DNA from: Candidatus Scatovivens sp.
Lineage (GTDB): Bacteria > Bacillota > Clostridia > TANB77 > CAG-508
Reading direction: 5' to 3'
DNA length: 64,000 bases
NCBI GenBank assembly: GCA_045646345.1
Contig: JAZRKN010000016.1
Location: 1,693 to 65,692, forward strand
Position numbers and translations under genes: made by a program
Part shown: piece by piece, positions 1 to 64,000 of the stretch
How positions within the stretch are numbered: the stretch's first letter is position 1
Layout of the letters: each line of letters starts with the position of its first letter
The notes under the pieces: model-generated
Told to the model about the DNA's origin: nothing
Database searches by the model: none
What the model saw: the letters and a program-made list of their open reading frames with translations, nothing else

Positions 1-2
1 TA

Positions 3-554
3 TTAATCCCTATTTCTAATAATCGAATATAAATGCATATCATGATATCCATCTCTTAATTTTAAATAATTTCTTAATGTTCCTTCATATACAAATGAAC
101 ATTTTTCCATTACTCTTTTTGATGCAACATTGTTTATTTCACAGCCACCATATAATCTATTTACATTTAATTCATTAAAACAATAATCTTTTACTGTTTT
201 TAGAGCTTCAGTCATATAACCATTTCCTTTATATCTATCATCAATCGCATAGTTAAATTCTAAAGACTCATTGAAATCATTAGCTCTTAAGTTTATTGCG
301 CCAATTATTTTATTATCGTATTTAAGAGTTATTAACCAATTATAATAATCATTATTTTTATATTTCTCATCTATTCCTTTTAGCGAATTTATTTCTTCTT
401 CTAAAGTTCTTTTTTCTTTATTAGCATAATATAAAAATTCCTCTTGATTAACATAGCCATCATATATTTCTTTTGCATCTAATTCTTTAAATCTTCTTAA
501 TATTAATCTTTCACTTTTTAACAATTTAGTTCCTAAATGATTCATTATTATCAC
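3..554 (-). CDS. GNAT family N-acetyltransferase (RimJ/RimL-like)
   Basis: 183-aa ORF; the characteristic RimJ/RimL-type GNAT N-terminal run (LILRRF...) and acetyl-CoA-binding-like region (ASKRVMEKCSFVYEGTLR); typical length. Confidence 0.7.
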   Translation of the reverse strand: MIIMNHLGTKLLKSERLILRRFKELDAKEIYDGYVNQEEFLYYANKEKRTLEEEINSLKGIDEKYKNNDYYNWLITLKYDNKIIGAINLRANDFNESLEFNYAIDDRYKGNGYMTEALKTVKDYCFNELNVNRLYGGCEINNVASKRVMEKCSFVYEGTLRNYLKLRDGYHDMHLYSIIRNRD

Positions 555-816
555 AACCTTTATTAATTATTTTATGTGCATAAGAACATTCTGCTGTAAG
601 CTTTTTTTGTTTTTTATTAGCTTCTTCTATAATTCTATTTACTAATTTTTTTGCTATACCTTGACCTTGATAATTTTCATCTACTTCTGTGTGAACTATA
701 TTCCATTCTTCGCAATTAATTATATATTCACATAAACCAATTACTTTTTCCTCATCATATGCAATTGCTTTATTAGTTTTTTCTTCAAATTCAATTCTTA
801 TCATTTTTTTCTCCAC
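526..816 (-). CDS. small GNAT-like acetyltransferase (about 95 aa, YjdJ/Acetyltransf_CG-like)
   Basis: 96-aa ORF with QGQGIAKKLV motif typical of minimal GNAT folds; overlaps the upstream GNAT gene by about 29 nt. Confidence 0.5.
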   Translation of the reverse strand: MEKKMIRIEFEEKTNKAIAYDEEKVIGLCEYIINCEEWNIVHTEVDENYQGQGIAKKLVNRIIEEANKKQKKLTAECSYAHKIINKGCDNNESFRN

Positions 817-832
817 TCATCTCTATCTCATT

Positions 833-2317
833 TTATTTTTCTATATTTATTACTTTAGTTGCAATCTTTTCAATAAATCTTTCATCGTGTTCTACAAAAA
901 TAATAGTAGGATTATAAGTTAAAATTGTATCTTCTATTTGTTCTCTTGTTAGTATATCTATATAATTTAAAGGTTCGTCCCATATATAAATATTGGCTTG
1001 TTCTGAAATGCTTTTTGCAATTAAAACTTTTTTCTTTTGACCTTCACTCATATCTTGAATATTGGTATCAAAATCATTTTGTGAAAATCCCATTTTTATA
1101 AGCATCGCTTTAAAAATACTTTCATCAACATTATTTTCTTGAGCAAACAGCTTTAATTTCCCTTTCAAATCATCTGTATTTTGAGACACATAAGATATTT
1201 TTAAATCATTAACAATTTTAAAATTACCATTATATTGTAATTGTTCTCCTAACAGTAACTTTAATATACTTGATTTTCCAATTCCGTTTTTGCCTATTAT
1301 TGCAATTCTATCTCCATTGTTTACTTCAAAAGAGATGGGATTAAATATTTCTTTATCATTATATTTTATTTGTAAATTATTTATCCAAACTAATGGATTT
1401 TTATTATTCAATAAAGGAATTAATTTTAATTTATCGTTTCTATCAACATTCTTTAATAAATTAAATTTCTCATCCATTGCTCTTTCAATCCTTTGTTCCA
1501 TAACTTTTGATGTTTTCATTACTTTAGCCGCCTTATGTCCAATGAATCCTTTATCTATGTATGTTTCGGAATTATATTTTTGACTTTTGGCTTTTTCAGC
1601 TTCATTAGACCATTTTGCCGTATTTTTTGAAGCAATTTCAAGTCTATTTATATCTTTTTGTATCTTTTCGTTTTGCATTATTTCAAAATTGTCTTGTCTA
1701 TCTTTATTTTCTTTCCAAGATGAAAAATTGCCTTGTTGAATTTCTATATTAGTATTATTTATCGCAATTATATGATCTATAACTTTATCTAAAAAAATTC
1801 TATCATGAGATACTAATATAAAACCTTTTTTCTTTTTCAAATAATTAACTAGATTGTTTCGTGTTTCAATATCTAAATGATTTGTAGGCTCATCTATAAG
1901 CAAGAAATTATTCCCTTTTAAAAATAAGCTTATTAAAAGAATTTTTACTTGTTCACCACCACTTAATAGATTAAAACTTCTATACAATATCTCTGGATTA
2001 GTATTAAGCAAATTTAATTCTTTTATAATTTCCCAATCTTCACTATTAGGAGAAATATCGTTAACAATTTCTATTGCCATTTTATTTTTATTTGAAACTT
2101 CAAACGGAAAATAGTCAAAATCAACATTTTTTGAAATTGTTCCCTTATATTCATATTTTCCTTGTAGTAATTTTAAAAACGTTGTTTTTCCTTTACCATT
2201 TCTTCCTATTAATCCTAATTTCCAGTCTGTATCTATATTAAAAGAAACATCTTCAAATATATTATTATAACTTCCATCATATCTAAAAGTTAATTTATTT
2301 ACACTAATTAAAGACAT
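833..2317 (-). CDS. ABC-F family ATPase, Lsa/CplR-like (putative ribosomal protection or antibiotic resistance ABC-F)
   Basis: 494 aa with two ABC cassettes: Walker A GRNGKGKTT and GKNGIGKSS, signatures LSGGEQ and MSEGQKK. Basic interdomain linker. N-terminal run DTDWKLGLIGRNGKGKTTFLKLL...DFDYFPF resembles Lsa-family ARE ABC-F proteins. No TM domain. Confidence 0.65.
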   Translation of the reverse strand: MSLISVNKLTFRYDGSYNNIFEDVSFNIDTDWKLGLIGRNGKGKTTFLKLLQGKYEYKGTISKNVDFDYFPFEVSNKNKMAIEIVNDISPNSEDWEIIKELNLLNTNPEILYRSFNLLSGGEQVKILLISLFLKGNNFLLIDEPTNHLDIETRNNLVNYLKKKKGFILVSHDRIFLDKVIDHIIAINNTNIEIQQGNFSSWKENKDRQDNFEIMQNEKIQKDINRLEIASKNTAKWSNEAEKAKSQKYNSETYIDKGFIGHKAAKVMKTSKVMEQRIERAMDEKFNLLKNVDRNDKLKLIPLLNNKNPLVWINNLQIKYNDKEIFNPISFEVNNGDRIAIIGKNGIGKSSILKLLLGEQLQYNGNFKIVNDLKISYVSQNTDDLKGKLKLFAQENNVDESIFKAMLIKMGFSQNDFDTNIQDMSEGQKKKVLIAKSISEQANIYIWDEPLNYIDILTREQIEDTILTYNPTIIFVEHDERFIEKIATKVINIEK

Positions 2318-2472
2318 TGTTCCTCCACTTTCAAAATAAGTAATATTTATATCAACATAATATTATCATAAAAGGCTAGTATATTCAATTAAGTCGTTTA
2401 TAAAACTTGCACATATATTTTAAAAATGTGTTATAATAATTTTATAATACAAATGTTAAAGGAGAAATAATT

Positions 2473-3177
2473 ATGAACAAAAAAGTAGCAATTATTTTAT
2501 CAATTTTATTAATTATTATAGCACTATTAATAAGTACTTTCTTTTTTTATAATCAACAATATTCTTTGGAAAAAGTTTTAGACTTAATTAATCCACAAAT
2601 CACTGAAAACATGTCTTTAAAAATTAATTCAAAAAACTCAAATGGAAATTCTTCGGAAGAATATAATATAATAGATAATTTATCTTACCAAAATTTTTAT
2701 ATAAATGATGATATAATACATGAATTTACCTTCAATTTTGAAACCAAAGAACAAGTTAATATTTTTCATCATTCAAAAGAATTTTTCTTATTTAAAATAG
2801 AAGACCCATCTTTAAATATAATATCTGATCGATTAAATTATTATAAAGAACTTCTATCAAAATCACAAAAAAATAGTTATAAATATCATAGTAAAGAAAA
2901 TATAAATAACAATGAAATTATAAAAATTTCTGTAGATTTTGAAAAAAACTTTTTCTTAAATATAGATAATCCTGTAAGACTTTATTATTATATAAACCTA
3001 ACTCAAAAAACAATTGATAAAATTGAACATTACAATCTTGTCAACAATAATGAAACTTTAGTTTCTACTGATAACTTTAGTTATTCTTATAACACAGTTA
3101 CTAAAGAAAACGTTTTAGTTAATTTAGATGATTATTCTGATTATACATATGCAAATAAAAATAATATTCAAAAATAA
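2473..3177 (+). CDS. hypothetical membrane-anchored protein (N-terminal TM helix)
   Basis: 234-aa ORF with RBS aaaggag; N-terminal hydrophobic segment; followed by an intrinsic terminator. Confidence 0.5.
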   Translation: MNKKVAIILSILLIIIALLISTFFFYNQQYSLEKVLDLINPQITENMSLKINSKNSNGNSSEEYNIIDNLSYQNFYINDDIIHEFTFNFETKEQVNIFHHSKEFFLFKIEDPSLNIISDRLNYYKELLSKSQKNSYKYHSKENINNNEIIKISVDFEKNFFLNIDNPVRLYYYINLTQKTIDKIEHYNLVNNNETLVSTDNFSYSYNTVTKENVLVNLDDYSDYTYANKNNIQK

Positions 3178-3185
3178 TAAAAGAT

Positions 3186-3220
3186 AAAACTCCAGAAAAA
3201 TACTGGAGTTTTATCTTTTA
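3186..3220 (+). terminator. rho-independent terminator
   Basis: stem aaaactccag/ctggagtttt followed by T-run. Confidence 0.7.
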
Positions 3221-3339
3221 TTTCAATATTATAACACCCTCCAAATTTATGGACAAAAAAAATTCGATATGATAATATATTTGTGTAATTTAATAAATAA
3301 CAATAATAAGTAAATTAATAAAAAAGAAAGGTTTAATAT

Positions 3340-4933
3340 ATGTTTATTGATAGAAAATTTAAATTTTTTCTGTTAATTTTTTTATTGATCATATTTGGAG
3401 TTCTTACTTATTATTCTATAATTACTACTAATTATAGAACAGCAAAGCAAGTACTAAAAAGTGATGTAAATATTGAAGAATTAAAAGAGTCTTTAAAAGA
3501 AGTACAAAAATTTGATGTAGAATTAAAAATTAATAATAGTCAAACTTATTATAACTCAGTTCAAGATATGTATTTTTATTGTTTAGACGTTAATGAAGCT
3601 AATTCATATAATAAGTTAAAATTAAAAATAGCCTCAAAAGAAAAATATAAATATATAATTGATAATGAAAAATATGATAAAGACAAAGGTTTTTTTATAA
3701 ATTTTAACGAACCTGTAGACTTAATAATTTATAACGATACTTCCTATTATCAAACACAAATAAAATTTTCTAACATTCCTATTGTAAATATAATAACAGA
3801 TCATCAATTTGTTACTGAATATCAAGCAATGAAATTACAAATTTTTTGTCCAAATCCACAAAATAAAGAAAAAATGTTATTAATAGATACAAATACTCAA
3901 TTAAAAATCAGAGGCGGAACTAGTTTCGTATTCCCTAAACAGCAATATAAAATATCATTAACCTCAGAAGATATACACGAAAAAAGTAGAAAGTCTTTAC
4001 TAGGCATGGATGAAGACGAAGATTACATTTTAGATGCAATGTGGAATGATTATTCAAAAATTAGAACAAAATTATCTTTTGAGTTATGGAATCAAATAAG
4101 TTCTTATAATGTTAATTACAATCAATTCGATTACGACGCTGAATACGTAGAGCTTTATGTGAATCAAAACTATCATGGATTATATTTATTAAAAGAATTC
4201 ATTGATTGGAAAATGCTTGGCGTAAGTAAATTTACCGAATCAAATTCTGGAATTGTTTTAAAAGGTAATGGATACGCAAATTGGGATCAAGAACTATATA
4301 AACAAAATAAAAATTCTGATTTTGTTCTACGGTTTTTCTATGAAATATCCTTCAAATCAATCGGATTATTCAAAATATTGGGATTTTATAATGGATAAAA
4401 TTTACACAGAATATTATGACAGAGAAAATGTAACTGAAGAATATATTGTAGAAAATTTCGATTTAGAAAATTATATTGATTATAAAATTTTTATTCACGC
4501 TATCTGTGGAAATGATAACTTCGGATTAAATAATACTTATTGTTATATAAAAAACATGAACGACGGTCATAAAATAAAACTTGTACCATGGGATTTAGAT
4601 ATGACTTGGGGCTACGACTGGAGTGGCGAGTATCCAACTCTATTATATGAAGATAGCGAATCAATCAGCACTATTGATGGCTTATTGACAAAATCTGAAA
4701 ATATAAATAATTTATTAAAAAAACGTTATTTTGAATTAAGAGAAACAGTATTAAGCGTTGATAATGTTTCAAAAATTATCGACACTTGTCACGAAACTAT
4801 AAGATATCCAATACAAGAAGAAAGCAACAAATGGCTAAAAACTGACTTGGATGTAGAAACTACAAAACTTAAAGAATGGTATAAAAAAAGAGTAGAATTT
4901 TTAGATAATTATTTAGGAGAAAATAATGTATAG
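3340..4933 (+). pseudogene. cotH: CotH kinase family protein, split by an apparent +1/-1 frameshift near 4330-4340
   Basis: Two overlapping ORFs (3340-4398 and 4268-4933) in different frames. N-part has KIRGGTSFVFPKQQYKISL and the C-part LVPWDLDMTWGY, both CotH-like hallmarks. The frames overlap around a T-run (cggtttttc). Confidence 0.6.
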
Positions 4934-5615
4934 ATATGAGAAAAAATTCTTAATTACCAATATTCAAATGGAAATATTAAGAAATACTTTATCTGCGGCA
5001 TTATATCTTGACTCTAATATTAAAAATCCTGACGGAAGTTATTTTATTAGAAGTCTATATTTTGATGATTATAAAAACACTAGTTATTATCAAGTTTTAG
5101 ATGGTATTAGTAAAAGAGAAAAATATAGAATCAGATATTATGATTTAGATCCTAGTTATATAACTTTAGAAAAGAAAACTAAAGAAAATAATCTTGGAAA
5201 AAAAGATAAAGATAAATTAACCCCTGAAATGGTAATGAAATTTATAAATAATGAAGAAATTGAATCAAATAAACCTGTAGTTGAAGAATTACAAAGTAAA
5301 ATGAAAACATCGTTTTATAAACCAGTTATTATAATTGATTATGAAAGAAGAGCATTTACATATCCTGTAAATGATGTCCGAATCACATTGGATTATAACA
5401 TTTCTTGTTCATATGAAATTTCAAAATTCTTTGAAAATAATATAAATTCAATTCCTTTACTTGAAAAAAATACAGCAATATTGGAAGTAAAATATAACGA
5501 CTTCCTACCTGATTTTATAAAACATTTAATAAATATTAATAATTTAGAAATAACATCTTTTTCAAAATATAGTACTGGAAGAGATATGTTAGAAAAAATA
5601 GAAAGAAGGGCTTAA
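4926..5615 (+). CDS. VTC domain (polyphosphate polymerase-like) protein
   Basis: 229 aa; YRYEKKFLI...YFIRSLYFDD...REKYRIRYY pattern typical of the VTC domain; overlaps cotH stop by 8 nt (operon). Confidence 0.7.
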   Translation: MYRYEKKFLITNIQMEILRNTLSAALYLDSNIKNPDGSYFIRSLYFDDYKNTSYYQVLDGISKREKYRIRYYDLDPSYITLEKKTKENNLGKKDKDKLTPEMVMKFINNEEIESNKPVVEELQSKMKTSFYKPVIIIDYERRAFTYPVNDVRITLDYNISCSYEISKFFENNINSIPLLEKNTAILEVKYNDFLPDFIKHLININNLEITSFSKYSTGRDMLEKIERRA

Positions 5616-5617
5616 AT

Positions 5618-6274
5618 ATGGGTATTAATAATATAATAAAAAATAGTTTTTTAAATAATTTCACTGACGCAATTTCTCTTTCAACTGTTATAACAACAGG
5701 ACAAATGAGTTTGTTATTTGCATTTGTTGTATATGTAATTTATTTACTAACATGCGATAAAACAATTTATTCAAAAAAATTCAATGTAGCAATGAGTTTA
5801 ATGACAGTTATAACTTCTGCTCTTGTAATGGCAATGCAAGCAAATATTGTTATCTCTCTTGGTATGGTTGGTGCTTTATCTATCGTTAGATTTAGAACAG
5901 CAATCAAAGAACCAAAAGATTTACTATTTTTATTCTGGTCAATCTCTAATGGTATAATTATAGGTGCTGGTTTATATTCAATTGTTTGTGTACTTGCTGT
6001 CGTTATCAGTATAGCTTTAATCGTATTTGAACTTATTCCTGCTAGAAGAAAAAGTATGTTATTAGTAGTAAATCTTATGACAATTGAATCAGAACCTGTT
6101 ATTGAAAAAGAACTAAAAAAACACAATGTTAAATTCAAAGTAAAATCTAGAAATGTATTTAGAGAAAAAGCTGATATAATGTATGAAATTTCTACAAAAA
6201 AAGATGCACTATTAGTTTCAGAACTATCTAAATTAAATGAAATTCTTTCTTTAAATTTAATCAAACAAGATTAA
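5618..6274 (+). CDS. DUF4956-like integral membrane protein
   Basis: 218 aa, multiple TM helices, starts 3 nt after the VTC gene. The CotH-VTC-DUF4956 gene trio is a recurring arrangement. Confidence 0.6.
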   Translation: MGINNIIKNSFLNNFTDAISLSTVITTGQMSLLFAFVVYVIYLLTCDKTIYSKKFNVAMSLMTVITSALVMAMQANIVISLGMVGALSIVRFRTAIKEPKDLLFLFWSISNGIIIGAGLYSIVCVLAVVISIALIVFELIPARRKSMLLVVNLMTIESEPVIEKELKKHNVKFKVKSRNVFREKADIMYEISTKKDALLVSELSKLNEILSLNLIKQD

Positions 6275-6281
6275 CAAAAAT

Positions 6282-6313
6282 AAAACCTTCCATATTGGAA
6301 GGTTTGTTTTTTA
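6282..6313 (+). terminator. rho-independent terminator
   Basis: stem aaccttccatattggaaggtt followed by T-run. Confidence 0.7.
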
Positions 6314-6323
6314 TAAAGCAAAA

Positions 6324-6360
6324 GGCCAGAACTTTTTAAGTTCTGGCCTCCATTTTTTTT
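6324..6360. terminator. bidirectional intrinsic terminator
   Basis: stem ggccagaac/gttctggcc with A/T runs on both sides. Confidence 0.65.
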
Positions 6361-6384
6361 GGGCAAGTGCCCACACATCTTTGT

Positions 6385-6699
6385 TCAAACAACAGGTATC
6401 ACTTCTTTGGCCAAAAACTCTTTGACCTTTTGCACCAACTCATCTACATGCTCTTCGTCTTCGATTTTAACGGTATATGCGACTATAAGAGTACTGTAAG
6501 AGGCGGTGCCACTTCCACACTCGGTCAATTTGCATCCAATGCTGTCTACAAACTGGCCGAGTTTGGAATTTACAAGTTCTGAAACTTTATGGTCTGGATA
6601 ATTCTTAACAGGTATCATAAACATCCATTTTTGAGATACCAACTTAAGTATATCTACACCCCGTTCCATTGTTTCGAGTTCTCTCCTATCATTCGTCAT
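6385..6699 (-). CDS. hypothetical small protein (104 aa) in a higher-GC cassette
   Basis: ORF 6385-6777 probably starts at MTNDRRELE (ATG at 6699) with RBS aaggagga. Region is about 40-45% GC vs 27% background. Upstream minus-strand promoter ttgtaa-17-tataat. Confidence 0.45.
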   Translation of the reverse strand: MTNDRRELETMERGVDILKLVSQKWMFMIPVKNYPDHKVSELVNSKLGQFVDSIGCKLTECGSGTASYSTLIVAYTVKIEDEEHVDELVQKVKEFLAKEVIPVV

Positions 6700-6972
6700 G
6701 TGCTCTTTTCCTCCTTCACAGTTGTCTATACGAAACAGTAGGAATATAACTACTAATAATGTTATACGTTCAACCATTATATCACACTTAACATAAATTT
6801 ACAATACTTTTATTAAGTAATCTTTCAACTTTGTTCGACAATAAATTTTCCTAGATTGTTCAAACAGTATTTTCTCACAATTATTTTAGCATTATTGTCT
6901 TCAAATATCTTTATTTTAAAGCTATTTTATGGTATTATTATAATTAACATTTATAATAAAAGGAATTTAGTT

Positions 6973-9309
6973 ATGAATTTAAAATCTTTAGAAAAATTAG
7001 AATTTAATAAAATCTGTAATATTTTAAAATCTTATACCATCACTTATATAGGTATGGATTTAGCAGAGAATTTAAAACCTTTATCTACAAAAAGAGAAAT
7101 AGAAAAAGCTCAAAAACAAACAACTGAAGCTTCTACTCTTTTATATAGAAAAGGTTCTATTCCTGTATCTGAAATTGAAGATATTACCCCACACATAAAA
7201 AAATTAAACAGTAATTTATTTCTTTCAATAAAACAATTATTAGATTTAAAGAAAATATTAAATACATCTTCAAAACTAAAAGATTACTTCACATCTACAG
7301 AAATAGATATGTCTGAATTTGTAAATCTTGAAGGTTTATTTAGCAATTTATATATAAATCCATCAATTGAAAAAGAACTTGAAAAATCAATTATTGATGA
7401 AAACACATTATCAGATGACGCTTCTAGTGAATTAAAAAATATCAGAAAATCTATACGTTCTAAAGAACAAGAAATTAGAAATAAATTAAATTCATTCTTA
7501 AATTCAAAATATGTTCAAGAAGGAATTATAACAATGCGAAATGGTCGTTTTGTTATTCCAGTAAAAAATGAACATCGCCAAGATGTAAAAGGATTTATTC
7601 ACGACATTTCATCAAGTGGTTCTACTGTATTTATTGAACCTATATCAATTTTTGATTTAAACAATGATTTGAATAATTTAAAAAATGAAGAAATTATTGA
7701 AATAGAGAAAATTCTACAAAAACTATCATCTTTATTTTTTAATATTATTCCTAATATAGAAAATAGTGTCAATTTAATTGGTCTTATTGATTTTATTTTT
7801 GCAAAAGCAAAATATTCAAATAATTTAGATGCAACTGAACCAATTATAAATGATGATAAATATATAAATTTATTAAATGCATGGCATCCTTTATTAAACA
7901 AGAATCAAGCTGTAAAAAATAATATTCCAATCGGAAAAAATTATAATTGTTTAATTATAACTGGACCAAATACTGGTGGTAAGACTGTAACTTTAAAAAC
8001 TGCTGGTTTATTAATGCTTATGGCAATGAGTGGACTTCATATTACTGCAAAAGAAGGAAGTAGTATTTTTATTGCTGATAATATTTTTGCTGATATTGGT
8101 GACGACCAAAGTATTGCTGATTCTTTAAGTACATTCTCTTCTCATATGACAAATATAGCAAATATTTTAAAAGAAGCTACTGAAAATAGTTTTATTTTAA
8201 TTGATGAATTAGGTTCTGGAACAGATCCAGTTGAAGGTTCTAGTTTAGCAATAAGTATTTTAGAAAAACTAAATTCACTAAAAGCCTTAACTTTATCTAC
8301 AACTCATTATCCTGAAATAAAACATTTTGCTTTAGTAACAGATGGGTTTGAAAACGCAAGTGTTGAATTTAATATAGAAACCCTATCTCCTACTTATAAA
8401 TTATTATTAGGAGTTCCTGGTACAAGTAACGCATTTGCTATTAGCAGAAAACTTGGAATATCTGAAGACATTATCAATAGAGCAAAAGAATTTATTGATT
8501 CTGATAAAATTAATATTGAAGATCTATTAACTACTATTTATGAAGATAAACGTACAATTGAACTTGAAAAGCAAAAAACATTAGACAATTCAAAAGATAT
8601 TGAAAAATTAAAACAATCTCTTGAATTTGATGTATCAAAATTAAAACAAGAACAAAAAGAAATCATAAACAAAGCCAAAGACGAAGCACGTAATATATTG
8701 ATTTCTGCAAAAGAAGATGCAAATGATATTATAAAAGAACTTGAAAAATCTTCTAGCAATAAAGAATCAAATAAATTAAGAAATAAATTAAACGAAAAAA
8801 TAGATAAATTAAGTGTTGTAAATAAATCAGAAGCAACTAGTAATTCCATTTCTATTAATGATTTAACCCCTGGTGTTACTGTTTGGGTTAGCAAAATAAA
8901 TCAAGAAGGAACTGTTTTATCTATTTCAAAAGAAAAAAAAGTTCAAGTCTCTCTTGGACTTGGAAAAATGTTCTTTGATATTTCCGATTTAGAACTAATA
9001 AAAAATTCCACAAAAAAAGAAATTTCAAAAGACTATTCATCTAGAAAAGAATTTAAAGCTAAAGCTATCGCTTCTGAAATAAATGTAATTGGACAAAATG
9101 TTGATGAAGCTTGCTTAGTTATTGATAAATATTTAGATAATTGCTATTTAAATGGATTAGCAACAACTAGAATTGTTCATGGAAAAGGTACTGGAGCTTT
9201 AAGAAATGGTATTCACAAATTCTTAAAAACTCACCCACATGTAAAATCATTTAGAGTAGGTACATTTGGCGAAGGTGAAATGGGAGTTACGATTGTTGAA
9301 TTAAAATAA
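6973..9309 (+). CDS. mutS2: endonuclease MutS2 (MutS domain plus C-terminal Smr)
   Basis: Walker A GPNTGGKT and C-terminal Smr motif VHGKGTGALR. Likely true start MNLKSLEKLEF at 6973 rather than the 6856 ORF start. Confidence 0.9.
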   Translation: MNLKSLEKLEFNKICNILKSYTITYIGMDLAENLKPLSTKREIEKAQKQTTEASTLLYRKGSIPVSEIEDITPHIKKLNSNLFLSIKQLLDLKKILNTSSKLKDYFTSTEIDMSEFVNLEGLFSNLYINPSIEKELEKSIIDENTLSDDASSELKNIRKSIRSKEQEIRNKLNSFLNSKYVQEGIITMRNGRFVIPVKNEHRQDVKGFIHDISSSGSTVFIEPISIFDLNNDLNNLKNEEIIEIEKILQKLSSLFFNIIPNIENSVNLIGLIDFIFAKAKYSNNLDATEPIINDDKYINLLNAWHPLLNKNQAVKNNIPIGKNYNCLIITGPNTGGKTVTLKTAGLLMLMAMSGLHITAKEGSSIFIADNIFADIGDDQSIADSLSTFSSHMTNIANILKEATENSFILIDELGSGTDPVEGSSLAISILEKLNSLKALTLSTTHYPEIKHFALVTDGFENASVEFNIETLSPTYKLLLGVPGTSNAFAISRKLGISEDIINRAKEFIDSDKINIEDLLTTIYEDKRTIELEKQKTLDNSKDIEKLKQSLEFDVSKLKQEQKEIINKAKDEARNILISAKEDANDIIKELEKSSSNKESNKLRNKLNEKIDKLSVVNKSEATSNSISINDLTPGVTVWVSKINQEGTVLSISKEKKVQVSLGLGKMFFDISDLELIKNSTKKEISKDYSSRKEFKAKAIASEINVIGQNVDEACLVIDKYLDNCYLNGLATTRIVHGKGTGALRNGIHKFLKTHPHVKSFRVGTFGEGEMGVTIVELK

Positions 9310-9314
9310 GTATA

Positions 9315-9352
9315 CAAAAAAATCTGAGCAAAAACTTGCTCAGATTTTTTAT
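9315..9352. terminator. bidirectional intrinsic terminator between mutS2 and lexA
   Basis: stem tctgagcaa/ttgctcaga flanked by A- and T-runs. Confidence 0.7.
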
Positions 9353-9370
9353 TTATAGTAAAATTTGGAC

Positions 9371-10030
9371 TTATTTTATTTTTCTAAATACACCAGATAC
9401 TTTTCCTAAAATTTCGCATGTTGGTACAATTATTGGATCTAAAGTGCAGTTTTCTGGTTGAAGTCTTATATGATCTTTTTCTTTATAGAATGTTTTTACT
9501 GTAGCCTCATCACCAATTAATGCTACAACAATTTCTCCATTACGAGCTGTATTTTGTTTTCTTACTAAAATATAATCTCCATCTAAAATACCAGCTTCGA
9601 TCATAGATTCCCCTCTAACTGTTAACATGAAACTTTCTCCTGTTCCAACAAAATCTAATGGAATTGGGAATGTATCTGTTACATTTTCAACAGCTAAAAT
9701 TGGTTCTCCAGCTGTAATTTTTCCGATTACTGGTACATCAACCATTTCTTTGCTTGAGTAAACTTCTTTATCAAAAACAGTTTCTTGTCCTTCTAAAGCA
9801 CCACCTTTTAATAATTTTAAAGTTCTACCTTTTTGACTTTCTTTTTTGATATATCCTTTTTGCTCTAAAGACGCAATATATCCATGAACTGTTGCTGTTG
9901 ATTTTAAATCTACTGCTTTTCCTATTTCTCTAACAGATGGTGGATAACCATTAAGATTTATTTGTTTTTCAATAAATTTTAATATTGCTTTTTCTCTTTT
10001 ATTTAAGCTATTTGGATCTTTTTTTCTCAT
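9371..10030 (-). CDS. lexA: LexA repressor
   Basis: N-terminal winged HTH and C-terminal S24 peptidase domain (GESMIEAGI...VALIGDEATVKTF). Start is probably M8 of the track ORF; an alternative start is at 10051. Confidence 0.9.
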   Translation of the reverse strand: MRKKDPNSLNKREKAILKFIEKQINLNGYPPSVREIGKAVDLKSTATVHGYIASLEQKGYIKKESQKGRTLKLLKGGALEGQETVFDKEVYSSKEMVDVPVIGKITAGEPILAVENVTDTFPIPLDFVGTGESFMLTVRGESMIEAGILDGDYILVRKQNTARNGEIVVALIGDEATVKTFYKEKDHIRLQPENCTLDPIIVPTCEILGKVSGVFRKIK

Positions 10031-10087
10031 ATTACTTGTACCCCATTTCATTTTTAATACATCTTTTTACCGAAAATTTATTCTAGA

Positions 10088-10099
10088 GAACTTCCGTTC
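10088..10099. promoter_or_regulatory. Gram-positive SOS (Cheo) box GAACTTCCGTTC in the lexA promoter
   Basis: exact GAAC-N4-GTTC just downstream of the lexA -10 on the minus strand. A 9-bp palindrome ttttgtttg-t-caaacaaaa (10130-10148) covers the -35 TTGACA. Confidence 0.75.
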
Positions 10100-10214
10100 T
10101 ATAATCTATCAAAATATTATCATAAAACATTTTGTTTGTCAAACAAAAGTTTTATTTTTTCATTTATTTTATTATCAAAAAAGAAAGCAATTTTGGTTGC
10201 TTTCTTTTTTTAGT

Positions 10215-11498
<1,284 letters not shown>

Positions 11499-11562
11499 TT
11501 ACTCCTTATCTTACACAAATTTATTTCTAGCAATGATTTTATTTTAGCAACTTTTAAAAAAT

Positions 11563-12582
11563 CTATTCTCCAAAATAATCTAACATCATCGCTTTTTTTA
11601 CTTTTTTCATTGTTTCTTTTGCTGTTTGTCTTGCTTTTTCTGTTCCTTCTTTTAATATTCTATCTACTTCTTCTGGATGAGCTTCATAATAAGCTCTTTT
11701 TTCTCTCATAGGTCTTAAAAATTCTATAACATTATTTGCAAGTTCTCTTTTACATGCTACACAACCTCTAGCACCAGCCTTGCATTCTGTACAAGCTTTC
11801 GAACATGCTTCTTCGCTTGAGAATAATTTATGGTAATAAGCAACCATACAAACATCAGGATTTCCTAAGTCATCCTTTTTAATTCTGTTTGGATCAGTTA
11901 CTGCACTCATAACTTTTCTTGTTATTTCTTCTTCACTATCAGATAGGTAAATTGCATTTCCTAAAGATTTTCCCATTTTTTCATTTCCATCTAAACCTTT
12001 AATTCTTTTTCCTTCAGATAAAACTATTTCTGGTTCTTTTAAAATCCCTTCACCATATATACTATTAAATTTTCTAACTATTTCTTTACATTGTTCAATT
12101 AAAGGTGCTTGATCTTCTCCAACAGGAACAAGTTCTCCTTCAAATGCTGTTATATCTGCAGCTTGACTTACCGGATATCCTAAAAATCCATAAGTTACAC
12201 TTTCTCCAAATAAATCTCTTTTTTGAGCAATTTCTGTTTTAACAGTTGGATTTCTTTGAAGTCTAGCTATTGTAACTAGATTTGAATAAAACACTGTAAG
12301 TTCTGCTGTTTCTGGTATCATTGATTGTATATATATAGTTGTTTTTTCTGGATCAATTCCAACTGATAAATAATCCATTACAACTTCTCTAACATTTTTT
12401 CTAACTTTTTCTGGATTATTGAAATTATCTGTTAAAGCTTGAACATCTGCAATTAAAATATATGGATCATATTCTCCACTGTTTTGCATTTCAACTCTTT
12501 TTTTCAAAGATCCAAAATAATGTCCTATGTGTAATTTTCCTGTAGGTCTATCACCTGTTAATATTCTTTTTTTATTTCCCAT
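11563..12582 (-). CDS. trpS: tryptophan--tRNA ligase
   Basis: HIGH-type motif TGKLHIGHY and KMSKS-type KMGKS; 339 aa. Confidence 0.95.
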   Translation of the reverse strand: MGNKKRILTGDRPTGKLHIGHYFGSLKKRVEMQNSGEYDPYILIADVQALTDNFNNPEKVRKNVREVVMDYLSVGIDPEKTTIYIQSMIPETAELTVFYSNLVTIARLQRNPTVKTEIAQKRDLFGESVTYGFLGYPVSQAADITAFEGELVPVGEDQAPLIEQCKEIVRKFNSIYGEGILKEPEIVLSEGKRIKGLDGNEKMGKSLGNAIYLSDSEEEITRKVMSAVTDPNRIKKDDLGNPDVCMVAYYHKLFSSEEACSKACTECKAGARGCVACKRELANNVIEFLRPMREKRAYYEAHPEEVDRILKEGTEKARQTAKETMKKVKKAMMLDYFGE

Positions 12583-12709
12583 TTTCTATACCTCACTTTA
12601 AAATTTATTTTATTTTTTTAAAGCTTAGCATTGCCATCGTCTTCCTACTTCCATTATATTTTTTCACGGCCTTTCTTTAGTTTTATAAAATTTATAAAAA
12701 TTCCTTTAT

Positions 12710-12738
12710 ATTATACTGTATTTTTATTTAAAAATCAA
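12710..12738 (-). promoter_or_regulatory. sigma-A promoter for trpS (TTGATT-17-TATAAT)
   Basis: read on the minus strand: ttgatttttaaataaaaatacagtataat. Confidence 0.55.
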
Positions 12739-12744
12739 TGTTTT

Positions 12745-12774
12745 TTGACATTTTATGTTAATTTATGTTATAAT
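12745..12774 (+). promoter_or_regulatory. near-consensus sigma-A promoter (TTGACA-17-TTATAAT) driving the GC-rich ORF
   Basis: ttgacattttatgttaatttatgttataat, divergent from and 6 bp away from the trpS promoter. Confidence 0.65.
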
Positions 12775-12906
12775 TAAATAGTTAACATAGTTATCAACAG
12801 TATGAGTCAAACTCGACTAACCTATAAGGTGCCCAGCCTTACACGAAAAACTATAATAATCTGGGAACGAAAGTATAGACTTCTATACCGTAGGGAAAGG
12901 AAAGAC

Positions 12907-13443
12907 ATGATTATTTTCATCACCAAGGTCCCTCAGGAATTCCGTGTTAACGAAACAATCAAATCATGCTTCACCGGCCGGTTCCTTCAGACCAAAATCC
13001 GTGACGAAGTAGTTTTGTCTCAGCCCGCACAATTGGGAAATGCATTTTATATCCAACCGCAAGGATTAGATAAAGTTCCCGTTGTCACCAGAGCTGAACT
13101 TCCTGCCAGCAGGGGCGCCAAAATAGCATGGGCTTTGTCTTTTATCGGTGACGATAAATGTATGACCACCGAAGCAAGTTTCTATGAAAACTATGACAAG
13201 CTGGTTAAGCAGGATATCATTACCAATATCGCTGCTTTCACCAAGTTTGGTCAGTACGCAATCGTCCTCGCAGACAAAACTATGTTCAATGTATCCCTTG
13301 GCAAAAACAAGATTAAGAAAAATAACCCTGTGCTTGCATGGATCTCTGATGACATCACTCTCGAGAGTTTACATGAACTTCTCGAAAGATATGAAAGTCG
13401 TAAGAAAATTCCCTGCAGCAAAGAATTTTTCTATCTCTTGTAA
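12907..13443 (+). CDS. hypothetical protein (178 aa) in a higher-GC cassette
   Basis: ORF 12802-13443; probable start MIIFITK at 12907 with RBS ggaaaggaaag. About 45% GC, distinct from flanks; own promoter and GC-rich terminator. Confidence 0.5.
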   Translation: MIIFITKVPQEFRVNETIKSCFTGRFLQTKIRDEVVLSQPAQLGNAFYIQPQGLDKVPVVTRAELPASRGAKIAWALSFIGDDKCMTTEASFYENYDKLVKQDIITNIAAFTKFGQYAIVLADKTMFNVSLGKNKIKKNNPVLAWISDDITLESLHELLERYESRKKIPCSKEFFYLL

Positions 13444-13447
13444 TCAA

Positions 13448-13486
13448 AAAGCACGCATCCTGAAAAAGGATGCGTGCTTTTTATTT
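13448..13486. terminator. strong GC-rich bidirectional terminator
   Basis: stem aagcacgcatcc/ggatgcgtgctt with A-run before and T-run after. Confidence 0.8.
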
Positions 13487-15614
13487 AATTTCTTTTTAAA
13501 ATTCTAAGTGTATTTAAAATTGTAAGTAATGTTACACCAACATCAGCAAATACAGCAAGCCACATTTGAGTCAACCCAAATACAGTTAATATTAGTACAA
13601 ATAATTTTGTTCCAATTGCAAATATTAAGTTTTGTTTTATAATTTTATTCGTCTCTTTTGAAATTTTTATAGCTTGTTTTACCTTCTTCAAATCATCTGT
13701 CATTATTACTACATCTGATGCTTCAATTGCAGAACTTGCTCCAATTCCTCCCATTGAAATTCCAATATCAGCAAGAGCAAGTACTGGTGAGTCATTTATT
13801 CCATCTCCAATAAATGCAACTCTTCCTTCTTTTTTATTTTTAATAATATTTTCAATTTCATTATATTTATCTGTCGGAAGCATTTCTGCCTTTACTTCGT
13901 TTATTCCTATTTCATTTGCTACTTTGTTTGCAACTTCCCAATTATCTCCTGTAAACATCATTGTTTTAATTCCAAATTTATTCAAATCTGTTATTACTTC
14001 TTTAGCTTCTGGTTTTATTGTATCGTTTAAAATTAAACATCCAATTACAGAATTATCAATTTTCACATAAATAATTGTTCCTGATTCTTTTTCTTCTTCA
14101 CATTCTACTAAATCATTATTTCCAATTTTTATTATTTTTTCATCTAGTTTATATGAAAGACCTTTTCCTGTTATTTCTTCAAAATCACTTATATTGTCTT
14201 TGTTGATAATTTTTCCATATTTTTCTAAAACAGCTAAAGCTAATGGATGGTTAGAAAAACATTCTCCAAAAGCTGCATATTCTAAAATTTGCTCTTCTGT
14301 ATAACTTTCATCATATAATTTTATTTTTTCTACTTCAAATTTACCTTTTGTTAATGTTCCTGTTTTATCACAAGCTAAATATTTTATATCTTTTAATGCA
14401 TCTAAATAGTTACTTCCCTTTACTAAAATTCCATTTTTCGATGCTTTACCTATTCCTGAAAAATAACTAAGTGGAACAGAAATTGCAATTGCACAAGGAC
14501 AAGAAACAACTAAGAATATTAACGCTCTATATACACTTTCTGAATATGTAAGTGTTGTAAATAAAGGTAATAATGAACCTACTAAAACTGCTAATATAAA
14601 GACAATTGGCGTATATACTCTTGCTGCCTTATTAACAAATGTTTCCGTCTTAGCCTTTTTATCTGTTGCATTTTCAACTAATTCTAAAATTCTATTTACT
14701 GTACTATTCTCATATTTTTCTGTTACTTTTATCTCTATTAAACCTTTTTCGTTTATACTTCCTGATAGTACTTTATCATTTTCTTTTACTTGTCTTAAAA
14801 TTGATTCTCCAGTTAATGAAGCTGTATTTAAACTAGCTTCTCCAGAAAGTACAATTCCATCTAAAGGTATTTTCTCGCCTTGTTTTACAACTATAATATC
14901 ATCAATATTTACTTCTTCTGGACTTACTTTATGATCATGCTTTCCATGTTTTAAATTCGCATATTCTGGTCTTATATCCATTAATGATGATATAGATTTT
15001 CTTGTATTATTAATTGCTTTTTCTTCTAGAATTTTACCAATTTCATAAAGAATAATTACCATTAATCCTTCAAAATGTTCACCTACTGCAAACGCTCCTA
15101 AACAAGATACAGTAATTAAGAAATTTTCATTTACAACTTTTTGCTTCATCAATTTTAATGCATTTTTAGTTGTTCTATATAGTAAAATCACATATGCAAA
15201 AATTAAAATTATAAAATTTATTTTTTCTGGTAATATATTAACAAGAGAAATTAATGTTAATATTAAACCAATCATTAATCTTATCAAATGAGGATTCATT
15301 TTTTTCTTCTCTTTTATATGGCAAGAACCATCACAAGAATGCTCGTGTCCATCTTCGTGTTCATGCTGATGTTTATTTTTTAAATCCAATATTTTTATAT
15401 CAGGTTCTACACTTTTTACTATTTTTTCTATATCTTCTTTTACATCATCTATCTCTGATTCAAAAGAAAGTTTTAATGTATTATAATTTAATACAACATT
15501 TTTATAATCATTATTTTCTGCCACTTTATTTTGTATTTTATTTGCACAATTTGGACATCCTAATCCTTCTAAAATAAACTCATACTTCTTCAATATGTTC
15601 ACGACCTTTCTCAA
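13485..15614 (-). CDS. cadA: heavy-metal translocating P1B-type ATPase (Cd/Zn/Co, CadA/ZntA-like)
   Basis: N-terminal HMA CxxC (GCPNC). His-rich stretch HQHEHEDGHEHSCDGSCH. CPC in TM6 (SCPCAIAI), DKTGT phosphorylation site, GDGINDSP. Confidence 0.9.
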   Translation of the reverse strand: MRKVVNILKKYEFILEGLGCPNCANKIQNKVAENNDYKNVVLNYNTLKLSFESEIDDVKEDIEKIVKSVEPDIKILDLKNKHQHEHEDGHEHSCDGSCHIKEKKKMNPHLIRLMIGLILTLISLVNILPEKINFIILIFAYVILLYRTTKNALKLMKQKVVNENFLITVSCLGAFAVGEHFEGLMVIILYEIGKILEEKAINNTRKSISSLMDIRPEYANLKHGKHDHKVSPEEVNIDDIIVVKQGEKIPLDGIVLSGEASLNTASLTGESILRQVKENDKVLSGSINEKGLIEIKVTEKYENSTVNRILELVENATDKKAKTETFVNKAARVYTPIVFILAVLVGSLLPLFTTLTYSESVYRALIFLVVSCPCAIAISVPLSYFSGIGKASKNGILVKGSNYLDALKDIKYLACDKTGTLTKGKFEVEKIKLYDESYTEEQILEYAAFGECFSNHPLALAVLEKYGKIINKDNISDFEEITGKGLSYKLDEKIIKIGNNDLVECEEEKESGTIIYVKIDNSVIGCLILNDTIKPEAKEVITDLNKFGIKTMMFTGDNWEVANKVANEIGINEVKAEMLPTDKYNEIENIIKNKKEGRVAFIGDGINDSPVLALADIGISMGGIGASSAIEASDVVIMTDDLKKVKQAIKISKETNKIIKQNLIFAIGTKLFVLILTVFGLTQMWLAVFADVGVTLLTILNTLRILKRN

Positions 15615-15936
15615 AAATTTCTCTCACATGTTCATCATCTAAAGAATAGAACACTGATTTTCCATCTTTTCTATATTTAACAAGTTTTGCTTGTTTTAAA
15701 ACTCTCAATTGATGAGATATAGCCGATGGTGTTGAATTAGTTATCTCTGCAATATCACACACACATAATTCTTCCATCATTAAAGCATTTAATATTTTCA
15801 TTCTAGTCGAATCTCCAAATACTTTAAATAGTTCTGCTAAATCAAATATTTCTTCATCTTCTAAAAGATTAGATTTAATTCGATTTACAATTTCTTGATT
15901 TGATGATTCTTCTTCACACCTTATAAATTCATTCAT
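15580..15936 (-). CDS. cadC: ArsR/SmtB family metalloregulator (CadC-like)
   Basis: ELCVCDIAE metal-binding motif and HTH SHQLRVLKQAKLV. Overlaps the cadA start by about 35 nt. Confidence 0.85.
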   Translation of the reverse strand: MNEFIRCEEESSNQEIVNRIKSNLLEDEEIFDLAELFKVFGDSTRMKILNALMMEELCVCDIAEITNSTPSAISHQLRVLKQAKLVKYRKDGKSVFYSLDDEHVREIFEKGREHIEEV

Positions 15937-15967
15937 AGTTTTCTCCTATTTATATATTATTTGAATA

Positions 15968-15985
15968 TATGAATAATCATTCATA
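15968..15985. promoter_or_regulatory. candidate CadC operator (inverted repeat tatgaat-aatc-attcata)
   Basis: 7-bp inverted repeat in the cadC promoter region; inferred by analogy to cad operators. Confidence 0.4.
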
Positions 15986-16051
15986 TAAATTATAAGTCTT
16001 AAAATTTTCGAAGTCAATAAATAACAAATAAGATTTATATTTTTTACATAA

Positions 16052-16090
16052 TAAAAAAGCTCTAGTTTTCTAGAGCTTTTAATTTTTATT
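16052..16090. terminator. intrinsic terminator downstream of the 16093-17049 gene
   Basis: stem gctctag-tttt-ctagagc flanked by A/T runs. Confidence 0.7.
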
Positions 16091-16092
16091 TA

Positions 16093-17049
16093 TTAATAAT
16101 TATCTCTTCCTTCTGGTAATGCTGGGTAATCTAAAACAACTCTAATTTGCATTACATATCTTATTGTTCTTACAAATTTGCTGTTTTTAATTCTTTGCCA
16201 TAATGAAGGTTTAACTTCAAATCTTGTTTCTTCAAAGTATGTTTCTTCCTCTGAAGTTGCAACTTCAGCAGAATCTCCAGCAACTGGTTCTTCAACAGTA
16301 GCTGCTGCTGCAACTTCTGGAACAACTTTTTCTTCTTTTACAGGAGCTGGTTCTAATATTGCATTAGCAACAATATTTTCTTCAACACCTTCTTCTCCAC
16401 CACCTAACACTTCATCAACTGGAGCTGGAATGTATTTAAGCGCTTCTGCAATTTCAATTCCTATGTAACTTAAAGCTTTTGATTTATCTTCAATTCTTTC
16501 CATATCTATTTCAATATGTAAATTTGACTCTAAGTTATTTACTTTTGTATCTATTAACTTAACAGCATTAGTATATTCTTCTGTTGTTTTATCTTTACTT
16601 TTTCCAATTAATGTTAAAGCTTCTGCAATATCAGCTGGATATTTTGTTTCTAATTTTTTAACAATTTCTTTCCAGTTTTTAGCTCTTGCTTTAACAGCAG
16701 TTGTAGCATCTCTTAAAACACTTGCTAATTTGATATTTTTTTCTCTTTGTCTTATTAAATCTTCTATTTTCTTTGTGTTTTCTTCGAATTGGTTTGTGGC
16801 ATACTCAACTAAATCATAAGCAGCTTTATAAACACTTTTTGGAAAGTTCTTTTTCTTTGGATATTCTAATAAATATGTTTTTACAGATTCTACTAAATCT
16901 TTAAAATAAGAATCATCCTCTAATTGAACTATTTGTTTTTTGCTGTTAGGATTTATTAATTTTTGAACTTTATCGATATTTGATAATATTTTCTCTTCCG
17001 TGATCACCATTTTCACGTTTACTATGCCTGATTTTTGAAAAAATGACAT
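16093..17049 (-). CDS. hypothetical protein, coiled-coil N-region and acidic Ala/Val/Glu-rich C-region
   Basis: 318-aa ORF, no recognisable catalytic motifs. Confidence 0.45.
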   Translation of the reverse strand: MSFFQKSGIVNVKMVITEEKILSNIDKVQKLINPNSKKQIVQLEDDSYFKDLVESVKTYLLEYPKKKNFPKSVYKAAYDLVEYATNQFEENTKKIEDLIRQREKNIKLASVLRDATTAVKARAKNWKEIVKKLETKYPADIAEALTLIGKSKDKTTEEYTNAVKLIDTKVNNLESNLHIEIDMERIEDKSKALSYIGIEIAEALKYIPAPVDEVLGGGEEGVEENIVANAILEPAPVKEEKVVPEVAAAATVEEPVAGDSAEVATSEEETYFEETRFEVKPSLWQRIKNSKFVRTIRYVMQIRVVLDYPALPEGRDNY

Positions 17050-17358
17050 TGTAAACTACCTCCTTCGTATCAATCTAATTAAATACTAAAGTTATTATAT
17101 CTTTATTTCCGTAAAACTACAAGAGTTTTTATGATATTTTTGTATTACATTTTTATTACATTTCAAAGTTATTTTTGTAACATTATGTAACATAGTTTTT
17201 ATTTTCCAATTACAATTTTATTATAAAAAAACAAAAAGAACAATTGAAAATTTATCTTTTTATGACATTTTTTTCAATTATTCTTTTTGGTTTTGTATTA
17301 TTTAAATAATTATTATATTTTCTCATAACAATTATCGTTTTTATTAAAATTTATTATA

Positions 17359-19101
17359 TTATTTTAAAACTTTTTTAATTTCTTCATGTCTTTTTATTTT
17401 CAATGTTGTTGTTTTAATTAATTCTTCTTCAGTAATAATTAATTCTTTAACATATTTATATTTTGGCATTGTCTTGTTCATATCTTTTATTTTTTCCCAT
17501 AATTTAGCTTTTATTTCTTCTTCAGATTCAGCACCATATTCTGATTTCATTATGTCTCTATCATAAACAACTTTAACACACATCTTTAAGTCATTTTCAT
17601 CACTTTCATCTGGTTTTCCGAAAACAAATGACTCTTTTACTCCAGGAATTTTGTTTATTAAAGATTCAGTTTCTTCTGGAAATACATTTTTTCCGTTTTT
17701 TAATACTATAACACTTTTCTTTCTTCCTGTTATAAATATAAATCCATCTTTATCTATGTAAGCTAAATCTCCTGTATGGAACCAACCATCTTTCATACAT
17801 TCATTTGTTGCTTCTTCATTTCCATAATAACCAAGCATTACAGTAGGTCCTTTTACAGCTAGTTCTCCTATTCCCATTTCATTTGGCTCAACAATTTTAG
17901 TTTGAATACTTGGGAAAGTTTTTCCTATAGAACCTAATCTATGATATGTTGGATTTTCGGCAGCAACAACTGGAGCTGTTTCTGATAATCCATATCCTTG
18001 GAATGTATCTACACCTAAATTTGTAAATCCTTTTTCTGTTTCAGGATCAAATGCTGCACCACCAGCAACCAAAATTCTTAATTTTCCACCAAAGTTTGCA
18101 TGAATATCTTTAAATAATTTTCTTCTAATATCTATTCCCATAAATCTTAAAAAGTTAGATACTTTTATAGCTAATTTAACTGTTTTTGTTTTTCCTTTTT
18201 TATCAATTCCTTGTAAAACTTTTTTGTACATATTTTCAAAAAGTACTGGAACTGCAATCATTACTGTTATTTCAAATTCTTTTAAATTTTCTGCGATATG
18301 TCTTATACCATCACAAAAAGCAATTGTTGCTCCAACACTCATTGCAAATAAGAAACCAACTGTACATTCGAAAACATGATGTAATGGTAAGAATGAAAGT
18401 AAAGTATCTCCTTTTCTAATATCAAACATTGCTGTTATATCATAAATATTTGTTGCTATATTTGTATGTGAAAGCATAACTGCTTTTGATTGAGAAGTTG
18501 TTCCAGATGTAAAAAGCATAACTGCCATTGCATCATTATCAATTTTAGCATCTAAAAATTCTCTATTACCATTTTTTAATAATTCTTTTCCATTTTTAAT
18601 TAATTCTTTTTGAGAATATATATCATCTGTTTTTTCTTCTAAATCCATTGAAATGTAATGTTTTATTTTTCCAACATTTTCTTTTCTAGCTCTTTCCATT
18701 ACTTCTGTATATTTTGAAGTATAGAATATAGCTTCAATTTCAGATCTTTCAATTAGACTTAAAAGTTCATTTTCTGTTAAAGCTTTATCTAATGGAACAA
18801 CAATACCAGTTCCACATGTTATTGATAAATAAGCTTCTTCCCATTCATATCTGTTTTCTCCAATAAGACCTATTCTTTTATCTTTTAATCCAATATCAAT
18901 TAAAGCAGTTCCTAAAGCTTCTACTTCTTCGATGTATTCTTTATATGACATTGTATACATTTCTTTTGTTTCAGGATTTTTAAATTTAAAAGCAGATTCA
19001 TTTTCAAATTCATTTTTTGTATTATTAATTATTTCTTTTAAATTGTTAAATTTTTTAACATTATAAACTCTTTCACAACCTCTATAGATTCTTTCTCCCA
19101 T
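17359..19101 (-). CDS. AMP-dependent acyl-CoA synthetase (long-chain fatty acid--CoA ligase, FadD-like)
   Basis: AMP-binding motif LFTSGTTSQSKAV and a GYGLSET-type motif; 580 aa. Confidence 0.85.
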   Translation of the reverse strand: MGERIYRGCERVYNVKKFNNLKEIINNTKNEFENESAFKFKNPETKEMYTMSYKEYIEEVEALGTALIDIGLKDKRIGLIGENRYEWEEAYLSITCGTGIVVPLDKALTENELLSLIERSEIEAIFYTSKYTEVMERARKENVGKIKHYISMDLEEKTDDIYSQKELIKNGKELLKNGNREFLDAKIDNDAMAVMLFTSGTTSQSKAVMLSHTNIATNIYDITAMFDIRKGDTLLSFLPLHHVFECTVGFLFAMSVGATIAFCDGIRHIAENLKEFEITVMIAVPVLFENMYKKVLQGIDKKGKTKTVKLAIKVSNFLRFMGIDIRRKLFKDIHANFGGKLRILVAGGAAFDPETEKGFTNLGVDTFQGYGLSETAPVVAAENPTYHRLGSIGKTFPSIQTKIVEPNEMGIGELAVKGPTVMLGYYGNEEATNECMKDGWFHTGDLAYIDKDGFIFITGRKKSVIVLKNGKNVFPEETESLINKIPGVKESFVFGKPDESDENDLKMCVKVVYDRDIMKSEYGAESEEEIKAKLWEKIKDMNKTMPKYKYVKELIITEEELIKTTTLKIKRHEEIKKVLK

Positions 19102-19102
19102 T

Positions 19103-19684
19103 TTAAGCTTCCATCCTTTTTACTAATTTATTAAATAATGTTTTTTCATACTCTTTATATATTTTTACAACATCAATTTGTTCTAGGTTTGCTTTTCTTC
19201 TATAAATTAATGTTGAACATGTTAGTGAAAATATTTCTGACGCTAATATTTCTGCATCACAATCCACTATATCGCCATTATCCACGCCTTCTTGCACAAT
19301 TTTTTGAATTACCTCAATATATTCCATTACTTTATCTTTACAAAAACGATTTCTATTTTCATTTCCCCACACTTGACTAAGAACTATTGTAAGTAAATTC
19401 TCATATTTAGCAACTGCTTTTAATTGTATTAGAGAAACAGCTTTAATTTTATCTAATACATTATCACATTTTGCAATTTTAATTTCTATACTGTTAATTA
19501 AAAGCTTCATACCTTCTTCAACTAAGAAATTAAAAATTTCTTCTTTACTACTAAAGTGATAATATAATGTTCCTTTAGCCACTCCAACAGTAGCTGTAAT
19601 CTCTTCTATACTTGTAGCATCATATCCCTTTTCTGAAAAAAGTTTTAATGATGTTTCAAATATCTTTCTCTTCGTTTTATTCAT
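19103..19684 (-). CDS. TetR/AcrR family transcriptional regulator
   Basis: N-terminal TetR HTH (TSIEEITATVGVAKGTLYYHF); immediately upstream of the acyl-CoA ligase (1-nt gap). Confidence 0.85.
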   Translation of the reverse strand: MNKTKRKIFETSLKLFSEKGYDATSIEEITATVGVAKGTLYYHFSSKEEIFNFLVEEGMKLLINSIEIKIAKCDNVLDKIKAVSLIQLKAVAKYENLLTIVLSQVWGNENRNRFCKDKVMEYIEVIQKIVQEGVDNGDIVDCDAEILASEIFSLTCSTLIYRRKANLEQIDVVKIYKEYEKTLFNKLVKRMEA

Positions 19685-19750
19685 AGAATATTTCCTATCT
19701 TTATAAGATTAAATTTATAGAGTAGAATAGTCTCTCAAAAATTTAAACTT

Positions 19751-19779
19751 ATTATATAATCTTTTTTTTAAATTTGCAA
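19751..19779 (-). promoter_or_regulatory. sigma-A promoter TTGCAA-17-TATAAT for the tetR-acyl-CoA ligase operon
   Basis: minus-strand reading ttgcaaatttaaaaaaaagattatataat. Confidence 0.55.
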
Positions 19780-19902
19780 GAAAATATTCAAAAATGAATC
19801 AATAGTCAGTTTCTACAGACAAGCGGATTTAGAGTCGAAAACTAGATGTAAAAATGTACGAAATCACCATGATATTTTAATCAAAATTTTATCCTTTATT
19901 TA

Positions 19903-19945
19903 TAAAAAAAAATCAAAATTGTTTATAACAATTTTGATTTTTTTT
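19903..19945. terminator. bidirectional intrinsic terminator
   Basis: stem tcaaaattgtt/aacaattttga within A/T runs. Confidence 0.65.
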
Positions 19946-19954
19946 ACTATTTTT

Positions 19955-21235
19955 TTAATCTCCGATTTCTTGCCCTTCATCTACTTTTTTTGTTGAATCA
20001 GCATTTTTATTTGTGTTATCTTCTTCCTCAATACCAGCACACATATTTAAGCCTTTTTTTCTTGCTTCTGGATCTTTTTCATATGGATAAACATATCTTA
20101 AGTAATTTCTTGCTACAATAGCTCTTTTTCTCTCTTCAGCTTCTTCTAAAGTCTCTCCCGCTAGTTCTAACATCAATTTAGCCACAGTAGAATCCACCAC
20201 TCTTTTTGGTTTTGTATCTTCCATCATTTTTGCTGAAAAACGTTTTGCTTCTTCCAAAAAGAAATATGATTCTTCTGCTAATACTTCATCCATTTCTGCT
20301 GGTTCTGTTATTAAAGAAACTTGATGTAATAATTCTACTTGATCTAAACTAGTTGATTGAACAATTCTCATTTTCTCTTGAGCAGATAACAAATCTGAAT
20401 TAAATCCTAAAATTAGTTTCGCTAATTTTCTTGTTGTATCTGAATATTCATCCCAAGAATTAGGTTCTCCTCTTTTTTGTCCTCCTCTTTTTTGCAAAAA
20501 TGATTTCATACCTTTACAAAAATCTGGCAATATTATATCATCTCTTCTTCTTTCAATTTCAAATAATCTATCATCTACATACGCACTTTCATTTTCATAA
20601 TCAGTTTTCGCTTCTTCAAACTCAAGTCTAAATTTTTCTTTTGAAAAATCTTCTGGAGTATTAACCATTACAGTTTCTAATCCTGTATATTTTATTCTAG
20701 AAACATATTGTGCAAGAGCAGGATATCTTTCAATATATTTTATAGCATGACTTAAATCCATAATAGAATTATCTGGATTTGGCTCTGTATAAAAAACTGA
20801 ATTCACTTCTTTATATCCTAGCATCTTTACTATAGTCAATTCCATGATTTTTCTTCTTAAATCTAATACATCTGCTGGAGAAACACCTAATTTTTCATAT
20901 CCTTCTAATTGTTGAATCAATCCATACATTTCTCTTCCCAAATTATTTAGATGTCCTAAATCGGAAAAATCTGGATAATAATGTTTTTCAATAGTTTGTG
21001 CAACTGGAGTCATATCGTTTGCATATTCCACTGATCCATCATTGTTCATTCTCATCCAAAAATAAGAATCTGAATGTTCTGTACTATTTTCATCAAATTG
21101 CCATCCATTTTCTGTACTATATAACGTTCTTTTTAATCCATCAGGACTTGGTAAATCTAATTTATATCCATATTTATTTTTTGTTGCTTCTAAAAATTCG
21201 CCTTTATACAACACATTAATCTTTTCTTCTGCCAT
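19955..21235 (-). CDS. hypothetical protein (426 aa)
   Basis: long acidic ORF with no recognisable motifs. Confidence 0.45.
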   Translation of the reverse strand: MAEEKINVLYKGEFLEATKNKYGYKLDLPSPDGLKRTLYSTENGWQFDENSTEHSDSYFWMRMNNDGSVEYANDMTPVAQTIEKHYYPDFSDLGHLNNLGREMYGLIQQLEGYEKLGVSPADVLDLRRKIMELTIVKMLGYKEVNSVFYTEPNPDNSIMDLSHAIKYIERYPALAQYVSRIKYTGLETVMVNTPEDFSKEKFRLEFEEAKTDYENESAYVDDRLFEIERRRDDIILPDFCKGMKSFLQKRGGQKRGEPNSWDEYSDTTRKLAKLILGFNSDLLSAQEKMRIVQSTSLDQVELLHQVSLITEPAEMDEVLAEESYFFLEEAKRFSAKMMEDTKPKRVVDSTVAKLMLELAGETLEEAEERKRAIVARNYLRYVYPYEKDPEARKKGLNMCAGIEEEDNTNKNADSTKKVDEGQEIGD

Positions 21236-21376
21236 TATAGACCTCCAAAAATCTAATATCTACATATATATCATACTATTAATTTTAAAAAAAGCAAATA
21301 TTTTTTATTTTTTTTTTATAAAAAAACATTTGCAATAAAAAATCCCCTAAATAAATAGGAGCTTTTTTATCTTATA

Positions 21377-24300
21377 TTATATTTTTGTTATATCTACTGG
21401 TACCAAATCTTTTTCATCTACATCATTTTCAATTGCTTTATATAAAGCATTAACTGTATCTAAAGATGTAAAGCATGGAATTTTACATTCAACAGCCATT
21501 CTTCTAATTTTGAATCCATCTCTATTTGATTGTTTTCCTTTTGTAGGAGTATTTACAACAAAGTTAATTTTTCCTGATTCAATTAGATCAATTATGCTAT
21601 TTTTTCCTTCCCATAATTTTTCTATCATTGTAGATTTTACCCCATTTTCTTCTAAGAATTTTGAAGTACCATAAGTTGCATATATTTCAAATCCTTTTTC
21701 TTTAAATTTCTTAGCCATTGGAAGCATTTCTTCTTTATCTTTATCTCTAACTGTTATTAATATAGCTCCTTTTTTAGAAACATTTGCACCACTTGCTATA
21801 AACGCTTTTAAAACAGCATTTTCAAATTTTTTAGAAACACCTAAAACTTCACCAGTTGATTTCATTTCAGGCCCTAATGATGTATCTGCATTTTTAATCT
21901 TTTCAAATGAGAATACTGGCATTTTTACACATATATAATCACTTTTTTTATATAGTCCTGTTCCATATCCTAATTCTTTTAATTTTTTACCTAAAATTAC
22001 TTTAGTAGCTATATCAATCATTGGAAGATTTGTAACTTTACTAATATATGGAACTGTCCTACTAGAACGAGGATTTACCTCTATAATATACACTTCACCT
22101 TCACTAATTATAAATTGTATATTTAAAATACCTATTACATTTAATTCTTTAGCAATTTTCTCTGTATATTCTATGATTTTTTTCTCATGTTCTTTTGATA
22201 CATTTTGTGTTGGATAAACTGAAATACTATCTCCAGAGTGAACTCCAGCTCTTTCTAAGTGTTCCATTATACCTGGTATTAATATATCTTTACCATCACA
22301 AATCGCATCTACTTCAACCTCTCTACCTAAAATATATTTATCAACTAATATCGGATGTTCTTGTTCTATTGTATTAATTTCATTTACATAGTTTTCAATT
22401 TCTCTATCATCATATGCTATTGCCATACCTTGTCCACCAAGAACATATGATGGTCTAACAAGTACTGGATATCCAAGTTTGTTTGCAACTTCTTTTGCTT
22501 CTTCTACAGTAAAAATTGTGCTTCCTTTTGGTCTTAATATTCCACAATTATTTAAAGCTTCATCGAATTCTTTTCTATCCTCAGCTCTATCCATATCAAC
22601 TTCTTGGGTTCCCATTATTTCAACGCCCATTTCAGTTAAATCTTTTGTTAATTTTATCGCTGTTTGCCCACCAAATTGAACAATTGCACCATCTGGTTTC
22701 TCTACTCTTACTATATTTTCAACATCTTCTCTTGTTAATGGTTCAAAATATAATTTATCTGCAATATCAAAATCAGTACTTACTGTTTCTGGATTGTTAT
22801 TTACAATTATAGTTTCATAACCTTGTTTTTTTAATGCCCAAACACCGTGAACACTACAATAATCAAATTCAATACCTTGTCCAATTCTAATTGGTCCAGA
22901 TCCCAAAACCATAACTTTCTTTTTATTAGATTTTTTTGCTTCACAACCATCATCATATGAAGAGTAATAATATGGAGTTTTTGCTTCAAATTCTGCCGCA
23001 CATGTATCTACTACTTTAAAGCTTGCTATAATATTATTTTTCTCTCTCATTTTCTTAATTTCTTCTTCATTTTTGCCCGATAATTTAGCTATTATTTTAT
23101 CTGTAAAACCTAATTTCTTTGCTTTTTCTAGCATTTTTGAATTCATTTGATTTAATTCTAATTCTTTTTCCATTTTTATTAGTTTATAAATGGCTCCAAT
23201 AAAGAATTTATCTATTTTAGTTATTTCACTAATTCTTTCAACAGAAATTTCTTTTCTTATCGCTTCTGCAATTACAAATAATCTTTCGTTATCTACTATC
23301 CTTAATTTTTCTTCAACTTCAGATTTTTCAAGTTCTGTTAATTTATCTAGTTTTAAATATTCTACATTTTCTTCTAAAGAACGAATTGCTTTCATAAGTC
23401 CAGCTTCTAAATTAGTAGCTATCGACATTACTTCTCCTGTTGCTTTCATTTGAGTTCCTAGTGTACGATTTGCTGTTAAGAATTTTTTAAATGGCCACTT
23501 TGGAACTTTAACAACAACATAATCTATTGTCGGTTCAAAACATGCATAAGTTTTTCCTGTTACTTCATTTCTTATTTCATCTAATGTATAACCTAAAGCA
23601 ATTTTTGATGCAACTTTTGCTATCGGATATCCAGTTGCTTTTGACGCTAATGCTGATGAACGGCTAACTCTTGGATTCACTTCTATTACTGCATATTCAA
23701 AACTTGTTGGATGAAGTGCAAATTGAACATTGCATCCACCTTCAATTTTTAATGCTTCAATTATTTTTAATGCAGAATTTTTTAACATTGAAAATTCTTT
23801 ATTTGATAATGTTTGAGCTGGTGCTACAACTATACTATCTCCTGTATGAACTCCAACTGGATCTATATTTTCCATACTACAGATTGTTATACTATTTCCT
23901 TTTCTGTCTCTCATAACTTCAAACTCGATTTCTTTCCAACCTGTTATACATTTTTCTACTAGTATTTCATTTACTCTAGACATTCTTATACCAGAACCTG
24001 CAATTTCTTCTAGCTCTTCCATTGTATATGCGATACCTCCACCAGTACCACCTAAAGTATATGCTGGTCTTATTATAACAGGAAGACCAATTTCTCTTGA
24101 AAATTCAACAGCATCTTCTACTGTATGTACAACTTTACTTGCAATACAAGGTTCATTTATTGCTTCCATCATATCTTTAAAGCATTGTCTATCTTCTGCG
24201 TTTCTTATTCCATCTACACCAGTTCCTAAAAGTTTAACTTTTTTCTCTTTTAAAAATCCAGCTTCTTCAAGTTCCATAGCTAAATTAAGCCCTGTTTGTC

Positions 24301-24574
24301 CACCTAAATTTGGTAAAATGCTGTCTGGTTTTTCTATATTTATGATTTTCTTTACAGTCTCTACTGTTAGTGGCTCAATATAAATTTTATCTGCCATATT
24401 TTTATCTGTCATAATTGTTGCTGGATTAGAATTTATTAAAACAACTTCTAAACCTTCCTTTTTTAGTTCTCTACAAGCTTGGGTACCAGCATAATCAAAT
24501 TCAGCAGCTTGTCCTATTATAATTGGTCCAGAACCTATAACTAATACTTTTTTTATATCTTTATATTTTGGCAT
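21377..24574 (-). CDS. carB: carbamoyl-phosphate synthase large subunit
   Basis: 1065 aa, duplicated ATP-grasp halves, MGS-like C-terminus. Confidence 0.95.
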   Translation of the reverse strand: MPKYKDIKKVLVIGSGPIIIGQAAEFDYAGTQACRELKKEGLEVVLINSNPATIMTDKNMADKIYIEPLTVETVKKIINIEKPDSILPNLGGQTGLNLAMELEEAGFLKEKKVKLLGTGVDGIRNAEDRQCFKDMMEAINEPCIASKVVHTVEDAVEFSREIGLPVIIRPAYTLGGTGGGIAYTMEELEEIAGSGIRMSRVNEILVEKCITGWKEIEFEVMRDRKGNSITICSMENIDPVGVHTGDSIVVAPAQTLSNKEFSMLKNSALKIIEALKIEGGCNVQFALHPTSFEYAVIEVNPRVSRSSALASKATGYPIAKVASKIALGYTLDEIRNEVTGKTYACFEPTIDYVVVKVPKWPFKKFLTANRTLGTQMKATGEVMSIATNLEAGLMKAIRSLEENVEYLKLDKLTELEKSEVEEKLRIVDNERLFVIAEAIRKEISVERISEITKIDKFFIGAIYKLIKMEKELELNQMNSKMLEKAKKLGFTDKIIAKLSGKNEEEIKKMREKNNIIASFKVVDTCAAEFEAKTPYYYSSYDDGCEAKKSNKKKVMVLGSGPIRIGQGIEFDYCSVHGVWALKKQGYETIIVNNNPETVSTDFDIADKLYFEPLTREDVENIVRVEKPDGAIVQFGGQTAIKLTKDLTEMGVEIMGTQEVDMDRAEDRKEFDEALNNCGILRPKGSTIFTVEEAKEVANKLGYPVLVRPSYVLGGQGMAIAYDDREIENYVNEINTIEQEHPILVDKYILGREVEVDAICDGKDILIPGIMEHLERAGVHSGDSISVYPTQNVSKEHEKKIIEYTEKIAKELNVIGILNIQFIISEGEVYIIEVNPRSSRTVPYISKVTNLPMIDIATKVILGKKLKELGYGTGLYKKSDYICVKMPVFSFEKIKNADTSLGPEMKSTGEVLGVSKKFENAVLKAFIASGANVSKKGAILITVRDKDKEEMLPMAKKFKEKGFEIYATYGTSKFLEENGVKSTMIEKLWEGKNSIIDLIESGKINFVVNTPTKGKQSNRDGFKIRRMAVECKIPCFTSLDTVNALYKAIENDVDEKDLVPVDITKI

Positions 24575-24609
24575 TATAATTCTCCTTTACAACTTTCATT
24601 TAATACTAT

Positions 24610-25659
24610 TTATTTTTTCATCGTTTCCATAAATTCATCATATATATAATCAGCATCTTCTGGATAGAATTGAATTGTAAATATTTTTTTATTTTTATAT
24701 CTTAAACCTTCATTTGTTCCATCATTTAAATTTATATGTGAAACTTCTGCAATTTCTTTTTTTATACTCTCTTCAATAATATAGTAACCATGATTTTGAT
24801 TTGTTATATGCACAATATCTTTTCTTATATCTTTTACTGGATGATTTGGTCCTCTATGTCCGTATTTTAATTTTCCTATCTCAAATCCATTTGCAAGTCC
24901 CATAAGTTGATGACCAAATGCAATCCCCAATATTGGCACTCCAGAATCATATAGTCTTTTTACAACCTTTATTTGTGCATCATAATCCGCCGGATCTCCA
25001 GGTCCATTTGAAAGCATTACACCATCAGGATTCATTGCCAAAATTTTATCTGCACCTGTACTTGCTGGGAAAACCGTTACTTCACAATTTCTTTTTAACA
25101 AGGAATTTATTAAATTATGTTTTACTCCATAATCTATTACTGCAACCTTTTTCTCTTTTCCTCTACCATACATTTGGACTTGTTTAGAAGTAACTTTACT
25201 TACTGCACTTTCAATATGATAATCTTTAATTTTTTTCATTATTTCATCAATATTTGAAATATTTGATGTTAAGTATCCTTTCATTGTTCCATTGTCTCTT
25301 AACATTCTTACAAGTTTTCTTGTATTTACATTTGTTAATCCCGGAACTTTATTATCTCTTAAGAACTTATCAAAATTAAATTTTGATCTAAAATTGCTTT
25401 CAAAATCTGCAACTTCATGTACAAAAACTGCTTTTGCAAATATACCATCTGATTCATAATCTTCTGGCATAACCCCATAATTTCCAATTAGAGGATAAGT
25501 CATAACTATACCTTGTCCATAATATGAAGGATCAGTAAGAGTTTCAATATATCCTACCATAGAAGTATTAAAAACAACTTCACAAGGTGTATCAGCATTA
25601 AAACCAATTCTTTCTCCTTCAAAAATTTCACCATTTTCTAGTACTAAATAACCTACCAT
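24610..25659 (-). CDS. carA: carbamoyl-phosphate synthase small subunit (glutamine amidotransferase)
   Basis: 349 aa; class I GATase Cys-His region (GIAFGHQLM). Confidence 0.95.
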   Translation of the reverse strand: MVGYLVLENGEIFEGERIGFNADTPCEVVFNTSMVGYIETLTDPSYYGQGIVMTYPLIGNYGVMPEDYESDGIFAKAVFVHEVADFESNFRSKFNFDKFLRDNKVPGLTNVNTRKLVRMLRDNGTMKGYLTSNISNIDEIMKKIKDYHIESAVSKVTSKQVQMYGRGKEKKVAVIDYGVKHNLINSLLKRNCEVTVFPASTGADKILAMNPDGVMLSNGPGDPADYDAQIKVVKRLYDSGVPILGIAFGHQLMGLANGFEIGKLKYGHRGPNHPVKDIRKDIVHITNQNHGYYIIEESIKKEIAEVSHINLNDGTNEGLRYKNKKIFTIQFYPEDADYIYDEFMETMKK

Positions 25660-25741
25660 TTTTCCATCCTTTCTTTATCTTTTATAGTCTTTTGTAGCTA
25701 TCAACCATTTGTATATTATTCTTTATATCTTATGTTGATTT

Positions 25742-25776
25742 CCAAAAAAAGAGTCACTAATTAAAAATTAGTGACT
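25742..25776 (-). terminator. intrinsic terminator or attenuator hairpin in the carA upstream region
   Basis: stem agtcactaatt-aaa-aattagtgact, with a U-run following on the minus strand. Sits about 85 nt upstream of carA. Confidence 0.55.
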
Positions 25777-25893
25777 TCTATTAATATTATTTAATTTTAA
25801 ATTTGAAAATATAATTGAAGAAAATGAAACTAAAATAGAATTAAAAAACATTTTATTTTTTATTCTATTTGCTACATTTGAATATGTCATCAT
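25768..25893 (-). CDS. candidate small hydrophobic peptide (41 aa)
   Basis: GGAGG RBS at 25900-25904 and tandem ATG; sequence MMTYSNVANRIKNKMFFNSILVSFSSIIFSNLKLNNINRSH. Its stop codon lies inside the terminator stem. Confidence 0.3.
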   Translation of the reverse strand: MMTYSNVANRIKNKMFFNSILVSFSSIIFSNLKLNNINRSH

Positions 25894-25969
25894 TTACATC
25901 CTCCATTATCTTCACATTGTTAAAATTTTACTATACATTTTATAAAAAATCAAGAAATATTATTTTTTT

Positions 25970-27946
25970 TTATATTTTTTTAGATTTTAACGACCGCCGC
26001 AGCTTCCTCCACCGCCTCCGGCCACCTCCGCCGCTTGAGAATCCACCTCCGCCGCCAGAGCCACTACTATCATATGAGTTAGCAGCCGAATATGCAGCTG
26101 ATGCTCTATCATATACACTTTCTAATCCTCTACTAAATCTATCAAAAACATCAATATCAAAATTCGAATTTGCCATTACATTCCAATAAGTTGCATTTTG
26201 TAAATTTTCAGAATTTTCAAAAAATTCTGGATGAATAGCTTTTAATTGTTTTAAGACTTTTTTAGAAATACCAAATGCAGTAGCATAAACTAAATATTTT
26301 TCCCACATAACAAGATCAGGAACTTCTCTTTCAGCCATCATTGAATAATCTTCAATATATTTTTTTAAGCCCTTCCATTGATTTTTCTCTTCATTTCCTT
26401 TTGTTGAAAGAATAGAAATATATTTATAGTTTTTCATACATCTCACTTGAAGTATAATACATCCAATAATTGGAGTTATTATTCCTATATAAAACATAAA
26501 AATTGAAATAATAGCAAATATCAGATACTTGCTAGCTTTTGATTTCCATTTTTCTGCAAGGAATAATCTTTCTTCTTCTATATTACCAGCGTTTTGATTT
26601 AATCTTTTTCCAACAACATCCAACGAATTCAATTTTGAATAAACCAAATCGTATTCATTTTTTGCAAATCTTTCAAATTCTTTTGGAGTTATATAATCTT
26701 TTCCAAGCATTGCAGCTCTTATAAGTTCTAATACCAATCTTTCATCTTCAGATGTATTAATTTGAGGATCTTTGTTAGTTCTTAATATTTTCACATCTTT
26801 TGATTCTGTTACTTCAAGCGAAATATACCCTTTTAAAGCTAAATTTAAAATTGTAGCTGAAAAGATTTTTGGAATATAACTTCTCATAATTGAAGTATTA
26901 TTATTAAAACAATACAAATACATTGCTTTTGTTGGTGTTGCTTGTTTTTCATCCGGTATATCTCTAAAATATTCTAACTCTGATTTTGGATATGTATACT
27001 TTTCTTTTAATTCTTTACCTATTTTTCTATATTTTCTTGCTGTCACAATGAATGGTATCAGTATAATACCATTTACTATACAAGCAATAATTATAATCTT
27101 TTTTAATTTTTCTATTTTTTCTCTAGCATATTCTCTTTCATCGTTTGCCCTTTTTGCCCATTTATTTTCTTCTTCTAAAATATTATCTAACTGTGATTTG
27201 TTATATTTATTGTCACATTCATAATAAATATTTTCATCTGTTACAATACGTAATTCAAACATTTCATTTGAATTAATTTTTGCTAAAGAAAAACTCGCTT
27301 GAGATTTTGAATCTTTAAAAATTGAAGCACTTAAGTTCCCATGTCCCCAAACTCTAAAAGACTCTTCATTTTGCACTTCATCTGGTAATCTTATTCTACC
27401 AGTTAAGTTTCTTCCATACATTCCATTTTCATTACTTAAAAATTGCCAATACAATTCAGTACAATCATTATAAATTTTAACCGCATTTTCCACTGTATAA
27501 TACATCTTATACATTTTGTTACCCGAAGTATTATCTAATCCTATATTCCATGCAATTTCATATGTACCTTTTTCCGTTTCTAACGCATAAAAACATCCAG
27601 GATCAACATGATATTTATATTGATTAATTTCCCTTAATTTTTTTTCTTGATTATCTGTTATTTCTATAACACCAGCATCTTTTATTTGATAACCACTACT
27701 TACTCCCAAATCAAATGTTTTAAATAAAGTATTAGTTTCGCTAGCATAAACATCCCAAGTTTCTACTACAGTCATACTTCCATCTGAATTTAAAGTCACA
27801 TCATAGTCAAGTGAATTCCATCTTTGAGTTCCAGCATATGAAGATGTACTAAATAAAAAAATGATGCATAATAAAAATAAGCTTATTAATCCAATTTTTT
27901 TCTTAAGTTCCATAATGTATCTCCTTTGTAATTTAATTTTAAACAA
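25970..27946 (-). CDS. DUF2207-like membrane protein with a Gly-rich C-terminal tail
   Basis: 658 aa: signal peptide, large extracytoplasmic domain, TM helices, C-terminus SSGSGGGGGFSSGGGGRRRW. This architecture recalls DUF2207. Confidence 0.55.
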   Translation of the reverse strand: MFKIKLQRRYIMELKKKIGLISLFLLCIIFLFSTSSYAGTQRWNSLDYDVTLNSDGSMTVVETWDVYASETNTLFKTFDLGVSSGYQIKDAGVIEITDNQEKKLREINQYKYHVDPGCFYALETEKGTYEIAWNIGLDNTSGNKMYKMYYTVENAVKIYNDCTELYWQFLSNENGMYGRNLTGRIRLPDEVQNEESFRVWGHGNLSASIFKDSKSQASFSLAKINSNEMFELRIVTDENIYYECDNKYNKSQLDNILEEENKWAKRANDEREYAREKIEKLKKIIIIACIVNGIILIPFIVTARKYRKIGKELKEKYTYPKSELEYFRDIPDEKQATPTKAMYLYCFNNNTSIMRSYIPKIFSATILNLALKGYISLEVTESKDVKILRTNKDPQINTSEDERLVLELIRAAMLGKDYITPKEFERFAKNEYDLVYSKLNSLDVVGKRLNQNAGNIEEERLFLAEKWKSKASKYLIFAIISIFMFYIGIITPIIGCIILQVRCMKNYKYISILSTKGNEEKNQWKGLKKYIEDYSMMAEREVPDLVMWEKYLVYATAFGISKKVLKQLKAIHPEFFENSENLQNATYWNVMANSNFDIDVFDRFSRGLESVYDRASAAYSAANSYDSSGSGGGGGFSSGGGGRRRWRKLRRSLKSKKI

Positions 27947-28024
27947 AATCTTTAAATATTGAATCCATTATATTATATAAATTTTAATTCTACTAGTTTT
28001 TACAAAAATTTTATTACAAAAAAA

Positions 28025-28056
28025 AAGATGTCTCATTATCTGAGACATCTTAATAT
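28025..28056 (-). terminator. intrinsic terminator after tsf
   Basis: stem aagatgtctca/tgagacatctt with U-run on the minus strand. Confidence 0.75.
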
Positions 28057-28062
28057 TACTTA

Positions 28063-28938
28063 TTATTGTAATTGTTTCATAACTTCTTCAGCAAAGTTTT
28101 CTTCTTTTTTCTCGATTCCTTCACCTTTTTCAAATCTTGCAAATCTTGTCATTTCTGATCCGTTGTTTTTAATTAAATCTCCAACTTTAACACTTGGATC
28201 TTTAACAAATTCTTGATCTAATAAACAGATTTCTGAATAGAATTTTCCAATTCTTCCTTGAACCATTTTTTCAGCTATTTCAGCAGGTTTTCCTTCATTC
28301 ATAGCTTGAGCTTTTAATATTTCCATTTCTTTAGCTACTCTGTCTTGTGGAACTGATTCTCTGTTAAAGAATTCAGGTCTTGCAGCAGCGATTTGCATAC
28401 ATACGTCTTTAGCTAATTCTGATTCACCTTTAGCAAAATCAACTAAAACAGCGATTTTTCCTGCTCCGTGAATATAACTTTCAACTAAACCAGCTGATTC
28501 GAATCTTTCAAATCTTCTGATTGACATATTTTCTCCTATTGTAGCAATTTTTTCTGTTAATACTTCTTGAACTGTTTTTCCAGCATTTTTATATGTTGTA
28601 GCAAGTAATGCTTCTACATCAGCAGGAGCATTTACTGCAACTATTTCAGCTATATCATTAACAAAGTTAACGAATTCTTCGTTTTTAGCAACGAAATCTG
28701 TTTCAGCATTTACTTCAACTATTGCTCCAACTTTTTTATCAGCTGTTACATGAGCTGCTACTAAACCTTCAGCTGCAATTCTTCCTGATTTTTTAGCTGC
28801 TTTTGCTATTCCTCTTTCTCTTAATAACTCAGCTGCTTTTTCCATATCTCCATTTGTTTCTGTTAAAACTTTTTTGCAGTCCATCATTCCTGCACCTGTT
28901 TTTTCTCTCAAGTTTTTAACTAATTCTGCAGTTATCAT
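28063..28938 (-). CDS. tsf: elongation factor Ts
   Basis: N-terminal ITAELVKNLREKTGAGMMDCKKVL signature; 291 aa. Confidence 0.95.
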   Translation of the reverse strand: MITAELVKNLREKTGAGMMDCKKVLTETNGDMEKAAELLRERGIAKAAKKSGRIAAEGLVAAHVTADKKVGAIVEVNAETDFVAKNEEFVNFVNDIAEIVAVNAPADVEALLATTYKNAGKTVQEVLTEKIATIGENMSIRRFERFESAGLVESYIHGAGKIAVLVDFAKGESELAKDVCMQIAAARPEFFNRESVPQDRVAKEMEILKAQAMNEGKPAEIAEKMVQGRIGKFYSEICLLDQEFVKDPSVKVGDLIKNNGSEMTRFARFEKGEGIEKKEENFAEEVMKQLQ

Positions 28939-29075
28939 TTTTTACCTCCCAAAAAATTATATATTTCCACTTTTCTCACTAAAGTGGTATTAAAATCTTT
29001 TATCAAAAAACGGACATAATAATAATACTACTAGCTTGAATATTATTAAATGTCCGCTTCTGTTATATTTAAAAA

Positions 29076-29840
29076 TTATTCTTCTTCGCTAGCAACTACT
29101 TCTTCCATATCTGTAGCTTCTTCAGCTTCTTCAACCATAGTTGTTACTTCAGCATCTTCACCTTGTCTACCTTCTATAACAGCGTTAGCCATAACATCAG
29201 CAATTAATTTAACTGCTCTTATAGCATCGTCGTTTCCTGGTATAGCAAAGTCAACGTCTTCTGGATTGCAGTTTGTATCTACTAATCCAACAACTGGAAT
29301 TCCTAATTTTTTAGCTTCTAATACAGCTATTCTTTCTTTTTTAGGATCAACTACGAACATAACTCCTGGCATTTCTTTCATATCTTTGATTCCGCCAAGA
29401 TTTTTTTCTAATTTTTCCATTTCATTTTTTAATCCGCTAACTTCTTTTTTTGGTAATACTTCGAATGTTCCATCAGCTTGCATAGCTTCTAAATCTCTTA
29501 ATCTTTGGATTCTTCCTTCGATTGTTTTGAAGTTTGTTAACATTCCTCCTAACCATCTTTGGTCAACATAGTACATGTTACATCTTTCTGCAGCTTCTTT
29601 AACACATTCTTGTGCTTGTTTTTTAGTTCCTACGAAAAGAACTGTTTTTCCTTCTTCTGCTTGTTCTTTAACGAATTTGTAAGCTTCGTCTAATTTTTTT
29701 GATGTTTTTTGTAAATCGATAATGTGAATACCATTTCTAGCTTGGAATATATATTCAGCCATTTTTGTATAGCATCTTCTTGTTTGATGTCCGAAATGAA
29801 CACCAGCTTCAAGTAATTGTTTCATTGCAACTACTGCCAT
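29076..29840 (-). CDS. rpsB: 30S ribosomal protein S2
   Basis: [15 protein letters not shown]-terminal signature and acidic C-tail. True start at 29840 (MAVVAMKQ) with RBS GGAGGA; the track's 5' extension is spurious. Confidence 0.95.
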
Positions 29841-30028
29841 TTTAATTTCCTCCTTAAATTTTGTTTTTTTCCTCCATAGATTTCCACATTTTAGACAACT
29901 ATTGTTAAAACAATAGCACAATCTAAAACTCAATCTATGTGTGTTATTATATAACTCTGACATTATACCAGCTTTTTTCCTTAATTGCAAGTGTTTTTTA
30001 GATTTATTTTACATATTTTATTGTTTTA

Positions 30029-30068
30029 TAAAAAAGAATGGGAGCTAGCGCAACTTACACTAGCTCCC
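30029..30068 (-). terminator. GC-rich intrinsic terminator downstream of paralog A
   Basis: stem gggagctag/ctagctccc followed on the minus strand by a U-run. Confidence 0.7.
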
Positions 30069-30080
30069 ACAATCCAAATA

Positions 30081-31193
30081 TCACCAAATTGTCGTTTCAA
30101 CAGCTCTTTCACTGTTTCTCACACCCCTTGCCAAAAGATCCCACAGATCAAATGCCAGCAAGGAAGTTCTGATGTTGGCCTTACCGTAGCGGTAGTCAAC
30201 AAAGATCAGACAATTTTTTTCCCAAATCTGGCGGTGATTATCAGGATTCACACGGTCTCTGCGATGTTCACCGATTTTGGTGTAGGTCATCATCTGGTTG
30301 GTAATAAAGTCGTGCTTATATACCACGTCGATGATACCTTCTTCCTGACACATAGCCTCGAAAACACCCTTTGCAAATGCGTGAATGTCTCGAGAACCAG
30401 CAGAAAGCGAACGAGTTCTTCCGTATCCCTTATCCAGGATACTTACTTGCTTGCTGTGCTTCAGCTTAGCAAAGTTAGGATAAGCCACCATTGCATTCTT
30501 ATAGATTTTTCTCAACAGCACGGCTTCAGAGCCGCTGATGTGAGCATAACCATGAACATGCAGGGTGTCGAAGAAGTACTTCAGAAAACGATTCAGATTG
30601 TCGAAACACTCCATATCGTCGCGAGCCATCTTCAGTTCTTTCTCCAGTTCTTTGCTGCAGCGAGATTCAGTAGCCGGATCCTTTGCAGTCACTTCCAGCA
30701 CTTTCACTTCGAGCACATTCTTTTCAGGATTGAAGTAGAACAGCACTTTAGCCTTAGCCTTAGGCTTTTTTACCTCAACTTCCTTAGGTTCTCTGCTAGG
30801 AACCATGGTAGTTTTTCCGTCGTTCACAACAACCTTGTTCACAACGACGTATTCGGTCTTAACTTCCTTCACTTTTGCTTTGGTTGCCAGGTATACAACA
30901 TTGCCCAACACCTCGTTGTCCATGTTGACACCATCATTGGTCGTGATTTTCTTACCGGAAGCCTTCTTCGAGGATTTTTCCTCATTCTTCTGGTATTTCA
31001 TTCTCTCCCAGCTGCATCCGGTTCCCAAAAAACCACTCAGAAAACTCCGCTGATGAGCTTCGGTCATGATCGCATTTCGTTCTTCGGAGGACAAACCTCT
31101 AAATTTACGCAGCTCCTGACCATTGCCATCAAGAACCTTTCCCAAAAACTCGGGACTGACTGTTACCTTAATATCATTCTTCTTAATATCCAT
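30081..31193 (-). CDS. hypothetical protein, paralog A of a tandem pair (370 aa)
   Basis: About 45-48% GC. C-terminal roughly 170 aa is homologous to the downstream neighbour. Shared motifs: EAV, YPxFAKL, KGxxRxR, FAxxxFExM, VYKxD, IRTSxxxFDLW. Own promoter and terminator. Confidence 0.5.
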   Translation of the reverse strand: MDIKKNDIKVTVSPEFLGKVLDGNGQELRKFRGLSSEERNAIMTEAHQRSFLSGFLGTGCSWERMKYQKNEEKSSKKASGKKITTNDGVNMDNEVLGNVVYLATKAKVKEVKTEYVVVNKVVVNDGKTTMVPSREPKEVEVKKPKAKAKVLFYFNPEKNVLEVKVLEVTAKDPATESRCSKELEKELKMARDDMECFDNLNRFLKYFFDTLHVHGYAHISGSEAVLLRKIYKNAMVAYPNFAKLKHSKQVSILDKGYGRTRSLSAGSRDIHAFAKGVFEAMCQEEGIIDVVYKHDFITNQMMTYTKIGEHRRDRVNPDNHRQIWEKNCLIFVDYRYGKANIRTSLLAFDLWDLLARGVRNSERAVETTIW

Positions 31194-31266
31194 GTTGCAT
31201 TTCTCCTCCTGTATATGTAGAATTTAAGGTTTACAAGTTTCAATTAAAGCACAATGCTTCAATTAT

Positions 31267-31295
31267 ATTATAACACAAAGTCATATTTTCGTCAA
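31267..31295 (-). promoter_or_regulatory. near-consensus sigma-A promoter (TTGACG-17-TATAAT) for paralog A
   Basis: minus-strand reading ttgacgaaaatatgactttgtgttataat. Confidence 0.6.
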
Positions 31296-31352
31296 ACAAA
31301 TCTTGTATAAAAAATTACCACTAGTATAACCTGAGTTTTACTCTAAAATTAA

Positions 31353-31388
31353 GAAAAACGGAGACATACTCATGTCTCCGTTTTTTAA
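31353..31388. terminator. bidirectional intrinsic terminator after paralog B
   Basis: stem aacggagacat/atgtctccgtt with A/T runs on both sides. Confidence 0.75.
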
Positions 31389-31398
31389 TCCATTTCAG

Positions 31399-32292
31399 TT
31401 AAGCTCGAACATTAGAGAGGTCAGATTTTATCAACATCTCCCACAAATCAAAAGGCATGAAAGATGTTCTAATTTCAACACCACTTGCTGTTCCAAACTT
31501 ATACATAATGAATCTAGGACAAATACTGTGCGGAATTCTGTGCGGACTTGCTCCACAGCGTTCATAAGTTTTGTACTTATTGAGGTTAGGATCGTATTTG
31601 TATACAAATCTTGTCAGACCCAACTTTTCCATCACTTCGAACGTTGCTCTTGCAAAGGTATACATGTCACGCTCTCTTGCGTTTATGATTCTACCTCTGG
31701 CAAACCCTTTTCTTAAGACTTCATACTGATCATCTTTATCAAGCTTTGCAAATTCCGGATAGTGCTTGATAGCTCTCATCATAATCTTATACATTGTGAC
31801 AGCTTCATCGCCTCTTACACTGCAAAGCTTTTCACCATACAAAGTCTCAAAACAGTACTTTATTGCCAACTCCTCCGTCAAGTTTCTAGCTAAGAACTTC
31901 TCTACTAAGATAAGTTGTTGGCTAACCTTATCTAAAAGTCGTTCTTTAGTACTTTCATCTTTGGCAATGACGTATGGCACTATTTCTGCCACAGAAAGAT
32001 CTTGATTGTACGAAACATTCAAGATAAGATATGCCTCATCTGCTTGTTTCTTTCCTTTCAAAATGATCGCTTCCTGCATTGAAGAGAAGAATTCTTTTTC
32101 TTTAGCATCAGCCTCTCTCCAATAAGTGTTTTCAAACTTATTTAAAAGAACAAACTTTACCAAATTTGCCCAAAACTTCGAAATCACTTCGATTCTTTTC
32201 TCTTTAGAAAGTTCGTGATATTTCGAAAGCTCCTCTCCTCCAATTCGCATAATAGTGTCAAACCATACCATACCGAAGTTGCATTTAATCAT
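31399..32292 (-). CDS. hypothetical protein, paralog B of the tandem pair (297 aa)
   Basis: About 40% GC. Probable start MIKCNFGMVWF at 32292 with RBS aaggggg. Upstream promoter TTGAAT-17-TATAAT at 32360-32388. C-terminal domain homologous to paralog A. Confidence 0.5.
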   Translation of the reverse strand: MIKCNFGMVWFDTIMRIGGEELSKYHELSKEKRIEVISKFWANLVKFVLLNKFENTYWREADAKEKEFFSSMQEAIILKGKKQADEAYLILNVSYNQDLSVAEIVPYVIAKDESTKERLLDKVSQQLILVEKFLARNLTEELAIKYCFETLYGEKLCSVRGDEAVTMYKIMMRAIKHYPEFAKLDKDDQYEVLRKGFARGRIINARERDMYTFARATFEVMEKLGLTRFVYKYDPNLNKYKTYERCGASPHRIPHSICPRFIMYKFGTASGVEIRTSFMPFDLWEMLIKSDLSNVRA

Positions 32293-32359
32293 AAAAAACC
32301 CCCTTTTTCGGCAACTAGACTCTTGTCTTTCCTCCAAATAGCATATAAGCTACCTTATT

Positions 32360-32388
32360 ATTATACCATAAGGTTACATAATATTCAA
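32360..32388 (-). promoter_or_regulatory. near-consensus sigma-A promoter (TTGAAT-17-TATAAT) for paralog B
   Basis: minus-strand reading ttgaatattatgtaaccttatggtataat. Confidence 0.6.
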
Positions 32389-32425
32389 TAGTGTTAACGA
32401 TTTTTTATTCTTATCTTAGTTATTA

Positions 32426-33313
32426 TTAATTATAAACTTCTATTCTTTGTTTAAACATTGTTCCATCTTTAGTTGTAAACAATTCTAATTTGTTATCTTT
32501 TCTTAAAATATCTTGTATTTTCCAAAGTCCTAGTCCAGAATTTCCTTTTTCTTTTTTAGTAGTATAGTTCTTTTCAAATATTCTGCATGTATCTACATCT
32601 TTATTAGCATATGTATTTTCTACTACTATATCAATTTTGTTTCTACTCATATCTTTCAAAAATTGAATATTAACAACCTTTTCTTCGCAATCATTTGTAG
32701 CTTCAATAGCATTATCAACTAATATACCAAGCATTCTTGATAATACATAAGCTTTTTCTTTCAATTCTTTTAAACTTGCCATAATTTCAATATTCATTTT
32801 TATACCTTTTTCTTCAGCAACTTTAAATTTATTTTGCAATATTCCATATATTGCTGGATTTTCTAATCCTTGACAATTTAGAAAATCAATAACATTCGCA
32901 TGATTGCATTCTTTCATTAATGATTTAAAATATTTTCTTAATGAATTCATATCTTCTAAATAGATATAAGCATCCATAGCTTGAATAATATTATTAAAGT
33001 CATGTTTAAAACATCTAACAGTATCAGTAACTTCTAATAAATTCTTATTTTCTTCTGTTAACTGTTCTATATCTTTTTTCATCTTTTGAATATCTCTTTT
33101 GCTTAAAAATCCATATATATTTATACATACAATTCCTATGCAAATGATTAAATTTCCTAAAATTATTTTAGGATCCATTGTTTTGGTTGCTTGTATTATT
33201 GTTTTAGCTTGGATATTAGAAACAATAACTGCAATAATAGATATTATAAAATTAATAATATCCATTAAATTAATTTGTTTTTTGATTGAATCAAATTTTA
33301 TTTGTACACTCAT
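32426..33313 (-). CDS. sensor histidine kinase, AgrC/ComD-type GHKL (HATPase_c_5) family, apparently orphan
   Basis: 2 N-terminal TM helices, H-box FKHDFNNII and a C-terminal GHKL domain (ENTYANKDVD...GNSGLGLWKIQDIL). No adjacent LytTR regulator, agrB or agrD. Confidence 0.7.
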   Translation of the reverse strand: MSVQIKFDSIKKQINLMDIINFIISIIAVIVSNIQAKTIIQATKTMDPKIILGNLIICIGIVCINIYGFLSKRDIQKMKKDIEQLTEENKNLLEVTDTVRCFKHDFNNIIQAMDAYIYLEDMNSLRKYFKSLMKECNHANVIDFLNCQGLENPAIYGILQNKFKVAEEKGIKMNIEIMASLKELKEKAYVLSRMLGILVDNAIEATNDCEEKVVNIQFLKDMSRNKIDIVVENTYANKDVDTCRIFEKNYTTKKEKGNSGLGLWKIQDILRKDNKLELFTTKDGTMFKQRIEVYN

Positions 33314-33852
33314 CCTTCGTACCCTTTCTTTATTTTATTTTTTTCTGAACTTTTTTTATAATAGTATAATTTCTTGGCTTTTTCAACATAATTAATCATA
33401 CAGAATTCGACTATTTTCGAGCTTTTTGAATTTTTTTAATTATACAAATTTATAAAAAAAATCCTTATTTTGTTTGTTGCTTTAAGCAAAAACAAAACAG
33501 GATTAGAATAGCATATTGAAATCGATTTGTGTAAAAAAGTGTTGAAAAGTAACGAATTATTTTTTCTCAAACCCGCAAAACCTTGAAAATACTGTATCGA
33601 TTTTTAAACTTTTTTCAAAAACTAAAAGTTTTTTTGTAAAAATTTAGCACAAAATCAACAAAACACCATTTTTCGCCACCACATCTATAAGTTTTATAAT
33701 CTCCCTGATATAAAAATCTAAAATTTGCACTTCGCAAATTTAGAAGTTCGCTTCATCTTCTCCAATCTCTAAATTCAGAGTGGAAAAAAGAAGCAGTACA
33801 GAAAATTTAGCAGCCCATCAACACAAGTCAAAACAAAATGGAGGTATGACAA

Positions 33853-34335
33853 ATGTACAAACTCAAGAAAATCTTTGCCATGGTATTGGCACTCGCACTT
33901 GCTTTCAGTTTCTCAACTGTAGCATTTGCAGCAGAGGAATCTGGTATTCCTGAAAACGCAACTCGTCACACAATCGAAGTAACAGTTGAACCTGGTGAAA
34001 ATGACATTGCACCTTATATCTGGGGGCAAGGAACCTACAATCCTCCCGTTAACGGTGCAACTTATACTGCATCTTTCACAACCCCTCACAGATACATGGC
34101 TTATGAAATCCGCGGTATCAAAAGCGATGGTTCTACTACAGGATTAACTTATCAAGTATCTTTGCTTTATTCATTAACCATGTCTTCAGTTTCTTCAATT
34201 ACACGAGCTGTTGATGGTAACACCTATAAAATGGATTGGGTAGATGTAGAAGCTAACGATAACTATTTATTTAAAATCCAAAATTATACTGGAACCCCCA
34301 TAAACGTTACAATTACTTATTACACTTGGGCATAA
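33853..34335 (+). CDS. small secreted protein (signal peptide, 160 aa), unknown function
   Basis: N-terminal signal peptide ending AFA-AEE. About 40% GC. RBS aatggaggt. Confidence 0.5.
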   Translation: MYKLKKIFAMVLALALAFSFSTVAFAAEESGIPENATRHTIEVTVEPGENDIAPYIWGQGTYNPPVNGATYTASFTTPHRYMAYEIRGIKSDGSTTGLTYQVSLLYSLTMSSVSSITRAVDGNTYKMDWVDVEANDNYLFKIQNYTGTPINVTITYYTWA

Positions 34336-34346
34336 CTTTTCTGATA

Positions 34347-34378
34347 AAAGAGGCTAGATCACTCTAGCCTCTTTTTAT
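34347..34378. terminator. bidirectional intrinsic terminator
   Basis: stem agaggctaga/tctagcctct followed by T-run. Confidence 0.75.
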
Positions 34379-35043
34379 AGATATATTTCTATATTTCCAC
34401 ATTTTTTTATTACTTCTTTATTCGATATAATATTCAAATAATCAATTTTTACTTTTATATTATCTTGACTATAAAAACTATTAAATTCTAAAACATAAAT
34501 ATACGTTTTTTTATCAATTCGTTTTCCATATTTCGAAATTTCATTAATTTTTAAATCTATATTTTCTTCAAAAATAACATTTCCATTTATCTTATCTACT
34601 AATTTTATATTATCAAAATAAACTTTATCAAATTCCTCTTCACATCTAACATTAAATGCAATGCAAAGTTTGTCTTCTTCTTGAATAATATAATCTACTT
34701 TGATTCCAACACCATCATGTTCAACATATTCCATGTCTATTTCTTTGTAATTACCGTTTGCAATAGCCTCTTCTATTTGTTTATCTGTATTTGAGAAAAT
34801 ATTAGTTACTAAACTTTCTATTTCATCAGCAAATACTCCTAAACTTGAAATTAAAAAGATAACACAAGCAAATGTTGCAATAAGCTTTTTGGAAAAAAGA
34901 ACAGTTCTTGTTTTTTCTTTAATGTCTGGTTTGTTTAATTCTTCTTTCATTTTTATCTTTAAATTTTGTTTAAATTCATCTCTTAATTTTACTTCATTAA
35001 GTTCATTTTTTATTTCTTCTAATTCTTTATTAAATTCTTCCAT
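34375..35043 (-). CDS. putative anti-sigma factor (single-pass membrane protein)
   Basis: 222 aa; N-terminal cytoplasmic coiled region, one TM (LIATFACVIFLISSLGVFA), extracytoplasmic C-domain. Overlaps the sigma gene by 14 nt. Confidence 0.5.
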   Translation of the reverse strand: MEEFNKELEEIKNELNEVKLRDEFKQNLKIKMKEELNKPDIKEKTRTVLFSKKLIATFACVIFLISSLGVFADEIESLVTNIFSNTDKQIEEAIANGNYKEIDMEYVEHDGVGIKVDYIIQEEDKLCIAFNVRCEEEFDKVYFDNIKLVDKINGNVIFEENIDLKINEISKYGKRIDKKTYIYVLEFNSFYSQDNIKVKIDYLNIISNKEVIKKCGNIEIYL

Positions 35044-35530
35044 TTGCTCTTTCTCCTTTCAGAATAATTTCTTTTACTTTATCTCTGGCTCGCTTTAGTC
35101 TGGTCTTAGCATTCGATTCGCTTATTTTTAGAATCTTACTTATCTCAGAAATTTTGAGTTCATGTATATAAAATAATTCAAAAATTTCTCTATATTTCTT
35201 TTCTAGTTTATTTATTGCAACCTTTAATCTATTATCACAAGTCACTTCAGAATTATAACCAAGATTACCTGTTAATGGCTCTGTTTTTCTAATTTTATTA
35301 TATTTTAATTTATTTGAAACTAGATTTAATGCAATTCTTATCAACCAACATTTCTCATGTTCTTCTGTATTAAATCTTTTGCCTTTCTTTATATATTTTA
35401 CATATTCCATAAATATTTCTTGTACAATATCTTCACAATCTTCTATATTTTCTAACTTATTATACAAGATAGTATTTATCATATCAGCATATTTATCTAT
35501 TATTTTATCTACGTCTATTTCCTTTTTCAT
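35030..35530 (-). CDS. RNA polymerase sigma-70 family ECF-type sigma factor
   Basis: region 2 (CWLIRIALNLVSNKL) and region 4 HTH (ISEISKILKISESNAKTRLKRARDKV). Likely start at 35530 (MKKEIDVD). Confidence 0.75.
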   Translation of the reverse strand: MKKEIDVDKIIDKYADMINTILYNKLENIEDCEDIVQEIFMEYVKYIKKGKRFNTEEHEKCWLIRIALNLVSNKLKYNKIRKTEPLTGNLGYNSEVTCDNRLKVAINKLEKKYREIFELFYIHELKISEISKILKISESNAKTRLKRARDKVKEIILKGERANGRI

Positions 35531-35653
35531 TTTCACTTTCCTGCTTCTTTTTTTGGCATTTTTTATATTTTTTTTAATTTTTTTAACTTTTTTAAAAATT
35601 TTTGTCACCTTTTGACCTCCTCAGTTGATTTATTATATAGGAGGTATTTTTTT

Positions 35654-36328
35654 ATGTACAACTTAGTATTATTTGTAAGTGATTTAAGTTTAATCAAAAA
35701 AATGGGTAATATAGTTTTTAACAATTTTAAATCTATGAATTTAATTGGTATAGTTTCAACACACAAAGAATTAGAATCACTTTGCAAAAAACATAAAGTA
35801 AATTTAATTATTTTGTCTGAAACCAAATACAATTCAAAACCAATTAACTGCATTTTACCCAAAATTGATTCTGTAATTGTTCTTTGCGAATCTGACACAT
35901 CTAATTACACAAAAGATTCTAATACACTATTCTTATCAATCAATAAAAGTACTACTTATATGATAAATGAACTTAGTAAATTTAATAATTTTATTTATAA
36001 TCAATTTATAAAAAACAAATTAATTTATATTCTTGAAAACTTAAAATTTGATTTTAAATTTTCTGGAACTACATACTTTTTAGATGCCGTTATTATTTCA
36101 TATTTAACCATGGAAAATTATGAATTTGAAAATCTAAAAAAATATATTTATCCTTTAGTATCTCAAAAACATAATACAGATTTATCTATAGTAAAATCTT
36201 CCATTTTTCGTGCAATTCAATCTGCTAAAAAGCATTTAAAACCTGAAGATTTCCAAAAACTTAATATGAATTATCCAGAAAAAATAACCACAAAACATTT
36301 AATTACTGAAATTATTAATCATTTATAA
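35654..36328 (+). CDS. Spo0A C-terminal-domain-like regulator with a degenerate receiver-like N-domain
   Basis: C-terminal region GTTYFLDAVIISYL...LKKYIYPLVSQKHNTDLSIVKSSIFRAIQSA matches the Spo0A_C pattern (YL..AI....K.iYp.va.k..T..s.VE.aIR.AI). RBS aggagg. Confidence 0.45.
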   Translation: MYNLVLFVSDLSLIKKMGNIVFNNFKSMNLIGIVSTHKELESLCKKHKVNLIILSETKYNSKPINCILPKIDSVIVLCESDTSNYTKDSNTLFLSINKSTTYMINELSKFNNFIYNQFIKNKLIYILENLKFDFKFSGTTYFLDAVIISYLTMENYEFENLKKYIYPLVSQKHNTDLSIVKSSIFRAIQSAKKHLKPEDFQKLNMNYPEKITTKHLITEIINHL

Positions 36329-36364
36329 TTTTACCAGATTTAAATCTTAAATCAATACTCATTA

Positions 36365-36402
36365 AAAACCAAGCAGCATTTTAAAATGCTACTTGGTTTT
36401 TC
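36365..36402. terminator. bidirectional intrinsic terminator
   Basis: stem aaccaagcagcat/atgctacttggtt (one mismatch) with flanking T-run. Confidence 0.65.
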
Positions 36403-37257
36403 TTATTTTATAAAAATTTTCTTTTTGAATATCATTTTATTTGTATCTATTTCATATTTAAAATATTCAATTGGATTTATATTTATAAAAACATTTTCGG
36501 ATTTTATATATTTTATAAATTTATAAGCATTATCAATATTTTTTGTAAATATAACTGAAATTTTATTTATATTATTACTTTGATTAATTTGTTCTATATT
36601 TTTTTCTAAATCATTATTAAAATAATTTACTTTAATTTCATTCATATAAGCAAATTTATCTATTTCATTTAATATACTTTGGAATATATTATCTTCAACA
36701 TATACATACATTTCACCAAAATTTTCAAATTCTGAATCTATATGGATTCTTTTACAATACTCAAGATATTCATTTTTATTACCAAAATAATATAATAAAT
36801 CATAATTATCTTGTTTTAATACAATGTTATCTTTAGTCATATTTATATAAGTTACTATATCCGAATCAAAATTTACTTCTTTAAGTGATTTTTTTATTAC
36901 TTCCAATAAAACTTTATTTGATGCAAGCATCTTTTCTTCTAATACAACTTCAACACAGTTATTAGTATAAATTGCATTCAAACAAAAATTAAATATTAAA
37001 TACGGATTTTGATTCGTTATTAATAGTATTTTTCCAATTCCAGAAACAACTTCTTGTTTGGTAATTTTAGGCATATATTCTTTTTCTTTTATTGAAGCTA
37101 TTAATTCAAAAATCTTATCTAGATTAAACTTTATTTCCCATTCTTTAAAATCTAATTCAAATGCTTTGTTTATACTTTCCTTATTTTTAATTAAATTATT
37201 TTCAATTTTATTTATAAGCTCTATAGCTTTTTCTTTTTTCAAAAAATAATTATTCAT
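36403..37257 (-). CDS. hypothetical protein (284 aa), weak aldehyde-dehydrogenase/ProA-like pattern
   Basis: GKILLITNQNPYLIFNFCLNAIYTNNCVEVVLEEKM loosely resembles the ALDH NAD(P)-binding region. 14 nt downstream of the 853-aa gene (operon). Confidence 0.4.
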   Translation of the reverse strand: MNNYFLKKEKAIELINKIENNLIKNKESINKAFELDFKEWEIKFNLDKIFELIASIKEKEYMPKITKQEVVSGIGKILLITNQNPYLIFNFCLNAIYTNNCVEVVLEEKMLASNKVLLEVIKKSLKEVNFDSDIVTYINMTKDNIVLKQDNYDLLYYFGNKNEYLEYCKRIHIDSEFENFGEMYVYVEDNIFQSILNEIDKFAYMNEIKVNYFNNDLEKNIEQINQSNNINKISVIFTKNIDNAYKFIKYIKSENVFININPIEYFKYEIDTNKMIFKKKIFIK

Positions 37258-37271
37258 ATTTTACCTATAAA

Positions 37272-39833
37272 CTATCTTATTTCATTTTTTCTTTCTTCAT
37301 AGTCTGTTTTTATATCTTCAACCAAAGTATCGATTGCCAAACTATATTCTGAATCCACCTTCACTTTTTTAGCAAATTCTGGACTTAGTTTTTTCATTTC
37401 GTATACAACATTTTTTCCCCATCCTGCTGATGCATTTCTTACTTTAACGTGTTCTGTCTCTCTTAACCCTTGCTTTGTTGCATCTGATTCTATTACTTTA
37501 GTTTCTAAATTTCCATTTCTAGCCATTTTATTTAAAAAGAACAAACCTTGTTGAAGTGACATTATATATGTTGCATTGCCTGGTTTATCATTTTTCATAA
37601 ATACCATTAATTCTAATTCTTTTGATGGATAAATTCTATAACCATCAAGAGAGTTATTAGTTCCTTTAAGTACTGGTTTTCTAGCATCAAATCCAATTTG
37701 TTCTAACAGCAACTCTTGAAGATCTGGATCTATTTTTAATTTTGATTCTCTTCTTGTTCCAGCTATTCGTAATCCTTTTGTTGTACTCTCACCTTCTGGT
37801 GTTTCTTCTGTTAATATTATAATTCCATTATCACTGTTAAAAATAGATTCATAAGCTTCATTTGTTGCAATATTTTCAGCAAACTCTTTCGCATTTTCTT
37901 CAGTTATTATATTTCTTTGAACTAAAGTACTTAATTCATCTTGAGAAATATAATAATTTTTAAACAAATCTTCTACTTTATCTAATGAAATTTCATCCGT
38001 AATAAAATCAGCTAATTCAATTTCAATTTCATAATTTTGAACTATTTTTAAAAACTCATCAATATCAATCCCATCTTGATTTGAATATAATACCATTAAT
38101 TCAGATGGTCCAATTTTTCCGCTTAGTAATTCTTTTCTTATTACATCTGCTCTATTTTCTGTTAAATTTAAAACTTCATAACTTAACGTTCCATTTTTAT
38201 AATGTTGTATAATTTCATCGCTTGTAAAAATTTCCTTTACAGCTTCTAATGATATTAATTTGTTTTTAAATAAATTTAATATTTCTTCTTCAGAAATTGC
38301 TTCTTCAATATATAAATCTTCTATAACATCTGTTGCTACTTCATAATTTAATCCGCTAAAATCAATTTCTTTTTTACTTAATAATACTAAAACAATTTCC
38401 TTTTCTTGAGATGTAATAGATTCTTTATATACATTTAAATATTCATCTTTCTGTTCTTTTGATAAGTCATTATTTAAAAATTTATTAAAATCTTCAACAA
38501 ATCTTTTATTAATTTTTCCATCATTTAATAATTTTTCTAAAACTTCTGGTGTATAGGTTCTTTGTATCAACTCTATCATCTTTTCATATTCTTCTGGTTC
38601 TTGATACTTTAAAGATTTAAATTTTGTTAGTTTCAATACATCTTCAACATTAATCGCACCATTATTTATAAATAATTCAATATCTTCAATTTTTAATGTG
38701 CCAAACATATTTATATAATCATTTGATTCTAATGAGTTTTTATATTTTATTTGGTCTGACATTACAATTTTCATAAACTGTTCTCTATTTAATGATGTTA
38801 AGAAGTCTGTTCTCAACACTCTTTCTGTTCCATGTTGTGTTTGAATAAAATCTAAAAATTCAATTCCTTTTGGAAATGCGCCATATCTTAGTAAGGCTTC
38901 TAAATCATCTGGTGTTAAATTTTTTAATTCTTCTTTTTTTAATCTTTTTAATACTGTTTTAGCCTCAATTTTTTCTTCTTTTAAATATTGAACAATCTCT
39001 TCTATACTCGCAAATTTAGCAAAGAATCTTTTATCTTTTTCAGCATAATAATTTAAAATCGCATTTCTTGATTCAAAAGAACCAGTTAAATAACAAGCAT
39101 TTTCAAATTCTTCGTTTGTTAGTACATTTAATTCTCTAAAAACTTCATCAAGTGTCATAAAATCCAAACTAGTTATTATTCCACCTTCAACTAACTGGCT
39201 ATAATCTACAACTCCAGCTTTTAACATTTTGCTTATAAAATCATTTCTAAAATATTCTTTTTCTTCTCTATTATTTAAAGTAACTTTTCCATCATTAAAT
39301 TTTCTTGTTTCTCTAGAAATTGTTGAAAGTGATTTTTCAAAAAATATACTAATACCTTGTCTTATTAATCTTCTCTCTTCATCGCTTCCATTTTTTATTT
39401 TTTCACTTAAAACATTATTTAATCTATTTATTAAGTGATCTATTTTATCCGATTCTAGATATGCTGCATGAACTGATTCTATTTTTATTAATATTGTCTC
39501 TACATCATAAGAAGTAAATCCATATTTTAATGCTTTTTCAAACTTTTCTACTTCTTGATATACAGTCATTTCTATTGCTTTTATATCTCTTTCAGTAATT
39601 TCAACAATTCCTGTTTGGGTAAATGCATATTTTTTATTTTTCTTTAAATCTAATACTGTTGTTTTATTTCTTATAGCTTCTGCAATTAAGTATGCATCAC
39701 TAACAGAATGTCTGTCTACTGTTATTGGTTTTACTTGTAATTTTTGCTCTAAATTTTCAATTATTCTTTCTGGTGCTTTTTCACCAGTTCCATGTTTTAC
39801 TTCCAATACGTTTTTTGAGTTACTTTTTGACAT
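37272..39833 (-). CDS. large hypothetical protein (853 aa), Glu/Lys-rich helical repeats, unknown function
   Basis: no NTPase or nuclease motifs recognised. Confidence 0.45.
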   Translation of the reverse strand: MSKSNSKNVLEVKHGTGEKAPERIIENLEQKLQVKPITVDRHSVSDAYLIAEAIRNKTTVLDLKKNKKYAFTQTGIVEITERDIKAIEMTVYQEVEKFEKALKYGFTSYDVETILIKIESVHAAYLESDKIDHLINRLNNVLSEKIKNGSDEERRLIRQGISIFFEKSLSTISRETRKFNDGKVTLNNREEKEYFRNDFISKMLKAGVVDYSQLVEGGIITSLDFMTLDEVFRELNVLTNEEFENACYLTGSFESRNAILNYYAEKDKRFFAKFASIEEIVQYLKEEKIEAKTVLKRLKKEELKNLTPDDLEALLRYGAFPKGIEFLDFIQTQHGTERVLRTDFLTSLNREQFMKIVMSDQIKYKNSLESNDYINMFGTLKIEDIELFINNGAINVEDVLKLTKFKSLKYQEPEEYEKMIELIQRTYTPEVLEKLLNDGKINKRFVEDFNKFLNNDLSKEQKDEYLNVYKESITSQEKEIVLVLLSKKEIDFSGLNYEVATDVIEDLYIEEAISEEEILNLFKNKLISLEAVKEIFTSDEIIQHYKNGTLSYEVLNLTENRADVIRKELLSGKIGPSELMVLYSNQDGIDIDEFLKIVQNYEIEIELADFITDEISLDKVEDLFKNYYISQDELSTLVQRNIITEENAKEFAENIATNEAYESIFNSDNGIIILTEETPEGESTTKGLRIAGTRRESKLKIDPDLQELLLEQIGFDARKPVLKGTNNSLDGYRIYPSKELELMVFMKNDKPGNATYIMSLQQGLFFLNKMARNGNLETKVIESDATKQGLRETEHVKVRNASAGWGKNVVYEMKKLSPEFAKKVKVDSEYSLAIDTLVEDIKTDYEERKNEIR

Positions 39834-40002
39834 TTTAATTCAACTTCCCCTTTTTTACAAAAGATAACGGTATTATAACACATTATGTCAATCAATTCAA
39901 CGTTTTGCCTAAAGTTTATTAGTAAATATTGATTTTAAAGGCAATCTATAGTAAACTCATCTTAGAAATTTTATACATTGTTTTTAAAAAGGAGTTTTTA
40001 TT

Positions 40003-41160
40003 ATGTTAAAAAGATTATTTATTAAAAATTATAAAAACACCGAAGATCCTTTAGTTAGAAATCAATACGGAAAAGTTGCTGGAATCTTTGGAATATTCAC
40101 TAACCTAGTATTAGGAATTATCAAATTAATAATTGGACTAATTTCTCACAGTGTTAGTATCATGGCAGATGCTGCCAACAATATTGCAGATACTGCATCA
40201 TCTGTTCTTACAATTATTGGTTTTAAACTTTCAAACAAAAAACCAGATAAAGATCACCCTTATGGTTATGCTCGTTATGAATATGTAGCAGGTTTTGTAA
40301 TTGCTATTTTAATGTTAATAATGGGATTAACATTTGCCAAAGAAGCTTTAATAAAAGTATTTAATCCAGAAGAACTTGTTATTAATTGGATTACATATTT
40401 AATTTTAATAATTGCTATAATTGGAAAAGGAATTCAGATGTTAGTATATCTTGATTTCTCAAAAGCAATTAATTCAAACACATTAAAAGCAAATGCTGTA
40501 GATACTAGAAACGATATTATTTCTACAACGGCAATTCTTATCTCAATGATTATAATGGGAATCTTTAAAATTAATATAGATGGAATTCTTGGTTTAGCTG
40601 TTTCTGGATTTGTAATATATAGTTCTATAAATATGATAAAAGAAGTTTTAGAACCAATCATTGGTATCATTCCAACTGAAGAACAAGTTAATGAAATCAC
40701 TGAAAAACTTTTAAAATATGATTGTGTTGAAGGAATTCATGATTTAGTAATTCATAATTATGGTGTTCACAATGACTTTGTTACTGTACATGTTGAAATC
40801 GATTCAAAAATGGATATAATGAAAGCTCATGATTTAATGGATAATATAGAAAAAGATTTTAAAGATGATCTTGGAATTGCTCTTACAGTTCATATGGATC
40901 CAATAGTAGTTGGTGATCCAAGAATAGATAAACTTCAAGAAAAAGTAATTCAAATTATCCACAAATTCGATAAAGATTTAAAAATTCATGATTTTAGAGT
41001 TGTTGAAGGAATTACACATACAAATATATTATTCGATTGTATCGTTCCTTATGAAAAAGATTATACAGAAGAATCTTTCAAAGAACTTTTATCAAAAGAA
41101 TTAATTCCAGAACAAGGTATTTATTATTATATAATTCAAATAGATAGACCATATGTATAA
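40003..41160 (+). CDS. cation diffusion facilitator (CDF) family metal efflux transporter
   Basis: 6 TM helices, HSVSIMADAANNIAD motif, C-terminal cytoplasmic metal-binding domain. Confidence 0.85.
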   Translation: MLKRLFIKNYKNTEDPLVRNQYGKVAGIFGIFTNLVLGIIKLIIGLISHSVSIMADAANNIADTASSVLTIIGFKLSNKKPDKDHPYGYARYEYVAGFVIAILMLIMGLTFAKEALIKVFNPEELVINWITYLILIIAIIGKGIQMLVYLDFSKAINSNTLKANAVDTRNDIISTTAILISMIIMGIFKINIDGILGLAVSGFVIYSSINMIKEVLEPIIGIIPTEEQVNEITEKLLKYDCVEGIHDLVIHNYGVHNDFVTVHVEIDSKMDIMKAHDLMDNIEKDFKDDLGIALTVHMDPIVVGDPRIDKLQEKVIQIIHKFDKDLKIHDFRVVEGITHTNILFDCIVPYEKDYTEESFKELLSKELIPEQGIYYYIIQIDRPYV

Positions 41161-41164
41161 AATA

Positions 41165-41204
41165 AAAAAGAGTATAAGGATTTTCCTATACTCTTTTTTA
41201 TTTG
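41165..41204. terminator. bidirectional intrinsic terminator
   Basis: stem aagagtata/tatactctt with A- and T-runs. Confidence 0.7.
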
Positions 41205-41209
41205 TTTTT

Positions 41210-42004
41210 TTAAATTTTTTCGTATTCAACAATTTTCAGCCCTTGCTTTAAAGAACTAGCGTGTGAACAAAACAATCCAATTTCTTTACATTCATTACTA
41301 TAAACTTGAGAAGCTAGTGGAACAACTCCATCCCCTTTCAAATTCATTATTTTGTTTGCCATATACAATACTAAATCAGTTAAATTCTTGCAATCAAATA
41401 TTACTCTAAAACACGAAATTATATTAAGATGTTTTACACAAACCGGTTTGGTTAAATTCTCGATAAATTCCGAGTTAGTCGCGATATCTCTATCGACCTT
41501 ATGATCGCTAAATATCATATTATAAATTGCAATATAAAACTTGTTTTTTAATCTTGCTTCTACCATTTTCTTTTCTGCAATAACGGTACCATAAAAAGGT
41601 GTCGATATCGTCACAAGATATATTGGTTGTAAGCAAAAATAACTAGCATTTGTCAAACAAACTCCACATTTTGAATGTCCAACTAAAATGAGTTTTTCAT
41701 ACACCTCATATTGTTCATTTACAAACTCTGAAATTTCATAGCTCGATATTTCGAGCCCATCACATTCGAATGTGAAATAAAAAGCATATACAGTATGTTC
41801 CTTACTTATCTCAGGTTTAAACTCTTTCATAAGCGGATCATGCTTGATTACTCTATTTTCATCATCCAAACTCAGAGAATGTCCATTTCCAATTATATAG
41901 CACCTTTCATTTTTGGTGCCTTTTTGAATCTGTTGGACTATTATATTGTCTGTTTTATACACAACTCCAGCCAAATGCTGATTTTTTAAAATATACCGTT
42001 TCAT
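41210..42004 (-). CDS. alpha/beta-hydrolase, lipase/esterase-like (GHSxG)
   Basis: nucleophile elbow LVGHSKCGV; about 264 aa. Confidence 0.55.
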   Translation of the reverse strand: MKRYILKNQHLAGVVYKTDNIIVQQIQKGTKNERCYIIGNGHSLSLDDENRVIKHDPLMKEFKPEISKEHTVYAFYFTFECDGLEISSYEISEFVNEQYEVYEKLILVGHSKCGVCLTNASYFCLQPIYLVTISTPFYGTVIAEKKMVEARLKNKFYIAIYNMIFSDHKVDRDIATNSEFIENLTKPVCVKHLNIISCFRVIFDCKNLTDLVLYMANKIMNLKGDGVVPLASQVYSNECKEIGLFCSHASSLKQGLKIVEYEKI

Positions 42005-42052
42005 AAAAAGTCTCCTTAACATTTGACTACGGTTGTTTACGAGTTACCAGTT

Positions 42053-42078
42053 TTAGGAGGACTGAAAATCAGTCCTCC
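42053..42078. other. GC-rich hairpin aggaggactg-aaaa-cagtcctcc at a cassette boundary
   Basis: perfect 10-bp stem. T-run only on the plus side although both flanking genes are on the minus strand. Confidence 0.5.
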
Positions 42079-42113
42079 CTTTTCATACTAATATTCAGTT
42101 GTTTTTTTCCTTT

Positions 42114-43097
42114 TTACAGGCATTGTTCAAAAGAGAGATCGTCACAAAGTGCTTCTGCCAAATACATACAAGTATCAGACACTTCATCCAGAACATCTTT
42201 CGGAATTTCAGCATCCTCTCTGGCATTTTCAGCATGCTTAATGTACTCGATTACAGGAGCTTCCAGCATATCTACCATGCTTCTGTCTTTTTCGTACAGC
42301 ATCTTTGAAACGAGCAGGGATTCATCAGGAGTACCAACTTCACCATAAAGAACAGTCTGATCATCTTCATCCATTCCGAACAGGAATCTGGTTTTTACCA
42401 GTAAAACTCCAGCTTCTTCATATTTCTTTGCCAACTCAGTATAAATAAACTCACAAAGCATTCTGAGATGCTCAATGTAATGAGTAGCACTATTATGAAG
42501 TGATGCCCTTTCCAGCAGTTCGATTTCTTCTTCAGTGTCAAAATCTTCTGCATACTGTATATCTGCAAGAGAAATATCTACTAATTCGAATGCCTCATCC
42601 ACGGTTTCACACTCTATCATAGCTTCATAATTTTCGCTACAATAGTCGTTTTCGTAAAACCACTCTACCAAGAGTCTAATAGCTTCCTTTTTGCAAATTT
42701 CTTTGCCTTCTTCAGAATAGAAAATAACTTCAGGTACACAAAGCTTGTCTTTCTTTCCGGTCTCTTCGTAACCATTTACGATAAAATCCACAGGAAAAAC
42801 AGACAGAGGCTTAAGCAACATTACTGTTCCTCTCTTCTCTTCAGAGATACCATACTTCTTCCACAGTTCTGGAGTACTGACGATATGGTCTGTCAGTAAC
42901 TCAAACTCAGTCTCCAAAAACCTCTTATTACTCTCGGAAAGAGCAACCGTAAGGTTCGGCTTCATCAGGATTCCATCAACTACCGGTCTATCGGCAATCG
43001 ACAAAATACTGCTTGCCTCGTAGATGATGAGTTCAGGATTTTCCTCTTCAGAAATAACAACCTGATCATCAAAAGGGATCGTTGCATTCTCGCTCAT
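42114..43097 (-). CDS. hypothetical highly acidic cytoplasmic protein (about 327 aa) in a higher-GC cassette
   Basis: About 42% GC. Start MSENATIPF with RBS aaaggtgg. Upstream promoter TTGCAA-17-TATACT. Confidence 0.45.
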   Translation of the reverse strand: MSENATIPFDDQVVISEEENPELIIYEASSILSIADRPVVDGILMKPNLTVALSESNKRFLETEFELLTDHIVSTPELWKKYGISEEKRGTVMLLKPLSVFPVDFIVNGYEETGKKDKLCVPEVIFYSEEGKEICKKEAIRLLVEWFYENDYCSENYEAMIECETVDEAFELVDISLADIQYAEDFDTEEEIELLERASLHNSATHYIEHLRMLCEFIYTELAKKYEEAGVLLVKTRFLFGMDEDDQTVLYGEVGTPDESLLVSKMLYEKDRSMVDMLEAPVIEYIKHAENAREDAEIPKDVLDEVSDTCMYLAEALCDDLSFEQCL

Positions 43098-43221
43098 TGT
43101 GTTCTTACCACCTTTCAATTTTCTTAGTATTACTTTATTTCCACATTTAATTAGTCAATTTTTTGCAGGAAATAAGTGAATACAGGCTATAGTATACTAC
43201 ATTTCAAGCATAATTGCAACA

Positions 43222-43260
43222 CAAAAGAGCCGCACCACACTTGGTGCGACTCTTTTGCTT
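43222..43260. terminator. GC-rich intrinsic terminator
   Basis: stem gagccgcacc/ggtgcgactc followed by T-run. Confidence 0.7.
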
Positions 43261-43266
43261 GAAAAA

Positions 43267-43860
43267 TCACGAATTGTCGTACGCCTTGTCACTATAGTAC
43301 GAACAGAAAAGCATCAGTACAGTCGTATGATCGAGAGGACAATCTTCGCTAATTCTCACATCAAAATCCTTAAACAGCACAAACGAATTGTATTCTGCAA
43401 TAAGATTGTTTTCTGTATCAACTAGTTTTCCAGAAGTGTCAAAATAATTGAAGCTTGCCATGCCAATCTTTTGTCCAGCACCATCATAAATGTCATAAGT
43501 GTTGCCAAACAAATCAAATTTGCCTACCATTTCAGCCGTTACTACTCCATTTACAATAATTGCATGAGAGTCCTGAGAAATAAAATGGTAATCATCGCCC
43601 GCATACGCTTTCTTGTTACCTTCAAGGTCTTTCATTGTAAGCGGATCTTCTACAACCCTAAAAATGTTTCCGCTAACTTTGCAGATGTCTTCTCCTCCCG
43701 TGCTGATTTCGATATCAGTAGAAAGCCGAAAGTTCTTAACATCACAGTCATACTTGGTATGAGGACCGATTTTGGATCCAGAAAAAACAGTTCCCAAAAT
43801 CACGATTGCCACAAGAAAAATTATGAGTGCTTTTACTTTTGTCCGAGTAACATTTTTCAT
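43267..43860 (-). CDS. hypothetical membrane-anchored protein (197 aa), beta-rich extracytoplasmic domain
   Basis: N-terminal TM (ALIIFLVAIVILGTVF); about 45% GC. Confidence 0.45.
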   Translation of the reverse strand: MKNVTRTKVKALIIFLVAIVILGTVFSGSKIGPHTKYDCDVKNFRLSTDIEISTGGEDICKVSGNIFRVVEDPLTMKDLEGNKKAYAGDDYHFISQDSHAIIVNGVVTAEMVGKFDLFGNTYDIYDGAGQKIGMASFNYFDTSGKLVDTENNLIAEYNSFVLFKDFDVRISEDCPLDHTTVLMLFCSYYSDKAYDNS

Positions 43861-43985
43861 TCTTCTAAATACCTCCAGTTTTTAGTATTCTAAATAATTA
43901 CTCCCACTATTAATTATACCATAAAATTCACTGTTTTTAAAGACTTTAACATCATTTAAAAACAGTGAATTAATTTAATTTTGTA

Positions 43986-45008
43986 TTAATTTTTATCTGT
44001 TATTATTTTGTCCATTTTTATATCCGTTTCTACTACTGGTATTAAGGACTTTTGTAAAACTTGTTCATTAAAACCAACACCAACTTTATAAATATTTGTG
44101 TTTTCTAAATATTTATCATAATAGCCTCTACCAAAACCTAATCTATTGTTTTGAGTATCAAAACATAATCCTGGAATTATAGCAATGTCTATCATTTCTT
44201 TATCAATAAAATTCTCTTTATTTTCTATTGGTTCTTTTATTCCAAACTTATTTTTTATTAAATCAGTTTCTAATGAATTTATTTTATAAAATTTCATTTC
44301 ACCATTTTTTATTTTGGGTAGACAAACTATTTTTTGATTCTCTAAAGCTTCATTTATTATATCTTTAGTTGAAACTTCTGTAGAAAAATTATTATAAATA
44401 GCTACAACTTTAGCTTTTTTATATTCATCTAGAGCAATAATTTTATTTTTTATTTCAATTGATTTTAATTCTTTGTTTTCTATATTTTCTCTTATTTTTT
44501 TATAATTTAATCTTAATTCATATTTAGATACAGTAACTACTTTTTTATAATTAAGTACCATATATAAAAGAACAATTACAATGTATATGTAATTAAAATA
44601 ATTTATATAAGTATTTTGAGTATAATTATAAATAAAAACTATATATTTTAAGATCATTGCTAAACTTGAAGAATATACCAAATAAGAAAAAATTTTAGAA
44701 TATCTTTTCTTATCTTTTTTTATTATTTGAAACACATAAACTGCAATTGATAAAATCATAATCGTATCAAATGTTAACGAAATTGAATTATCAAAAAAAT
44801 CTATTAAAAAAGTATTAATATACTCATAAATATCAAAAAAAGATGCTGTAAAAAAACTTCTTGCAAACAATATTGCAATTATTAATGTAAACAAAAATTC
44901 TAAAATTGCCAAATAAAAAATTGCATACCAAGAAGTTTGACTTGTCATTTCATTATACTTTTTACAAAATATTGAATTATAAAATCTTTTAAAAAATTTA
45001 AATTTCAT
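43986..45008 (-). CDS. 5-formyltetrahydrofolate cyclo-ligase domain fused to an N-terminal polytopic membrane domain
   Basis: C-terminal roughly 190 aa carries 5-FCL motifs (KVVAIYNNFSTEVST...IAIIPGLCFDTQNNRLGFGRGYYDKYL). N-terminal roughly 150 aa has about 4 TM helices. An internal Met (MVLNYKK) could also give a standalone 5-FCL. Confidence 0.65.
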   Translation of the reverse strand: MKFKFFKRFYNSIFCKKYNEMTSQTSWYAIFYLAILEFLFTLIIAILFARSFFTASFFDIYEYINTFLIDFFDNSISLTFDTIMILSIAVYVFQIIKKDKKRYSKIFSYLVYSSSLAMILKYIVFIYNYTQNTYINYFNYIYIVIVLLYMVLNYKKVVTVSKYELRLNYKKIRENIENKELKSIEIKNKIIALDEYKKAKVVAIYNNFSTEVSTKDIINEALENQKIVCLPKIKNGEMKFYKINSLETDLIKNKFGIKEPIENKENFIDKEMIDIAIIPGLCFDTQNNRLGFGRGYYDKYLENTNIYKVGVGFNEQVLQKSLIPVVETDIKMDKIITDKN

Positions 45009-45099
45009 AAAACTCTCTTTTCATTTTTTTATTTTATTATATCATAAATTATTTTTAATTAAAAAAGTATTACTATATATTCTAGTAATACTTTCATTT

Positions 45100-46410
45100 T
45101 TAAAATTCTTTTATTTTTTCTTTAAATAATTCAAAATCTGTTAGTTTCCAAGACCAATTATCTTGACTAATTGTACCTGGAAAATTCATCCTTGCACTAT
45201 TATCTAATCCTAATATATCTTGAACCGCCAATATTACAATGTCAGCTCTGCATTTTTTAGAATATTGTATAATGCCCAAATTTATATCTTCTGAACACCC
45301 CTTGTTTTTTAAGAAATTTGTAATTTTTTCTTTATCCTCTGGTTTTAACTCGTTATACCATCCGCGCATTGTTGGACAATCATGATTAGCAGGAAACATT
45401 ACTACATTTTCCGTATCATTATCTCTATCTTCACATCTTTCGAAATCAAATGTAAATTGAAATAATTTTTGTCTTGTAAATCCATAATGTTCTCTTAAAT
45501 TAATTGTTTCTTGTCTAATATCTCCTAAATCTTCAACAATTAATCCATCTTTGTTTACTACTTTTAAAAGTTCATCAAAGAAAGGATAACTTACTCCATC
45601 ACAATATATTCCTTCTTTAGCAGATTTTCCAAGTGGAACTTTAAAGAAAGAATCATATCCTCTAAAATAATCAACTCTTATTTTATCAAACAAATTCAAA
45701 TAATATTTATATCTATTTACTAAATATTTAAAATTATCTTTTCTTAAATTTTCAACATTGTATACTGGATTTCCCCATGTTTGACCATCTTCATTAAATG
45801 CATCTGGTGGTGCTCCAGCTTCATATTTAAATACTCCATCTTCCATATCAAAACATTCTGAATGGTAATTTGTTTCTGCAGAATTAAATACTGGATATGC
45901 TGGCATATCTCCAATTATTTTCACACCTTTAGAATTTGCATATTGTTTTAACTCCATCCATTGTCTATATAAAATATATTGTAAAAATAAACAATATTCT
46001 TTGCTTACATCTTTAGAATCGCACACATATTCCACATATTCATTTATTTCCGGACATTTTATAAATTCTTCATATTCTTCATTTTTTCTAAATCTTGAAA
46101 ATGCTTCTCTATAATATTTTTCTTTATAATCATCATATTCTACTCTGTCTTTTATTTCTCTTGTTTCAGCACTTTTTATTAACTTATGTTCAATTAATTT
46201 ATCAATTGAAATATAATCTTCTTCTAGTGCATAATAACTTAAAGGTGAATATGGTGCTCTGTTACATGCATTTATTGGAAGAATATTCCAATATTTAATA
46301 TTATTTTCACTTAAAATATCAATAAATTCATAAGCTTCATTTCCAAAATCACCAATTCCATATTTACTTGGTAATGAATATATAGGTAAAAGAATTCCTT
46401 TTTCTTTCAT
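45100..46410 (-). CDS. malQ: 4-alpha-glucanotransferase (amylomaltase, GH77)
   Basis: N-terminus GILLPIYSLPSKYGIGDFG is the GH77 signature; 436 aa (short form). Confidence 0.75.
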   Translation of the reverse strand: MKEKGILLPIYSLPSKYGIGDFGNEAYEFIDILSENNIKYWNILPINACNRAPYSPLSYYALEEDYISIDKLIEHKLIKSAETREIKDRVEYDDYKEKYYREAFSRFRKNEEYEEFIKCPEINEYVEYVCDSKDVSKEYCLFLQYILYRQWMELKQYANSKGVKIIGDMPAYPVFNSAETNYHSECFDMEDGVFKYEAGAPPDAFNEDGQTWGNPVYNVENLRKDNFKYLVNRYKYYLNLFDKIRVDYFRGYDSFFKVPLGKSAKEGIYCDGVSYPFFDELLKVVNKDGLIVEDLGDIRQETINLREHYGFTRQKLFQFTFDFERCEDRDNDTENVVMFPANHDCPTMRGWYNELKPEDKEKITNFLKNKGCSEDINLGIIQYSKKCRADIVILAVQDILGLDNSARMNFPGTISQDNWSWKLTDFELFKEKIKEF

Positions 46411-46616
46411 ATTTATTTTCCTCTTTCGTAAAATATAATTCTATTAATATTATAAATATAATATTAATTATTATCAATATAAAATTCATAAACAAAATTA
46501 TATTTTATTGTTTTTTATAATACAAGAATTTTGACTTATATAAAAATTCATTGTATAATCTTATCGAAAAAAATCAGTTACCTTTATACTGAATAATTTT
46601 AGAAAGGATTGATAAA

Positions 46617-47246
46617 ATGAACATACGGCTTTTAGACAGTATCCCACTGATTTCAAACAAGACAAAAATCAAAATTAGCATTTCACTTCTTATCTTCGCA
46701 TTTTTCGTTTGCATTTTTCGTTCTGGCAGCATTGATAGTAAGATTTGTCTCGTCGCCATGTTTTTTTCAAGCCTAGGTGATATCGCACTTAACTGTAAAC
46801 CAATCGAAAAACGTTCTCATACCCTTTTATATATTGGGGCGTTTTTCTTCATGATAGCACATCTCATTTACGCATCTGCATATTATTTACTTATCCAAGG
46901 AGCATCTCTTTCTTTTGCAAATCCTGGTATGTATATAGCAATGAGTATTATGATTTTGATTTTTATAGTTTCTGTAATCAGTATTCGTAAAGGAAAAAAA
47001 TCAATGAAACTTTCTATGATTTTTGTCTTTATGATGTATATGATAATGATTTCTATAAATTTTATAACTATCTATTCTTACAGTTGGAATTTTAAAGCAA
47101 TCTCATTTATAGGCGCAACTTCATTCTTGATTTCAGATTATATCATTGGAATTGAAACTGTCTTCAAGATTAAAAGTAACTTGTTAAGAAAACTGGTTTG
47201 GATTTTTTATCCTATTGGGCAAATTCTAATAATCTTTTGTCGATAA
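46617..47246 (+). CDS. YhhN-family (lysoplasmalogenase-like) membrane protein
   Basis: multi-TM; FFSSLGDIAL motif characteristic of YhhN. Confidence 0.6.
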   Translation: MNIRLLDSIPLISNKTKIKISISLLIFAFFVCIFRSGSIDSKICLVAMFFSSLGDIALNCKPIEKRSHTLLYIGAFFFMIAHLIYASAYYLLIQGASLSFANPGMYIAMSIMILIFIVSVISIRKGKKSMKLSMIFVFMMYMIMISINFITIYSYSWNFKAISFIGATSFLISDYIIGIETVFKIKSNLLRKLVWIFYPIGQILIIFCR

Positions 47247-47257
47247 TGTCCGTAAAA

Positions 47258-47290
47258 AAACAGAGAGCTTTTTTTGCCCTCTGTTTTTTT
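47258..47290. terminator. bidirectional intrinsic terminator
   Basis: imperfect stem acagagagc/gccctctgt flanked by A/T runs. Confidence 0.55.
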
Positions 47291-47292
47291 TA

Positions 47293-48417
47293 TTATTCTG
47301 CTTCTGTACTTCCCCAGTGAATATTTACTTGTGTATTTCTTTCGTTATACCAATCATCTACCCATTCTTCTGGTTTTTCAGCATCTTCACAATATATATC
47401 TGTTAAATTATCACATTTTATAAAATTATCATAATCTATAACTTTTACTCCTGATTTTATAATTACAGTTGTTAAGCTTGGACAATCATAAATCGCAAAT
47501 TTGTCTATTCTTTCAACATCCCCTAAAAATGTTATTTTTTGTAAAGATGGACATTCTCTAATTGCAAATTCATTAATATATTGTGTATTCTTTGGAATTA
47601 CAAGTTCTTCTATTCCTGTCTTTTCAAATGCATATCCGCTTATATATTCTAGTCCTTCTGGTAATTCTATATTTTTTAAAGCATCACAACTATAGAAAAG
47701 TGATGATGAAATTCCTTTTACTCCAGATGGAATTTTAATACTTTCTAATGATTCGCAATCATCAAATGCATGCATTTTCATTGTTGTTACACTTTCAGGT
47801 AATTTCACTTCTACTAAATGACCACATTCTGCAAATGCATATTCACCAATTGTTGTTAATGATTCTGGTAATGATAAATCCATTAAGCTATTGCAATTAT
47901 AAAATGCGTAATCTCCTATTTCCTCAACACCTTCTGGAATGACTATTTTAGTAAAACGACTTTGAGATCCCCAAGCTGAATTATCTTTAAATGCATCATT
48001 TCCTATTTTTGTTACTTTATATTTTTTACCATTTTTTTCAACAACACTTGGTAAATCTAATTCATTATGAACATAAGTTCCAACTTTTATATATGCTGGA
48101 ATTATTTCTCCATCAGAATCTTCAAAAGCATATTCATCTTTTATCCCTGTAATTGTTGCTGTTTTTTCACTATCATTAAATTCAAATTTTAAGTATTCTG
48201 CAATGTGTTCTGCATCAAATTTTAGTTCTTCTTCCTCATCTTCGTCTTCTTCCACATAATCTTCTGTTACTTCATAATTTAAAGTTTCTTTTCCAGCAAC
48301 TAAATCTTCTTCTCCATTATTGCTTGATGTTATTACCACTACAGCTCCAACAGCAATAAATATCAATAATACTATTAAAATTAAAGCTATTAAAGTTATT
48401 CCATTTTCTTTTCTCAT
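47293..48417 (-). CDS. leucine-rich repeat (BspA-type) surface protein with N-terminal membrane anchor
   Basis: repeated LxxLxLPxxLxxIGxxAFxxC units; N-terminal TM; acidic spacer. Confidence 0.75.
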   Translation of the reverse strand: MRKENGITLIALILIVLLIFIAVGAVVVITSSNNGEEDLVAGKETLNYEVTEDYVEEDEDEEEELKFDAEHIAEYLKFEFNDSEKTATITGIKDEYAFEDSDGEIIPAYIKVGTYVHNELDLPSVVEKNGKKYKVTKIGNDAFKDNSAWGSQSRFTKIVIPEGVEEIGDYAFYNCNSLMDLSLPESLTTIGEYAFAECGHLVEVKLPESVTTMKMHAFDDCESLESIKIPSGVKGISSSLFYSCDALKNIELPEGLEYISGYAFEKTGIEELVIPKNTQYINEFAIRECPSLQKITFLGDVERIDKFAIYDCPSLTTVIIKSGVKVIDYDNFIKCDNLTDIYCEDAEKPEEWVDDWYNERNTQVNIHWGSTEAE

Positions 48418-48530
48418 TTGTTCCTCCTTATTTCTTTTGTAAAAAAATATCTACTAATACTATATATTAAAAAAAGATTTATTTCAACAAAGATTTTTAA
48501 AATTTTATAAATTAGATTTTAGTAAGCATA

Positions 48531-48565
48531 AAAAGCGTTCCATCTATTAGGAACGCTTTTCTTTT
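48531..48565 (-). terminator. intrinsic terminator after the amino-acid ABC transporter operon
   Basis: stem aaagcgttcc/ggaacgcttt followed by U-run on the minus strand. Confidence 0.7.
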
Positions 48566-48591
48566 ATTAATAAAATATCAATTATAAAAAA

Positions 48592-49335
48592 TTATTTTTC
48601 TACATTTCTAAATCTTTGAAGGAAATCCTTAGTTTCTTCTTTTTGTGGATTTACAAAAATATCTTCTGAAGTTCCTTCTTCAAGTATTATACCATTATGC
48701 ATAAACACAACATGATTTGATATCTCTTTTGCAAAAGCCATTTCATGAGTAACTATAATCATTGTAAACCCTTCTTTTGCTAAAGTTTTTATAACTGATA
48801 GTACTTCTCCAACCATTTGTGGATCTAATGCCGATGTTGGTTCATCAAATAGTAGCACTTCTGGCTGCATTGCTAATGCTCTTGCTATTGCAACTCTTTG
48901 TTTTTGACCTCCGGATAATTGTTTTGGCTTAGCATTTATAAAAGGTGTCATTCCTACTTTTTCTAAGAAAAATAAAGCTTTTTCTTTTGCTTCATTTTTA
49001 CTTATTTTTAACACTTTTTCTAACCCAATCATACAATTTTGAAGAACATTCATATTCTCAAAAAGATTAAAATTTTGAAATACCATACCTACTTTTGTTC
49101 TGTAATTTGGAATATCTTTTGAGTCTAAAATATTTTCTCCATTAAAAAGAATCTCTCCTCCACTTGGAGTTTCCAATAAATTAATACATCTTAAAAGAGT
49201 AGATTTACCTGATCCTGATGCTCCAATTATTGAAGTTATATCACCTTTTTTTACTGAAAAATCTATATCTTTTAAAACTTCGTGGCTGCCAAAATTTTTA
49301 ATTAAATGTTTAATTTCAATAATTTTCTCACTCAT
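48592..49335 (-). CDS. polar amino acid ABC transporter ATP-binding protein (GlnQ/TcyC-like)
   Basis: Walker [10 protein letters not shown], signature [14 protein letters not shown], Walker [12 protein letters not shown]. Confidence 0.95.
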
Positions 49336-49336
49336 T

Positions 49337-50131
49337 TTATTCTACCTCCTTTTTTGAAGGATATTTTAAAAGTCCACTAGTATAAGCTAATGTATCAGTT
49401 GTTGAAAGAGAATAATCTTCTGGACCATTTAATTTATTTTCAACTATTCTTAATAATTTTGAACAAGTTACGGTCATAAATAAATACATTATCATTGTAA
49501 CTGTATATGCTTCAAAATATGTATAATAAGTTCCTGCTACAGACTTTGTAGCAAAAAATAATTCTACTGTTCCAATTACAGAAAGTACACAAGTATCTTT
49601 TATATTAATTATTAAGTTATTTCCTATTTGAGGCATTATATTTCTTGTTGCTTGAGGAAGTATTATATAAAGCATTGTTTGGAAATGATTCATACCAATT
49701 GCTTTTGCACCTTCTGTTTGTCCATCAGATATTGATAGTATTCCTCCCCTTACAGTTTCAGCCATATATGCTCCTGTATTTATTGAAACTATAAAAAATG
49801 CAGCAAACCACATACTCATATTAATTTCAAAAACAACAGCAGAACCATAATATATAAACATTGCTTGAACCATCATTGGAGTTCCTCTAAAAACCTCCAC
49901 ATAAATATCCATTATTGCTTTTAATGTTTTTAAAAATATTTTCTTAAATAAATTATCTCTTTTGGAAACCGGTATTGTTTGTATAATTCCAACAACAAAT
50001 CCAATTAAACAACCTATAATTGTACCAACTAATGCAATTAATAATGTTGTCCCAGCACCTTTTAAAAGAGAAGTTCCATATTTTTGAATAATAAATATAA
50101 TTCTTCCTAAAAAGTCTTGTGGTAAACTCAT
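49337..50131 (-). CDS. polar amino acid ABC transporter permease
   Basis: HisM/GlnP-type permease with EAA-like loop. Confidence 0.9.
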
Positions 50132-50150
50132 TTTTTATTCTTCCTTTCTT

Positions 50151-51014
50151 TTATTCAGATAATGGTTGAACACTAATTGCAGTATTCATCATTTCTTCAA
50201 AATCTGTTGTATCAAGTTCAGCTAATGCTGTATTTAATTCGTTTAATAATTCTGTATTTCCTTTTTTCACTGAAATACCAATATTTATTTCTTCTTCTGA
50301 AACATTAAAATTATCATTTTCAGAATTTGTAAAATCTAATAATTTAAAATCTGGATAAACTTTTGTTGCAGCCATTGCTGTTGGCATATCTGTTACAACT
50401 AAATCTGTTTTTCCTGAATCTAATGCTACTAACATTTGTGACGCAACTTCCATTGCTGGTAAAATATTTGCATTTTTAATTTGAGGTAAGCACACATCAT
50501 ACCAAACTGTATTTATTTGTGAAGTACATGTAGCACCTTCTAAATCACTAACTCCAGTTGCATCTGCATATTCACTATCATTTTTTGTTAATCCTACGAT
50601 TGAAGCATAATAATATGGTGTAGTAAAATCAACTGTTTGTAATCTTTCTGAAGTAATTGATTGACCAGCTATAACACAATCAATTTTGTTTGATTGAAGC
50701 GCTACTGGTAAACTATCCCAATCAATTTGATAAATTTCTAATTCATATCCTAATTTTTCTGCTAAAAATTTTGCTACCATTACATCATATCCATAAGCAT
50801 ATTCTGAACTTCCTGCTATTGGAACAGCTCCGTTTGATGTATCTGATTGTGCCCAGTTATATGGTGCATATGCACACTCCATACCAACTCTTAATACTTT
50901 TGTTTCTTCACCTTCATTTGTGTCTACTGTTTGGTTTTGGCATCCTGTAAGAGTTACTAATCCAATAACCAATAAAATTAAAGTAATACTTAAGTTTCTT
51001 AAAATGTTTCTCAT
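50151..51014 (-). CDS. amino acid ABC transporter substrate-binding lipoprotein
   Basis: lipobox LTGCQ; SBP_bac_3-like. Probable start MRNILRNLS at 51014 with RBS GGAGGG. Confidence 0.85.
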   Translation of the reverse strand: MRNILRNLSITLILLVIGLVTLTGCQNQTVDTNEGEETKVLRVGMECAYAPYNWAQSDTSNGAVPIAGSSEYAYGYDVMVAKFLAEKLGYELEIYQIDWDSLPVALQSNKIDCVIAGQSITSERLQTVDFTTPYYYASIVGLTKNDSEYADATGVSDLEGATCTSQINTVWYDVCLPQIKNANILPAMEVASQMLVALDSGKTDLVVTDMPTAMAATKVYPDFKLLDFTNSENDNFNVSEEEINIGISVKKGNTELLNELNTALAELDTTDFEEMMNTAISVQPLSE

Positions 51015-51400
51015 AATAAAACCCTCCACTAAATTTATTTTTAAATATCTGTTAATGATTAGTGGAATTTTATGTTTGTAAAACAAAAAATTCGTGAATG
51101 ACTACTTACATAGAACATTCACGAACACAATAATTTACATATCAAAATAAAGATATATTAAATATATCATTCGATTCTAGATAGCGCTCCACATAAGTGA
51201 CAGTTCGTTACATATTTTGCAACGTCCCAGCAATATTTATTTAGACGATAAATATAACTTCGGCAACATTTCCTTTCAAGCAAATATAGGAGTCTATTCC
51301 ACTTAATTTACTTTACTCTTAAACATCGCGACCTCTACCAATAGTCATTGGGGTTACCAATAACAGATTATTTAATTGTTTTTAAGTTTAGCATAGATTT
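51015..51400 (-). ncRNA. candidate structured cis-regulatory leader (riboswitch or attenuator) of the amino-acid ABC operon
   Basis: Roughly 330-nt 5' UTR, noticeably GC-enriched for this genome. Promoter TTGACA-17-TAAACT near 51380-51410. Terminates in a hairpin ttcgtgaatg-N15-cattcacgaa (51091-51125) followed by a U-run just before the RBS. Confidence 0.45.
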
Positions 51401-51512
51401 TTTTCTTTGTCAACATAATTTTAATTTTTTATTTTAAAATCCTTCGCTTTACTTTTAGATAAAATCGTGCTATCATATATTCTTGTGTGAATAATCAAAT
51501 TTTGAATAAAGA

Positions 51513-52274
51513 TTGGAGAATGCGAAAATGTCATTATTAGGAATCGTTCGGGATCAACATCTATTACTGCTCTTTGCAGTACAATTTGTAACCTCATTTT
51601 GCTTTATCTACTATGGGAAAAATAAACTCAGCTTTATTTCAGAAATCTTACTAATAATAAGCTGTGTTTTATACCATAAAACACCATTTAACTTGGACAT
51701 ACTACATTGCTATATTGCTGAATATATTTTACTGAAACTTTCTCTTGTTTTGATTGTATATATCGCAAAACGCTTTGCTTTTTTCATTTTGGTAGTAATA
51801 ACCCATAAAGAAAAATACAAAAAAGCGTATAAATTTCTTGTAAAAAAGAAACGTTTTTTGCGATTCCAATCACGCATATGGAATAAAGTAAAATACGGCA
51901 TTAGAATCAAAAAGGGTATTCCATCGATGGTAAACAAAAGAAATGCTCAGCACGGAATTTCTTTTGATAGTGATGGTTTCCCAAAGTTCAAAGTCATCAC
52001 TGAGGTTTACATAGATTCGTGTTATTGGAAAAAAAGCCGAGATGTACATTTTTATCAAGCAAATCGGCAATTATATACTCGAATCAAAAAATACTCTAAA
52101 CTTTCCAAAAAATTTACCAAAAACGAAATCAAAGAATTCAAGCAAGGAAATACTCCTAAAAAATATACTTGGCATCATCACCAAGATAAAGGATTGTTAC
52201 AGCTTGTCGATTCTGAAATTCATGCAAAAGTTCGTCATAATGGTGGATTTTCGATTTGGGGCCCAAGAGAATAA
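51513..52274 (+). CDS. ORF ending in a WHH-type HNH/EndoVII nuclease toxin domain; N-terminal part probably degenerate (orphan toxin module)
   Basis: C-terminus KKYTWHHHQDKGLLQLVDSEIHAKVRHNGGFSIWG matches the WHH nuclease signature (W-HH ... H ... H-GG). N-terminal 130 aa is low-complexity hydrophobic and may not be translated. Alternative start MVNKRNAQHG at 51927. Confidence 0.55.
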   Translation: MENAKMSLLGIVRDQHLLLLFAVQFVTSFCFIYYGKNKLSFISEILLIISCVLYHKTPFNLDILHCYIAEYILLKLSLVLIVYIAKRFAFFILVVITHKEKYKKAYKFLVKKKRFLRFQSRIWNKVKYGIRIKKGIPSMVNKRNAQHGISFDSDGFPKFKVITEVYIDSCYWKKSRDVHFYQANRQLYTRIKKYSKLSKKFTKNEIKEFKQGNTPKKYTWHHHQDKGLLQLVDSEIHAKVRHNGGFSIWGPRE

Positions 52275-52276
52275 CA

Positions 52277-52310
52277 AAAAACCTCCGGTTATACGGAGGT
52301 TTTCTTTTAA
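52277..52310 (+). terminator. intrinsic terminator
   Basis: stem aaaacctccg/cggaggtttt followed by T-run. Confidence 0.75.
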
Positions 52311-52358
52311 ATTAAACAGGGACAGCTTATCTGCTGTCCCTTCGTTTATTTTCGAGAA

Positions 52359-53333
52359 TTATCTCTTAATCATTATTCCGCTTCCACTTGATTTAATAGT
52401 AGTCTCATCAAAATCTTCAATCAACCACATCGCTTTGCTAATTTCAATCTGCTCTTCATTAAGATTGAAACTTCTGCAATATGCCGTTGCGATTTCCTGA
52501 ATCAAGAAATGAAAAACTTCAGGCGCCTGCATATACAGTTCATTGCTTTGAATCATGCAAATTAGATATGCGTTAAGCTGATATGCAATACTGGTTTCAG
52601 CAGGAACTTTTGCCTTAGGATAGATTGCATCTTTCAGTACTTCATTGATATGATCTTCCAGAAGGAAATCTTCATCCATAATGCTTCTGGTCACCAGTTC
52701 AGGGTTTGCAAAAATCATCTGCTGACCAATCATCGCAGCATAGAGATATGCACTATTATTACAAGGATATCCCATCCAGCTTACCAATCTCAGATTTACA
52801 GCTTCTGTAATGGTTTCATAAAGTCCCCAATACATATCAGTATCGTATTCAATACCAAGCATATGAACTACTTCATGACACCAAGTAAAAGGAAAATATT
52901 CAGGCAGATTTTCATAGAGATTTTTGTTTACATAGACAACATTACTTCCAGGCTTATGATAGCCCATCAGCACATTGTCAGAAACACCAATGAGTTTCGT
53001 CTCTACAGAATTGATTTTTTCGGTAACATCAATTCCATATTCGATCTGGAAATATTCAATTACCTTTTCCTTTAATCCTCTAATGTACTCTTTATCAGGA
53101 TTGCAGATTTCGACATTAGACGAATCGATCAAAGAATTAATGTACTCTTTTTCATCCCAAATCATATTTTCTTCAGGAATATCTACAGAGTCACTCTCTT
53201 CCATAAAGAAGAATTCTGCCAGTGTAATTTCCTTATTGGTAGGATCATAGAGATTATCCCTTTTTACTCCACATCCCACCAAAGTGGTCATGAGCATAAC
53301 TACAACCAAAATCATAGCAAAAATTTTTTTCAT
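52359..53333 (-). CDS. lipoprotein with HExxH zinc-metallopeptidase motif
   Basis: lipobox LVGCG; HEVVHMLG; about 40% GC. Confidence 0.55.
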   Translation of the reverse strand: MKKIFAMILVVVMLMTTLVGCGVKRDNLYDPTNKEITLAEFFFMEESDSVDIPEENMIWDEKEYINSLIDSSNVEICNPDKEYIRGLKEKVIEYFQIEYGIDVTEKINSVETKLIGVSDNVLMGYHKPGSNVVYVNKNLYENLPEYFPFTWCHEVVHMLGIEYDTDMYWGLYETITEAVNLRLVSWMGYPCNNSAYLYAAMIGQQMIFANPELVTRSIMDEDFLLEDHINEVLKDAIYPKAKVPAETSIAYQLNAYLICMIQSNELYMQAPEVFHFLIQEIATAYCRSFNLNEEQIEISKAMWLIEDFDETTIKSSGSGIMIKR

Positions 53334-53589
53334 CGTTTTACCTCACTTCATTTAGATATCTCACAAAACATAACTTACGATAAATTATTATTTTTGCTTA
53401 TCAACCTCACTTAGATATAATAAAGACAATAACATATTAGTTTTTTGGTTTCGTTTATCATTCCTTTCTTTATTTACACTTATTCGCTTTATATACAGCG
53501 GTGGAAGCCGCTTATTTTAAATGTGCTCGTCTGCTTATTATAACACCTTTTCGAAGTTATGTCAACTTAGTGCTTTCAAAAAAATTATC

Positions 53590-53630
53590 GCTATTGAATT
53601 TTACTTCAACAGCGATTTTTATTAATTATA
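53590..53630 (-). terminator. intrinsic terminator after the surface-protein gene
   Basis: stem atcgct...agcgat with U-run on the minus strand. Confidence 0.6.
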
Positions 53631-53633
53631 ATT

Positions 53634-56006
53634 TTAATATCTATGTTTAAAATTATATATTTTTTTGTTTTTCTTTTTTCCTAATATAATTACACTAATC
53701 AATACAATTACACATCCAATTATTATAACTGTATTATTACCAGAACCACCAGCTTCCGGCAACTGTATCATCGGTTTATTAGGAACATTTAATATAATTT
53801 CAGGTTCAGAAGATACCATTTCTACTTCATAAATTTCTTCACTTAACTTATAACCATCTGGCGCTTTTATTTCTCTTACTCTATATGTTCCATTATTTAT
53901 ATAACTAACTATAGCCATTCCATCTGAATCTGTAGTATAATCTCCAACAGGAAGAACCGTATCTTCATATATTTGATCTACCGAAAAAACAGCTCCTTCT
54001 AGCGGTTCATTTGTAAAGTAATCATATTTATTGATAATTAAAAGAGTTTGTCTCATGTTAGCAATTGTTGCAATACCATATTCATTGTCATTTACACAGC
54101 TACTCACAAAATATCCATCTGGAATATCAAATTCTGATACTGAATATATTATTTCTTCACCATTTTCATCAAACCTTGGTAAATTCTCAAATTTGTAATA
54201 CCAAACGCCATCATCTGTCACTGTTTCTACATCAAGAGCCATTGTTCCATAAGGATTCGGTGTAATTGCATTATCATCTTTCATTTCTACAACTTCAACT
54301 TCATCATCTTTATTAGATGATAATCTTATATTTATTGACTCTGGTCTTTTAAAATTTTCCGATTCCTCTTCAGAAAGAGCCATTGTTGGAACATCATCTA
54401 CCCATACTTTATAAACTTCATAATCAGTTACTGTTTTTATATATGTGTAGACTACTTCTTGAGTTTCTGGTGTAAATATTCCTGAACAATTTTCTGGTAA
54501 TTCCATTATTTCATAATATAAATATTCACCTACTTCCGCATTATATTCTTCAAATAATTTTCCCTTTAGTTTAACTGGATCTTCTAATTCTTCTCCATAT
54601 TCATCTAAATGTCTTACTATTACATAAGAAACTAAATCTAAATTTGCTGAATTTGTAGTAATTGTATTATCATTTTCTGTTATTACTGCAGTATTTGAAA
54701 TTAAATTTGTCGTTGGATTATCTACAACTTTGGCGTCTATAACAAACTTATAATTCTGTCCTTCATAATTTATCAAATTCAAATAATTTAAATCAAATGT
54801 ATATTCCAAAATATTGTTATTTGTATTTACTGTACCTGCGATATCTGTTATATTATTTTCATTTTCATCATATACAATTAGATTTTTATAAATTAAATTT
54901 GTATTTAATTCATCCAAAAATTTTAGTTTTGATAACCTAAATGTCGTTTCATCTGAAGTTGGCATTTTATATGATATTGTATATTTTATATCTTCTCCAG
55001 CAGTAGCTTCAAATGTTGAAACTTCTTTTATAGCATCACCTTCATAATTCGAAGTTAACGGTAAAAAGTTCATATGGTAACCGTTTGATAAATTAGAATT
55101 TAATGAATGTAAATTTATATTTATATAATCTACATTTTTATACAAAAAAGATATCGCATATTCTTTTTCTAAGAGATTTGATGTGGAATTCATTCCAGCA
55201 TATAAATCATTGTATCTTTTTTCACCATGCGTAATATTTTCTATATAATTTATGTTTGAATTTTTATACAAATATACTTTTGATGAATTACTACTATTTA
55301 TAGCTTCTTTTGCTATTCCATTTTCACCACTTAATCCATATAAAGTGTAATATGCTGTTTCTAATATTATCTTATCAGTTCCATTAACATAAAAATACAC
55401 TTTCATATTAATATTTTCGAATCCTCTTTGATACCATTCATTATTCAAATTTTGATTTTCCACATAACCATAAGACGTCCACCATAATACTTTTGAATTA
55501 TTTAATTTTTTTTGATTTAAGTCATCTCCGGTATATTCACTTCCTGAGAAAAAATCGGAATAAACTATTTTGATATCTATATTGTTTCCATTCAATGTTC
55601 CACAATCTTTAAACAAAGCTTCAATTTCAATATCTACATTTTGATTATACGGTAAATCCATAAATGTAACACTTTTTATTGGTTGTTGCACTTCATCGTT
55701 TTCTATTAATGGTCTTCCTCTATTTACCCCATCTTCTCCATCAATCACATATTGATAATCAGTTTTTATTGTTAGTATTGGTAATTTTGAAAAATTTAAT
55801 TTTAAATTCTCTAATGTTGATTTCTCAAGCAAGGAATTATTATCAATACTTATAGAATTATTGGCTAGTTTTGAATCTAAGTCAATAATTTTATATATAT
55901 CATATTGTGTTTTACTGTAATTTAACAATATACATCCTAATATCGTACTCAAAATAAAACATATCACTATTAAATTAAACTTTAATTTAAATCTATTTTT
56001 TCTCAT
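53634..56006 (-). CDS. cell-wall-anchored surface protein with Cna-B/SpaA-type domain and LPxTG-like sorting signal (LPEAG)
   Basis: 790 aa; N-terminal signal/TM. C-terminal Cna-B pattern (GAVFSV...TTDSDGMAIVSYINNGTYRVREIKAPDGY). Sorting signal LPEAGGSGN followed by hydrophobic segment and KKKNKK tail. Confidence 0.7.
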   Translation of the reverse strand: MRKNRFKLKFNLIVICFILSTILGCILLNYSKTQYDIYKIIDLDSKLANNSISIDNNSLLEKSTLENLKLNFSKLPILTIKTDYQYVIDGEDGVNRGRPLIENDEVQQPIKSVTFMDLPYNQNVDIEIEALFKDCGTLNGNNIDIKIVYSDFFSGSEYTGDDLNQKKLNNSKVLWWTSYGYVENQNLNNEWYQRGFENINMKVYFYVNGTDKIILETAYYTLYGLSGENGIAKEAINSSNSSKVYLYKNSNINYIENITHGEKRYNDLYAGMNSTSNLLEKEYAISFLYKNVDYININLHSLNSNLSNGYHMNFLPLTSNYEGDAIKEVSTFEATAGEDIKYTISYKMPTSDETTFRLSKLKFLDELNTNLIYKNLIVYDENENNITDIAGTVNTNNNILEYTFDLNYLNLINYEGQNYKFVIDAKVVDNPTTNLISNTAVITENDNTITTNSANLDLVSYVIVRHLDEYGEELEDPVKLKGKLFEEYNAEVGEYLYYEIMELPENCSGIFTPETQEVVYTYIKTVTDYEVYKVWVDDVPTMALSEEESENFKRPESINIRLSSNKDDEVEVVEMKDDNAITPNPYGTMALDVETVTDDGVWYYKFENLPRFDENGEEIIYSVSEFDIPDGYFVSSCVNDNEYGIATIANMRQTLLIINKYDYFTNEPLEGAVFSVDQIYEDTVLPVGDYTTDSDGMAIVSYINNGTYRVREIKAPDGYKLSEEIYEVEMVSSEPEIILNVPNKPMIQLPEAGGSGNNTVIIIGCVIVLISVIILGKKKNKKIYNFKHRY

Positions 56007-56099
56007 TATTCACCAATCTATTTTATTCTTAGAGTCAGTATATCATATAATTTTTATTTTGAGGATTTTGTTACCAAAATGTATTAATTCTTACTTACA

Positions 56100-56128
56100 T
56101 TGAATTTTTAAGCATTTTATGTTATAAT
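56100..56128 (+). promoter_or_regulatory. near-consensus sigma-A promoter TTGAAT-17-TATAAT
   Basis: ttgaatttttaagcattttatgttataat upstream of the 56181 ORF. Confidence 0.6.
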
Positions 56129-56180
56129 AGAAATGCAGTTTATATATTTTTTGCATCAAAGCCAATTGGGAGGTGTTAAT

Positions 56181-56786
56181 ATGGCATACAACAGTCTTGA
56201 TTTACGAAAAAAACTGTCTATTGAGGAGTACTATCGGTTCTCTCAACGGTTAGCATATGAATATGCTACCACTTCAGCATCAACTGCTGTTACCGCGCTT
56301 ACTGAAAAATATGATGTTACAAAAAGCGCATTTTACACATTGCTGGAATTTGCTATAACTCATCATTTGGTTTCTGATAAAGTTGTCCAATCGATTCGAG
56401 AAAAGCTTGTTTCCAATCTTGCAGCTCATGGTTGCAAAGGTTACAAAAGCAATGTGAAATACAATCAGTTAACAGCAAAAAGAGACAATTTTTCCGCATT
56501 CCAAAAAAAGGATATTGAGTATATTGCAAAATATTACGCTATGCATCCTGAGGAATCCAAGCAGGAAGTCACAGCTCGTTTTCATTTCTATAGTCCCAAA
56601 GTATTGAATCGACTTTTGAAACGGGCTTGTATGGAATTAATCATCACAGACAAAATTTTCAATATGCTTCGTCAAAGAGCAATCGATAATGCAGTAGATC
56701 TTGATTACACAATCAATTTCTTTTGCGAGCTTGCTCGTTATCGCGACAAAGCAAAACAAATCAAGAAAAGCCAATCTGCATTCTAA
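56181..56786 (+). CDS. hypothetical protein (201 aa) in a higher-GC cassette
   Basis: start MAYNSLDLRKK with RBS gggaggtg; about 40% GC; followed by a bidirectional terminator at 56805-56845. Confidence 0.5.
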   Translation: MAYNSLDLRKKLSIEEYYRFSQRLAYEYATTSASTAVTALTEKYDVTKSAFYTLLEFAITHHLVSDKVVQSIREKLVSNLAAHGCKGYKSNVKYNQLTAKRDNFSAFQKKDIEYIAKYYAMHPEESKQEVTARFHFYSPKVLNRLLKRACMELIITDKIFNMLRQRAIDNAVDLDYTINFFCELARYRDKAKQIKKSQSAF

Positions 56787-56804
56787 CGCAGACAGAACTG
56801 TAAA

Positions 56805-56845
56805 AAAGAACTACATCCAAAAATGTAGTTCTTTCTTTTTTATTT
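56805..56845. terminator. bidirectional intrinsic terminator
   Basis: stem aagaactacat/atgtagttctt with flanking A/T runs. Confidence 0.75.
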
Positions 56846-56849
56846 TTAA

Positions 56850-57107
56850 TTAATTAAGAAATAATGAATCTCTTACCAGCAATTCAAATGTGTCTAACCA
56901 AAGCTTATGCTCTCCCATTTTCTTTTTATAAATTAAATGTAATACTTCATTAGCATAATTAAATGTATCTTTACTCATTTCAGTTTTTATTATATCTCTC
57001 ATTTCAAATATAAAAGAATCTCTTCTAAGATATGGTATATCAATAGGATTATCAATATTTAGCAATTCTGATAGCTCTTGTAAACTTTTTTGTATTCTCT
57101 CTTCCAT
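56850..57107 (-). CDS. small protein (85 aa) tightly coupled downstream of the 918-aa gene; possible immunity/partner protein
   Basis: 11-nt gap to upstream gene on the same strand; no motif recognised. Confidence 0.4.
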   Translation of the reverse strand: MEERIQKSLQELSELLNIDNPIDIPYLRRDSFIFEMRDIIKTEMSKDTFNYANEVLHLIYKKKMGEHKLWLDTFELLVRDSLFLN

Positions 57108-57118
57108 AACAATTCCTC

Positions 57119-59875
57119 CTATAACTCAATTTCATCAGTATTTTGTGCATTAGTTTTTTTACTTTTTGCAGTTTTTCTTTTTGTATCTCTTACAACTTCA
57201 GATAATTGTCTTGCAGCTTCTCTTGCAGAGTATTTCTTGTCCAAAGCTTTTCGCAAAGAAAATTTTAAAACTGAATTCGAAACAATTGGTTCAAAGCCAT
57301 TTTGGGGCCTTGCAACACCTGATACTTTTCTTATAACTTCTCTTGGATCCATATATGTTTTTTCTACTCCAAGACTTAATATATCTCTTGTTGACTCTTG
57401 TCGAACTCCAGTTGAAACAAATAGAGTATCTGCTTTTAATCCTTCTTCATTTTTTTCAGATACATCGATCTCATAATTAATTTTAATAGCTTGTTTTCTA
57501 GTTATAGCTTCAGCTTTATCATATACAGAAAATTCTGAAATTTTTGTTATCCTATCTCTTTTTTCTTCCAAGTCACCTTTACCTGTAGCTTCAACTTCAT
57601 GTTTTGAAACTCTAGTAGAAGGAATTATCATTTCACTAATAACTTCGCTTTTTTGTGGATCCGGCAATTCTAAACCATTATCTTCAATTAATTGTCTAAA
57701 TTGCTCATTATCAAGTAATTTCTTTATTACTTGAGTTCTCATTGATTGTTCATACACTCTCTCTGATATATTGTTCTTCTTAGCAATTAATTCTTTATCA
57801 TAATCATATATAGTCAATATAGATTCAATTGGCATATTATTTATATAATATTCCTGTAAAAAATATAACTCATGCTCATTTAATCCAAATGTTTCTTCTG
57901 GATTTTCTTGCATTATTTTTTCTATACAACTTCCCACTTCAACTGGATTTTTCGCTATATCTTTTAAAAACTTTTCTTGTCTTTTCGTTCTTCTGTCTTC
58001 TGTTAATAATAAAGCATCATATAATATTGGATCTATTTCTACTATCGCCTCTTTAGGAATTATTCCTTTAAATAAAACCTCTCTTGAAGCAGGTGCATAT
58101 TTTCTCACTCTTTCATGTTTTTTCTCTTTGCCAGATTTATCAATCTTTGAAGATATTAATGATGAGCCTGCATCACGTAAAATTCCTTCTTGATAACTAA
58201 TCTTTCCACCTTGTGAAAAATCAATTATTCCTTCAGGAAGTTTTTCTCTACCAACATATATTAAATTTTCTTCATTTTCAATAATAGATAATCTTTCTGT
58301 GATTTTATTTTTTTGTTCTTCAGATAGTTTAGCTCTTTCTAATAATTGTTTTAAAAATTCTTTTTCTCCAGTCAAAGCCATTTTTTCATCATTTATAATA
58401 CCCAAACGTTGTCCCATTAATTCATAAACTTTATCTATGTTTATCAAAAATACCGATGCTCTTTGATTTTTATAAGCATTCCCAGAAGGAAATTCACTTA
58501 AATATGTTGCTGATATAGCAAATATCTTACTTGTTGAAATAAATGAAGTTTGCATTCCTGGTTTTGAGCCTTGTTCTATATGTGTTTGAGGTGAAATTCT
58601 AGAATCCAAATCCGCAGCTATAATTTCATTTCCATATTTAGAATCTTGCGCTCTGAATAACATTTCTGGGAAATCATACTTTTGTTTTATACTTTCACTC
58701 CATTCTAGTTTTCTTTGTTCTATATATTCATTTTCAGTTACACTTACATATTCACTTATCAAATCTCCCAAAACATCTTTTTTTACCAAAGATGGCATTT
58801 CATCCAATATACCTGCGATATAATTAGTTCCGTTATTCATTTTTTTAAAAAAGGGTTCATTTGGAAATCTAACATGTGTTATATACTTTTCTATGTCATT
58901 TTCGCTTTTTCCTTCTTTTCTTAATTGTACAATATCTTCAAAAATAGTTTTTAAAACAATTTCTGCACACCTTTCCCATTCTCGAGTAATTTTTTGTTTT
59001 GGATATTTTTTTCGATTTTGTTCTTTTAATTTATTTACATACACCTTATAGTTAATAGATTTTGAAATAAACTCTTCTGCTGAAACACCTTCATTTTCTT
59101 TTTCTTCTAACAGTTTTAAGAAAATTTTCAAATTATAATATCCAGCATCTACATCTCTTTTTTTTGAAGTTCCATATCTAGACATTCTTACTTGATCAGT
59201 CAATTTACTTACTTCTTCTTCTATTAACTTTTCTAACTCTTCTTCTTTTATCTTACTATGTTGTTCTACTTGTAAAGACAAACAATCTCTCTCATATTCT
59301 CTTGTATAAAACGCTGCTATAAGTTCTGAATACGAACTCATCATTTCAGGATTTTCAGTTAATATTTCAGTCAATTCCTTAGGTGATATTCCTAATGAAT
59401 TTTTTAAATATTCAGATTCTCTTTCCATAATTGGCTTTACACTTTTTCTCTCTTCTACAGAATATTGATCGTGCAAAATCAACATATCTTTCATTCTTGC
59501 ATCTTTACGAAATAAGTTCAAAATTGTATCAAAATCTTCTATTGTGACATCAGCTTTATTTATTAACTCATTAATTAACTTTTTTAAATCTTGATCTCTT
59601 ACAGGTTCTTTTCCTTCAAAAATTTCGCAAAAATCATCGATTACTAAATCCATTTCAGTTTCAAATACTAATCGATCATTCTTTTTTCCTCCCAAAAGTA
59701 TTGCATCTTCTACAAAAACAAAATCTTCCTTATAATCATAATCTCCAATTATTCTCTCATAAGATTTTAATTTTTCTTTGTATTCTGGTTTTCTTTCTAA
59801 TAAAACTCTTATTAATTTATTTTTTATTGCTATTTGATCTGAATAACTCAAATTATCAAATAATTCCCTTACCAT
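57119..59875 (-). CDS. large hypothetical cytoplasmic protein (918 aa)
   Basis: no TM. Central region has FR...(38 aa)...FISTS...(about 57 aa)...GEKEF, which loosely matches the R-S-E spacing of ADP-ribosyltransferases (speculative). Confidence 0.45.
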   Translation of the reverse strand: MVRELFDNLSYSDQIAIKNKLIRVLLERKPEYKEKLKSYERIIGDYDYKEDFVFVEDAILLGGKKNDRLVFETEMDLVIDDFCEIFEGKEPVRDQDLKKLINELINKADVTIEDFDTILNLFRKDARMKDMLILHDQYSVEERKSVKPIMERESEYLKNSLGISPKELTEILTENPEMMSSYSELIAAFYTREYERDCLSLQVEQHSKIKEEELEKLIEEEVSKLTDQVRMSRYGTSKKRDVDAGYYNLKIFLKLLEEKENEGVSAEEFISKSINYKVYVNKLKEQNRKKYPKQKITREWERCAEIVLKTIFEDIVQLRKEGKSENDIEKYITHVRFPNEPFFKKMNNGTNYIAGILDEMPSLVKKDVLGDLISEYVSVTENEYIEQRKLEWSESIKQKYDFPEMLFRAQDSKYGNEIIAADLDSRISPQTHIEQGSKPGMQTSFISTSKIFAISATYLSEFPSGNAYKNQRASVFLINIDKVYELMGQRLGIINDEKMALTGEKEFLKQLLERAKLSEEQKNKITERLSIIENEENLIYVGREKLPEGIIDFSQGGKISYQEGILRDAGSSLISSKIDKSGKEKKHERVRKYAPASREVLFKGIIPKEAIVEIDPILYDALLLTEDRRTKRQEKFLKDIAKNPVEVGSCIEKIMQENPEETFGLNEHELYFLQEYYINNMPIESILTIYDYDKELIAKKNNISERVYEQSMRTQVIKKLLDNEQFRQLIEDNGLELPDPQKSEVISEMIIPSTRVSKHEVEATGKGDLEEKRDRITKISEFSVYDKAEAITRKQAIKINYEIDVSEKNEEGLKADTLFVSTGVRQESTRDILSLGVEKTYMDPREVIRKVSGVARPQNGFEPIVSNSVLKFSLRKALDKKYSAREAARQLSEVVRDTKRKTAKSKKTNAQNTDEIEL

Positions 59876-59995
59876 AATTTATACCTCTTTTTTTTAAATA
59901 TATTATTATATTACCACTATTTATGGTCCTAAAACATAACAATTACATTTCATTATGTTATCAAATCACTTATATTTCAACAAACAAGTTGTAAT

Positions 59996-60175
59996 TTATC
60001 TTTCATAAGAATCTTCTAATTTTTTTCTTCCTTCACGTGATATTTCTACTGTTACAGCTTGATTTACCGTTGTTTTTCCTTTTTTACTCTGTTTTGATTG
60101 ATTATTGTTTTTGTTTGGATTTTGATTCGAATTAAATGTCGTTTTGTAAACTGGATCAATTTTTTCTATTTTCAT
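59996..60175 (-). CDS. candidate small basic N/K/Q-rich protein (59 aa)
   Basis: GGAGG RBS 7 nt upstream; not in the supplied track (below its length cutoff). Confidence 0.3.
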   Translation of the reverse strand: MKIEKIDPVYKTTFNSNQNPNKNNNQSKQSKKGKTTVNQAVTVEISREGRKKLEDSYER

Positions 60176-60289
60176 ATAATTTCCTCCGTTTTTTCATTTA
60201 TTTAATTCTATCATAAAAGTAAAAAAAATATATAATTATTATATATTTTTTTACTTTTAGAAAATATTTTATTTTTTTTCAAAAAAGTG

Positions 60290-60318
60290 TTGACATCTTA
60301 AAATTTAAATTGTATAAT
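60290..60318 (+). promoter_or_regulatory. consensus sigma-A promoter (TGnTTGACA-17-TATAAT) for tRNA-Leu
   Basis: gtgttgaca tcttaaaatttaaattg tataat. Confidence 0.7.
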
Positions 60319-60356
60319 ATCACTTGTCAGTTGGAAAACTGATTGCCAGTAAAAAT

Positions 60357-60445
60357 GCAGATGTGGCGGAACTGGCAGACGCACAGGACTTAAAATCCTG
60401 CGGGACCTAAATCCCGTGCCGGTTCGATTCCGGCCATCTGCACCA
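60357..60445 (+). tRNA. tRNA-Leu (anticodon UAA) with encoded CCA
   Basis: acceptor stem gcagatg/catctgc, anticodon loop cTTAAaa, long variable arm, T-arm ccggTTCGATTccgg, terminal ACCA. Confidence 0.9.
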
Positions 60446-60478
60446 AATCTTGAGAGAAATCTCAAGATTTTTTTTATT
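60446..60478 (+). terminator. intrinsic terminator after tRNA-Leu
   Basis: stem atcttgaga/tctcaagat followed by a T8 run. Confidence 0.8.
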
Positions 60479-60757
60479 TCAAAATTATTTAACATTATTT
60501 AAAAGCATTGATAATACTAGGCTTTGTGTCTAGTATTATTTTTTTCCTAATTTAACAGTATGTGTCATTATTTAAATTTTTTTATTATTTACCACCCACC
60601 TTAACACCCTCAAAAAACACCCTCTATTTTTAAATTTATTAAAAATAATATAAAAATATGCTTTTTTGTGTCAAAAATAGCTATATTTTGAACACAAAAA
60701 ATAATCGTGCAAAAGAAGATGGGACAAGAGATTGCTGGATTATTTTTGAGAAAATTT

Positions 60758-60790
60758 TCAATGAAAATCAATGAAAATCAATGAATTTTA
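60758..60790 (+). repeat. tandem direct repeat, about 2.6 copies of the 10-bp unit atgaaaatca, upstream of the xis-like gene
   Basis: tcaatgaaaatcaatgaaaatcaatgaatttt, followed by palindrome gaattttaaaaaattc. Confidence 0.6.
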
Positions 60791-60873
60791 AAAAATTCAT
60801 TTTTTTCGTGTTATCATGAAGTTAGTTCGAACAAAAAATATTTCTAGAAATTAAATTTAAAAGGAGTGTTTTT

Positions 60874-61131
60874 ATGAATAATAATGTAATTAATCAAACA
60901 AAAGATAAAAAATATACAAAAGCAGAATTGATAACAATTGATTCTATTAGAAGAGTAAAAAATCCATTTAGAATGATTACTGTTAAAGATGTTATGAAAG
61001 ACTTAAATATATGTGAGACTGTCGCATATAAAACATTTAAAAGACCAGATTTTCCATCCATAAATGTAGGCAAAAATAATCAAGTAATGTTATTGGCTTA
61101 TTTATTATGGAAAATGGAAAAAAGAGATTAG
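60874..61131 (+). CDS. xis: excisionase/AlpA-like small HTH DNA-binding protein
   Basis: 85 aa, basic, immediately upstream of and overlapping the integrase gene; HTH-like segment NICETVAYKTFKRPDFP. Confidence 0.55.
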   Translation: MNNNVINQTKDKKYTKAELITIDSIRRVKNPFRMITVKDVMKDLNICETVAYKTFKRPDFPSINVGKNNQVMLLAYLLWKMEKRD

Positions 61132-61142
61132 GAGGTGTTTAT

Positions 61143-62333
61143 ATGGCTGCTATACATACACAAGAAGGTACAGTTTATTATGAAAAAACAAGAAATCGTT
61201 GGAGATGTGATTATAAAATTTTAGATCCCGATACATCTAAATTTATAAGAAAAACAAAAACATTTCGTTCTGAACAAGATGCAAGAGATTTTTTTTCAAT
61301 GCTTCAATATCAAAAAGGTAATGATTTATATGTGAAAAATAATGGTATACCTTTAAATAAATTAATACGAAGTATTTTAGAAAGAAAATTAGAAACTGGA
61401 GTTATTGGTGAAAGAACATATGCTAGAACAATGGAAACAATTACAGCAATGGAAAAATGCGAGATACTTAAGAAAAATATTGATGATATATCTAGTGTGG
61501 AGCTACAAAGTTATTTAAATTCTTTAAGACATTATAGTCAAAATACTATAAAGAAATTTATGGATCAATTAAATCATGCATTTAAATATGCTCAAAATAA
61601 AGGGTATATAATAAAAAATCCTATGTTTGATATTATAAAACCTAAAAGTAATAAACAACCAAGAGAAGTTCGTGCATTAGAGATTGAAGAACAACAAAAA
61701 TTAACTGATTATTTACTATATGTTCCTATTAGTGAAGAACCATTTAAGAATGTATTTTTATTACAAATGTTTTTAGGACTTCGTATAGGAGAGGCATTAG
61801 CGTTGCAAGTAAGTGATATAAATTTATACAAGAATATAATTTGTATATCAAAAACTTTAACAACAGATAAAAATCGAAAAGTAATTATGGGAGATAAAAC
61901 AAAAACTTATGCTGGAAAAAGAGAAATACCTATACCAGATTTTTTATTAAATGAAATAAAAAATCAAATGAGATTAGCAGAAAATAATAAAGATAAATTA
62001 TTATTTGTTGATAAAGCTAATAATTATGTATTACCAAATAACGCAAATAGGAATTTACAAAAGATCGCTCAAAATTTGGGAATTGAAAATATATCAAGTC
62101 ATAGTTTAAGACATACTTATGGAACAAGATGTATTGAAGCTGGAATGAGAGCAGTTGCCCTTCAAAGACTTATGGGACATACTGATATAGCTGTTACATT
62201 AAACACTTATACTTCAATATTTAATAAATATAAAGAGCAAGAATTAGAAAAAGTAAATGAATATTATCTAAATAATGAAATTTTAATGAAAAGAAATTTG
62301 CTACAGGATGATACTGAAAATATTCGAAATTAA
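61143..62333 (+). CDS. int: tyrosine-type site-specific recombinase/integrase
   Basis: catalytic signature LRIGEALAL...HSLRHTYGTRCIEAG...LMGHTDIAVTLNTYTS (R...HxxR...Y). RBS aggagg before the ATG at 61143. Confidence 0.9.
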   Translation: MAAIHTQEGTVYYEKTRNRWRCDYKILDPDTSKFIRKTKTFRSEQDARDFFSMLQYQKGNDLYVKNNGIPLNKLIRSILERKLETGVIGERTYARTMETITAMEKCEILKKNIDDISSVELQSYLNSLRHYSQNTIKKFMDQLNHAFKYAQNKGYIIKNPMFDIIKPKSNKQPREVRALEIEEQQKLTDYLLYVPISEEPFKNVFLLQMFLGLRIGEALALQVSDINLYKNIICISKTLTTDKNRKVIMGDKTKTYAGKREIPIPDFLLNEIKNQMRLAENNKDKLLFVDKANNYVLPNNANRNLQKIAQNLGIENISSHSLRHTYGTRCIEAGMRAVALQRLMGHTDIAVTLNTYTSIFNKYKEQELEKVNEYYLNNEILMKRNLLQDDTENIRN

Positions 62334-62849
62334 TTTCGAATATTAATAGAAAACGTTTTCGTTTTCTAAATAGTACATAAATCAATTTTGATTTGTGTAC
62401 TATAAATAAGATATTAAAAACTATTCAACATTATTCGTTAGAATACATTGAATAGTTTTTAATAATCTTTAATAAGGGTTTATTAAGGGATATGCCCTTA
62501 ATCATACAGAGAACTTTTTTAAAGTTCTCTAGTATGTTAGAGCACTTAATGCTTATAGTAAATTTAAAGAAGTGCAATACAGTAAAGCATAAGTAATACC
62601 TCGTAAGCTCTACTTAAATAAAAATAGAGATAAAATATTAATGAAATAATTTCATATACTCATTAATGGAACAATTGATAATTAATCTCTTTTATGATAA
62701 TATCAAGCTATAAAATAGTAATTTGATATTTTCACTTTATTGTGATTATATAAAAAATTTTAAAGGAGGTATTTTTTGAGAAAAATTAATATAGGTATAT
62801 TGGAACTCGTATTAGATTTGTAAAAACAAATCAATAGGAGGAAATAAAA

Positions 62850-63566
62850 ATGAAATATGAAAAAACAGAAAAATACGATACTGAATTAATTAATCAAAAA
62901 ATTATGGGACCTAACCCATTAAAATTGGAAGAAGAACTTATGAAAGACAATAGAATAAAAAAAGGTTCAATTGTTATGGATTTGGGCAGTGGACAAGGTG
63001 TTACATCAATATTTTTAGTAAAAGAATATGGATTTAAAGTTTATGCGACAGATCTTTGGAGTGATGCAGGAGAAAATAAGAAATTCTTTTCTGAAATGGG
63101 ATTAACAGATAAACAAATTATTCCTGTAAAAGCTGATGCTACAGACTTGAAATATGAAAAAGAATTCTTTGATGCGGTTGTTAGCACCGATTCTTATAAT
63201 TATTTTGGAAGAGATGAAAATTATTTAGATGAAAAACTTTTACCTTTTGTAAAAAAAGATGGTTATATCTATATAGTTGTTCCAGGAATGAAAAAAGACT
63301 GTCATAATAATATTCCAAAAGAATTATTGTTATCTTGGACACCTGAACAATTAGACTATATTCACGATATAGAATATTGGAAAAATATTGTTTCGAAATC
63401 AAAAAATAGTGAAATTATTTCAATTTATGAAATGGAAAGTAATGAAGAATGTTGGAATGATTGGATAAAATGCGAAAATGAATATGCTATAAATGATAAA
63501 AAAGCTATTGATGCAGGTGCTTGTAAATATTTGAATTTTATTGCTATTGTTTTAAAGAAAAAATAA
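62850..63566 (+). CDS. class I SAM-dependent methyltransferase
   Basis: motif I VMDLGSGQGVTS; acidic motif II around VYATDLW; RBS aggagg. Confidence 0.7.
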   Translation: MKYEKTEKYDTELINQKIMGPNPLKLEEELMKDNRIKKGSIVMDLGSGQGVTSIFLVKEYGFKVYATDLWSDAGENKKFFSEMGLTDKQIIPVKADATDLKYEKEFFDAVVSTDSYNYFGRDENYLDEKLLPFVKKDGYIYIVVPGMKKDCHNNIPKELLLSWTPEQLDYIHDIEYWKNIVSKSKNSEIISIYEMESNEECWNDWIKCENEYAINDKKAIDAGACKYLNFIAIVLKKK

Positions 63567-63631
63567 GTTATAAAGGCTGATATAATTATATATCAGCCTT
63601 ACAAATTACAATTTGTAAGGAAGAATATATA

Positions 63632-64000
63632 TGGAATTTGGAGAAAAAATACAAAAATTAAGAAATCAAAATAAATGGACACAAGAACAATTGGCAGAAA
63701 AATTATATGTATCTAGAACCGCTGTATCAAAATGGGAAAGTGGAAAAGGTTATCCTAATATCGATTCATTAAAAGATATAGCGAAATTATTTAATAAAAC
63801 AATAGATGAATTATTATCAAGTGAAGAAATAATAGATATTGCTAAAATAGAAAATACATCTAATATAAAAAGAACAAATAACTTAATATATGGACTATTA
63901 GATATAATTAGTGTGTTATTTATATTTTTACCACTATATGCACAAAAAGCAGAAAACTTTGTATATTCTGTATCTTTAATTAGTACAAATGATTTAAGTA
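63632..64000 (+). CDS. XRE-family HTH transcriptional regulator with C-terminal membrane segment (partial, runs off the window)
   Basis: HTH_3 signature QEQLAEKLYVSRTAVSKWESGKGYPNIDSLKDIAKLF. Confidence 0.7.

Follow-up and report, generated by a model that had tools for sequence, protein, structure and literature searches.

The GC-richer genes of the window, the whole stretch of 64,000 nucleotides analysed here, sit at fixed chromosomal positions and have been inherited vertically with their AT-rich neighbours. We give a probability of about one half to the reading that they form an old, vertically inherited accessory gene class, the codon usage of which is held by a gene-specific force, probably selection. 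The initial annotation of this DNA was right to see discrete units of shared deviant composition; recent insertion, mobility and a single donor, by which it tentatively accounted for them, did not hold up.

A GC-richer gene class in an AT-rich chromosome

The host is one of the uncultured gut Clostridia and has a very AT-rich chromosome, with a GC content of 27.6% for the whole window, in line with the backbone value of roughly 27% proposed earlier. All eight places listed as higher-GC cassettes are bumps in the sliding GC profile:

6200-6800, GC 0.36-0.375
12800-13400, GC 0.43
30000-31200, GC 0.42-0.45
31400-32200, GC 0.36-0.385
33800-34400, GC 0.36-0.40
42000-43800, GC 0.36-0.40
52200-53000, GC 0.365-0.378
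56200-56800, GC 0.365

The eight intervals contain nine ORFs with a GC content of 0.35-0.445 and raised GC3 (0.29-0.50), and the cassettes are thus real, although the 40-48% GC first assigned to them is somewhat high and 35-45% is accurate. GC3 is bimodal, the roughly 38 other genes of the window (the backbone) having values of about 0.09-0.18. Three genes that had not been listed share the anomaly (GC3 0.26-0.30), and near the sampled loci the class accounts for about 20% of genes, about one in five. The members in the window are:

c6385, minus strand: coding sequence 6385-6699, 104 aa, no known domain, GC 0.39, GC3 0.37; promoter 6804-6776, TTGTAA-17-TATAAT with TGTGA extension; terminator hairpin 6351-6321
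c12907, 12745-13482, plus strand: coding sequence 12907-13443, 178 aa, GC3 0.46; promoter 12745-12774, perfect TTGACA-18-TATAAT; conserved leader 12781-12906, about 125 nt; 16-bp terminator 13446-13482, convergently common to c12907 and cadA
par1, 30038-31295, minus strand: coding sequence 30081-31193, 370 aa, GC3 0.50; promoter 31295-31267, TTGACG-17-TATAAT; terminator 30070-30038
par2, 31354-32388, minus strand: coding sequence 31399-32292, 297 aa, GC3 0.37; promoter 32388-32360, TTGAAT-17-TATAAT; terminator 31385-31354
sec160, 33853-34335, plus strand: 160 aa, N-terminal signal peptide, GC 0.39, GC3 0.29
41210-42022, minus strand: added member, 270 aa, GC3 0.26, GHSxG motif read from the translation
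c42114, 42114-43219, minus strand: coding sequence 42114-43097, 327 aa, acidic, GC3 0.37; promoter 43219-43191, TTGCAA-17-TATACT
c43267, 43231-43941, minus strand: coding sequence 43267-43860, 197 aa, N-terminal membrane anchor, GC3 0.35; extended -10 promoter 43941-43913; terminator hairpin around 43231-43262
46617-47246, plus strand: added member, YhhN-family membrane protein (Pfam PF07947), GC3 0.30; own TTGACT-17-TATAAT promoter
51513-52274, plus strand: added member, membrane-anchored, GC3 0.28, C-terminal Colicin-DNase/WHH nuclease toxin domain
c52359, 52276-53565, minus strand: coding sequence 52359-53333, 324-aa lipoprotein with HExxH motif, GC3 0.33; promoter 53565-53537, perfect 12/12 TTGACA-17-TATAAT; leader of about 195 nt; two terminator hairpins, 52341-52318 and 52305-52276
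c56181, 56100-56834, plus strand: coding sequence 56181-56786, 201 aa, GC3 0.31; promoter 56100-56128, TTGAAT-17-TATAAT; terminator 56805-56834

Many of the products are secreted, lipoprotein or membrane proteins, the remainder being without assigned function. The earlier statement that no listed protein is recognisable beyond the HExxH lipoprotein is nearly correct, the exception being c42114, a divergent SAICAR-synthetase (PurC) fold (Pfam PF01259, E 1.4e-9), the model of which (pLDDT 84) has 1obd as its top Foldseek match (E 8.5e-13, 16% identity). Homologues of c42114 form eight clusters of 37-98% identity and those of par1 fourteen clusters of 38-96% identity; fold comparison with the AlphaFold model of par1 (pLDDT 81) gave no informative match. 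The interval 30081-32292 holds two paralogues, par2 being 35% identical to par1 over 216 aa by BLASTP. Among the added members, the nuclease toxin domain was recognised by PF12639 (3e-28) and PF14414 (1e-16) in a gene convergent with c52359, and the GHSxG motif suggests that 41210-42022 encodes a putative hydrolase, for which no match was found in Pfam or PDB.

Organisation of the transcription units

Read from the sequence, each cassette is a discrete transcription unit that stands on its own. Most have an extended -10 promoter that matches the consensus, together with a strong ribosome-binding site, and end in a GC-rich terminator. All six promoters quoted in the initial annotation are present at the right distance, with the correction that the spacer at 12745-12774 is 18 nt and not 17. 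The perfect promoter of the HExxH lipoprotein gene c52359 (53565-53537) is a seventh, additional to those quoted. The motif TRTGNTATAAT occurs nine times in the window, where shuffled sequence predicts 1.1, and six of these copies lie directly upstream of cassettes; promoter-like matches under looser criteria are in general no more frequent in the window than in shuffled sequence. The GC-rich terminators noted previously were confirmed as well, since a GC-rich hairpin and a T run follow most cassettes, and terminator-like sites are 3- to 5-fold over the shuffled expectation. Such a hairpin and T run also lie just downstream of sec160, upstream of which no consensus sigma-A promoter was read.

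Strong promoters are one reason to consider a local mutational or repair bias, either transcription-associated at strongly transcribed units or GC-biased gene conversion at recombination-prone loci. The offset is present at all three codon positions, parts of the leaders are likewise GC-richer, and, judged by GC1 and GC2, the amino-acid composition has shifted less toward AT than that of other fast-evolving genes, which suggests pressure on nucleotide composition and not codon-tRNA matching alone. Against this, backbone genes preceded by the same perfect promoters are at a GC3 of 0.10-0.11, a range that widens only to 0.10-0.18 when the highly expressed rpsB and tsf are included. Furthermore, although the loci recombine between strains, the boundaries of the deviation track single genes: in every lineage the kinase gene that separates sec160 from par2 has GC3 of 0.125, the recombining, fast-evolving DUF4179 gene has 0.10, and backbone genes evolving and recombining as fast (DUF4179 and an 853-aa gene) have 0.10-0.11. 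We regard a local bias as improbable.

Conservation in relatives

Each listed cassette is matched in relatives by an orthologue in synteny, with about 32-98% amino-acid identity and the same GC3 offset. The relatives are gut Clostridia, likewise uncultured and close to Candidatus Scatovivens, represented by metagenome contigs with few lineages sampled per locus (designated L001 and so on). Synteny is as follows:

par1, par2, sec160: L001, L003, L005 and L088, with GC3 of 0.445-0.577 for par1 and 0.17-0.37 for sec160; par2 orthologues in relatives' loci have 0.34-0.49
c12907, c6385: L008-L012; c12907 has its orthologue between cadA and trpS in all five (28-63% identity, GC3 0.25-0.48), a leader motif being kept in L008-L011; the c6385 homologue in L008 is 48% identical and in the same place beyond mutS2
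c42114, c43267, YhhN gene: L092 and L095; in L092, c42114 has GC3 0.36 and c43267 is 79% identical with GC3 0.39; the YhhN orthologues have 0.29 (L092) and 0.34 (L095), the adjoining GH77 gene 0.11-0.13
c52359, toxin gene, c56181: L099 and L100; the place of c52359 in L099 holds a tandem pair of paralogues (48% and 56% identity, GC3 0.33 each), the toxin gene is 85% identical in L099 (GC3 0.26) and c56181 80% identical in L100 (GC3 0.30)

The cassettes are not recent insertions, because in relatives they occupy the same sites and show the same odd composition. Their synonymous sites change freely, yet GC3 remains at a gene-specific level of about 0.3-0.58, and across relatives the neighbouring genes stay near a GC3 of 0.1. 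The identity matrices of par2 and of the kinase with low GC3 imply one and the same branching, and par1 agrees in that L089 and L088 are outermost; this co-divergence and the shared positions speak against the repeated small insertions first suggested, in the sense of recent events. By the reasoning of the initial annotation itself, such conservation argues against its interpretation. The annotation took this outcome to mean that the elevation reflects protein composition only, but the excess is one of GC3, and the difference from the backbone sits at synonymous sites.

Compositional equilibrium versus amelioration

An alternative that we consider unlikely, though the most serious one, is horizontal acquisition from a mid- or high-GC pool, by one ancestral event followed by unfinished amelioration or by repeated imports, the composition being a donor leftover. 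The cassettes show classic marks of acquired genes, namely raised GC, orphan products, and a promoter and terminator of their own. Their CpG is also less depleted than that of the backbone. Some slots hold differing GC-rich genes by species (beyond mutS2, c6385 in the window versus TPM/TPM/LemA genes in L009 and L010; extra genes in L089, L092 and L095), the class includes a toxin domain typical of exchanged modules, and sec160 and DUF4179 alleles are swapped between strains, the sec160 alleles of the window and L005 being only 68% identical next to a kinase gene that differs at 1 base. The swapped block, however, takes in the AT-rich DUF4179 gene, and therefore its donor had the same mosaic composition.

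We compared the G/C-versus-A/T (S/W) state of synonymous sites between orthologues, par1 and par2 being the deepest-sampled pair. Between the window and L088, a split across which the kinase is 59% identical, this state is 88-93% (about 90%) randomised with GC3 of 0.28-0.58; par1 and par2 GC3 stays at about 0.37-0.58 across the split, and the highest GC3 is found in the most divergent lineage. Given a backbone equilibrium of about 0.07, their ancestor would require a GC3 above 1. Four-fold sites of the pair are 74-85% saturated and have A at 0.21-0.30, C at 0.10-0.20 and G at 0.16-0.22, compared with A at 0.54-0.70 and C at 0.01 in the backbone. Since S/W states are randomised and GC3 is nevertheless high, par1 and par2 are at a separate compositional equilibrium and not in unfinished amelioration. 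For this pair only, the evidence of equilibrium is strong: c42114, c43267 and c52359 are randomised to 75-80% only, an ancestral GC3 of 0.5-0.6 suffices for the data, and therefore slow amelioration after an old transfer still fits them. At shallow depth, forward modelling under HKY gives a milder result than the two-state calculation does.

Searches for mobility and for a donor

The view of the cassettes as mobile expression units found no support. Their flanks contain only chance-level 11-nt matches, in keeping with the original failure to find flanking repeats, and no target-site duplications; no integrases, tRNA anchors, attC-like sites or mobility genes were found at cassettes in the window, and their proteins had no phage, plasmid, viral-contig, PHROG or PADLOC (defence) homologues. 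The proposed common higher-GC donor fared no better. The two families searched are tiny and almost confined to this clade (8-14 clusters among 5.8 billion proteins and 89 among 1.84 billion representatives); no donor was found for them, and every genomic context examined was AT-rich. Moreover, the dinucleotide signatures of the cassettes are heterogeneous and not coherent with one another. These results weigh against horizontal acquisition in general.

A shared codon pattern

One codon-usage pattern is common to unrelated cassettes, in which TTA, CTA, ATA, CCA, TCA and ACA, and likewise CAA, are avoided. It is not a plain GC difference, as a donor leftover would predict, for HYA codons are avoided and GNA codons kept; nor does a local GC bias explain the GC-neutral A-to-T shifts (CCA to CCT, ATA to ATT) or the retention of GCA and GTA. 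The avoided codons tend to be favourites of rpsB and tsf, clearly so for TTA, TCA and ACA in this small sample, and the shift opposes the preference of these genes in 7 of 8 multi-codon boxes, with a regression coefficient of only -0.38; the reference for this 'anti-optimal' pattern is the two genes, about 545 codons in total. NNC codons are up in cassettes and in highly expressed genes alike. The window contains one tRNA gene, and 16 loci of relatives contain none.

A further explanation was prompted by a 411-codon ORF (29985-31220, plus strand) opposite par1, namely that GC-rich codons keep an antisense frame open. The frame directly opposite the par1 codons is stop-free in the window, L005 and L003, about 370 open codons at 44% GC are rare by chance, and the par1 coding sequence lacks any TTA, CTA or TCA, the three codons that would create an antisense stop, as does par1 in L088. 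These codons are, however, avoided class-wide together with the stop-irrelevant ATA, CCA, ACA and CAA, the frame is broken by one stop in L001 and by two TTA codons in L089, several such stops occur in other cassettes, and the conservation pattern matches the sense protein. Dual coding is thus largely refuted and we hold it to be very improbable.

Comparison with known systems

In the model of Lawrence and Ochman, compositionally atypical islets reportedly arise by horizontal transfer and then ameliorate. The cassettes resemble them in standing singly or in pairs, in their deviant GC and codon usage, in encoding orphan proteins and in having a gene content that varies at some sites, but differ in lacking mobility signatures or a donor, in deviating toward higher GC in an AT-rich host, in keeping position and composition across deep splits and, at least for par1 and par2, in behaving as an equilibrium with no decay toward the host value. 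Phage morons lie inside prophages as self-sufficient promoter-gene-terminator units with a deviant GC content; they share with the cassettes a sigma-70-type promoter of their own, a single gene, an intrinsic terminator and a GC content unlike the flanks, whereas the cassettes are flanked by housekeeping genes (trpS, cadA, rpsB, mutS2) and have no phage or PHROG homologues. GC-biased gene conversion is said, after Lassalle et al. 2015, to raise the GC3 of recombining bacterial genes. Higher GC3 in recombining genes against AT-biased mutation is a common feature, but the cassette effect is several-fold, follows gene boundaries, leaves recombining AT-rich neighbours unaffected and is partly a shift from A to T.

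The Streptomyces TTA/bldA regulon is a codon-usage class maintained by selection. A codon signature of Salmonella virulence genes is likewise maintained by selection, linked to function, and avoids competition with ribosomal-protein codons (Goormaghtigh and Bumann, bioRxiv 10.64898/2026.02.22.707322). As in these two systems, the cassettes are a subset of accessory genes with a synonymous-codon signature unlike that of ribosomal-protein genes, conserved in related species and directed away from the codons of highly expressed genes. Unlike them, the cassettes shift in the reverse direction (GC-richer in an AT-rich genome), are affected in amino-acid composition too, make up a large share of the genes near the sampled loci and are known here from sequence, not through any tRNA, modification or condition.

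Selection is the cause we infer for the cassette composition. The cassettes would then be a second, long-lived compositional class of clade-restricted accessory genes, which may have originated in an ancient transfer or within the lineage itself, each its own sigma-A unit, with a composition held gene by gene, most likely by weak selection on message decoding or transcript composition. By avoiding A-ending codons, they may draw on other tRNAs and so would not compete with bulk translation.

Results and discussion

Composition of the window

The sliding GC profile of the window (27.6% GC overall) showed local peaks of 0.36-0.45 at all eight places where the initial annotation had marked higher-GC intervals. 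The elevation itself is thus borne out, but the values of 40-48% given for it were too high, the cassettes (the GC-richer genes of these intervals) having 35-45% GC overall. Each peak holds one ORF, except for 30081-32292, which consists of two paralogous ORFs, par1 and par2. The contrast between the cassettes and the backbone of AT-rich genes lies mainly at third codon positions, where per-gene GC (GC3) is 0.29-0.50 in the nine listed genes versus 0.09-0.18 in about 38 others, including rpsB, tsf, carAB, trpS, obg, lexA and mutS2. Three extra genes, given at the end of the following list, are anomalous as well, with GC3 of 0.26-0.30.

GC3-rich genes of the window (single coordinates are CDS starts)
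6385, minus strand: cassette c6385
12907-13443, plus strand: cassette c12907, between cadA and trpS
30081-31193, minus strand: cassette par1
31399-32292, minus strand: cassette par2, paralogue of par1
33853-34335, plus strand: cassette sec160, protein with a signal peptide
42114-43097, minus strand: cassette c42114, PurC fold
43267, minus strand: cassette c43267, membrane-anchored protein
52359-53333, minus strand: cassette c52359, HExxH lipoprotein
56181, plus strand: cassette c56181
41210-42022: extra GC3-rich gene
46617-47246, plus strand: extra GC3-rich gene, YhhN family
51513-52274, plus strand: extra GC3-rich gene, Colicin-DNase/WHH toxin domain

Dinucleotide delta* between cassettes and backbone was 0.086, compared with 0.032 for backbone samples of matching size. 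Backbone genes have a marked CpG deficit (relative abundance 0.40), which is much milder in the cassettes (0.75). Of the twelve GC3-rich genes, five are on the plus strand, with the backbone of 9300-60000 almost entirely on the minus strand; persistent negative GC skew suggests that the minus strand is the leading coding strand there, so head-on orientation appears over-represented in the class. At 4268-4933 (plus strand), a gene of the CotH family (spore-coat kinases) with a slightly raised GC3 of 0.23 hints that the organism sporulates.

TrpS of the window shares 95-96% identity with the proteins of metagenome-assembled genomes that carry the labels Candidatus Scatovivens sp., "Clostridia bacterium" and "uncultured Lachnospiraceae", and about 85% with those of Clostridium sp. 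CAG:245 and many further uncultured Clostridia from the gut, all of them AT-rich. Candidatus Scatovivens is placed by NCBI in Clostridiaceae incertae sedis, and in GTDB these lineages belong to order TANB77, family CAG-508. Near trpS, the GC3-rich share of genes is 18-29% in the window and the three relatives closest to it, against no more than about 1-2% in the family's other genera.

Organisation of the cassettes and search for a donor

The promoters quoted in the initial annotation were all found, and a perfect 12/12 promoter (53565-53537) is also present upstream of the lipoprotein gene c52359. The window has nine occurrences of TRTGNTATAAT, the extended -10 motif of Firmicutes, versus 1.1 expected from shuffled sequences, six of the nine being directly upstream of cassettes; the same promoter type is found in the backbone, in front of rpsB and of three genes at 2473, 39833 and 45008. 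Most cassettes end in a GC-rich hairpin followed by a T run, and a 16-bp hairpin (13446-13482) is the terminator of both c12907 and the convergent cadA. The cassettes are thus autonomous promoter-gene-terminator units with GC unlike their flanks.

The leader of c12907, of about 125 nt (12781-12906, plus strand), is conserved far more than the protein (28-63% identity), with counterparts on four metagenome contigs of related gut Clostridia (L008 5955-5996, L009 7354-7391, L010 9774-9811 and L011 3135-3170). It comprises GGGAACGAAA, a 6-bp hairpin and GTAGGGAAAGG, the last in the Shine-Dalgarno region, identical across three lineages, and two compensatory changes in the L011 copy preserve the hairpin pairing. 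Its two GGA motifs, one over the ribosome-binding site, are reminiscent of CsrA-type binding sites; an Rfam scan of the leader gave no match.

Autonomy of this kind is shared with phage morons, which likewise differ in GC from their flanks. Morons, however, sit among phage or prophage genes, whereas the cassettes are flanked by trpS and cadA, rpsB and a kinase gene, mutS2, a GH77 gene and a cation-efflux gene. Integron cassettes, by contrast, carry attC and a promoterless ORF with an integrase nearby, and the cassettes of the window have their own promoters. No common inverted-repeat element or repeat family was found at cassette edges, no mobility gene adjoins any cassette, and no integrase was seen among the window ORFs examined. 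The sole tRNA gene of the window (60357) lies away from all cassettes, none of which has a tRNA anchor beside it. In agreement with the initial annotation, flanking repeats were absent, the cassette boundaries showing only chance-level 11-nt matches.

Ten concatenated cassette proteins gave no tblastn match in phage and plasmid collections, and scans of viral contigs found no cassette homologue. Neither exact-sequence look-ups of the cassette proteins and TrpS nor a scan of genome contigs using the alignment of the par1 family had any match. The par1 family has only 14 homologue clusters (38-96% identity) among 5.8 billion proteins and c42114 has eight; every genomic context examined for the two families is AT-rich. 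A profile search for the par1/par2 family returned 89 matches among 1.84 billion representatives. The suggestion of a common higher-GC donor does not hold, since the two halves of the set of cassettes differ from each other (dinucleotide delta* 0.090) as much as cassettes differ from backbone, leaving no single donor signature.

Encoded proteins

Most cassette proteins are indeed not recognisable beyond the HExxH lipoprotein, confirmed as c52359. Pfam, NCBIfam, PADLOC (defence) and PHROGs gave nothing useful for most of them, none having a match to a defence system or, above noise, to a PHROG, and PDB sequence searches with c52359 and the 41210-42022 product had no match. The structure model of par1, although confident (pLDDT 81), has no informative fold neighbour. 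The exception is c42114, which matches PF01259 (SAICAR synthetase, PurC) with 38.6 bits against a gathering cut-off of 20 and has 1obd as best Foldseek match (E 8.5e-13, TM 0.62-0.67), at 16% identity to solved PurC structures. This low identity, together with fast divergence among relatives (52-58% identity, compared with 97% for CarB of the same relatives), argues against a housekeeping role in the purine pathway. Apart from secreted sec160 and the membrane-anchored c43267 and toxin proteins, many class members in the relatives are secreted or membrane proteins.

The toxin gene, with its nuclease domain at the C-terminus, is convergent with the lipoprotein gene c52359; on contig L099 of a relative a tandem-duplicated lipoprotein gene accompanies a copy of this toxin gene with 85% identity. 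A search of the surroundings by eye aside, no gene stood out as an immunity gene for the toxin. Nearby, a lysine riboswitch (51174-51345, minus strand; Rfam RF00168, 107 bits) lies upstream of an amino-acid ABC transporter operon (48592-51086).

Conservation in related gut Clostridia

All nine listed genes have syntenic orthologues in relatives, which speaks against repeated small insertions as recent events; what varies between relatives is only the gene content of some slots. In every contig recovered the order is ECF sigma factor and DUF4179 gene, sec160, AgrC-like kinase, par2 and par1, followed by rpsB, tsf and carAB wherever the contig extends that far; the contig of the most divergent relative, L088, is short and spans sec160 through par1. 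In L089 the par2-par1 pair is present with a different downstream context. The compositional mosaic of this region is the same in the relatives, with GC3 in L088 of 0.37 for sec160, 0.14 for the kinase, 0.475 for par2 and 0.577 for par1. In L092 the syntenic orthologues of c42114 and c43267 have GC3 of 0.36 and 0.39, and the adjoining GH77 gene 0.11. The YhhN gene stays at 0.29-0.34 in L092 and L095, the latter having 5 GC3-rich genes out of 17, and counterparts in L099/L100 have 0.33 (c52359, two tandem paralogues), 0.26 (toxin gene) and 0.30 (c56181). c12907 also occupies the slot between cadA and trpS in L008-L012, L008 carrying two tandem paralogues and, beyond mutS2, a c6385 homologue. 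In identity matrices the branching order is the same for the kinase and par2, as expected of vertical co-divergence, and par1 concurs on the outermost lineages. The cassettes are therefore old, syntenic and vertically inherited. Of the view of the cassettes as mobile insertions, the autonomous units, common signature and variable slots stand; their age, synteny, vertical descent and, in the best-sampled ones, compositional equilibrium speak against it.

At the cadA-trpS slot, where the window has c12907, L012 (8826-10001) holds just a fragment and L013 (9300-9700) an ORF-less stretch of 30-38% GC; these remnants are probably decaying copies, and could act as neutral references for the rate of GC loss.

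Two strain-level differences were seen between the window and contig L005. The sec160 and DUF4179 anti-sigma proteins are only 68-70% identical (window 33853-35043, L005 397-1595), and par1, par2, the kinase gene and rpsB are 99% identical in the same pair; the divergence is a recombinational allele swap at a hypervariable locus of secreted protein and anti-sigma factor. Within par1 (window 30081-31193, L005 4256-5368) there are 15 nucleotide differences, 14 of them amino-acid-changing, versus one in the adjacent kinase gene. Twelve of the 13 polarisable differences fall on the L005 side. Relaxed or diversifying selection may have acted on par1 in the L005 strain, a departure from neutrality that is not significant (p about 0.09). 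The polarised changes comprise seven from G/C to A/T and three in the reverse direction. A diversity-generating retroelement was rejected for par1, as the mutation spectrum is not adenine-specific.

Equilibrium or fading donor trace

The retained test of amelioration, the decay towards host composition, was internal randomisation of the G/C-versus-A/T state (S/W) at synonymous sites of conserved codons in deep orthologue pairs. Between the window and L088 randomisation reached 88% for par1 and 93% for par2, and between the window and L095 89% for YhhN; nevertheless, GC3 of the three genes is still 0.28-0.58. Relaxation towards the backbone value of about 0.07 would demand an ancestral GC3 above 1 for par1 and par2, which places both at an equilibrium of their own and rules out amelioration for them. 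As judged from the sequence comparisons, at least the best-sampled cassettes hold a separate compositional equilibrium, the case being strongest for par1, par2 and YhhN. Old or ongoing import with slow amelioration, which we consider unlikely as the general cause, conflicts with this result for par1 and par2; for c42114, c43267 and c52359, with randomisation of 75-80%, an ancestral GC3 of 0.5-0.6 would suffice, and slow amelioration after an old transfer may apply to these three.

Four-fold sites point the same way: in the cassettes they are 74-85% saturated and still have A 0.21-0.30, C 0.10-0.20, G 0.16-0.22 and T 0.36-0.43, compared with A 0.54-0.70, C 0.01, G 0.05 and T 0.25-0.40 in the backbone. 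Two other approaches were set aside. Star-tree parsimony, counting GC-to-AT against AT-to-GC changes, is uninformative under heavy turnover because parallel GC-to-AT changes look like AT-to-GC, an artefact visible in the backbone control. Decay calibrated on backbone synonymous sites and applied to the divergence among the window, L001 and L003 gave model-dependent ancestral GC3 values from 0.85 to above 1; the two-state estimate is overstated at this shallow depth, where an HKY forward model permits an ancestral GC4 of about 0.85.

Codon usage and candidate causes

All nine cassettes, par1 and par2 included, avoid TTA, CTA, ATA, TCA, CCA and ACA, a codon pattern thus common to genes that are otherwise mostly unrelated. 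The share of TTA among leucine codons falls from 69% in the backbone to 2-10% in cassettes and CTA goes down to 0-2%, with corresponding drops for ATA (46% to 0-10%), CCA (65% to 0-6%), TCA (36% to 1-11%) and ACA (62% to 7-30%), while CTG, TTG, ATC, AAG, CAG, ACC and CCT increase. Several shifts are GC-neutral (CCA to CCT, ATA to ATT, TCA to TCT) and GCA and GTA are kept, which argues against plain GC pressure. The pressure extends beyond synonymous sites, as the cassette proteins in their amino-acid make-up (FYMINK 0.33, GARP 0.18) are like conserved housekeeping proteins and unlike backbone orphans that evolve equally fast (0.435 and 0.11).

We put at about one half the probability that the cassette composition is caused by a gene-specific fixation bias, whose likeliest form would be weak selection on decoding or on transcript composition. 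Such selection would keep the accessory cassette genes off the codons that serve bulk translation. Experiments on Salmonella virulence genes have demonstrated a comparable principle (bioRxiv 10.64898/2026.02.22.707322). In the window, rpsB and tsf prefer TTA, TCA, ACA, AGA, AAA, GAA, CAA, GGA, GCT and GTT, with NNC in two-fold boxes. Relative to this reference of only two genes, the cassettes shift in the opposite direction in seven of eight multi-codon boxes, and the regression coefficient of the cassette shift on the high-expression shift, again with rpsB and tsf only, is -0.38; with two reference genes the pattern is suggestive only. Extreme translational optimisation was rejected, as the cassettes shun the A-ending codons favoured by rpsB and tsf. 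No tRNA genes were found in 16 related loci.

Several simple explanations fail. Promoter strength does not account for the composition, because GC3 is 0.10-0.11 in three backbone genes that have this perfect extended -10 promoter as well; nor does high expression, given the values of 0.12-0.18 for rpsB and tsf; nor do fast evolution and recombination, as the DUF4179 gene has GC3 of 0.10 at 70% identity between two strains whose adjacent kinase differs at one base. A local mutational or conversion bias appears improbable, since the composition edges track genes within about 100 bp and are hard to fit to conversion tracts.

A 411-codon ORF (29985-31220, plus strand) lies precisely codon-opposite par1, and is open because par1 lacks TTA, CTA and TCA, the sense counterparts of stops in the antisense frame. 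Selection to keep such a frame open could in principle shape codon choice: the ORF is open in L005 and L003, and par1 of L088 also lacks the three codons. It is, however, interrupted by one stop in L001, two TTA codons disrupt it in L089, and the three codons are avoided along with others of no antisense consequence. Dual coding is thus extremely unlikely, and we regard the ORF as a by-product of codon usage.

An extension of gene-specific fixation bias, speculative and on balance unlikely, is that roughly one gene in five of the clade, chiefly those for envelope or secreted proteins and those specific to the lineage, is written in a separate codon "dialect" working as a codon-defined regulon. 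The dialect would avoid the A-ending codons of translation-machinery genes and be maintained by selection across divergences of genus level or deeper. Availability, modification or cleavage of particular tRNAs could then turn the entire set on or off, or protect it from competing with bulk translation.

Implications

Deviation in GC and codon usage is usually taken as a sign of recent horizontal transfer, with amelioration serving as a clock. In this genome of 27% GC, units the size of single genes remain GC-rich at conserved sites despite synonymous turnover, and composition-based detection of transfer would misdate or misclassify such cassettes. If the composition were instead due to a local mutational or conversion bias that tracks gene boundaries, this would itself be unusual. 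If selection is the true cause, the cassettes would be a natural case of codon choice splitting a bacterial genome into stable expression classes, with a compositional direction opposite to that of the AT-rich virulence genes of enterobacteria and in the setting of an abundant but uncultured gut lineage.

Follow-up and report, generated by a model that had tools for sequence, protein, structure and literature searches.

Two adjacent genes lie on the minus strand of the window (the whole stretch of 64,000 nucleotides that was analysed), as had been proposed in a preliminary description: gene A (30081-31193, an open reading frame of 370 aa, GC 0.44, GC3 0.50) and gene B (31399-32292, 297 aa, GC 0.37, GC3 0.37). 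The start of B is taken to be the ATG at 32292 rather than the TTG at 32337, since its orthologues all begin MIKCN, MVNCN or MIYCK. Both predicted products are basic, with a pI of 9.3 for A, a cytoplasmic alpha/beta protein whose beta region carries a net charge of +6, and of 8.9 for B, which is also the family median. BLASTP aligns A with B over 216 aa at 35% identity (E=2e-30), and the motif blocks earlier reported as shared (EAV..YKI, YPxFAKL, KGxxRxR, D..FA...FE.M, VYKxD and IRTSxxxFDLW) were all found in both. The accompanying view that the N-terminal halves are unrelated is wrong, as the N-terminal ~55 residues align in a 21-sequence family alignment in which W62 is invariant and L28 and L34 are nearly so. 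On these alignments A and B are full-length paralogues, A carrying an extra, predicted beta-rich insert of ~70 aa that is missing from B. Orthologues of A range from 30 to 96% identity, and dN/dS lies at 0.10-0.29 across orthologue pairs (0.12-0.29 for A); NG86 dS is unreliable at such extreme composition, and our conclusions on turnover are based on direct third-position comparisons. By these measures both genes are under purifying selection, yet fast-evolving.

Each gene is bracketed by predicted transcription signals of its own, again as first described. The promoter predicted for A (31267-31295, minus strand) comprises TTGACG, a 17-nt spacer and TG-TATAAT, an extended -10 arrangement matching 11 of 12 consensus positions, and an alignment of five lineages shows no variation in the -35 TTGAC, TG or TATAAT. 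Its 5' leader (31194-31266, minus strand) contains a conserved ATAATTGAAGC motif, the Shine-Dalgarno sequence AGGAGGAG and a possible short 5' hairpin, AAGCA-TTG-TGCTT, which is reduced to 3-5 bp in orthologues. Downstream of A, a 15-pair stem followed by a T-run (30038-30070, minus strand, inverted repeat I6) is the predicted intrinsic terminator. For B the predicted promoter (32360-32388, minus strand) reads TTGAAT, a 17-nt spacer and TG-TATAAT, the spacer, ATTATGTAACC, being unusually highly conserved, and the predicted terminator (31354-31385, minus strand, inverted repeat I5) is a perfect 14-bp stem followed by a T-run, a stem-loop kept in all five lineages and near-identical in sequence in four. 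The terminator scan returned five such sites where 1.6 were expected, and none in the interval from the stop codon of the kinase gene to the B promoter. Conservation of these elements establishes that A and B each carry their own near-consensus sigma-A promoter, from which each would be transcribed, and their own terminator.

The gene upstream of B encodes a histidine kinase of the AgrC/HPK10 type (32426-33313, minus strand, 295 aa), with two transmembrane helices predicted by eye. It scores 99.8 bits against the NCBIfam AgrC model (cut-off 500), the cytoplasmic half alone being matched, and its orthologues match Pfam SPOB_a and HATPase_c_5. Divergent from the kinase is the gene of a 160 aa secreted protein with a signal peptide (33853-34335, plus strand, GC3 0.29), which has co-diverging orthologues in lineages L001, L003, L085 and L102 (GC3 0.17-0.37). 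The kinase gene immediately precedes B-A in the window and in four further lineages (L001, L003, L085/L096 and L101/L102), and the secreted-protein gene is upstream of the kinase wherever the contig extends that far. In a fifth further lineage, L086-L088, the B-A pair is found at another location without the kinase, and distant single-copy family members have unrelated neighbours. Identity of the kinase falls from 0.78/0.74 in L003/L001 to ~0.6 in the distant L085 and L102, that of A from 0.66/0.59 to 0.40/0.30 in L085/L102, and that of B from 0.59/0.54 to 0.32/0.285. Gene order and sequence divergence together establish that A and B have stayed in position as they were inherited, forming the downstream half of a module of secreted protein, kinase, B and A.

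This arrangement recalls the agr-type quorum-sensing loci, which consist of AgrB, AgrD, AgrC and AgrA and fall into hypervariable specificity groups. As in agr, the gene of a membrane kinase of the AgrC/HPK10 type adjoins one whose product is secreted, and the block containing them diverges far more rapidly than its housekeeping flanks. Unlike agr, the A/B locus lacks AgrB, an AgrA/LytTR regulator and any gene for a short AgrD-like peptide. Its kinase apparently has two transmembrane helices (by eye) rather than six or seven, and agr loci contain nothing that corresponds to A and B. No response regulator is found beside the kinase, either in the window or in any lineage carrying the module. 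A and B are encoded next to the kinase, L086-L088 excepted, as a response-regulator partner would be. Neither has a receiver domain with a phospho-acceptor aspartate, and a LytTR or other known DNA-binding output domain is likewise absent from both as judged by Pfam, NCBIfam and their structural neighbours.

The two coding sequences differ sharply in composition from their surroundings. GC is 0.42-0.45 across A compared with 0.276 in the whole window, so that the 40-48% GC originally ascribed to the segment, against about 27% in its flanks, holds for A but not for B (37%), and GC3 is 0.50 in A and 0.37 in B compared with 0.09-0.18 in neighbouring genes. The excess is limited to the A and B coding sequences, the flanking spacers being host-like at 27-29% GC. 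At fourfold sites A has 45% G+C, whereas tsf, carB and the kinase have 0-5%, and TTA, ATA, CTA, TCA and CCA do not occur in the codon table of A. The suggested comparison with the host backbone confirms that codon usage is atypical, the codon adaptation index (reference rpsB and tsf) being 0.20 for A and 0.30 for B compared with 0.54-0.72 for housekeeping backbone genes, and A and B favour AAG, CAG and CTG, the reverse of what ribosomal genes prefer. The same holds elsewhere: in four other lineages A has a GC3 of 0.44-0.58 and B one of 0.34-0.49, and in L102 the values are 0.26 and 0.36 respectively, while the neighbours in these lineages have 0.08-0.16. At codons for identical amino acids in distant orthologues the third-position GC/AT state shows near-zero correlation (phi -0.10 to 0.12). 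The ratio of GC-to-AT to AT-to-GC changes is 41:33 for A and 21:32 for B. Since synonymous sites have turned over and the changes are balanced, the composition is maintained and not a residue of transfer; these comparisons establish the GC-rich, anti-host codon usage as an equilibrium property of both coding sequences.

Such composition had suggested that A and B form a high-GC island that entered recently between rpsB and the kinase and may have displaced the partner genes of the latter. They do resemble horizontally acquired islands in their atypical composition and codon usage, their unassigned function and their own promoters, and the nearest GTDB genomes, MAGs of uncultured Clostridia from the guts of rabbit, chicken and Hadza people with 72-79% tsf identity, have no A, B or kinase near rpsB. 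In more distant genomes there is no shared synteny upstream of rpsB, hence no empty site is definable. However, recent insertion is contradicted by the preservation of the kinase-B-A order in at least four further lineages, over which A identity falls to 30-38%, by composition at equilibrium rather than undergoing amelioration, by the host-like spacers, and by a kinase that is partnerless in every lineage. The only repeats that could mark island borders are short and at chance level, no integrase or transposase is present among the ORFs of 26-36.5 kb, and the sole tRNA of the window, tRNA-Leu(UAA), is 28 kb from A and B. Relatives thus do carry the genes at this same site (L001, L003 and L101/L102), but their composition there is still not host-like. 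We give a recent island very little credence.

A GC-rich segment might alternatively reflect a structured RNA or an antisense product, the plus strand having a 411-aa ORF (29985-31220) that is stop-free and codon-aligned over all of A in the window and in L003, L085 and L096. An open antisense frame is the automatic result of lacking TTA, CTA and TCA codons, and in L001 and L086 the frame is interrupted by stops, so the ORF was rejected as a gene. There is no Rfam match inside A or B, and the sense frames show dN/dS of 0.1-0.3 and a confident AF2 fold, which leaves the RNA or antisense reading scarcely credible.

The proteins themselves belong to no described family, in agreement with the first assessment. 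No Pfam, NCBIfam, PHROG or PADLOC model matches A, B or 75 relatives (a Hormone_recep Pfam match of 17.5 bits over 28 residues, against a cut-off of 23.5, was rejected as noise), and profile searches of PDB sequences gave noise alone (FAP119, E=0.52; YhaM, E=0.055). The family amounts to 91 clusters among 1.84 billion representatives, and a scan of metagenome contigs yielded two loci with members. Scanning GTDB representative genomes with the family motifs found no relative, nor did scans of viral contigs and tblastn searches of phages and plasmids, and literature searches found neither the family nor its codon phenomenon described in these organisms. Taken from these searches, A and B represent a rare, undescribed family of very AT-rich uncultured Clostridia. 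The AF2 model of A (pLDDT 79.8) gives weak, partial matches only in comparison with solved structures. The closest known folds are KA1 and helix-grip/SRPBCC two-layer alpha+beta domains (TUT1, Kcc4, AMPK-alpha C-terminal domain, MARK, METTL16 VCR), the comparison suggesting a possibly KA1-like sheet-plus-helix region whose neighbours include the TUT1 and METTL16 KA1 domains, solved with U6 snRNA; similarity to sigma-70 region 2-like or cyclin-like helical bundles is not significant. By sequence the family has no relatives, and no solved structure resembles it convincingly.

The spread of conserved D, R and K residues had prompted the guess of a nucleic-acid enzyme; this could be a nuclease, transferase or similar enzyme using these residues, and R268, D269, E279, S344 and D349 are indeed invariant within the A/B subfamily. 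Across 75 members only L211, P239, F241 and W351 are at least 90% conserved, none of them polar or catalytic. Since the wider family conserves no polar residue, enzymatic activity goes unsupported, and we regard it as very unlikely.

Hypervariability and foreign-looking composition would both be accounted for if A and B were anti-phage, toxin-related or immunity-like genes at a variable hot spot, where recombination repeatedly replaced them with divergent alleles of a GC-richer accessory pool. Consistent with such a role, the positional orthologues in L102 are highly divergent (A 30% and B 28.5% identical) despite 94% identity in tsf, the family is rare and patchy, and the window contains further scattered accessory ORFs of high GC3, one of them a Colicin-DNase/WHH toxin. 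Neighbours suggestive of defence occur in three of about nine contexts, too small a sample to show a recurrent location in defence islands: the L086 pair stands in a four-gene GC-rich block beside a KAP NTPase matching the PADLOC candidate PDC-S20, the L105/L106 member is in a four-gene insert in the uvrB-uvrA interval beside a PemK-domain protein, and the L092 member follows a 1146-aa ResIII helicase. Two GC-rich neighbours (L086:2728-3471 and 56133-56783 of the window) were rejected as A/B relatives, hhalign with the family being negative. Against this reading, neither PADLOC-DB 2.0 nor PHROG recognises the 75 members (PADLOC-DB 2.0 gave only three unrelated single-member matches at E>0.001, none for A or B), no relative was found on phage, plasmid or viral contigs, and no GC-rich donor pool was seen, every context found being an AT-rich host. 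Furthermore, dN/dS of 0.1-0.3 gives no sign of positive selection, and A and B diverge roughly in step with the kinase beside them, as vertical descent would predict. A defence function is conceivable, but we hold it to be somewhat doubtful.

A further view is that A and B are abundant lineage-specific structural, nucleoid-associated or RNA-binding proteins, independent of a kinase whose adjacency is historical, their codons arising from mRNA-level selection on stability or output. The conserved extended -10 promoters, strong Shine-Dalgarno sequences and terminators and possible 5' hairpin accord with this, as do the basic pI, the possibly KA1-like region with its TUT1 and METTL16 neighbours, and the L086 pair without a kinase. 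However, the codon adaptation indices of A and B are the lowest of the genes compared, and together with their anti-ribosomal AAG/CAG/CTG choice this makes classical selection for high expression less plausible. Abundant core proteins seldom evolve as fast as these two, and the pair is missing from the nearest sampled genomes. We consider such a housekeeping role rather unlikely.

The reading that we prefer, and put forward as a tentative possibility, is that A and B are basic, cytoplasmic, probably non-enzymatic alpha/beta binding or adaptor proteins working with the kinase, old and place-inherited, with maintained codon usage. Their target would be nucleic acid or anionic membrane, and the two, probably acting as a pair, would work together with or downstream of the kinase, replacing the missing response regulator. 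Conserved adjacency is the only link of A and B to the kinase, and several observations weigh against partnership: each gene has its own promoter, the L086-L088 pair lacks the kinase, distant single-copy members have unrelated neighbours, and A and B have no receiver, LytTR or recognisable DNA-binding domain.

Given that decay of a transferred composition is excluded, we infer that the atypical codon choice is kept by selection on translation or mRNA, for example through rare-tRNA dependence or mRNA stability; the same codon pattern would result from GC-biased gene conversion, or if an unsampled gene pool had repeatedly supplied replacements. A bolder version, which we think unlikely, would make A and B a new fold family that is the output of a response-regulator-less AgrC-type kinase, their persistent anti-host codons being adaptive. 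Translation of A and B would then rely on rare tRNAs, or would be insulated from starvation or from tRNA- or mRNA-targeting stress that shuts down the AT-codon proteome. Rare codons control developmental genes in Streptomyces through the bldA tRNA and TTA codons, and codon-biased translation of stress regulons is a known parallel. The resemblance to bldA/TTA is that a small gene set keeps host-rare codons, but A and B are its mirror image, with GC-ending codons in a 27% GC genome and whole genes rather than single codons affected.

The A/B family, repeatedly paired with a quorum-sensing-type kinase that has no adjacent response regulator, provides a testable lead to a non-canonical signalling output. 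Single genes of this kind hold 35-58% GC at synonymous sites for long enough to randomise them, while mutation pressure drives neighbouring genes to ~10%. Learning whether this is due to translational selection, to mRNA stability or to biased gene conversion would bear on how codon usage can be upheld against strong mutation bias, and A and B offer a clean natural case for that problem of molecular evolution, in a family confined to poorly known, very AT-rich gut Clostridia.

Gene A (30081-31193, minus strand, 370 aa) and gene B (31399-32292, minus strand, 297 aa) encode proteins 35% identical over 216 residues (BLASTP, E=2e-30), and every motif block named in the preliminary description of their related domain is present. 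A weak N-terminal match is also returned by BLASTP, and alignment of A and B with 19 database relatives shows that the first ~55 residues are homologous, with W62 invariant and L28 and L34 nearly invariant, so that A and B are full-length paralogues and not, as had been proposed, proteins with unrelated N-terminal halves. The main difference between them is an additional beta segment of ~70 residues in A, rich in lysine and valine. Both are basic (pI 9.3 for A and 8.9 for B, family median 8.9), with no signal peptide or membrane segment seen by eye. A and B are genuine genes: dN/dS between orthologue pairs is 0.10-0.29, and the AlphaFold2 models of full-length A (pLDDT 79.8, pTM 0.76) and of the C-terminal domain (pLDDT 82.9) are confident. 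A stop-free antisense ORF of 411 aa (29985-31220, plus strand) spans the whole of A in a codon-aligned frame, which follows from the lack of TTA, CTA and TCA codons in A; this frame is open in the orthologues on metagenome contigs L003, L085 and L096, is broken by stops in those of L001 and L086, and was rejected as a gene. No Rfam family was found inside A or B.

Searches of Pfam, NCBIfam, PHROGs and PADLOC gave no consistent match for A, B and 73 relatives, profile searches against all PDB sequences returned only noise, and Foldseek comparison of the A model with the PDB gave no match at E<=0.001. Within the reach of these searches the family is undescribed, as first suspected. It is rare: searches of 5.8 billion proteins yielded 14 and 6 clusters at 90% identity, a profile search of 1.84 billion representatives yielded 91 clusters at 50% identity, and phage, plasmid and viral collections yielded no relative. 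In 75 diverse members, near-invariance is limited to L211, P239, F241 and W351. As no polar residue is conserved across the family, A and B are unlikely to be enzymes, and the nucleic-acid enzyme envisaged from conserved D/R/K residues is contradicted.

The host is an uncultured gut Clostridium, very AT-rich, whose nearest GTDB representatives (tsf 72-79% identical) are MAGs recovered from rabbit, Hadza people and chicken; these carry nothing related to A, B or the AgrC-type kinase near rpsB. The window order, Spo0A_C-like regulator, ECF sigma, anti-sigma, small secreted protein, kinase, B, A, rpsB and tsf, is found again, wholly or partly, on metagenome contigs from closer relatives. It is complete in L001 (A 58%, B 53%, kinase 73% identity) and in L101/L102 (30%, 28.5% and 61%; tsf 94% identical), and runs in L003 from the Spo0A_C-like gene, where the contig starts (64%, 58% and 78%). 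L085 retains secreted protein-kinase-B-A (A 38%, B 32%, kinase 60%), and L096 begins within the kinase (70% over its last 100 residues), followed by B-A (B 31%, A 38%). A and B are inherited together with the divergently transcribed secreted protein and with the kinase, for which two transmembrane helices are predicted and which has no adjoining response regulator in any lineage examined. The adjacent regulatory cluster (34375-36328) comprises the ECF sigma factor (35030-35530/35608, minus strand), a DUF4179-like anti-sigma (34375-35043, minus strand) and a divergent 224-aa protein (35654-36328, plus strand) whose C-terminal domain resembles Spo0A_C (24.2 bits, cut-off 25) and which has no recognisable receiver domain; the trio keeps its place beside the kinase module in L101/L102, L001 and, up to the contig end, L003.

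Elsewhere, on L086-L088, the B-A pair occupies another site without the kinase (A 50% identical). In L086:2725-6541 it is followed by two GC3-rich ORFans of 248 and 259 aa (GC3 0.38 and 0.49), and then by AT-rich host genes including a KAP-family NTPase matching PADLOC candidate PDC-S20 (E=1.6e-44). Among distant single-copy members the neighbours are unrelated: a ResIII helicase, a uvrB-uvrA insert with a PemK-domain protein, and cell-wall genes. One of two main alternatives to a role with the kinase, and the less likely of the two, is that A and B are lineage-specific proteins of high abundance, with a structural, nucleoid or RNA-binding function unrelated to the kinase.

Each gene has its own promoter and terminator, as noted before. 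On the minus strand, A is preceded by TTGACG-17-TG-TATAAT (31295-31267) and B by TTGAAT-17-TG-TATAAT (32388-32360), and a terminator scan places their terminators at 30070-30038 and 31385-31354, respectively, among five terminator-like sites in the region against 1.6 expected. Both promoters and the B terminator are kept across five lineages. The same five lineages share the spacer of the B promoter and a leader motif in A that could fold into a short 5' hairpin. The B promoter lies 37 nt downstream of the kinase stop codon, and the scan detected no terminator-like site in between. Across lineages in which protein identity is down to ~30%, this 17-nt spacer (ATTATGTAACC...) hardly varies (alignment A5), which hints at a candidate regulator binding site overlapping the promoter. 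The A terminator ends ~50 nt upstream of a promoter-like site (29990-29962); between this site and the rpsB start at 29840 lies a sub-threshold Rfam match to t44 RNA, the rpsB leader element (29865-29961, minus strand; 29.2 bits, gathering score 44, E=0.0026), its position being compatible with an S2 autoregulatory leader.

The composition of the pair departs from that of its surroundings. The 40-48% GC ascribed to the segment holds for A (44%) but not for B (37%), against 27.6% for the whole window, and the excess is confined to coding sequence, the flanking spacers being 27-29% GC. GC3 is 0.50 in A and 0.37 in B against 0.09-0.18 in neighbouring genes (rpsB 0.18, tsf 0.12), and G+C at fourfold degenerate sites is 45% in A compared with 0% in tsf, 5% in carB and 2% in the kinase. 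Across L001, L003, L085, L086, L096 and L102, GC3 is 0.44, 0.48, 0.58, 0.52, 0.49 and 0.26 for A and 0.37, 0.34, 0.48, 0.49, 0.42 and 0.36 for B, against 0.11-0.14 in complete copies of the kinase directly upstream and 0.07-0.17 in other backbone genes. The host's favourite codons are almost wholly missing from A: TTA, 69-85% of host leucine codons, is absent from four of five orthologues, ATA, CTA and CCA occur in none and TCA once, and CTG, AAG, CAG, ACC, ATC and TAC are used instead. These are not the host's translationally preferred codons, since rpsB and tsf use 100% AAA and 100% CAA; with these two as reference, A and B have CAI values of 0.20 and 0.30 against 0.54-0.72 for housekeeping backbone genes.

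Slow decay of a foreign insert was weighed and is opposed by two observations. Third-base GC/AT states at identical-amino-acid codons correlate weakly between orthologues (phi 0.2-0.38 within the genus, -0.10 to 0.12 for A against L085), GC3 nevertheless being kept in each lineage, and terminal-branch changes in the three closest lineages are balanced (GC-to-AT to AT-to-GC 41:33 in A, 21:32 in B). In both coding sequences the composition thus behaves like a property at equilibrium, old and maintained. With the same genes beside the kinase in L001, L003, L101/L102, L085 and L096, and the kinase partnerless everywhere, the recent island that displaced kinase partners is contradicted and gives way to an older, conserved module with maintained anti-host codon usage. 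In bacteria generally, selection or GC-biased gene conversion (gBGC) is known to counter a mutation bias from GC to AT (Hildebrand et al. 2010, PMC2936529). An effect as large as that in A and B, limited to single genes, is unusual, and candidate causes are selection on codon choice or mRNA stability, gBGC at a recombination-prone locus, and recurrent replacement of the genes from a pool as yet unseen. The other main alternative to a role with the kinase, of low probability but close to it, is that A and B serve in conflict or defence, their locus being a variable hot spot where cassettes are replaced.

Further ORFs in the window have GC3 of 0.26-0.45 (genome ~0.1), at 12802-13443 (plus), 41210-43860 (minus), 46617-47246 (plus), 52359-53333 (minus) and 56133-56786 (plus); most are of unknown function and have no Pfam match, the exceptions including a divergent SAICAR_synt-like protein (42114-43097) and one YhhN protein. 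They point to GC-rich accessory genes as an entire class in this host, of which A and B are the extreme and not unique. Single-gene differences between close relatives lie at L001:13107-13576 and L001:17957-18340 (minus): a DUF2207 gene that the window, L003 and L102 carry between tsf and carA is absent from L001, which has an additional 127-aa ORFan (GC3 0.34) after carB, so small GC-rich single-gene insertions vary among close relatives. Elsewhere in the window, 51528-52274 (plus, GC3 0.28) looks like a polymorphic-toxin-type gene, its 248-aa product having a C-terminal Colicin-DNase/WHH nuclease domain (E=3e-28) and an N-terminal half hydrophobic by eye; the next gene, on the opposite strand, is a 324-aa lipoprotein-like ORF. 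Three ORFs follow a lysine riboswitch (51174-51345, minus, 107 bits) on its own strand, and tRNA-Leu(UAA) (60357-60445, plus) is the sole tRNA gene.

A and B are fast-evolving yet constrained paralogues of a new basic family, apparently non-enzymatic, with conserved strong expression signals. Our tentative proposal is that they are binding or adaptor proteins, which, because of their charge and a weak KA1-like resemblance, may bind nucleic acid or anionic membrane. The pair would work together, either alongside the kinase or downstream of it, and selection at the level of translation or of the mRNA would hold their codon usage. Within the scope of these searches, A and B represent a new family with a striking evolutionary pattern.

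Follow-up and report, generated by a model that had tools for sequence, protein, structure and literature searches.

Organization of the locus and its leader

The window analysed here, a stretch of 64,000 nucleotides from a contig of Candidatus Scatovivens sp., carries on its minus strand three consecutive genes of a polar-amino-acid ABC importer, which are preceded by a long non-coding leader (Table 1). The palindromic terminator behind the ATPase gene, for which 0.0 occurrences are expected in shuffled sequences, can work in both directions and closes the three-gene operon. When read in the direction of transcription, the leader region consists of a promoter, a small hairpin, a structured block of 172 nt, an AU-rich spacer, a terminator hairpin with its U6 run, about 60 AU-rich nucleotides, the ribosome-binding site (RBS) and the ATG codon.

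Table 1. Coordinates of the leader elements and of the operon (positions of the window; a dot stands for no assigned strand)
Feature	Position	Strand	Details
Sigma-70-type promoter	51385..51413	-	-35 box TTGACA 51413-51408, 17-nt spacer ending in TGc, -10 box TAAACT 51390-51385
5' leader hairpin	51344..51364	-	GUUAUUGG / CCAAUGAC; upstream of P1; in the MFE fold
Lysine riboswitch aptamer (L-box, RF00168)	51174..51345	-	P1-P5, five-way junction; P1 strands 51340-51335 and 51184-51179
L2 loop	51292..51296	-	UAGAC; kissing partner of GUCUA in L3, to which it is complementary
L3 loop	51242..51246	-	GUCUA; kissing partner of UAGAC in L2; covariation with L2
Predicted antiterminator, 5' strand	51174..51198	-	3' half of P5, J5/1 and 3' strand of P1; partner 51126-51104
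Intrinsic terminator	51085..51126	-	10-11 bp stem UUCGUGAAUG / CAUUCACGAA, inner 4-bp stem, then U6
RBS and start codon of the binding-protein gene	51012..51027	-	GGAGGG 51027-51022, ATG 51014-51012; conserved in related leaders
Substrate-binding lipoprotein, SBP_bac_3	50151..51014	-	287 aa; Pfam PF00497, 7e-26; signal peptide, lipobox ...LTGC
ABC permease, BPD_transp_1, HEQRo type	49337..50131	-	264 aa; Pfam/NCBIfam matches
ABC ATPase	48592..49335	-	247 aa; domain matches
Palindromic terminator	48531..48560	.	AAAAGCGTTCC-N8-GGAACGCTTTT; 11-bp stem

The TTGACA-17-TAAACT promoter was found where the original prediction had placed it. The promoter scan gave 10 of 12 matches together with the TG of an extended -10 element, and TTGACA and TGnTAnAnT stand in register in five related leaders, i.e., that of the window and those of the homologous loci L001, L002, L003, and L008. 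Transcription should start near 51378, about 7 nt past the -10 box, which makes the leader approximately 364 nt long up to the ATG and approximately 290 nt up to the terminator; the "roughly 330-nt" leader proposed initially was thus a fair estimate. As to the claim that its GC content exceeds the local background, it is true for the aptamer half (34.9% against 18-22% in the neighbouring non-coding DNA) but not for the region 51015-51400 as a whole, whose 28.2% is close to the window mean of 27.6%; the GC content of the aptamer is matched or exceeded by 12% of 172-nt segments. The fold of the whole leader is more stable than expected (z = -4.9), none of 100 shuffled sequences being equally stable.

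Several other elements of the window were observed around the operon and elsewhere. Divergently from the leader promoter, an ORF (51513-52274, +) encodes a protein with a C-terminal Colicin-DNase (PF12639, 3e-28) and WHH (PF14414, 1e-16) nuclease toxin domain, and by these domain matches it looks like a nuclease cassette of the polymorphic-toxin or bacteriocin type. Past the operon terminator lies a gene (47293-48417, -) of a 374-aa protein with BspA-type leucine-rich repeats (PF13306, 2e-51), which has a promoter-like site of its own at 48487-48459. A tRNA gene at 60357-60442 (+, 59.3 bits) is the only Rfam match of gathering level in the window besides the one in the leader.

The aptamer

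The scan of the whole window with cmscan revealed a match to the lysine riboswitch family (L-box, RF00168), which scores 107.3 bits (gathering score 30; E = 1.3e-27) and extends over model positions 1-182 of 182; no other cis-regulatory RNA was found in the window by this Rfam scan. The suspicion that the leader is a riboswitch, originally voiced without naming a class and with an Infernal/Rfam search as the suggested check, is thereby borne out, and the class is the L-box. Helices P1-P5, as well as the terminator, were recovered by unguided minimum-free-energy (MFE) folding of the 364-nt leader. As seen in the cmscan alignment, no block capitalized in the Rfam consensus is missing from the leader, the full set being AGAGG-GC, GAGUA, GAAAGG, GCCGAAG, CUGGG, ACUGUCAC, and GUGGAG-GCUA. 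The internal run ggtagaggtcgcgatg, which had been noticed earlier in the bare sequence, is indeed there and corresponds to the conserved L-box core (AGAGG-GC) with the start of P2.

The positions described as highly conserved around the lysine pocket (in T. maritima numbering G9-G12, G14, C15, G77-C79, G80, A81, G114, U140, G141, G163, and C166; PMC3764141) are contained in the blocks AGAGG-GC, GCCGAAG, CUGGG, ACUGUCAC, and GGAG-GCUA, the correspondence having been established by block and not by a residue-by-residue structural alignment. Most positions of these pocket blocks are invariant or at least 90% conserved among 17 homologous leaders. The K-turn is a different matter: its consensus tandem G.A (GA...UGA) reads UA...UAU in the window and in its close relatives, the posterior probability of the alignment is lower there, and an obvious GA/GA tandem occurs in none of the 17 relatives in the aptamer alignment. 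The K-turn is not universal in the family, however, as in T. maritima it is replaced by the P2a-L2 turn (PMC3764141). By its membership in the family, in both sequence and structure, the leader is assigned to the lysine riboswitches and should accordingly bind lysine.

Upstream of P1 the MFE fold contains an additional hairpin, which overlaps the Rfam aptamer model only at its first two unpaired positions (51345-51344). Both its arms are invariant and its loop is variable in the five related leaders, and the hairpin might serve as a stabiliser of the 5' end of the transcript. The hexamer UAUUGG is shared by the 5' arm of this hairpin and the 5' strand of P1. The internal pairing ccaatgactattgg (ccaat/attgg) proposed previously is probably not the fold that is used: it is absent from the MFE structure, where CCAAUGAC pairs with the upstream GUUAUUGG instead, and it is not conserved in L008 and L002, where the ATTGG half, belonging in fact to the 5' strand of P1, is altered.

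Homologous leaders and covariation

The binding protein has thousands of homologues, and we used an alignment of 17 of them to fetch 80 loci from species-representative genomes, with 53-90% protein identity. These loci belong mostly to metagenome-assembled genomes (MAGs) of Clostridia and Oscillospiraceae from animal and human guts; the binding protein of L001, a Clostridia MAG from roe-deer caecum, is 90% identical to that of the window. The comparative set comprised Rfam scans of all 80 loci and a MAFFT alignment of 17 aptamers. According to the scans, a lysine aptamer lies upstream of the binding-protein homologue in 56 of the 80 loci, down to a protein identity of about 55%; this number includes L022, where the aptamer is about 1 kb away from the homologous gene, and L018, where it is cut by the contig end. 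The 24 loci without an aptamer include L015 and L075, which have too little upstream DNA to judge.

RNAalifold, applied to the 17 leaders, returned the L-box structure with compensatory changes in 24 of 40 pairs, and when the L2-L3 pseudoknot is counted as well, double changes are seen in 27 of 45 pairs. In this structure 95.3% of the alignment cells are paired, compared to 34-45% when the partners are slid, and none of 500 shuffles was as good on any measure. The kissing loop itself covaries, being UAGAC/GUCUA in the window and UAGGC/GCCUA, CAGGC/GCCUG, or UAGGU/ACCUA in the relatives; its helix (helix 4) is 93% paired and shows double changes in three of its five pairs. The leader is thus conserved in related genomes, and with covariation, as the original prediction implied for a genuine regulatory element.

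Other riboswitches and variants of this one were seen in the same set of loci. Four lysine aptamers, at L014:2708-2860, L023:2706-2860, L031:109-262, and L071:2150-2303, are shorter (about 153 nt) and score 80-88 bits. The distal P2 arm (P2b/L2) of those in L014 and L023 is missing from the alignment, so that the L2-L3 kissing loop cannot form in these two as it does in the window. A molybdenum cofactor (Moco) riboswitch is located 3' of the transporter genes in L006 (5719-5868) and L045 (5513-5644), both of which have no upstream lysine aptamer, and riboswitches of other, unrelated classes (c-di-GMP-I, glycine, SAM, TPP) are found here and there in the flanks of several homologous loci.

Expression platform and proposed mechanism

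The perfect 10-bp hairpin with a U-run, which had been noted just before the RBS, is found at that place and represents an intrinsic terminator. Its arms, ttcgtgaatg (51125-51116) and cattcacgaa (51100-51091), are followed by TTTTTT, its energy is -16.1 to -16.5 kcal/mol, and it is a part of the MFE fold. The terminator scan of 50900-51700 reported no candidates, since its rule is limited to loops of 3-8 nt, whereas the distal part of the hairpin measures 15 nt and includes an inner stem. The terminator stem and, which is unusual, also its loop are conserved in L001, L002, L003, and L008, with the spacer scrambled, and in L008 the stem carries a compensatory change from C-G to A-U. Of 54 homologous aptamers tested, 51 have behind them a hairpin with a U-run that resembles a terminator, as does the aptamer of the window. 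A subthreshold similarity of the region 51060-51140 to the "Bacteroides-1" sRNA (25.8 bits, gathering score 43), the sole addition of a permissive Rfam scan of the leader (E <= 1), spans the terminator hairpin and was taken as a chance match.

The 5' arm and the loop of the terminator (51126-51104) constitute at the same time the 3' strand of a predicted antiterminator, which has an uninterrupted 14-bp core (51198-51185 with 51117-51104) and further pairs down to 51174/51126. The opposite strand is drawn from the aptamer itself (3' half of P5, J5/1, 3' strand of P1), so that the antiterminator and the ligand-bound aptamer exclude each other. In the nascent RNA lacking the 3' arm of the terminator, the antiterminator fold has an energy of -64.3 kcal/mol and the enforced aptamer fold one of -62.4 kcal/mol, the MFE structure dropping P1 and P5; the ligand-free states are thus nearly balanced. 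In the full leader the terminator fold (-72.7 kcal/mol) is favoured over the antiterminator fold (-66.6 kcal/mol), from which it follows that the decision must be kinetic, i.e., taken co-transcriptionally. Such a decision is the norm for the lysine riboswitch class. The complementarity of the aptamer 3' end to the 5' half of the terminator is stronger than in shuffled sequences both in the window (z = -2.5) and, on average, in 49 homologous leaders (mean z = -1.8, with 21 of them below -2). Computational folding predicts an alternative pairing of the 3' strand of P1 that excludes the terminator.

Taken together, the leader is very probably a lysine riboswitch (RF00168) by which transcription of the three-gene ABC importer, and hence a predicted import of lysine, is switched OFF. 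The proposed course of events is as follows. Transcription would start from the TTGACA-17-TGcTAAACT promoter, and the aptamer (51345-51174) would be made first. In the case when lysine is bound, P1 and P5 would be locked and the 5' arm of the terminator left free to pair with its 3' arm, so that the hairpin with U6 (51126-51085) would release RNA polymerase ahead of the RBS. When lysine is scarce, the segment 51198-51174 would pair with 51126-51104, and the antiterminator formed in this way would permit read-through into the operon. The binding of lysine would thus tip the near-balance of the two ligand-free states to the aptamer and, consequently, to the terminator. We infer the direction of regulation, lysine meaning OFF, from this architecture. 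The original view of a terminal attenuator controlling an amino-acid ABC transporter is supported by the full-length Rfam match and by the conservation of the leader, with covariation, in related genomes.

It might be supposed that the same lysine aptamer exerts its control mainly or additionally at the level of translation, through a downstream hairpin hiding the Shine-Dalgarno sequence. Indeed, the MFE fold of the full leader pairs UUCCACUAA (approximately 51066-51058) with UUAGUGGAG, partly covering the RBS, and this hairpin is found both in the window and in L001. However, it is situated 3' of the terminator and shares no sequence with the aptamer, so that lysine binding cannot toggle it; moreover, L002, L003, and L008 lack it or have it in an altered form, whereas the strong U6 terminator and the overlapping antiterminator are present and conserved. 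We consider translational control improbable for this leader, and the pairing in question (51024-51066, -) probably arises by chance or dampens translation weakly and constitutively.

A more speculative idea, to which we give only a slim chance, extends the OFF switch in two separate directions. On the one hand, the 5' hairpin, the repeated UAUUGG and the conserved terminator loop could mean that the terminated transcript of about 290 nt persists as a stable RNA that derives from the riboswitch and has a second function in trans; a function of this kind has reportedly been found for terminated SAM riboswitch transcripts in Listeria. On the other hand, the aptamers of this clade could bend P2 without a canonical K-turn.

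The regulated operon, its substrate and the ligand

The substrate of the importer cannot be fixed as lysine by homology alone. The best NCBIfam match of the binding protein is the Lys/Arg/Orn-binding subfamily TIGR01096, well below the cutoff; cystine, glutamine, and arginine models match it as well, every match being far below the cutoff, and a search of solved structures in the PDB gave distant relatives only. Under these circumstances, the riboswitch is the best evidence for lysine as the substrate, and we infer this substrate from it. In other words, the riboswitch gives a likely substrate to an otherwise unassignable polar-amino-acid ABC importer, one that many uncultured Clostridia and Oscillospiraceae of the gut possess, and marks its operon as presumably lysine-repressed.

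The same uncertainty of the substrate, together with the deviation of the K-turn positions from the consensus, could be taken to mean that an L-box-like aptamer has drifted to a related ligand, such as another basic amino acid or a lysine derivative, and that the transporter substrate has changed likewise. This appears highly improbable, as all the highly conserved nucleotides of the junction and of the pocket fit the consensus, the score of 107 bits is typical of bona fide members, and the K-turn is known to be replaceable, as by the P2a-L2 turn of T. maritima (PMC3764141). That the leader is of another sort (T-box, S-box or leader-peptide attenuator) or owes its GC content to chance is refuted for practical purposes, because the lysine model explains the whole structured region with the backing of covariation and because neither the T-box (RF00230, searched for in 50900-51600; the leader also has no specifier loop or T-box sequence) nor the SAM riboswitch (S-box, RF00162, searched for in the leader) gave a match even at E <= 1, in agreement with the earlier failure to recognize either of them by eye. 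With a lysine aptamer and no T-box, the leader is expected to respond to free lysine itself and not to the charging of tRNA.

The tool that gave no T-box in the leader of the window did detect one in L004 (CAYMVI010000002.1, an uncultured Eubacteriales MAG), where at 2407-2945, upstream of the homologous ABC importer, a complete Lys-specific T-box directly precedes a lysine riboswitch. The T-box scores 102.8 bits against a gathering score of 93, the 3' side of its specifier loop reads GAA-A-AAG-G with a Lys codon, and it has its own terminator, GCCUCUAGG...CCUAGAGGC-U5. The lysine riboswitch follows 39 nt later, is full (105 bits) and possesses a terminator of its own. Expression from such a tandem, found in one of the 80 loci, would depend on uncharged tRNA-Lys and on low lysine at the same time. 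A review of tandem riboswitches lists double lysine riboswitches (PMC9481103), and in its text we found no mention of the combination of a T-box with a lysine riboswitch.

Comparison with known systems

According to the papers citing the original work, lysine riboswitches were described in 2003 by Grundy, Sudarsan, and Rodionov. With such representatives of the L-box as the leaders of B. subtilis lysC and T. maritima asd (PDB 3DIL), the element of the window shares the five-helix junction with its conserved nucleotides, the sequence of the P2 internal loop (AGUA/GAA), the kissing of L2 with L3, the A-rich L4 loop (GCAAAAUAUGU), the terminator/antiterminator platform over the 3' strand of P1, and the predicted OFF logic. 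In contrast to these two leaders, it controls a transporter. It also deviates from the canonical L-box in having no tandem G.A at the consensus K-turn positions (UA...UAU), the K-turn being absent from T. maritima too, one extra nucleotide in AGAGGU-c-GC, and an additional conserved hairpin before P1. All these differences fall within the known variation of the family. Knowledge of riboswitches as such is left unchanged by this element, as standard pipelines running Rfam would annotate it automatically.

As for the T-box leaders of amino-acid ABC transporters, their gene context and terminator/antiterminator logic are those of the leader described here, which differs from them by the lack of an RF00230 match, a specifier loop, and a T-box sequence.

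The closest parallel in genomic context is provided by the LYS elements upstream of the lysX-lysY ABC transporters (COG0834), which Rodionov et al. (2003) put forward; in a later survey, lysine riboswitches linked to lysX-lysY were listed in Firmicutes, Actinobacteria, Fusobacteria, and Tenericutes (PMC5584792). There, as in the window, a polar-amino-acid ABC system (SBP_bac_3, HEQRo-type permease, ATPase) directly follows a lysine riboswitch in a Firmicute, and its substrate is predicted from the riboswitch. We know of no biochemical demonstration of the substrate of lysX-lysY. Unlike that system, originally named in Lactobacillales, the binding protein and the permease of the window are encoded by separate genes, and the host belongs to uncultured gut Clostridia. 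On the whole, the element possesses every testable defining feature of the lysine riboswitch class except for the optional K-turn, and it is an ordinary member of this family in a genomic context that has already been described.

Follow-up and report, generated by a model that had tools for sequence, protein, structure and literature searches.

A conserved single-gene membrane protein with a WHH-type nuclease domain in uncultured gut and rumen Clostridia

Nucleases of the WHH/Colicin-DNase type are reportedly known as polymorphic toxin tips that come with SUKH-1 immunity (Zhang, Iyer & Aravind 2011; Zhang et al. 2012). In the Gram-positive T7SS version (WXG100/LXG-type), the tip forms the end of a secreted protein of 250 to 1,100 aa and a gene for a SUKH-1 (SMI1_KNR4) protein of ~145 aa follows in 27 of 32 loci. 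The published description (PMC3482391) places WHH nucleases almost exclusively in polymorphic toxin systems, with an immunity protein to neutralize them in every case. The nuclease that we analyzed, encoded in a window of 64,000 nucleotides from Candidatus Scatovivens sp., is homologous to the T7SS tips, with 40 to 49% identity over aa ~105/135-245 to those of Streptococcus, Bacillus, and Enterococcus and with the motifs FDxxGFPxF and TWHHHQ...H...HxGG in common, but here it is joined to a module of three predicted transmembrane (TM) helices in a protein of 248 aa, with no immunity gene and no tip polymorphism. The closest solved structures by sequence are the C-termini of Rhs T6SS effectors (8bd1 and 8h8a, E = 1.7e-7 and 9e-7, with 8h8b and 8h8c in the same group), which have the WHHHQ and FDSDGFP motifs as well; however, Rhs effectors are Gram-negative proteins delivered by the T6SS in an Rhs cage, are paired with immunity proteins, and lack such an N-terminal TM anchor. 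The DNases of colicins E7 and E9 and of pyocins, which go with Im proteins, have the His-Me finger (HNH) fold in common with it, but the similarity is remote (18 to 23% identity; the best PDB matches found with Foldseek, 2jaz_B and 7cei_B, reach a probability of 0.91 to 0.96 at a weak E of ~0.2 to 0.4), and colicins also carry receptor and translocation domains, and a gene downstream of theirs supplies an immunity protein that binds them tightly.

Membrane attachment of nucleases is familiar from Streptococcus pneumoniae EndA and Bacillus subtilis NucA, in which a single N-terminal signal-anchor holds a catalytic domain that lies outside the cell; NucA has an inhibitor, Nin. Like these, the protein described here is a small membrane-attached non-specific nuclease specified by an ordinary chromosomal gene, but EndA and NucA belong to other nuclease families, and the present protein is predicted to have three TM helices and a cytoplasmic catalytic domain. 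A nearer parallel in layout is SNIPE (Saxton et al., Nature 2026, PMC13190303), a membrane-bound anti-phage nuclease with an N-out TM anchor, a basic region, and a nuclease predicted to be cytoplasmic. SNIPE is a single gene, constitutively expressed, without an immunity protein, and becomes toxic when the TM segment is deleted (PMC13190303). The likeness is by analogy only and would lie in the order of the parts: a short N-terminus outside the cell comes first, the TM anchor next, then a basic region that probably binds DNA, and at the C-terminus a non-specific nuclease. There is no homology, SNIPE being composed of DUF4041 and GIY-YIG domains and having usually one TM helix, whereas here we find an HNH/WHH domain and three helices; neither DUF4041 nor GIY-YIG is present in the 248-aa protein, for which Pfam gives PF12639 and PF14414 only.

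The gene and the DNA around it

The ORF listing of the window contains an ORF at 51513-52274(+), closed by a stop codon that ends at 52274, but the conserved start is the ATG at 51528 and not the TTG at 51513, every homologue opening with MSLL/MT.. (Table 1). The promoter arrangement, written as cTTTACa-N17-TGnTATnAT, is also present upstream of the family's homologues in at least 13 other loci, GATTGGAG is kept upstream of the close ones, and similar hairpins stand immediately 3' of the stop codon in most homologous loci. No same-strand gene comes after it; its downstream neighbor is a convergent gene for an HExxH lipoprotein, as the preliminary description of this DNA had it. As judged from these sequence signals, the WHH gene is transcribed alone from a predicted housekeeping-type promoter. 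Its position is unchanged in the window and in two of the homologous loci (L010 and L087), a constancy that looks more like that of a stable housekeeping gene than that of a typical defense gene. The GC content (0.29 to 0.32) resembles that of the neighboring DNA, which speaks against a recent horizontal acquisition.

Table 1. Positions of the features at the WHH locus, numbered from the first letter of the window
Feature	Positions	Strand	Remarks
Complete gene, predicted monocistronic	51528..52274	+	248 aa + stop; three-TM module, basic linker, WHH/Colicin-DNase nuclease
N-terminal membrane module	51528..51803	+	aa 1-92; predicted helices 12-28, 32-50, 56-92
Strongly basic linker	51804..51932	+	aa 93-135; predicted short helices 98-104, 108-119
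WHH-type HNH/EndoVII (His-Me finger) DNase domain	51933..52271	+	aa 136-248
Catalytic/metal-binding motif	52170..52181	+	W215-H216-H217-H218
Sigma-A-type promoter	51448..51476	+	TTTACT-17-TATCAT with TG extended -10
Ribosome-binding site	51515..51519	+	GGAGA, 8 nt 5' of ATG 51528
Intrinsic terminator	52278..52303	+	4 nt past the stop of the WHH gene
Second hairpin	52318-52341		For the convergent lipoprotein gene
Lysine riboswitch aptamer	51174..51345	-	Rfam RF00168, 107.3 bits, E=1.3e-27, full-length model; separate from the WHH gene
Promoter of the divergent operon	51413-51385	-	
Terminator-like hairpin, then T-run	51125-51090	-	Read from the sequence
Convergent lipoprotein gene	52359-53333	-	Lipobox LVGC, HEVVH motif

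The ~420 bp upstream had been regarded as degenerate DNA without a good ORF. We found no credible ORF in 51087-51512 either, but the stretch is not degenerate: it contains two divergent promoters and, on the minus strand, a lysine riboswitch that forms the leader of a divergent operon for an amino-acid ABC transporter (minus strand, 48592-51086), and it is this leader that gave the stretch its degenerate look.

Nuclease domain, membrane module, and predicted topology

The C-terminal ~100 aa match two Pfam families, Colicin-DNase (PF12639) with E = 3.2e-28 and 98.8 bits (cut-off 25) and WHH (PF14414) with E = 1.1e-16 and 60.7 bits (cut-off 25.1). Membership was judged by the curated gathering score, which both matches pass, and both are far above chance. 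With toxin tips as its relatives, the domain is thus a WHH-type HNH/EndoVII nuclease of the kind found at the C-termini of polymorphic toxins, as had been proposed. In an alignment of 28 family members, down to 35% identity, W215, H216, H217, H218, H232, and H237 are invariant. The WHH tripeptide and two downstream histidines bind the metal and activate water (PMC3113570). In the AlphaFold model, two strands (213-217 and 223-228) precede a helix (229-234), which corresponds to a beta-beta-alpha-metal fold. From this conservation it seems very likely that the domain is an active DNase; an inactive toxin module, one of the options put forward in the preliminary description, is unlikely because the catalytic residues are invariant.

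The N-terminal part had been described as low-complexity hydrophobic sequence. It is indeed hydrophobic over ~92 aa, and this hydrophobicity is conserved in the homologues, but instead of low-complexity filler it is a conserved membrane module of three helices. S23, K70, and F85 are invariant in it and E39 is nearly so, which implies conserved charges within the membrane, and in the linker Y123, K128, and G130 are invariant. There is no Pfam match to aa 1-145 at E<=1, and the module has no match in Pfam, NCBIfam, or PADLOC. Neither a signal peptide nor any recognized domain for secretion or trafficking (LXG, WXG100, RHS, FilH, PT-domains) was found at the N-terminus, which is occupied by this family-specific module. 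The whole 248-aa protein has no match in NCBIfam or PADLOC and therefore neither a specific curated model nor a place among listed defense proteins; PHROGs gives one marginal match of unknown function (E=0.009).

The AlphaFold model of the protein (pLDDT 91, pTM 0.78) has three TM helices. A fourth helix at aa 83-92 was considered and rejected, with E, K, and N occurring there in distant members and helix 56-92 being continuous in the model. The net charge is +2.8 in loop 1, -0.5 in loop 2, and about +13 in the segment after TM3 (the linker plus aa 81-92). The positive-inside rule and the AlphaFold model, on which alone the topology was assigned, predict three TM helices with the N-terminus outside, and we consider it probable that the C-terminal nuclease is cytoplasmic.

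The opposite orientation would make the protein a cell-surface ecto-nuclease, whose WHH domain, like EndA and NucA, would degrade extracellular DNA (for nutrients, biofilm/eDNA turnover, or the processing of transforming DNA) and would need no immunity, since it would fold only after export. The absence of an immunity gene in every locus examined and the constitutive-type promoter are consistent with such a function, and an exported WHH nuclease without immunity does occur: in Rummeliibacillus (L043), a related Sec-secreted WHH nuclease has a cleavable signal peptide and a basic linker but no SUKH gene, so that export is another route to do without immunity. However, the odd number of TM helices, with the invariably positive loop 1 and the strongly positive segment after TM3 on the same side, favors in the models a C-terminus inside the cell; there is no signal peptide, and conserved intramembrane residues (E39, E65, K70) would be needless in a simple anchor. 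Both a surface location and the escape from immunity through folding after export appear improbable.

Family history and gene neighborhood

The homologues form 92 clusters, nearly all of 235 to 269 aa, that align over ~100% of the length at 36 to 99% identity and come from uncultured gut and rumen Clostridia. Searching 1.84e9 representative proteins with a profile of the N-terminal module gave 28 matches, all of them full-length WHH proteins (240 to 268 aa) or short fragments; in this collection the module was never found joined to any other C-terminal domain. The profile retrieves the same architecture only, and there is no tip swapping. In a tree with toxin tips, 17 of the 18 nuclease domains from the family group together to the exclusion of those tips; the monophyly of all 18 has 45% bootstrap support, the placement of one (L014) being unstable. 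With 17 of 18 in one clade, a single origin of the nuclease domains of the family is suggested. The dN/dS ratio of the whole gene against its homologue L087 is 0.12; the value is 0.27 over the N-terminal TM part and 0.077 over the nuclease, compared with 0.052 in the neighboring ABC permease, and both halves of the protein are under purifying selection.

A phage or prophage origin was also considered. No full-length member was found in the phage and viral collections, and viral contigs and SPbeta-like phages match the nuclease domain only, never the full-length protein. Nothing thus points to exclusion encoded by a prophage.

The gene had been interpreted as a toxin tip that C-terminal domain swapping left orphaned or displaced, that is, a C-terminal cassette with a meaningless hydrophobic extension and decayed DNA upstream. 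The toxin-type WHH domain is in keeping with that reading, and true short cassettes do exist, such as a 139-aa WHH protein of Enterococcus (L027) followed by a SUKH gene. However, the gene is complete and conserved over its full length, even its N-terminal part is constrained, the promoter, RBS, and terminator are its own and conserved across 15 loci, the AlphaFold helices are confident, the N-terminal module is exclusive to the family, and the DNA upstream is a functional lysine riboswitch of the other strand. These observations contradict the orphan tip, which is now hardly credible.

What is missing at these loci is a partner. An all-against-all comparison of the ORFs of 15 loci found the nuclease gene alone to be common to them, in further family loci beyond the 15 the neighbors are unrelated, and no conserved neighbor gene emerges across the about 17 loci examined. 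An HMM built from the SUKH-1 genes that lie directly downstream of the closest toxin-tip relatives (27 of 32 loci, see above) matched nothing, either among the ORFs of the window or in the 15 loci of the family. The immunity genes expected next to a WHH nuclease are of the SUKH, Imm28, or Imm37 kind, and neither adjacent gene has an Imm or SUKH match in Pfam at E<=1. These searches, and the terminator and convergent gene downstream, bear out the preliminary description in that the gene has no SUKH-type or other immunity gene beside it. Neither secretion-system genes nor pre-toxin domains were seen, and no defense-island context was found, the loci being ordinary chromosomal neighborhoods.

Four candidate partners were rejected. 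The HExxH lipoprotein gene adjoins none of the homologues, is convergent, and lies beyond a terminator. An alternative-frame ORF, 52042-52500(+), that might hide an immunity gene is of low complexity, overlaps the convergent gene, and is present in 4 of 15 loci only, its recurrence being a side effect of the lysine-rich coding frame, which is conserved. The ABC_tran and FtsX/MacB pair directly downstream in two loci (L088 and L090) is missing from the others and is taken as coincidence, and a 101-aa ORF coupled downstream in a single locus (L008) is restricted to it and has no Pfam match.

An interbacterial toxin delivered by an unrecognized route, for example by vesicles, membrane exchange, or lysis, with its immunity gene elsewhere in the genome, would place the protein beside its nearest relatives, the toxin tips. 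There is a precedent in the SitA lipoproteins (PMC8546572), membrane-anchored PF12639 toxins swapped between myxobacteria: these, too, are membrane-associated and have a Colicin-DNase/WHH domain, and Archangium and Cystobacter are among the matches. However, SitA has an outer-membrane lipid anchor, is polymorphic, and depends on TraAB outer-membrane exchange and on SitI immunity, none of which applies to a Gram-positive Clostridium locus. Polymorphism is lacking here, one N-terminal module going always with one C-terminal domain; the selection on the nuclease is strongly purifying and not diversifying; no immunity gene is adjacent in about 17 loci, against a SUKH gene in most of the related toxin loci; and no secretion-system genes or pre-toxin domains were seen, as noted above. 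Such a toxin seems very improbable.

Possible roles of the proposed tethered WHH nuclease

The preliminary description had left only inactivity or immunity encoded elsewhere to account for an unpartnered nuclease. A third option that it omitted, an active nuclease that is safe by membrane tethering or auto-inhibition, fits better. We are inclined, with some reserve, to see in this gene an intact, conserved single-gene membrane protein in which a domesticated WHH DNase is tethered at the cytoplasmic face. The nuclease domain would share its ancestry with the tips that end the T7SS/LXG, Rhs, and CDI polymorphic toxins; it would have become tied to a single dedicated membrane module, and a SUKH-type immunity partner would have been lost or never present. 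Tethering, auto-inhibition by the membrane module and linker, or both would keep the DNase from the nucleoid, although whether this is the safety mechanism seems to us an even question. For the cell, a non-specific DNase that is produced constitutively on the cytoplasmic side is a hazard, which speaks against the model.

A DNase so tethered would cut only DNA that reaches the membrane, and by analogy with SNIPE the most plausible substrate would be entering foreign DNA, whether phage, conjugative, or transforming; an alternative would be that the cell's own DNA is cut after a membrane signal. The action on incoming DNA is a tentative suggestion that we hold to be rather doubtful. Somewhat less likely still is the complete proposal, namely, an undescribed single-gene system in which a domesticated WHH DNase, confined or auto-inhibited, would destroy entering DNA and would represent a second, evolutionarily independent invention of the SNIPE principle, by which location separates self from non-self.

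The same architecture and topology would suit a suicide or abortive-infection effector, in which the membrane module would hold the DNase inactive until membrane damage, depolarization, phage lysis proteins, or another membrane signal released it to cut the cell's own chromosome and replicating phage DNA. The charges conserved within these helices point to sensing, or to the binding of a partner, and not to mere anchoring, and the high pTM of the model would imply a defined packing of the nuclease on the linker and TM helices. However, the protein has no PADLOC match and no defense-island context, no trigger or sensor partner was identified at the loci examined, and the present data do not separate this effector from a nuclease acting on incoming DNA. 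We find a suicide function as improbable as a surface one.

The WHH family described here breaks the pattern of toxin and immunity that has been drawn for these nucleases, with its intact site, strong purifying selection, one membrane module, predicted sole expression, and no immunity partner in about 17 loci. [quoted passage not shown] If the cytoplasm-facing topology is true, the tethered DNase would be a natural case of a lethal nuclease made safe by architecture and a candidate for a second membrane-localized nuclease immunity like SNIPE, in the under-studied uncultured Clostridia of gut and rumen.

The nuclease gene and its flanks

The only forward-strand ORF in the region (51513-52274) ends in a part matching the Pfam families Colicin-DNase (PF12639, E=3.2e-28) and WHH (PF14414, E=1.1e-16), both far over the gathering scores, and carries a WHHH motif; hence, the nuclease recognized there in the preliminary description is real. 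The gene product is 248 aa long. A promoter (cTTTACa-N17-TGnTATnAT) is kept across 15 loci of the family (the full-length homologs), where a hairpin terminator directly 3' of the stop codon is usual, and the GC content of the gene resembles that of the surrounding DNA. A 152-aa alternative-frame ORF (52042-52500, +), which overlaps the nuclease gene at its 3' end as well as the convergent gene, has similar ORFs in three other loci; it was put down to the lysine-rich coding frame and rejected as a gene.

The 420-bp upstream gap had been described as degenerate. On the reverse strand, it holds a complete lysine riboswitch, a promoter, and a hairpin with a T-run, so it is the regulatory leader of an ABC transporter operon plus the nuclease promoter, not a decayed toxin. 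The operon is probably a lysine-repressed uptake system, and the riboswitch flank is kept in L010 and L087 (the locus of a close ortholog).

Coordinates of the nuclease gene signals and of neighboring features (window positions)
Feature	Position	Strand	Remarks
Amino-acid ABC transporter operon, three genes	48592-51086	-	Divergent from nuclease gene; Pfam SBP_bac_3
ATPase gene of operon	48592-49335	-	
Permease gene of operon	49337-50131	-	
Solute-binding-protein gene of operon	50151-51086	-	
Hairpin and T-run	51125-51090	-	Just ahead of solute-binding-protein gene start at 51086
Lysine riboswitch, complete (RF00168)	51174-51345	-	Rfam, 107.3 bits, E=1.3e-27
Promoter TTGACA-17-TAAACT	51413-51385	-	Riboswitch strand
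Nuclease promoter cTTTACa-N17-TGnTATnAT	51448-51476	+	Conserved in 15 loci
GGAGA before start codon	51515-51519	+	Sequence
True start ATG	51528	+	Equivalent Met is the start in every homolog
WHHH motif	52170-52181	+	Sequence
Terminator hairpin	52278-52303	+	First base four bases past nuclease stop codon
Lipoprotein, 324 aa	52359-53333	-	Convergent with nuclease gene; lipobox LVGC, HEVVH motif
tRNA-Leu(TAA)	60357-60445	+	
Tyrosine recombinase	61107-62333	+	Phage_integrase E=4.6e-25; ~660 bp past tRNA-Leu(TAA)

The next gene is, as first described, that of a convergent HExxH lipoprotein. It matches no Pfam or NCBIfam family over threshold, gives weak hints only to DUF3810 and a PHROG metalloprotease, and is not linked with the nuclease in other genomes. 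Further along lie a 790-aa surface protein (53634-56006, -) and a 918-aa ORF (57119-59875, -) for which Pfam gives nothing at E<=1e-4. The surface protein carries SpaA, Cna_B, MucBP, and AgI/II-C2 domains, and its C terminus has an LPEAG-type sorting signal and then a TM helix; it resembles a sortase-anchored adhesin or a pilin-like protein. tRNA-Leu(TAA) probably marks the start of an integrated mobile element.

A conserved family with a fixed architecture

A search of 5.8 billion proteins found 92 clusters of homologs, nearly all of 235-269 aa, with ~100% query coverage, 36-99% identity, and both PF14414 and PF12639. The full-length members belong to uncultured Clostridia of gut and rumen, namely RGIG MAGs, uncultured Lachnospiraceae, and Clostridium sp. 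CAG:793; one NCBI record names a member just "HNH endonuclease." The hydrophobic N terminus is conserved in a 28-member alignment, where S23, K70, and F85 are invariant and E39 nearly so, and the catalytic W215, H216-218, H232, and H237 are also invariant. Compared with the L087 ortholog (85% identical), dN/dS was 0.27 for residues 1 to 105, 0.077 for the nuclease, and 0.052 for the adjacent ABC permease.

Searched with HMMER against 1.84 billion representative proteins, a profile of residues 1 to 105 (A2) had only 28 matches. Every match long enough to judge carried the C-terminal WHH domain, the remainder being contig-end fragments or frameshifted copies; hence, this membrane module does not pair with other toxin domains. 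Among toxin tips, the nuclease domains of 17 of 18 family members group in a clade of their own, in keeping with a single fusion. The conserved full-length family, its selected N terminus, and its fixed architecture refute the earlier reading of the gene as an orphan toxin tip. The gene is intact, selected, and monocistronic, and codes for a predicted membrane protein with a catalytically complete toxin-type DNase.

Neighbors and immunity genes

The closest relatives of this nuclease domain (40-49% identical; Streptococcus, Granulicatella, Enterococcus, Bacillus, and other genera) form the C-terminal ends of proteins of 250-1100 aa, including one with a WXG100 domain (L070). In 27 of 32 such loci the next gene codes for a SUKH-1/SMI1_KNR4 protein of ~145 aa. 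In a survey of His-Me finger nucleases, WHH/Colicin-DNase domains are assigned to contexts resembling toxin-antitoxin systems, together with pre-toxin domains (PMC5714182). An HMM built from the 27 SUKH-1 proteins matched no ORF in the family loci or anywhere in the 64-kb window, and when the ORFs within 6 kb at 15 family loci were compared all against all, none beyond the nuclease gene was common to all. Neither T7SS nor other pre-toxin components turned up near the window gene, whose neighborhood holds the sortase-type adhesin, tRNA-Leu, and integrase. At the loci examined the nuclease gene has no immunity partner, in agreement with the preliminary description, and a true toxin with its immunity gene elsewhere is very improbable.

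The family neighbors are ordinary chromosomal genes: the ABC transporter, common only to the window, L007, L010, and L087, and elsewhere a cation ATPase, AddA, GlyRS, an HD protein, TetR and MerR regulators, glycogen-branching enzyme, ThiD, and VTT/DedA proteins. At L008, from an uncultured Lachnospiraceae MAG, the nuclease stop is followed after 18 nt by the start of a 101-aa ORF (6771-7076, +) that has a good RBS; this ORF has no Pfam match and no counterpart in other family loci, and could be a lineage-specific partner. Two distant members (43-44% identity) are followed by an ABC_tran plus FtsX/MacB-type transporter (L088, 9120-12204; L090, 6938-10174), an association not seen at other family loci; at L090 a response regulator and histidine kinase also follow, resembling a Bce-like module. 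Outside the family, a 209-aa protein of Rummeliibacillus stabekisii (L043, 5764-6393) joins a Sec signal peptide through a Lys/Pro-rich linker to a WHH nuclease, and no SUKH gene lies downstream of its gene. This protein seems to be a WHH nuclease that is secreted and lacks an immunity gene, a second noncanonical use of this toxin domain.

Membrane topology and possible function

An AlphaFold2 model run on the family alignment (pLDDT 91, pTM 0.78) predicts helices at residues 12-28, 32-50, and 56-92 (long) and short ones at 98-104 and 108-119, followed by a beta-beta-alpha nuclease core. Among solved structures, the closest are Rhs toxin C termini by sequence (8bd1, E=1.7e-7; 8h8a, E=9e-7) and ColE7 and pyocin DNases by fold. 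Residues 83-92, hydrophobic in the window protein, were rejected as a fourth TM segment because distant members have E, K, and N there. Three TM helices place the termini on opposite membrane sides. Family mean net charges are +2.8 in loop 1 (never below +1), -0.5 in loop 2, and +13 after TM3. Under the positive-inside rule, an established principle, these charges indicate N-out, C-in, and hence a cytoplasmic nuclease, a topology that, from the charges and predicted helices, we consider likely. An outward-facing ecto-nuclease, in favor of which stands the Sec-secreted, immunity-less protein of R. stabekisii, seems unlikely.

In the favored reading, with the DNase domain facing the cytoplasm, the membrane module and basic linker would keep it harmless by tethering and/or auto-inhibition, and it would act on DNA reaching the membrane. 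A suicide effector triggered at the membrane is a doubtful alternative. The best-documented precedent for such a tethered, immunity-less nuclease is SNIPE, in which a TM anchor (N-out) is combined with a basic DNA-binding domain and a GIY-YIG nuclease in the cytoplasm, and which lacks an immunity protein. SNIPE is auto-inhibited when membrane bound and lethal when TM-less, and cuts phage DNA while it is being injected (PMC13190303). However, SNIPE combines DUF4041 with GIY-YIG, while the window family has an HNH nuclease and no DUF4041; they are not homologous, and the comparison is one of working alike, not of membership. By this analogy the family might serve in defense, although its loci lack defense-island context, a PADLOC search gave no match, and the chromosomal position of the gene is stable.

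We found no description in the literature of a membrane-anchored WHH family without immunity. The family clearly departs from the toxin-immunity rule, and that it may work like SNIPE is a testable hypothesis.
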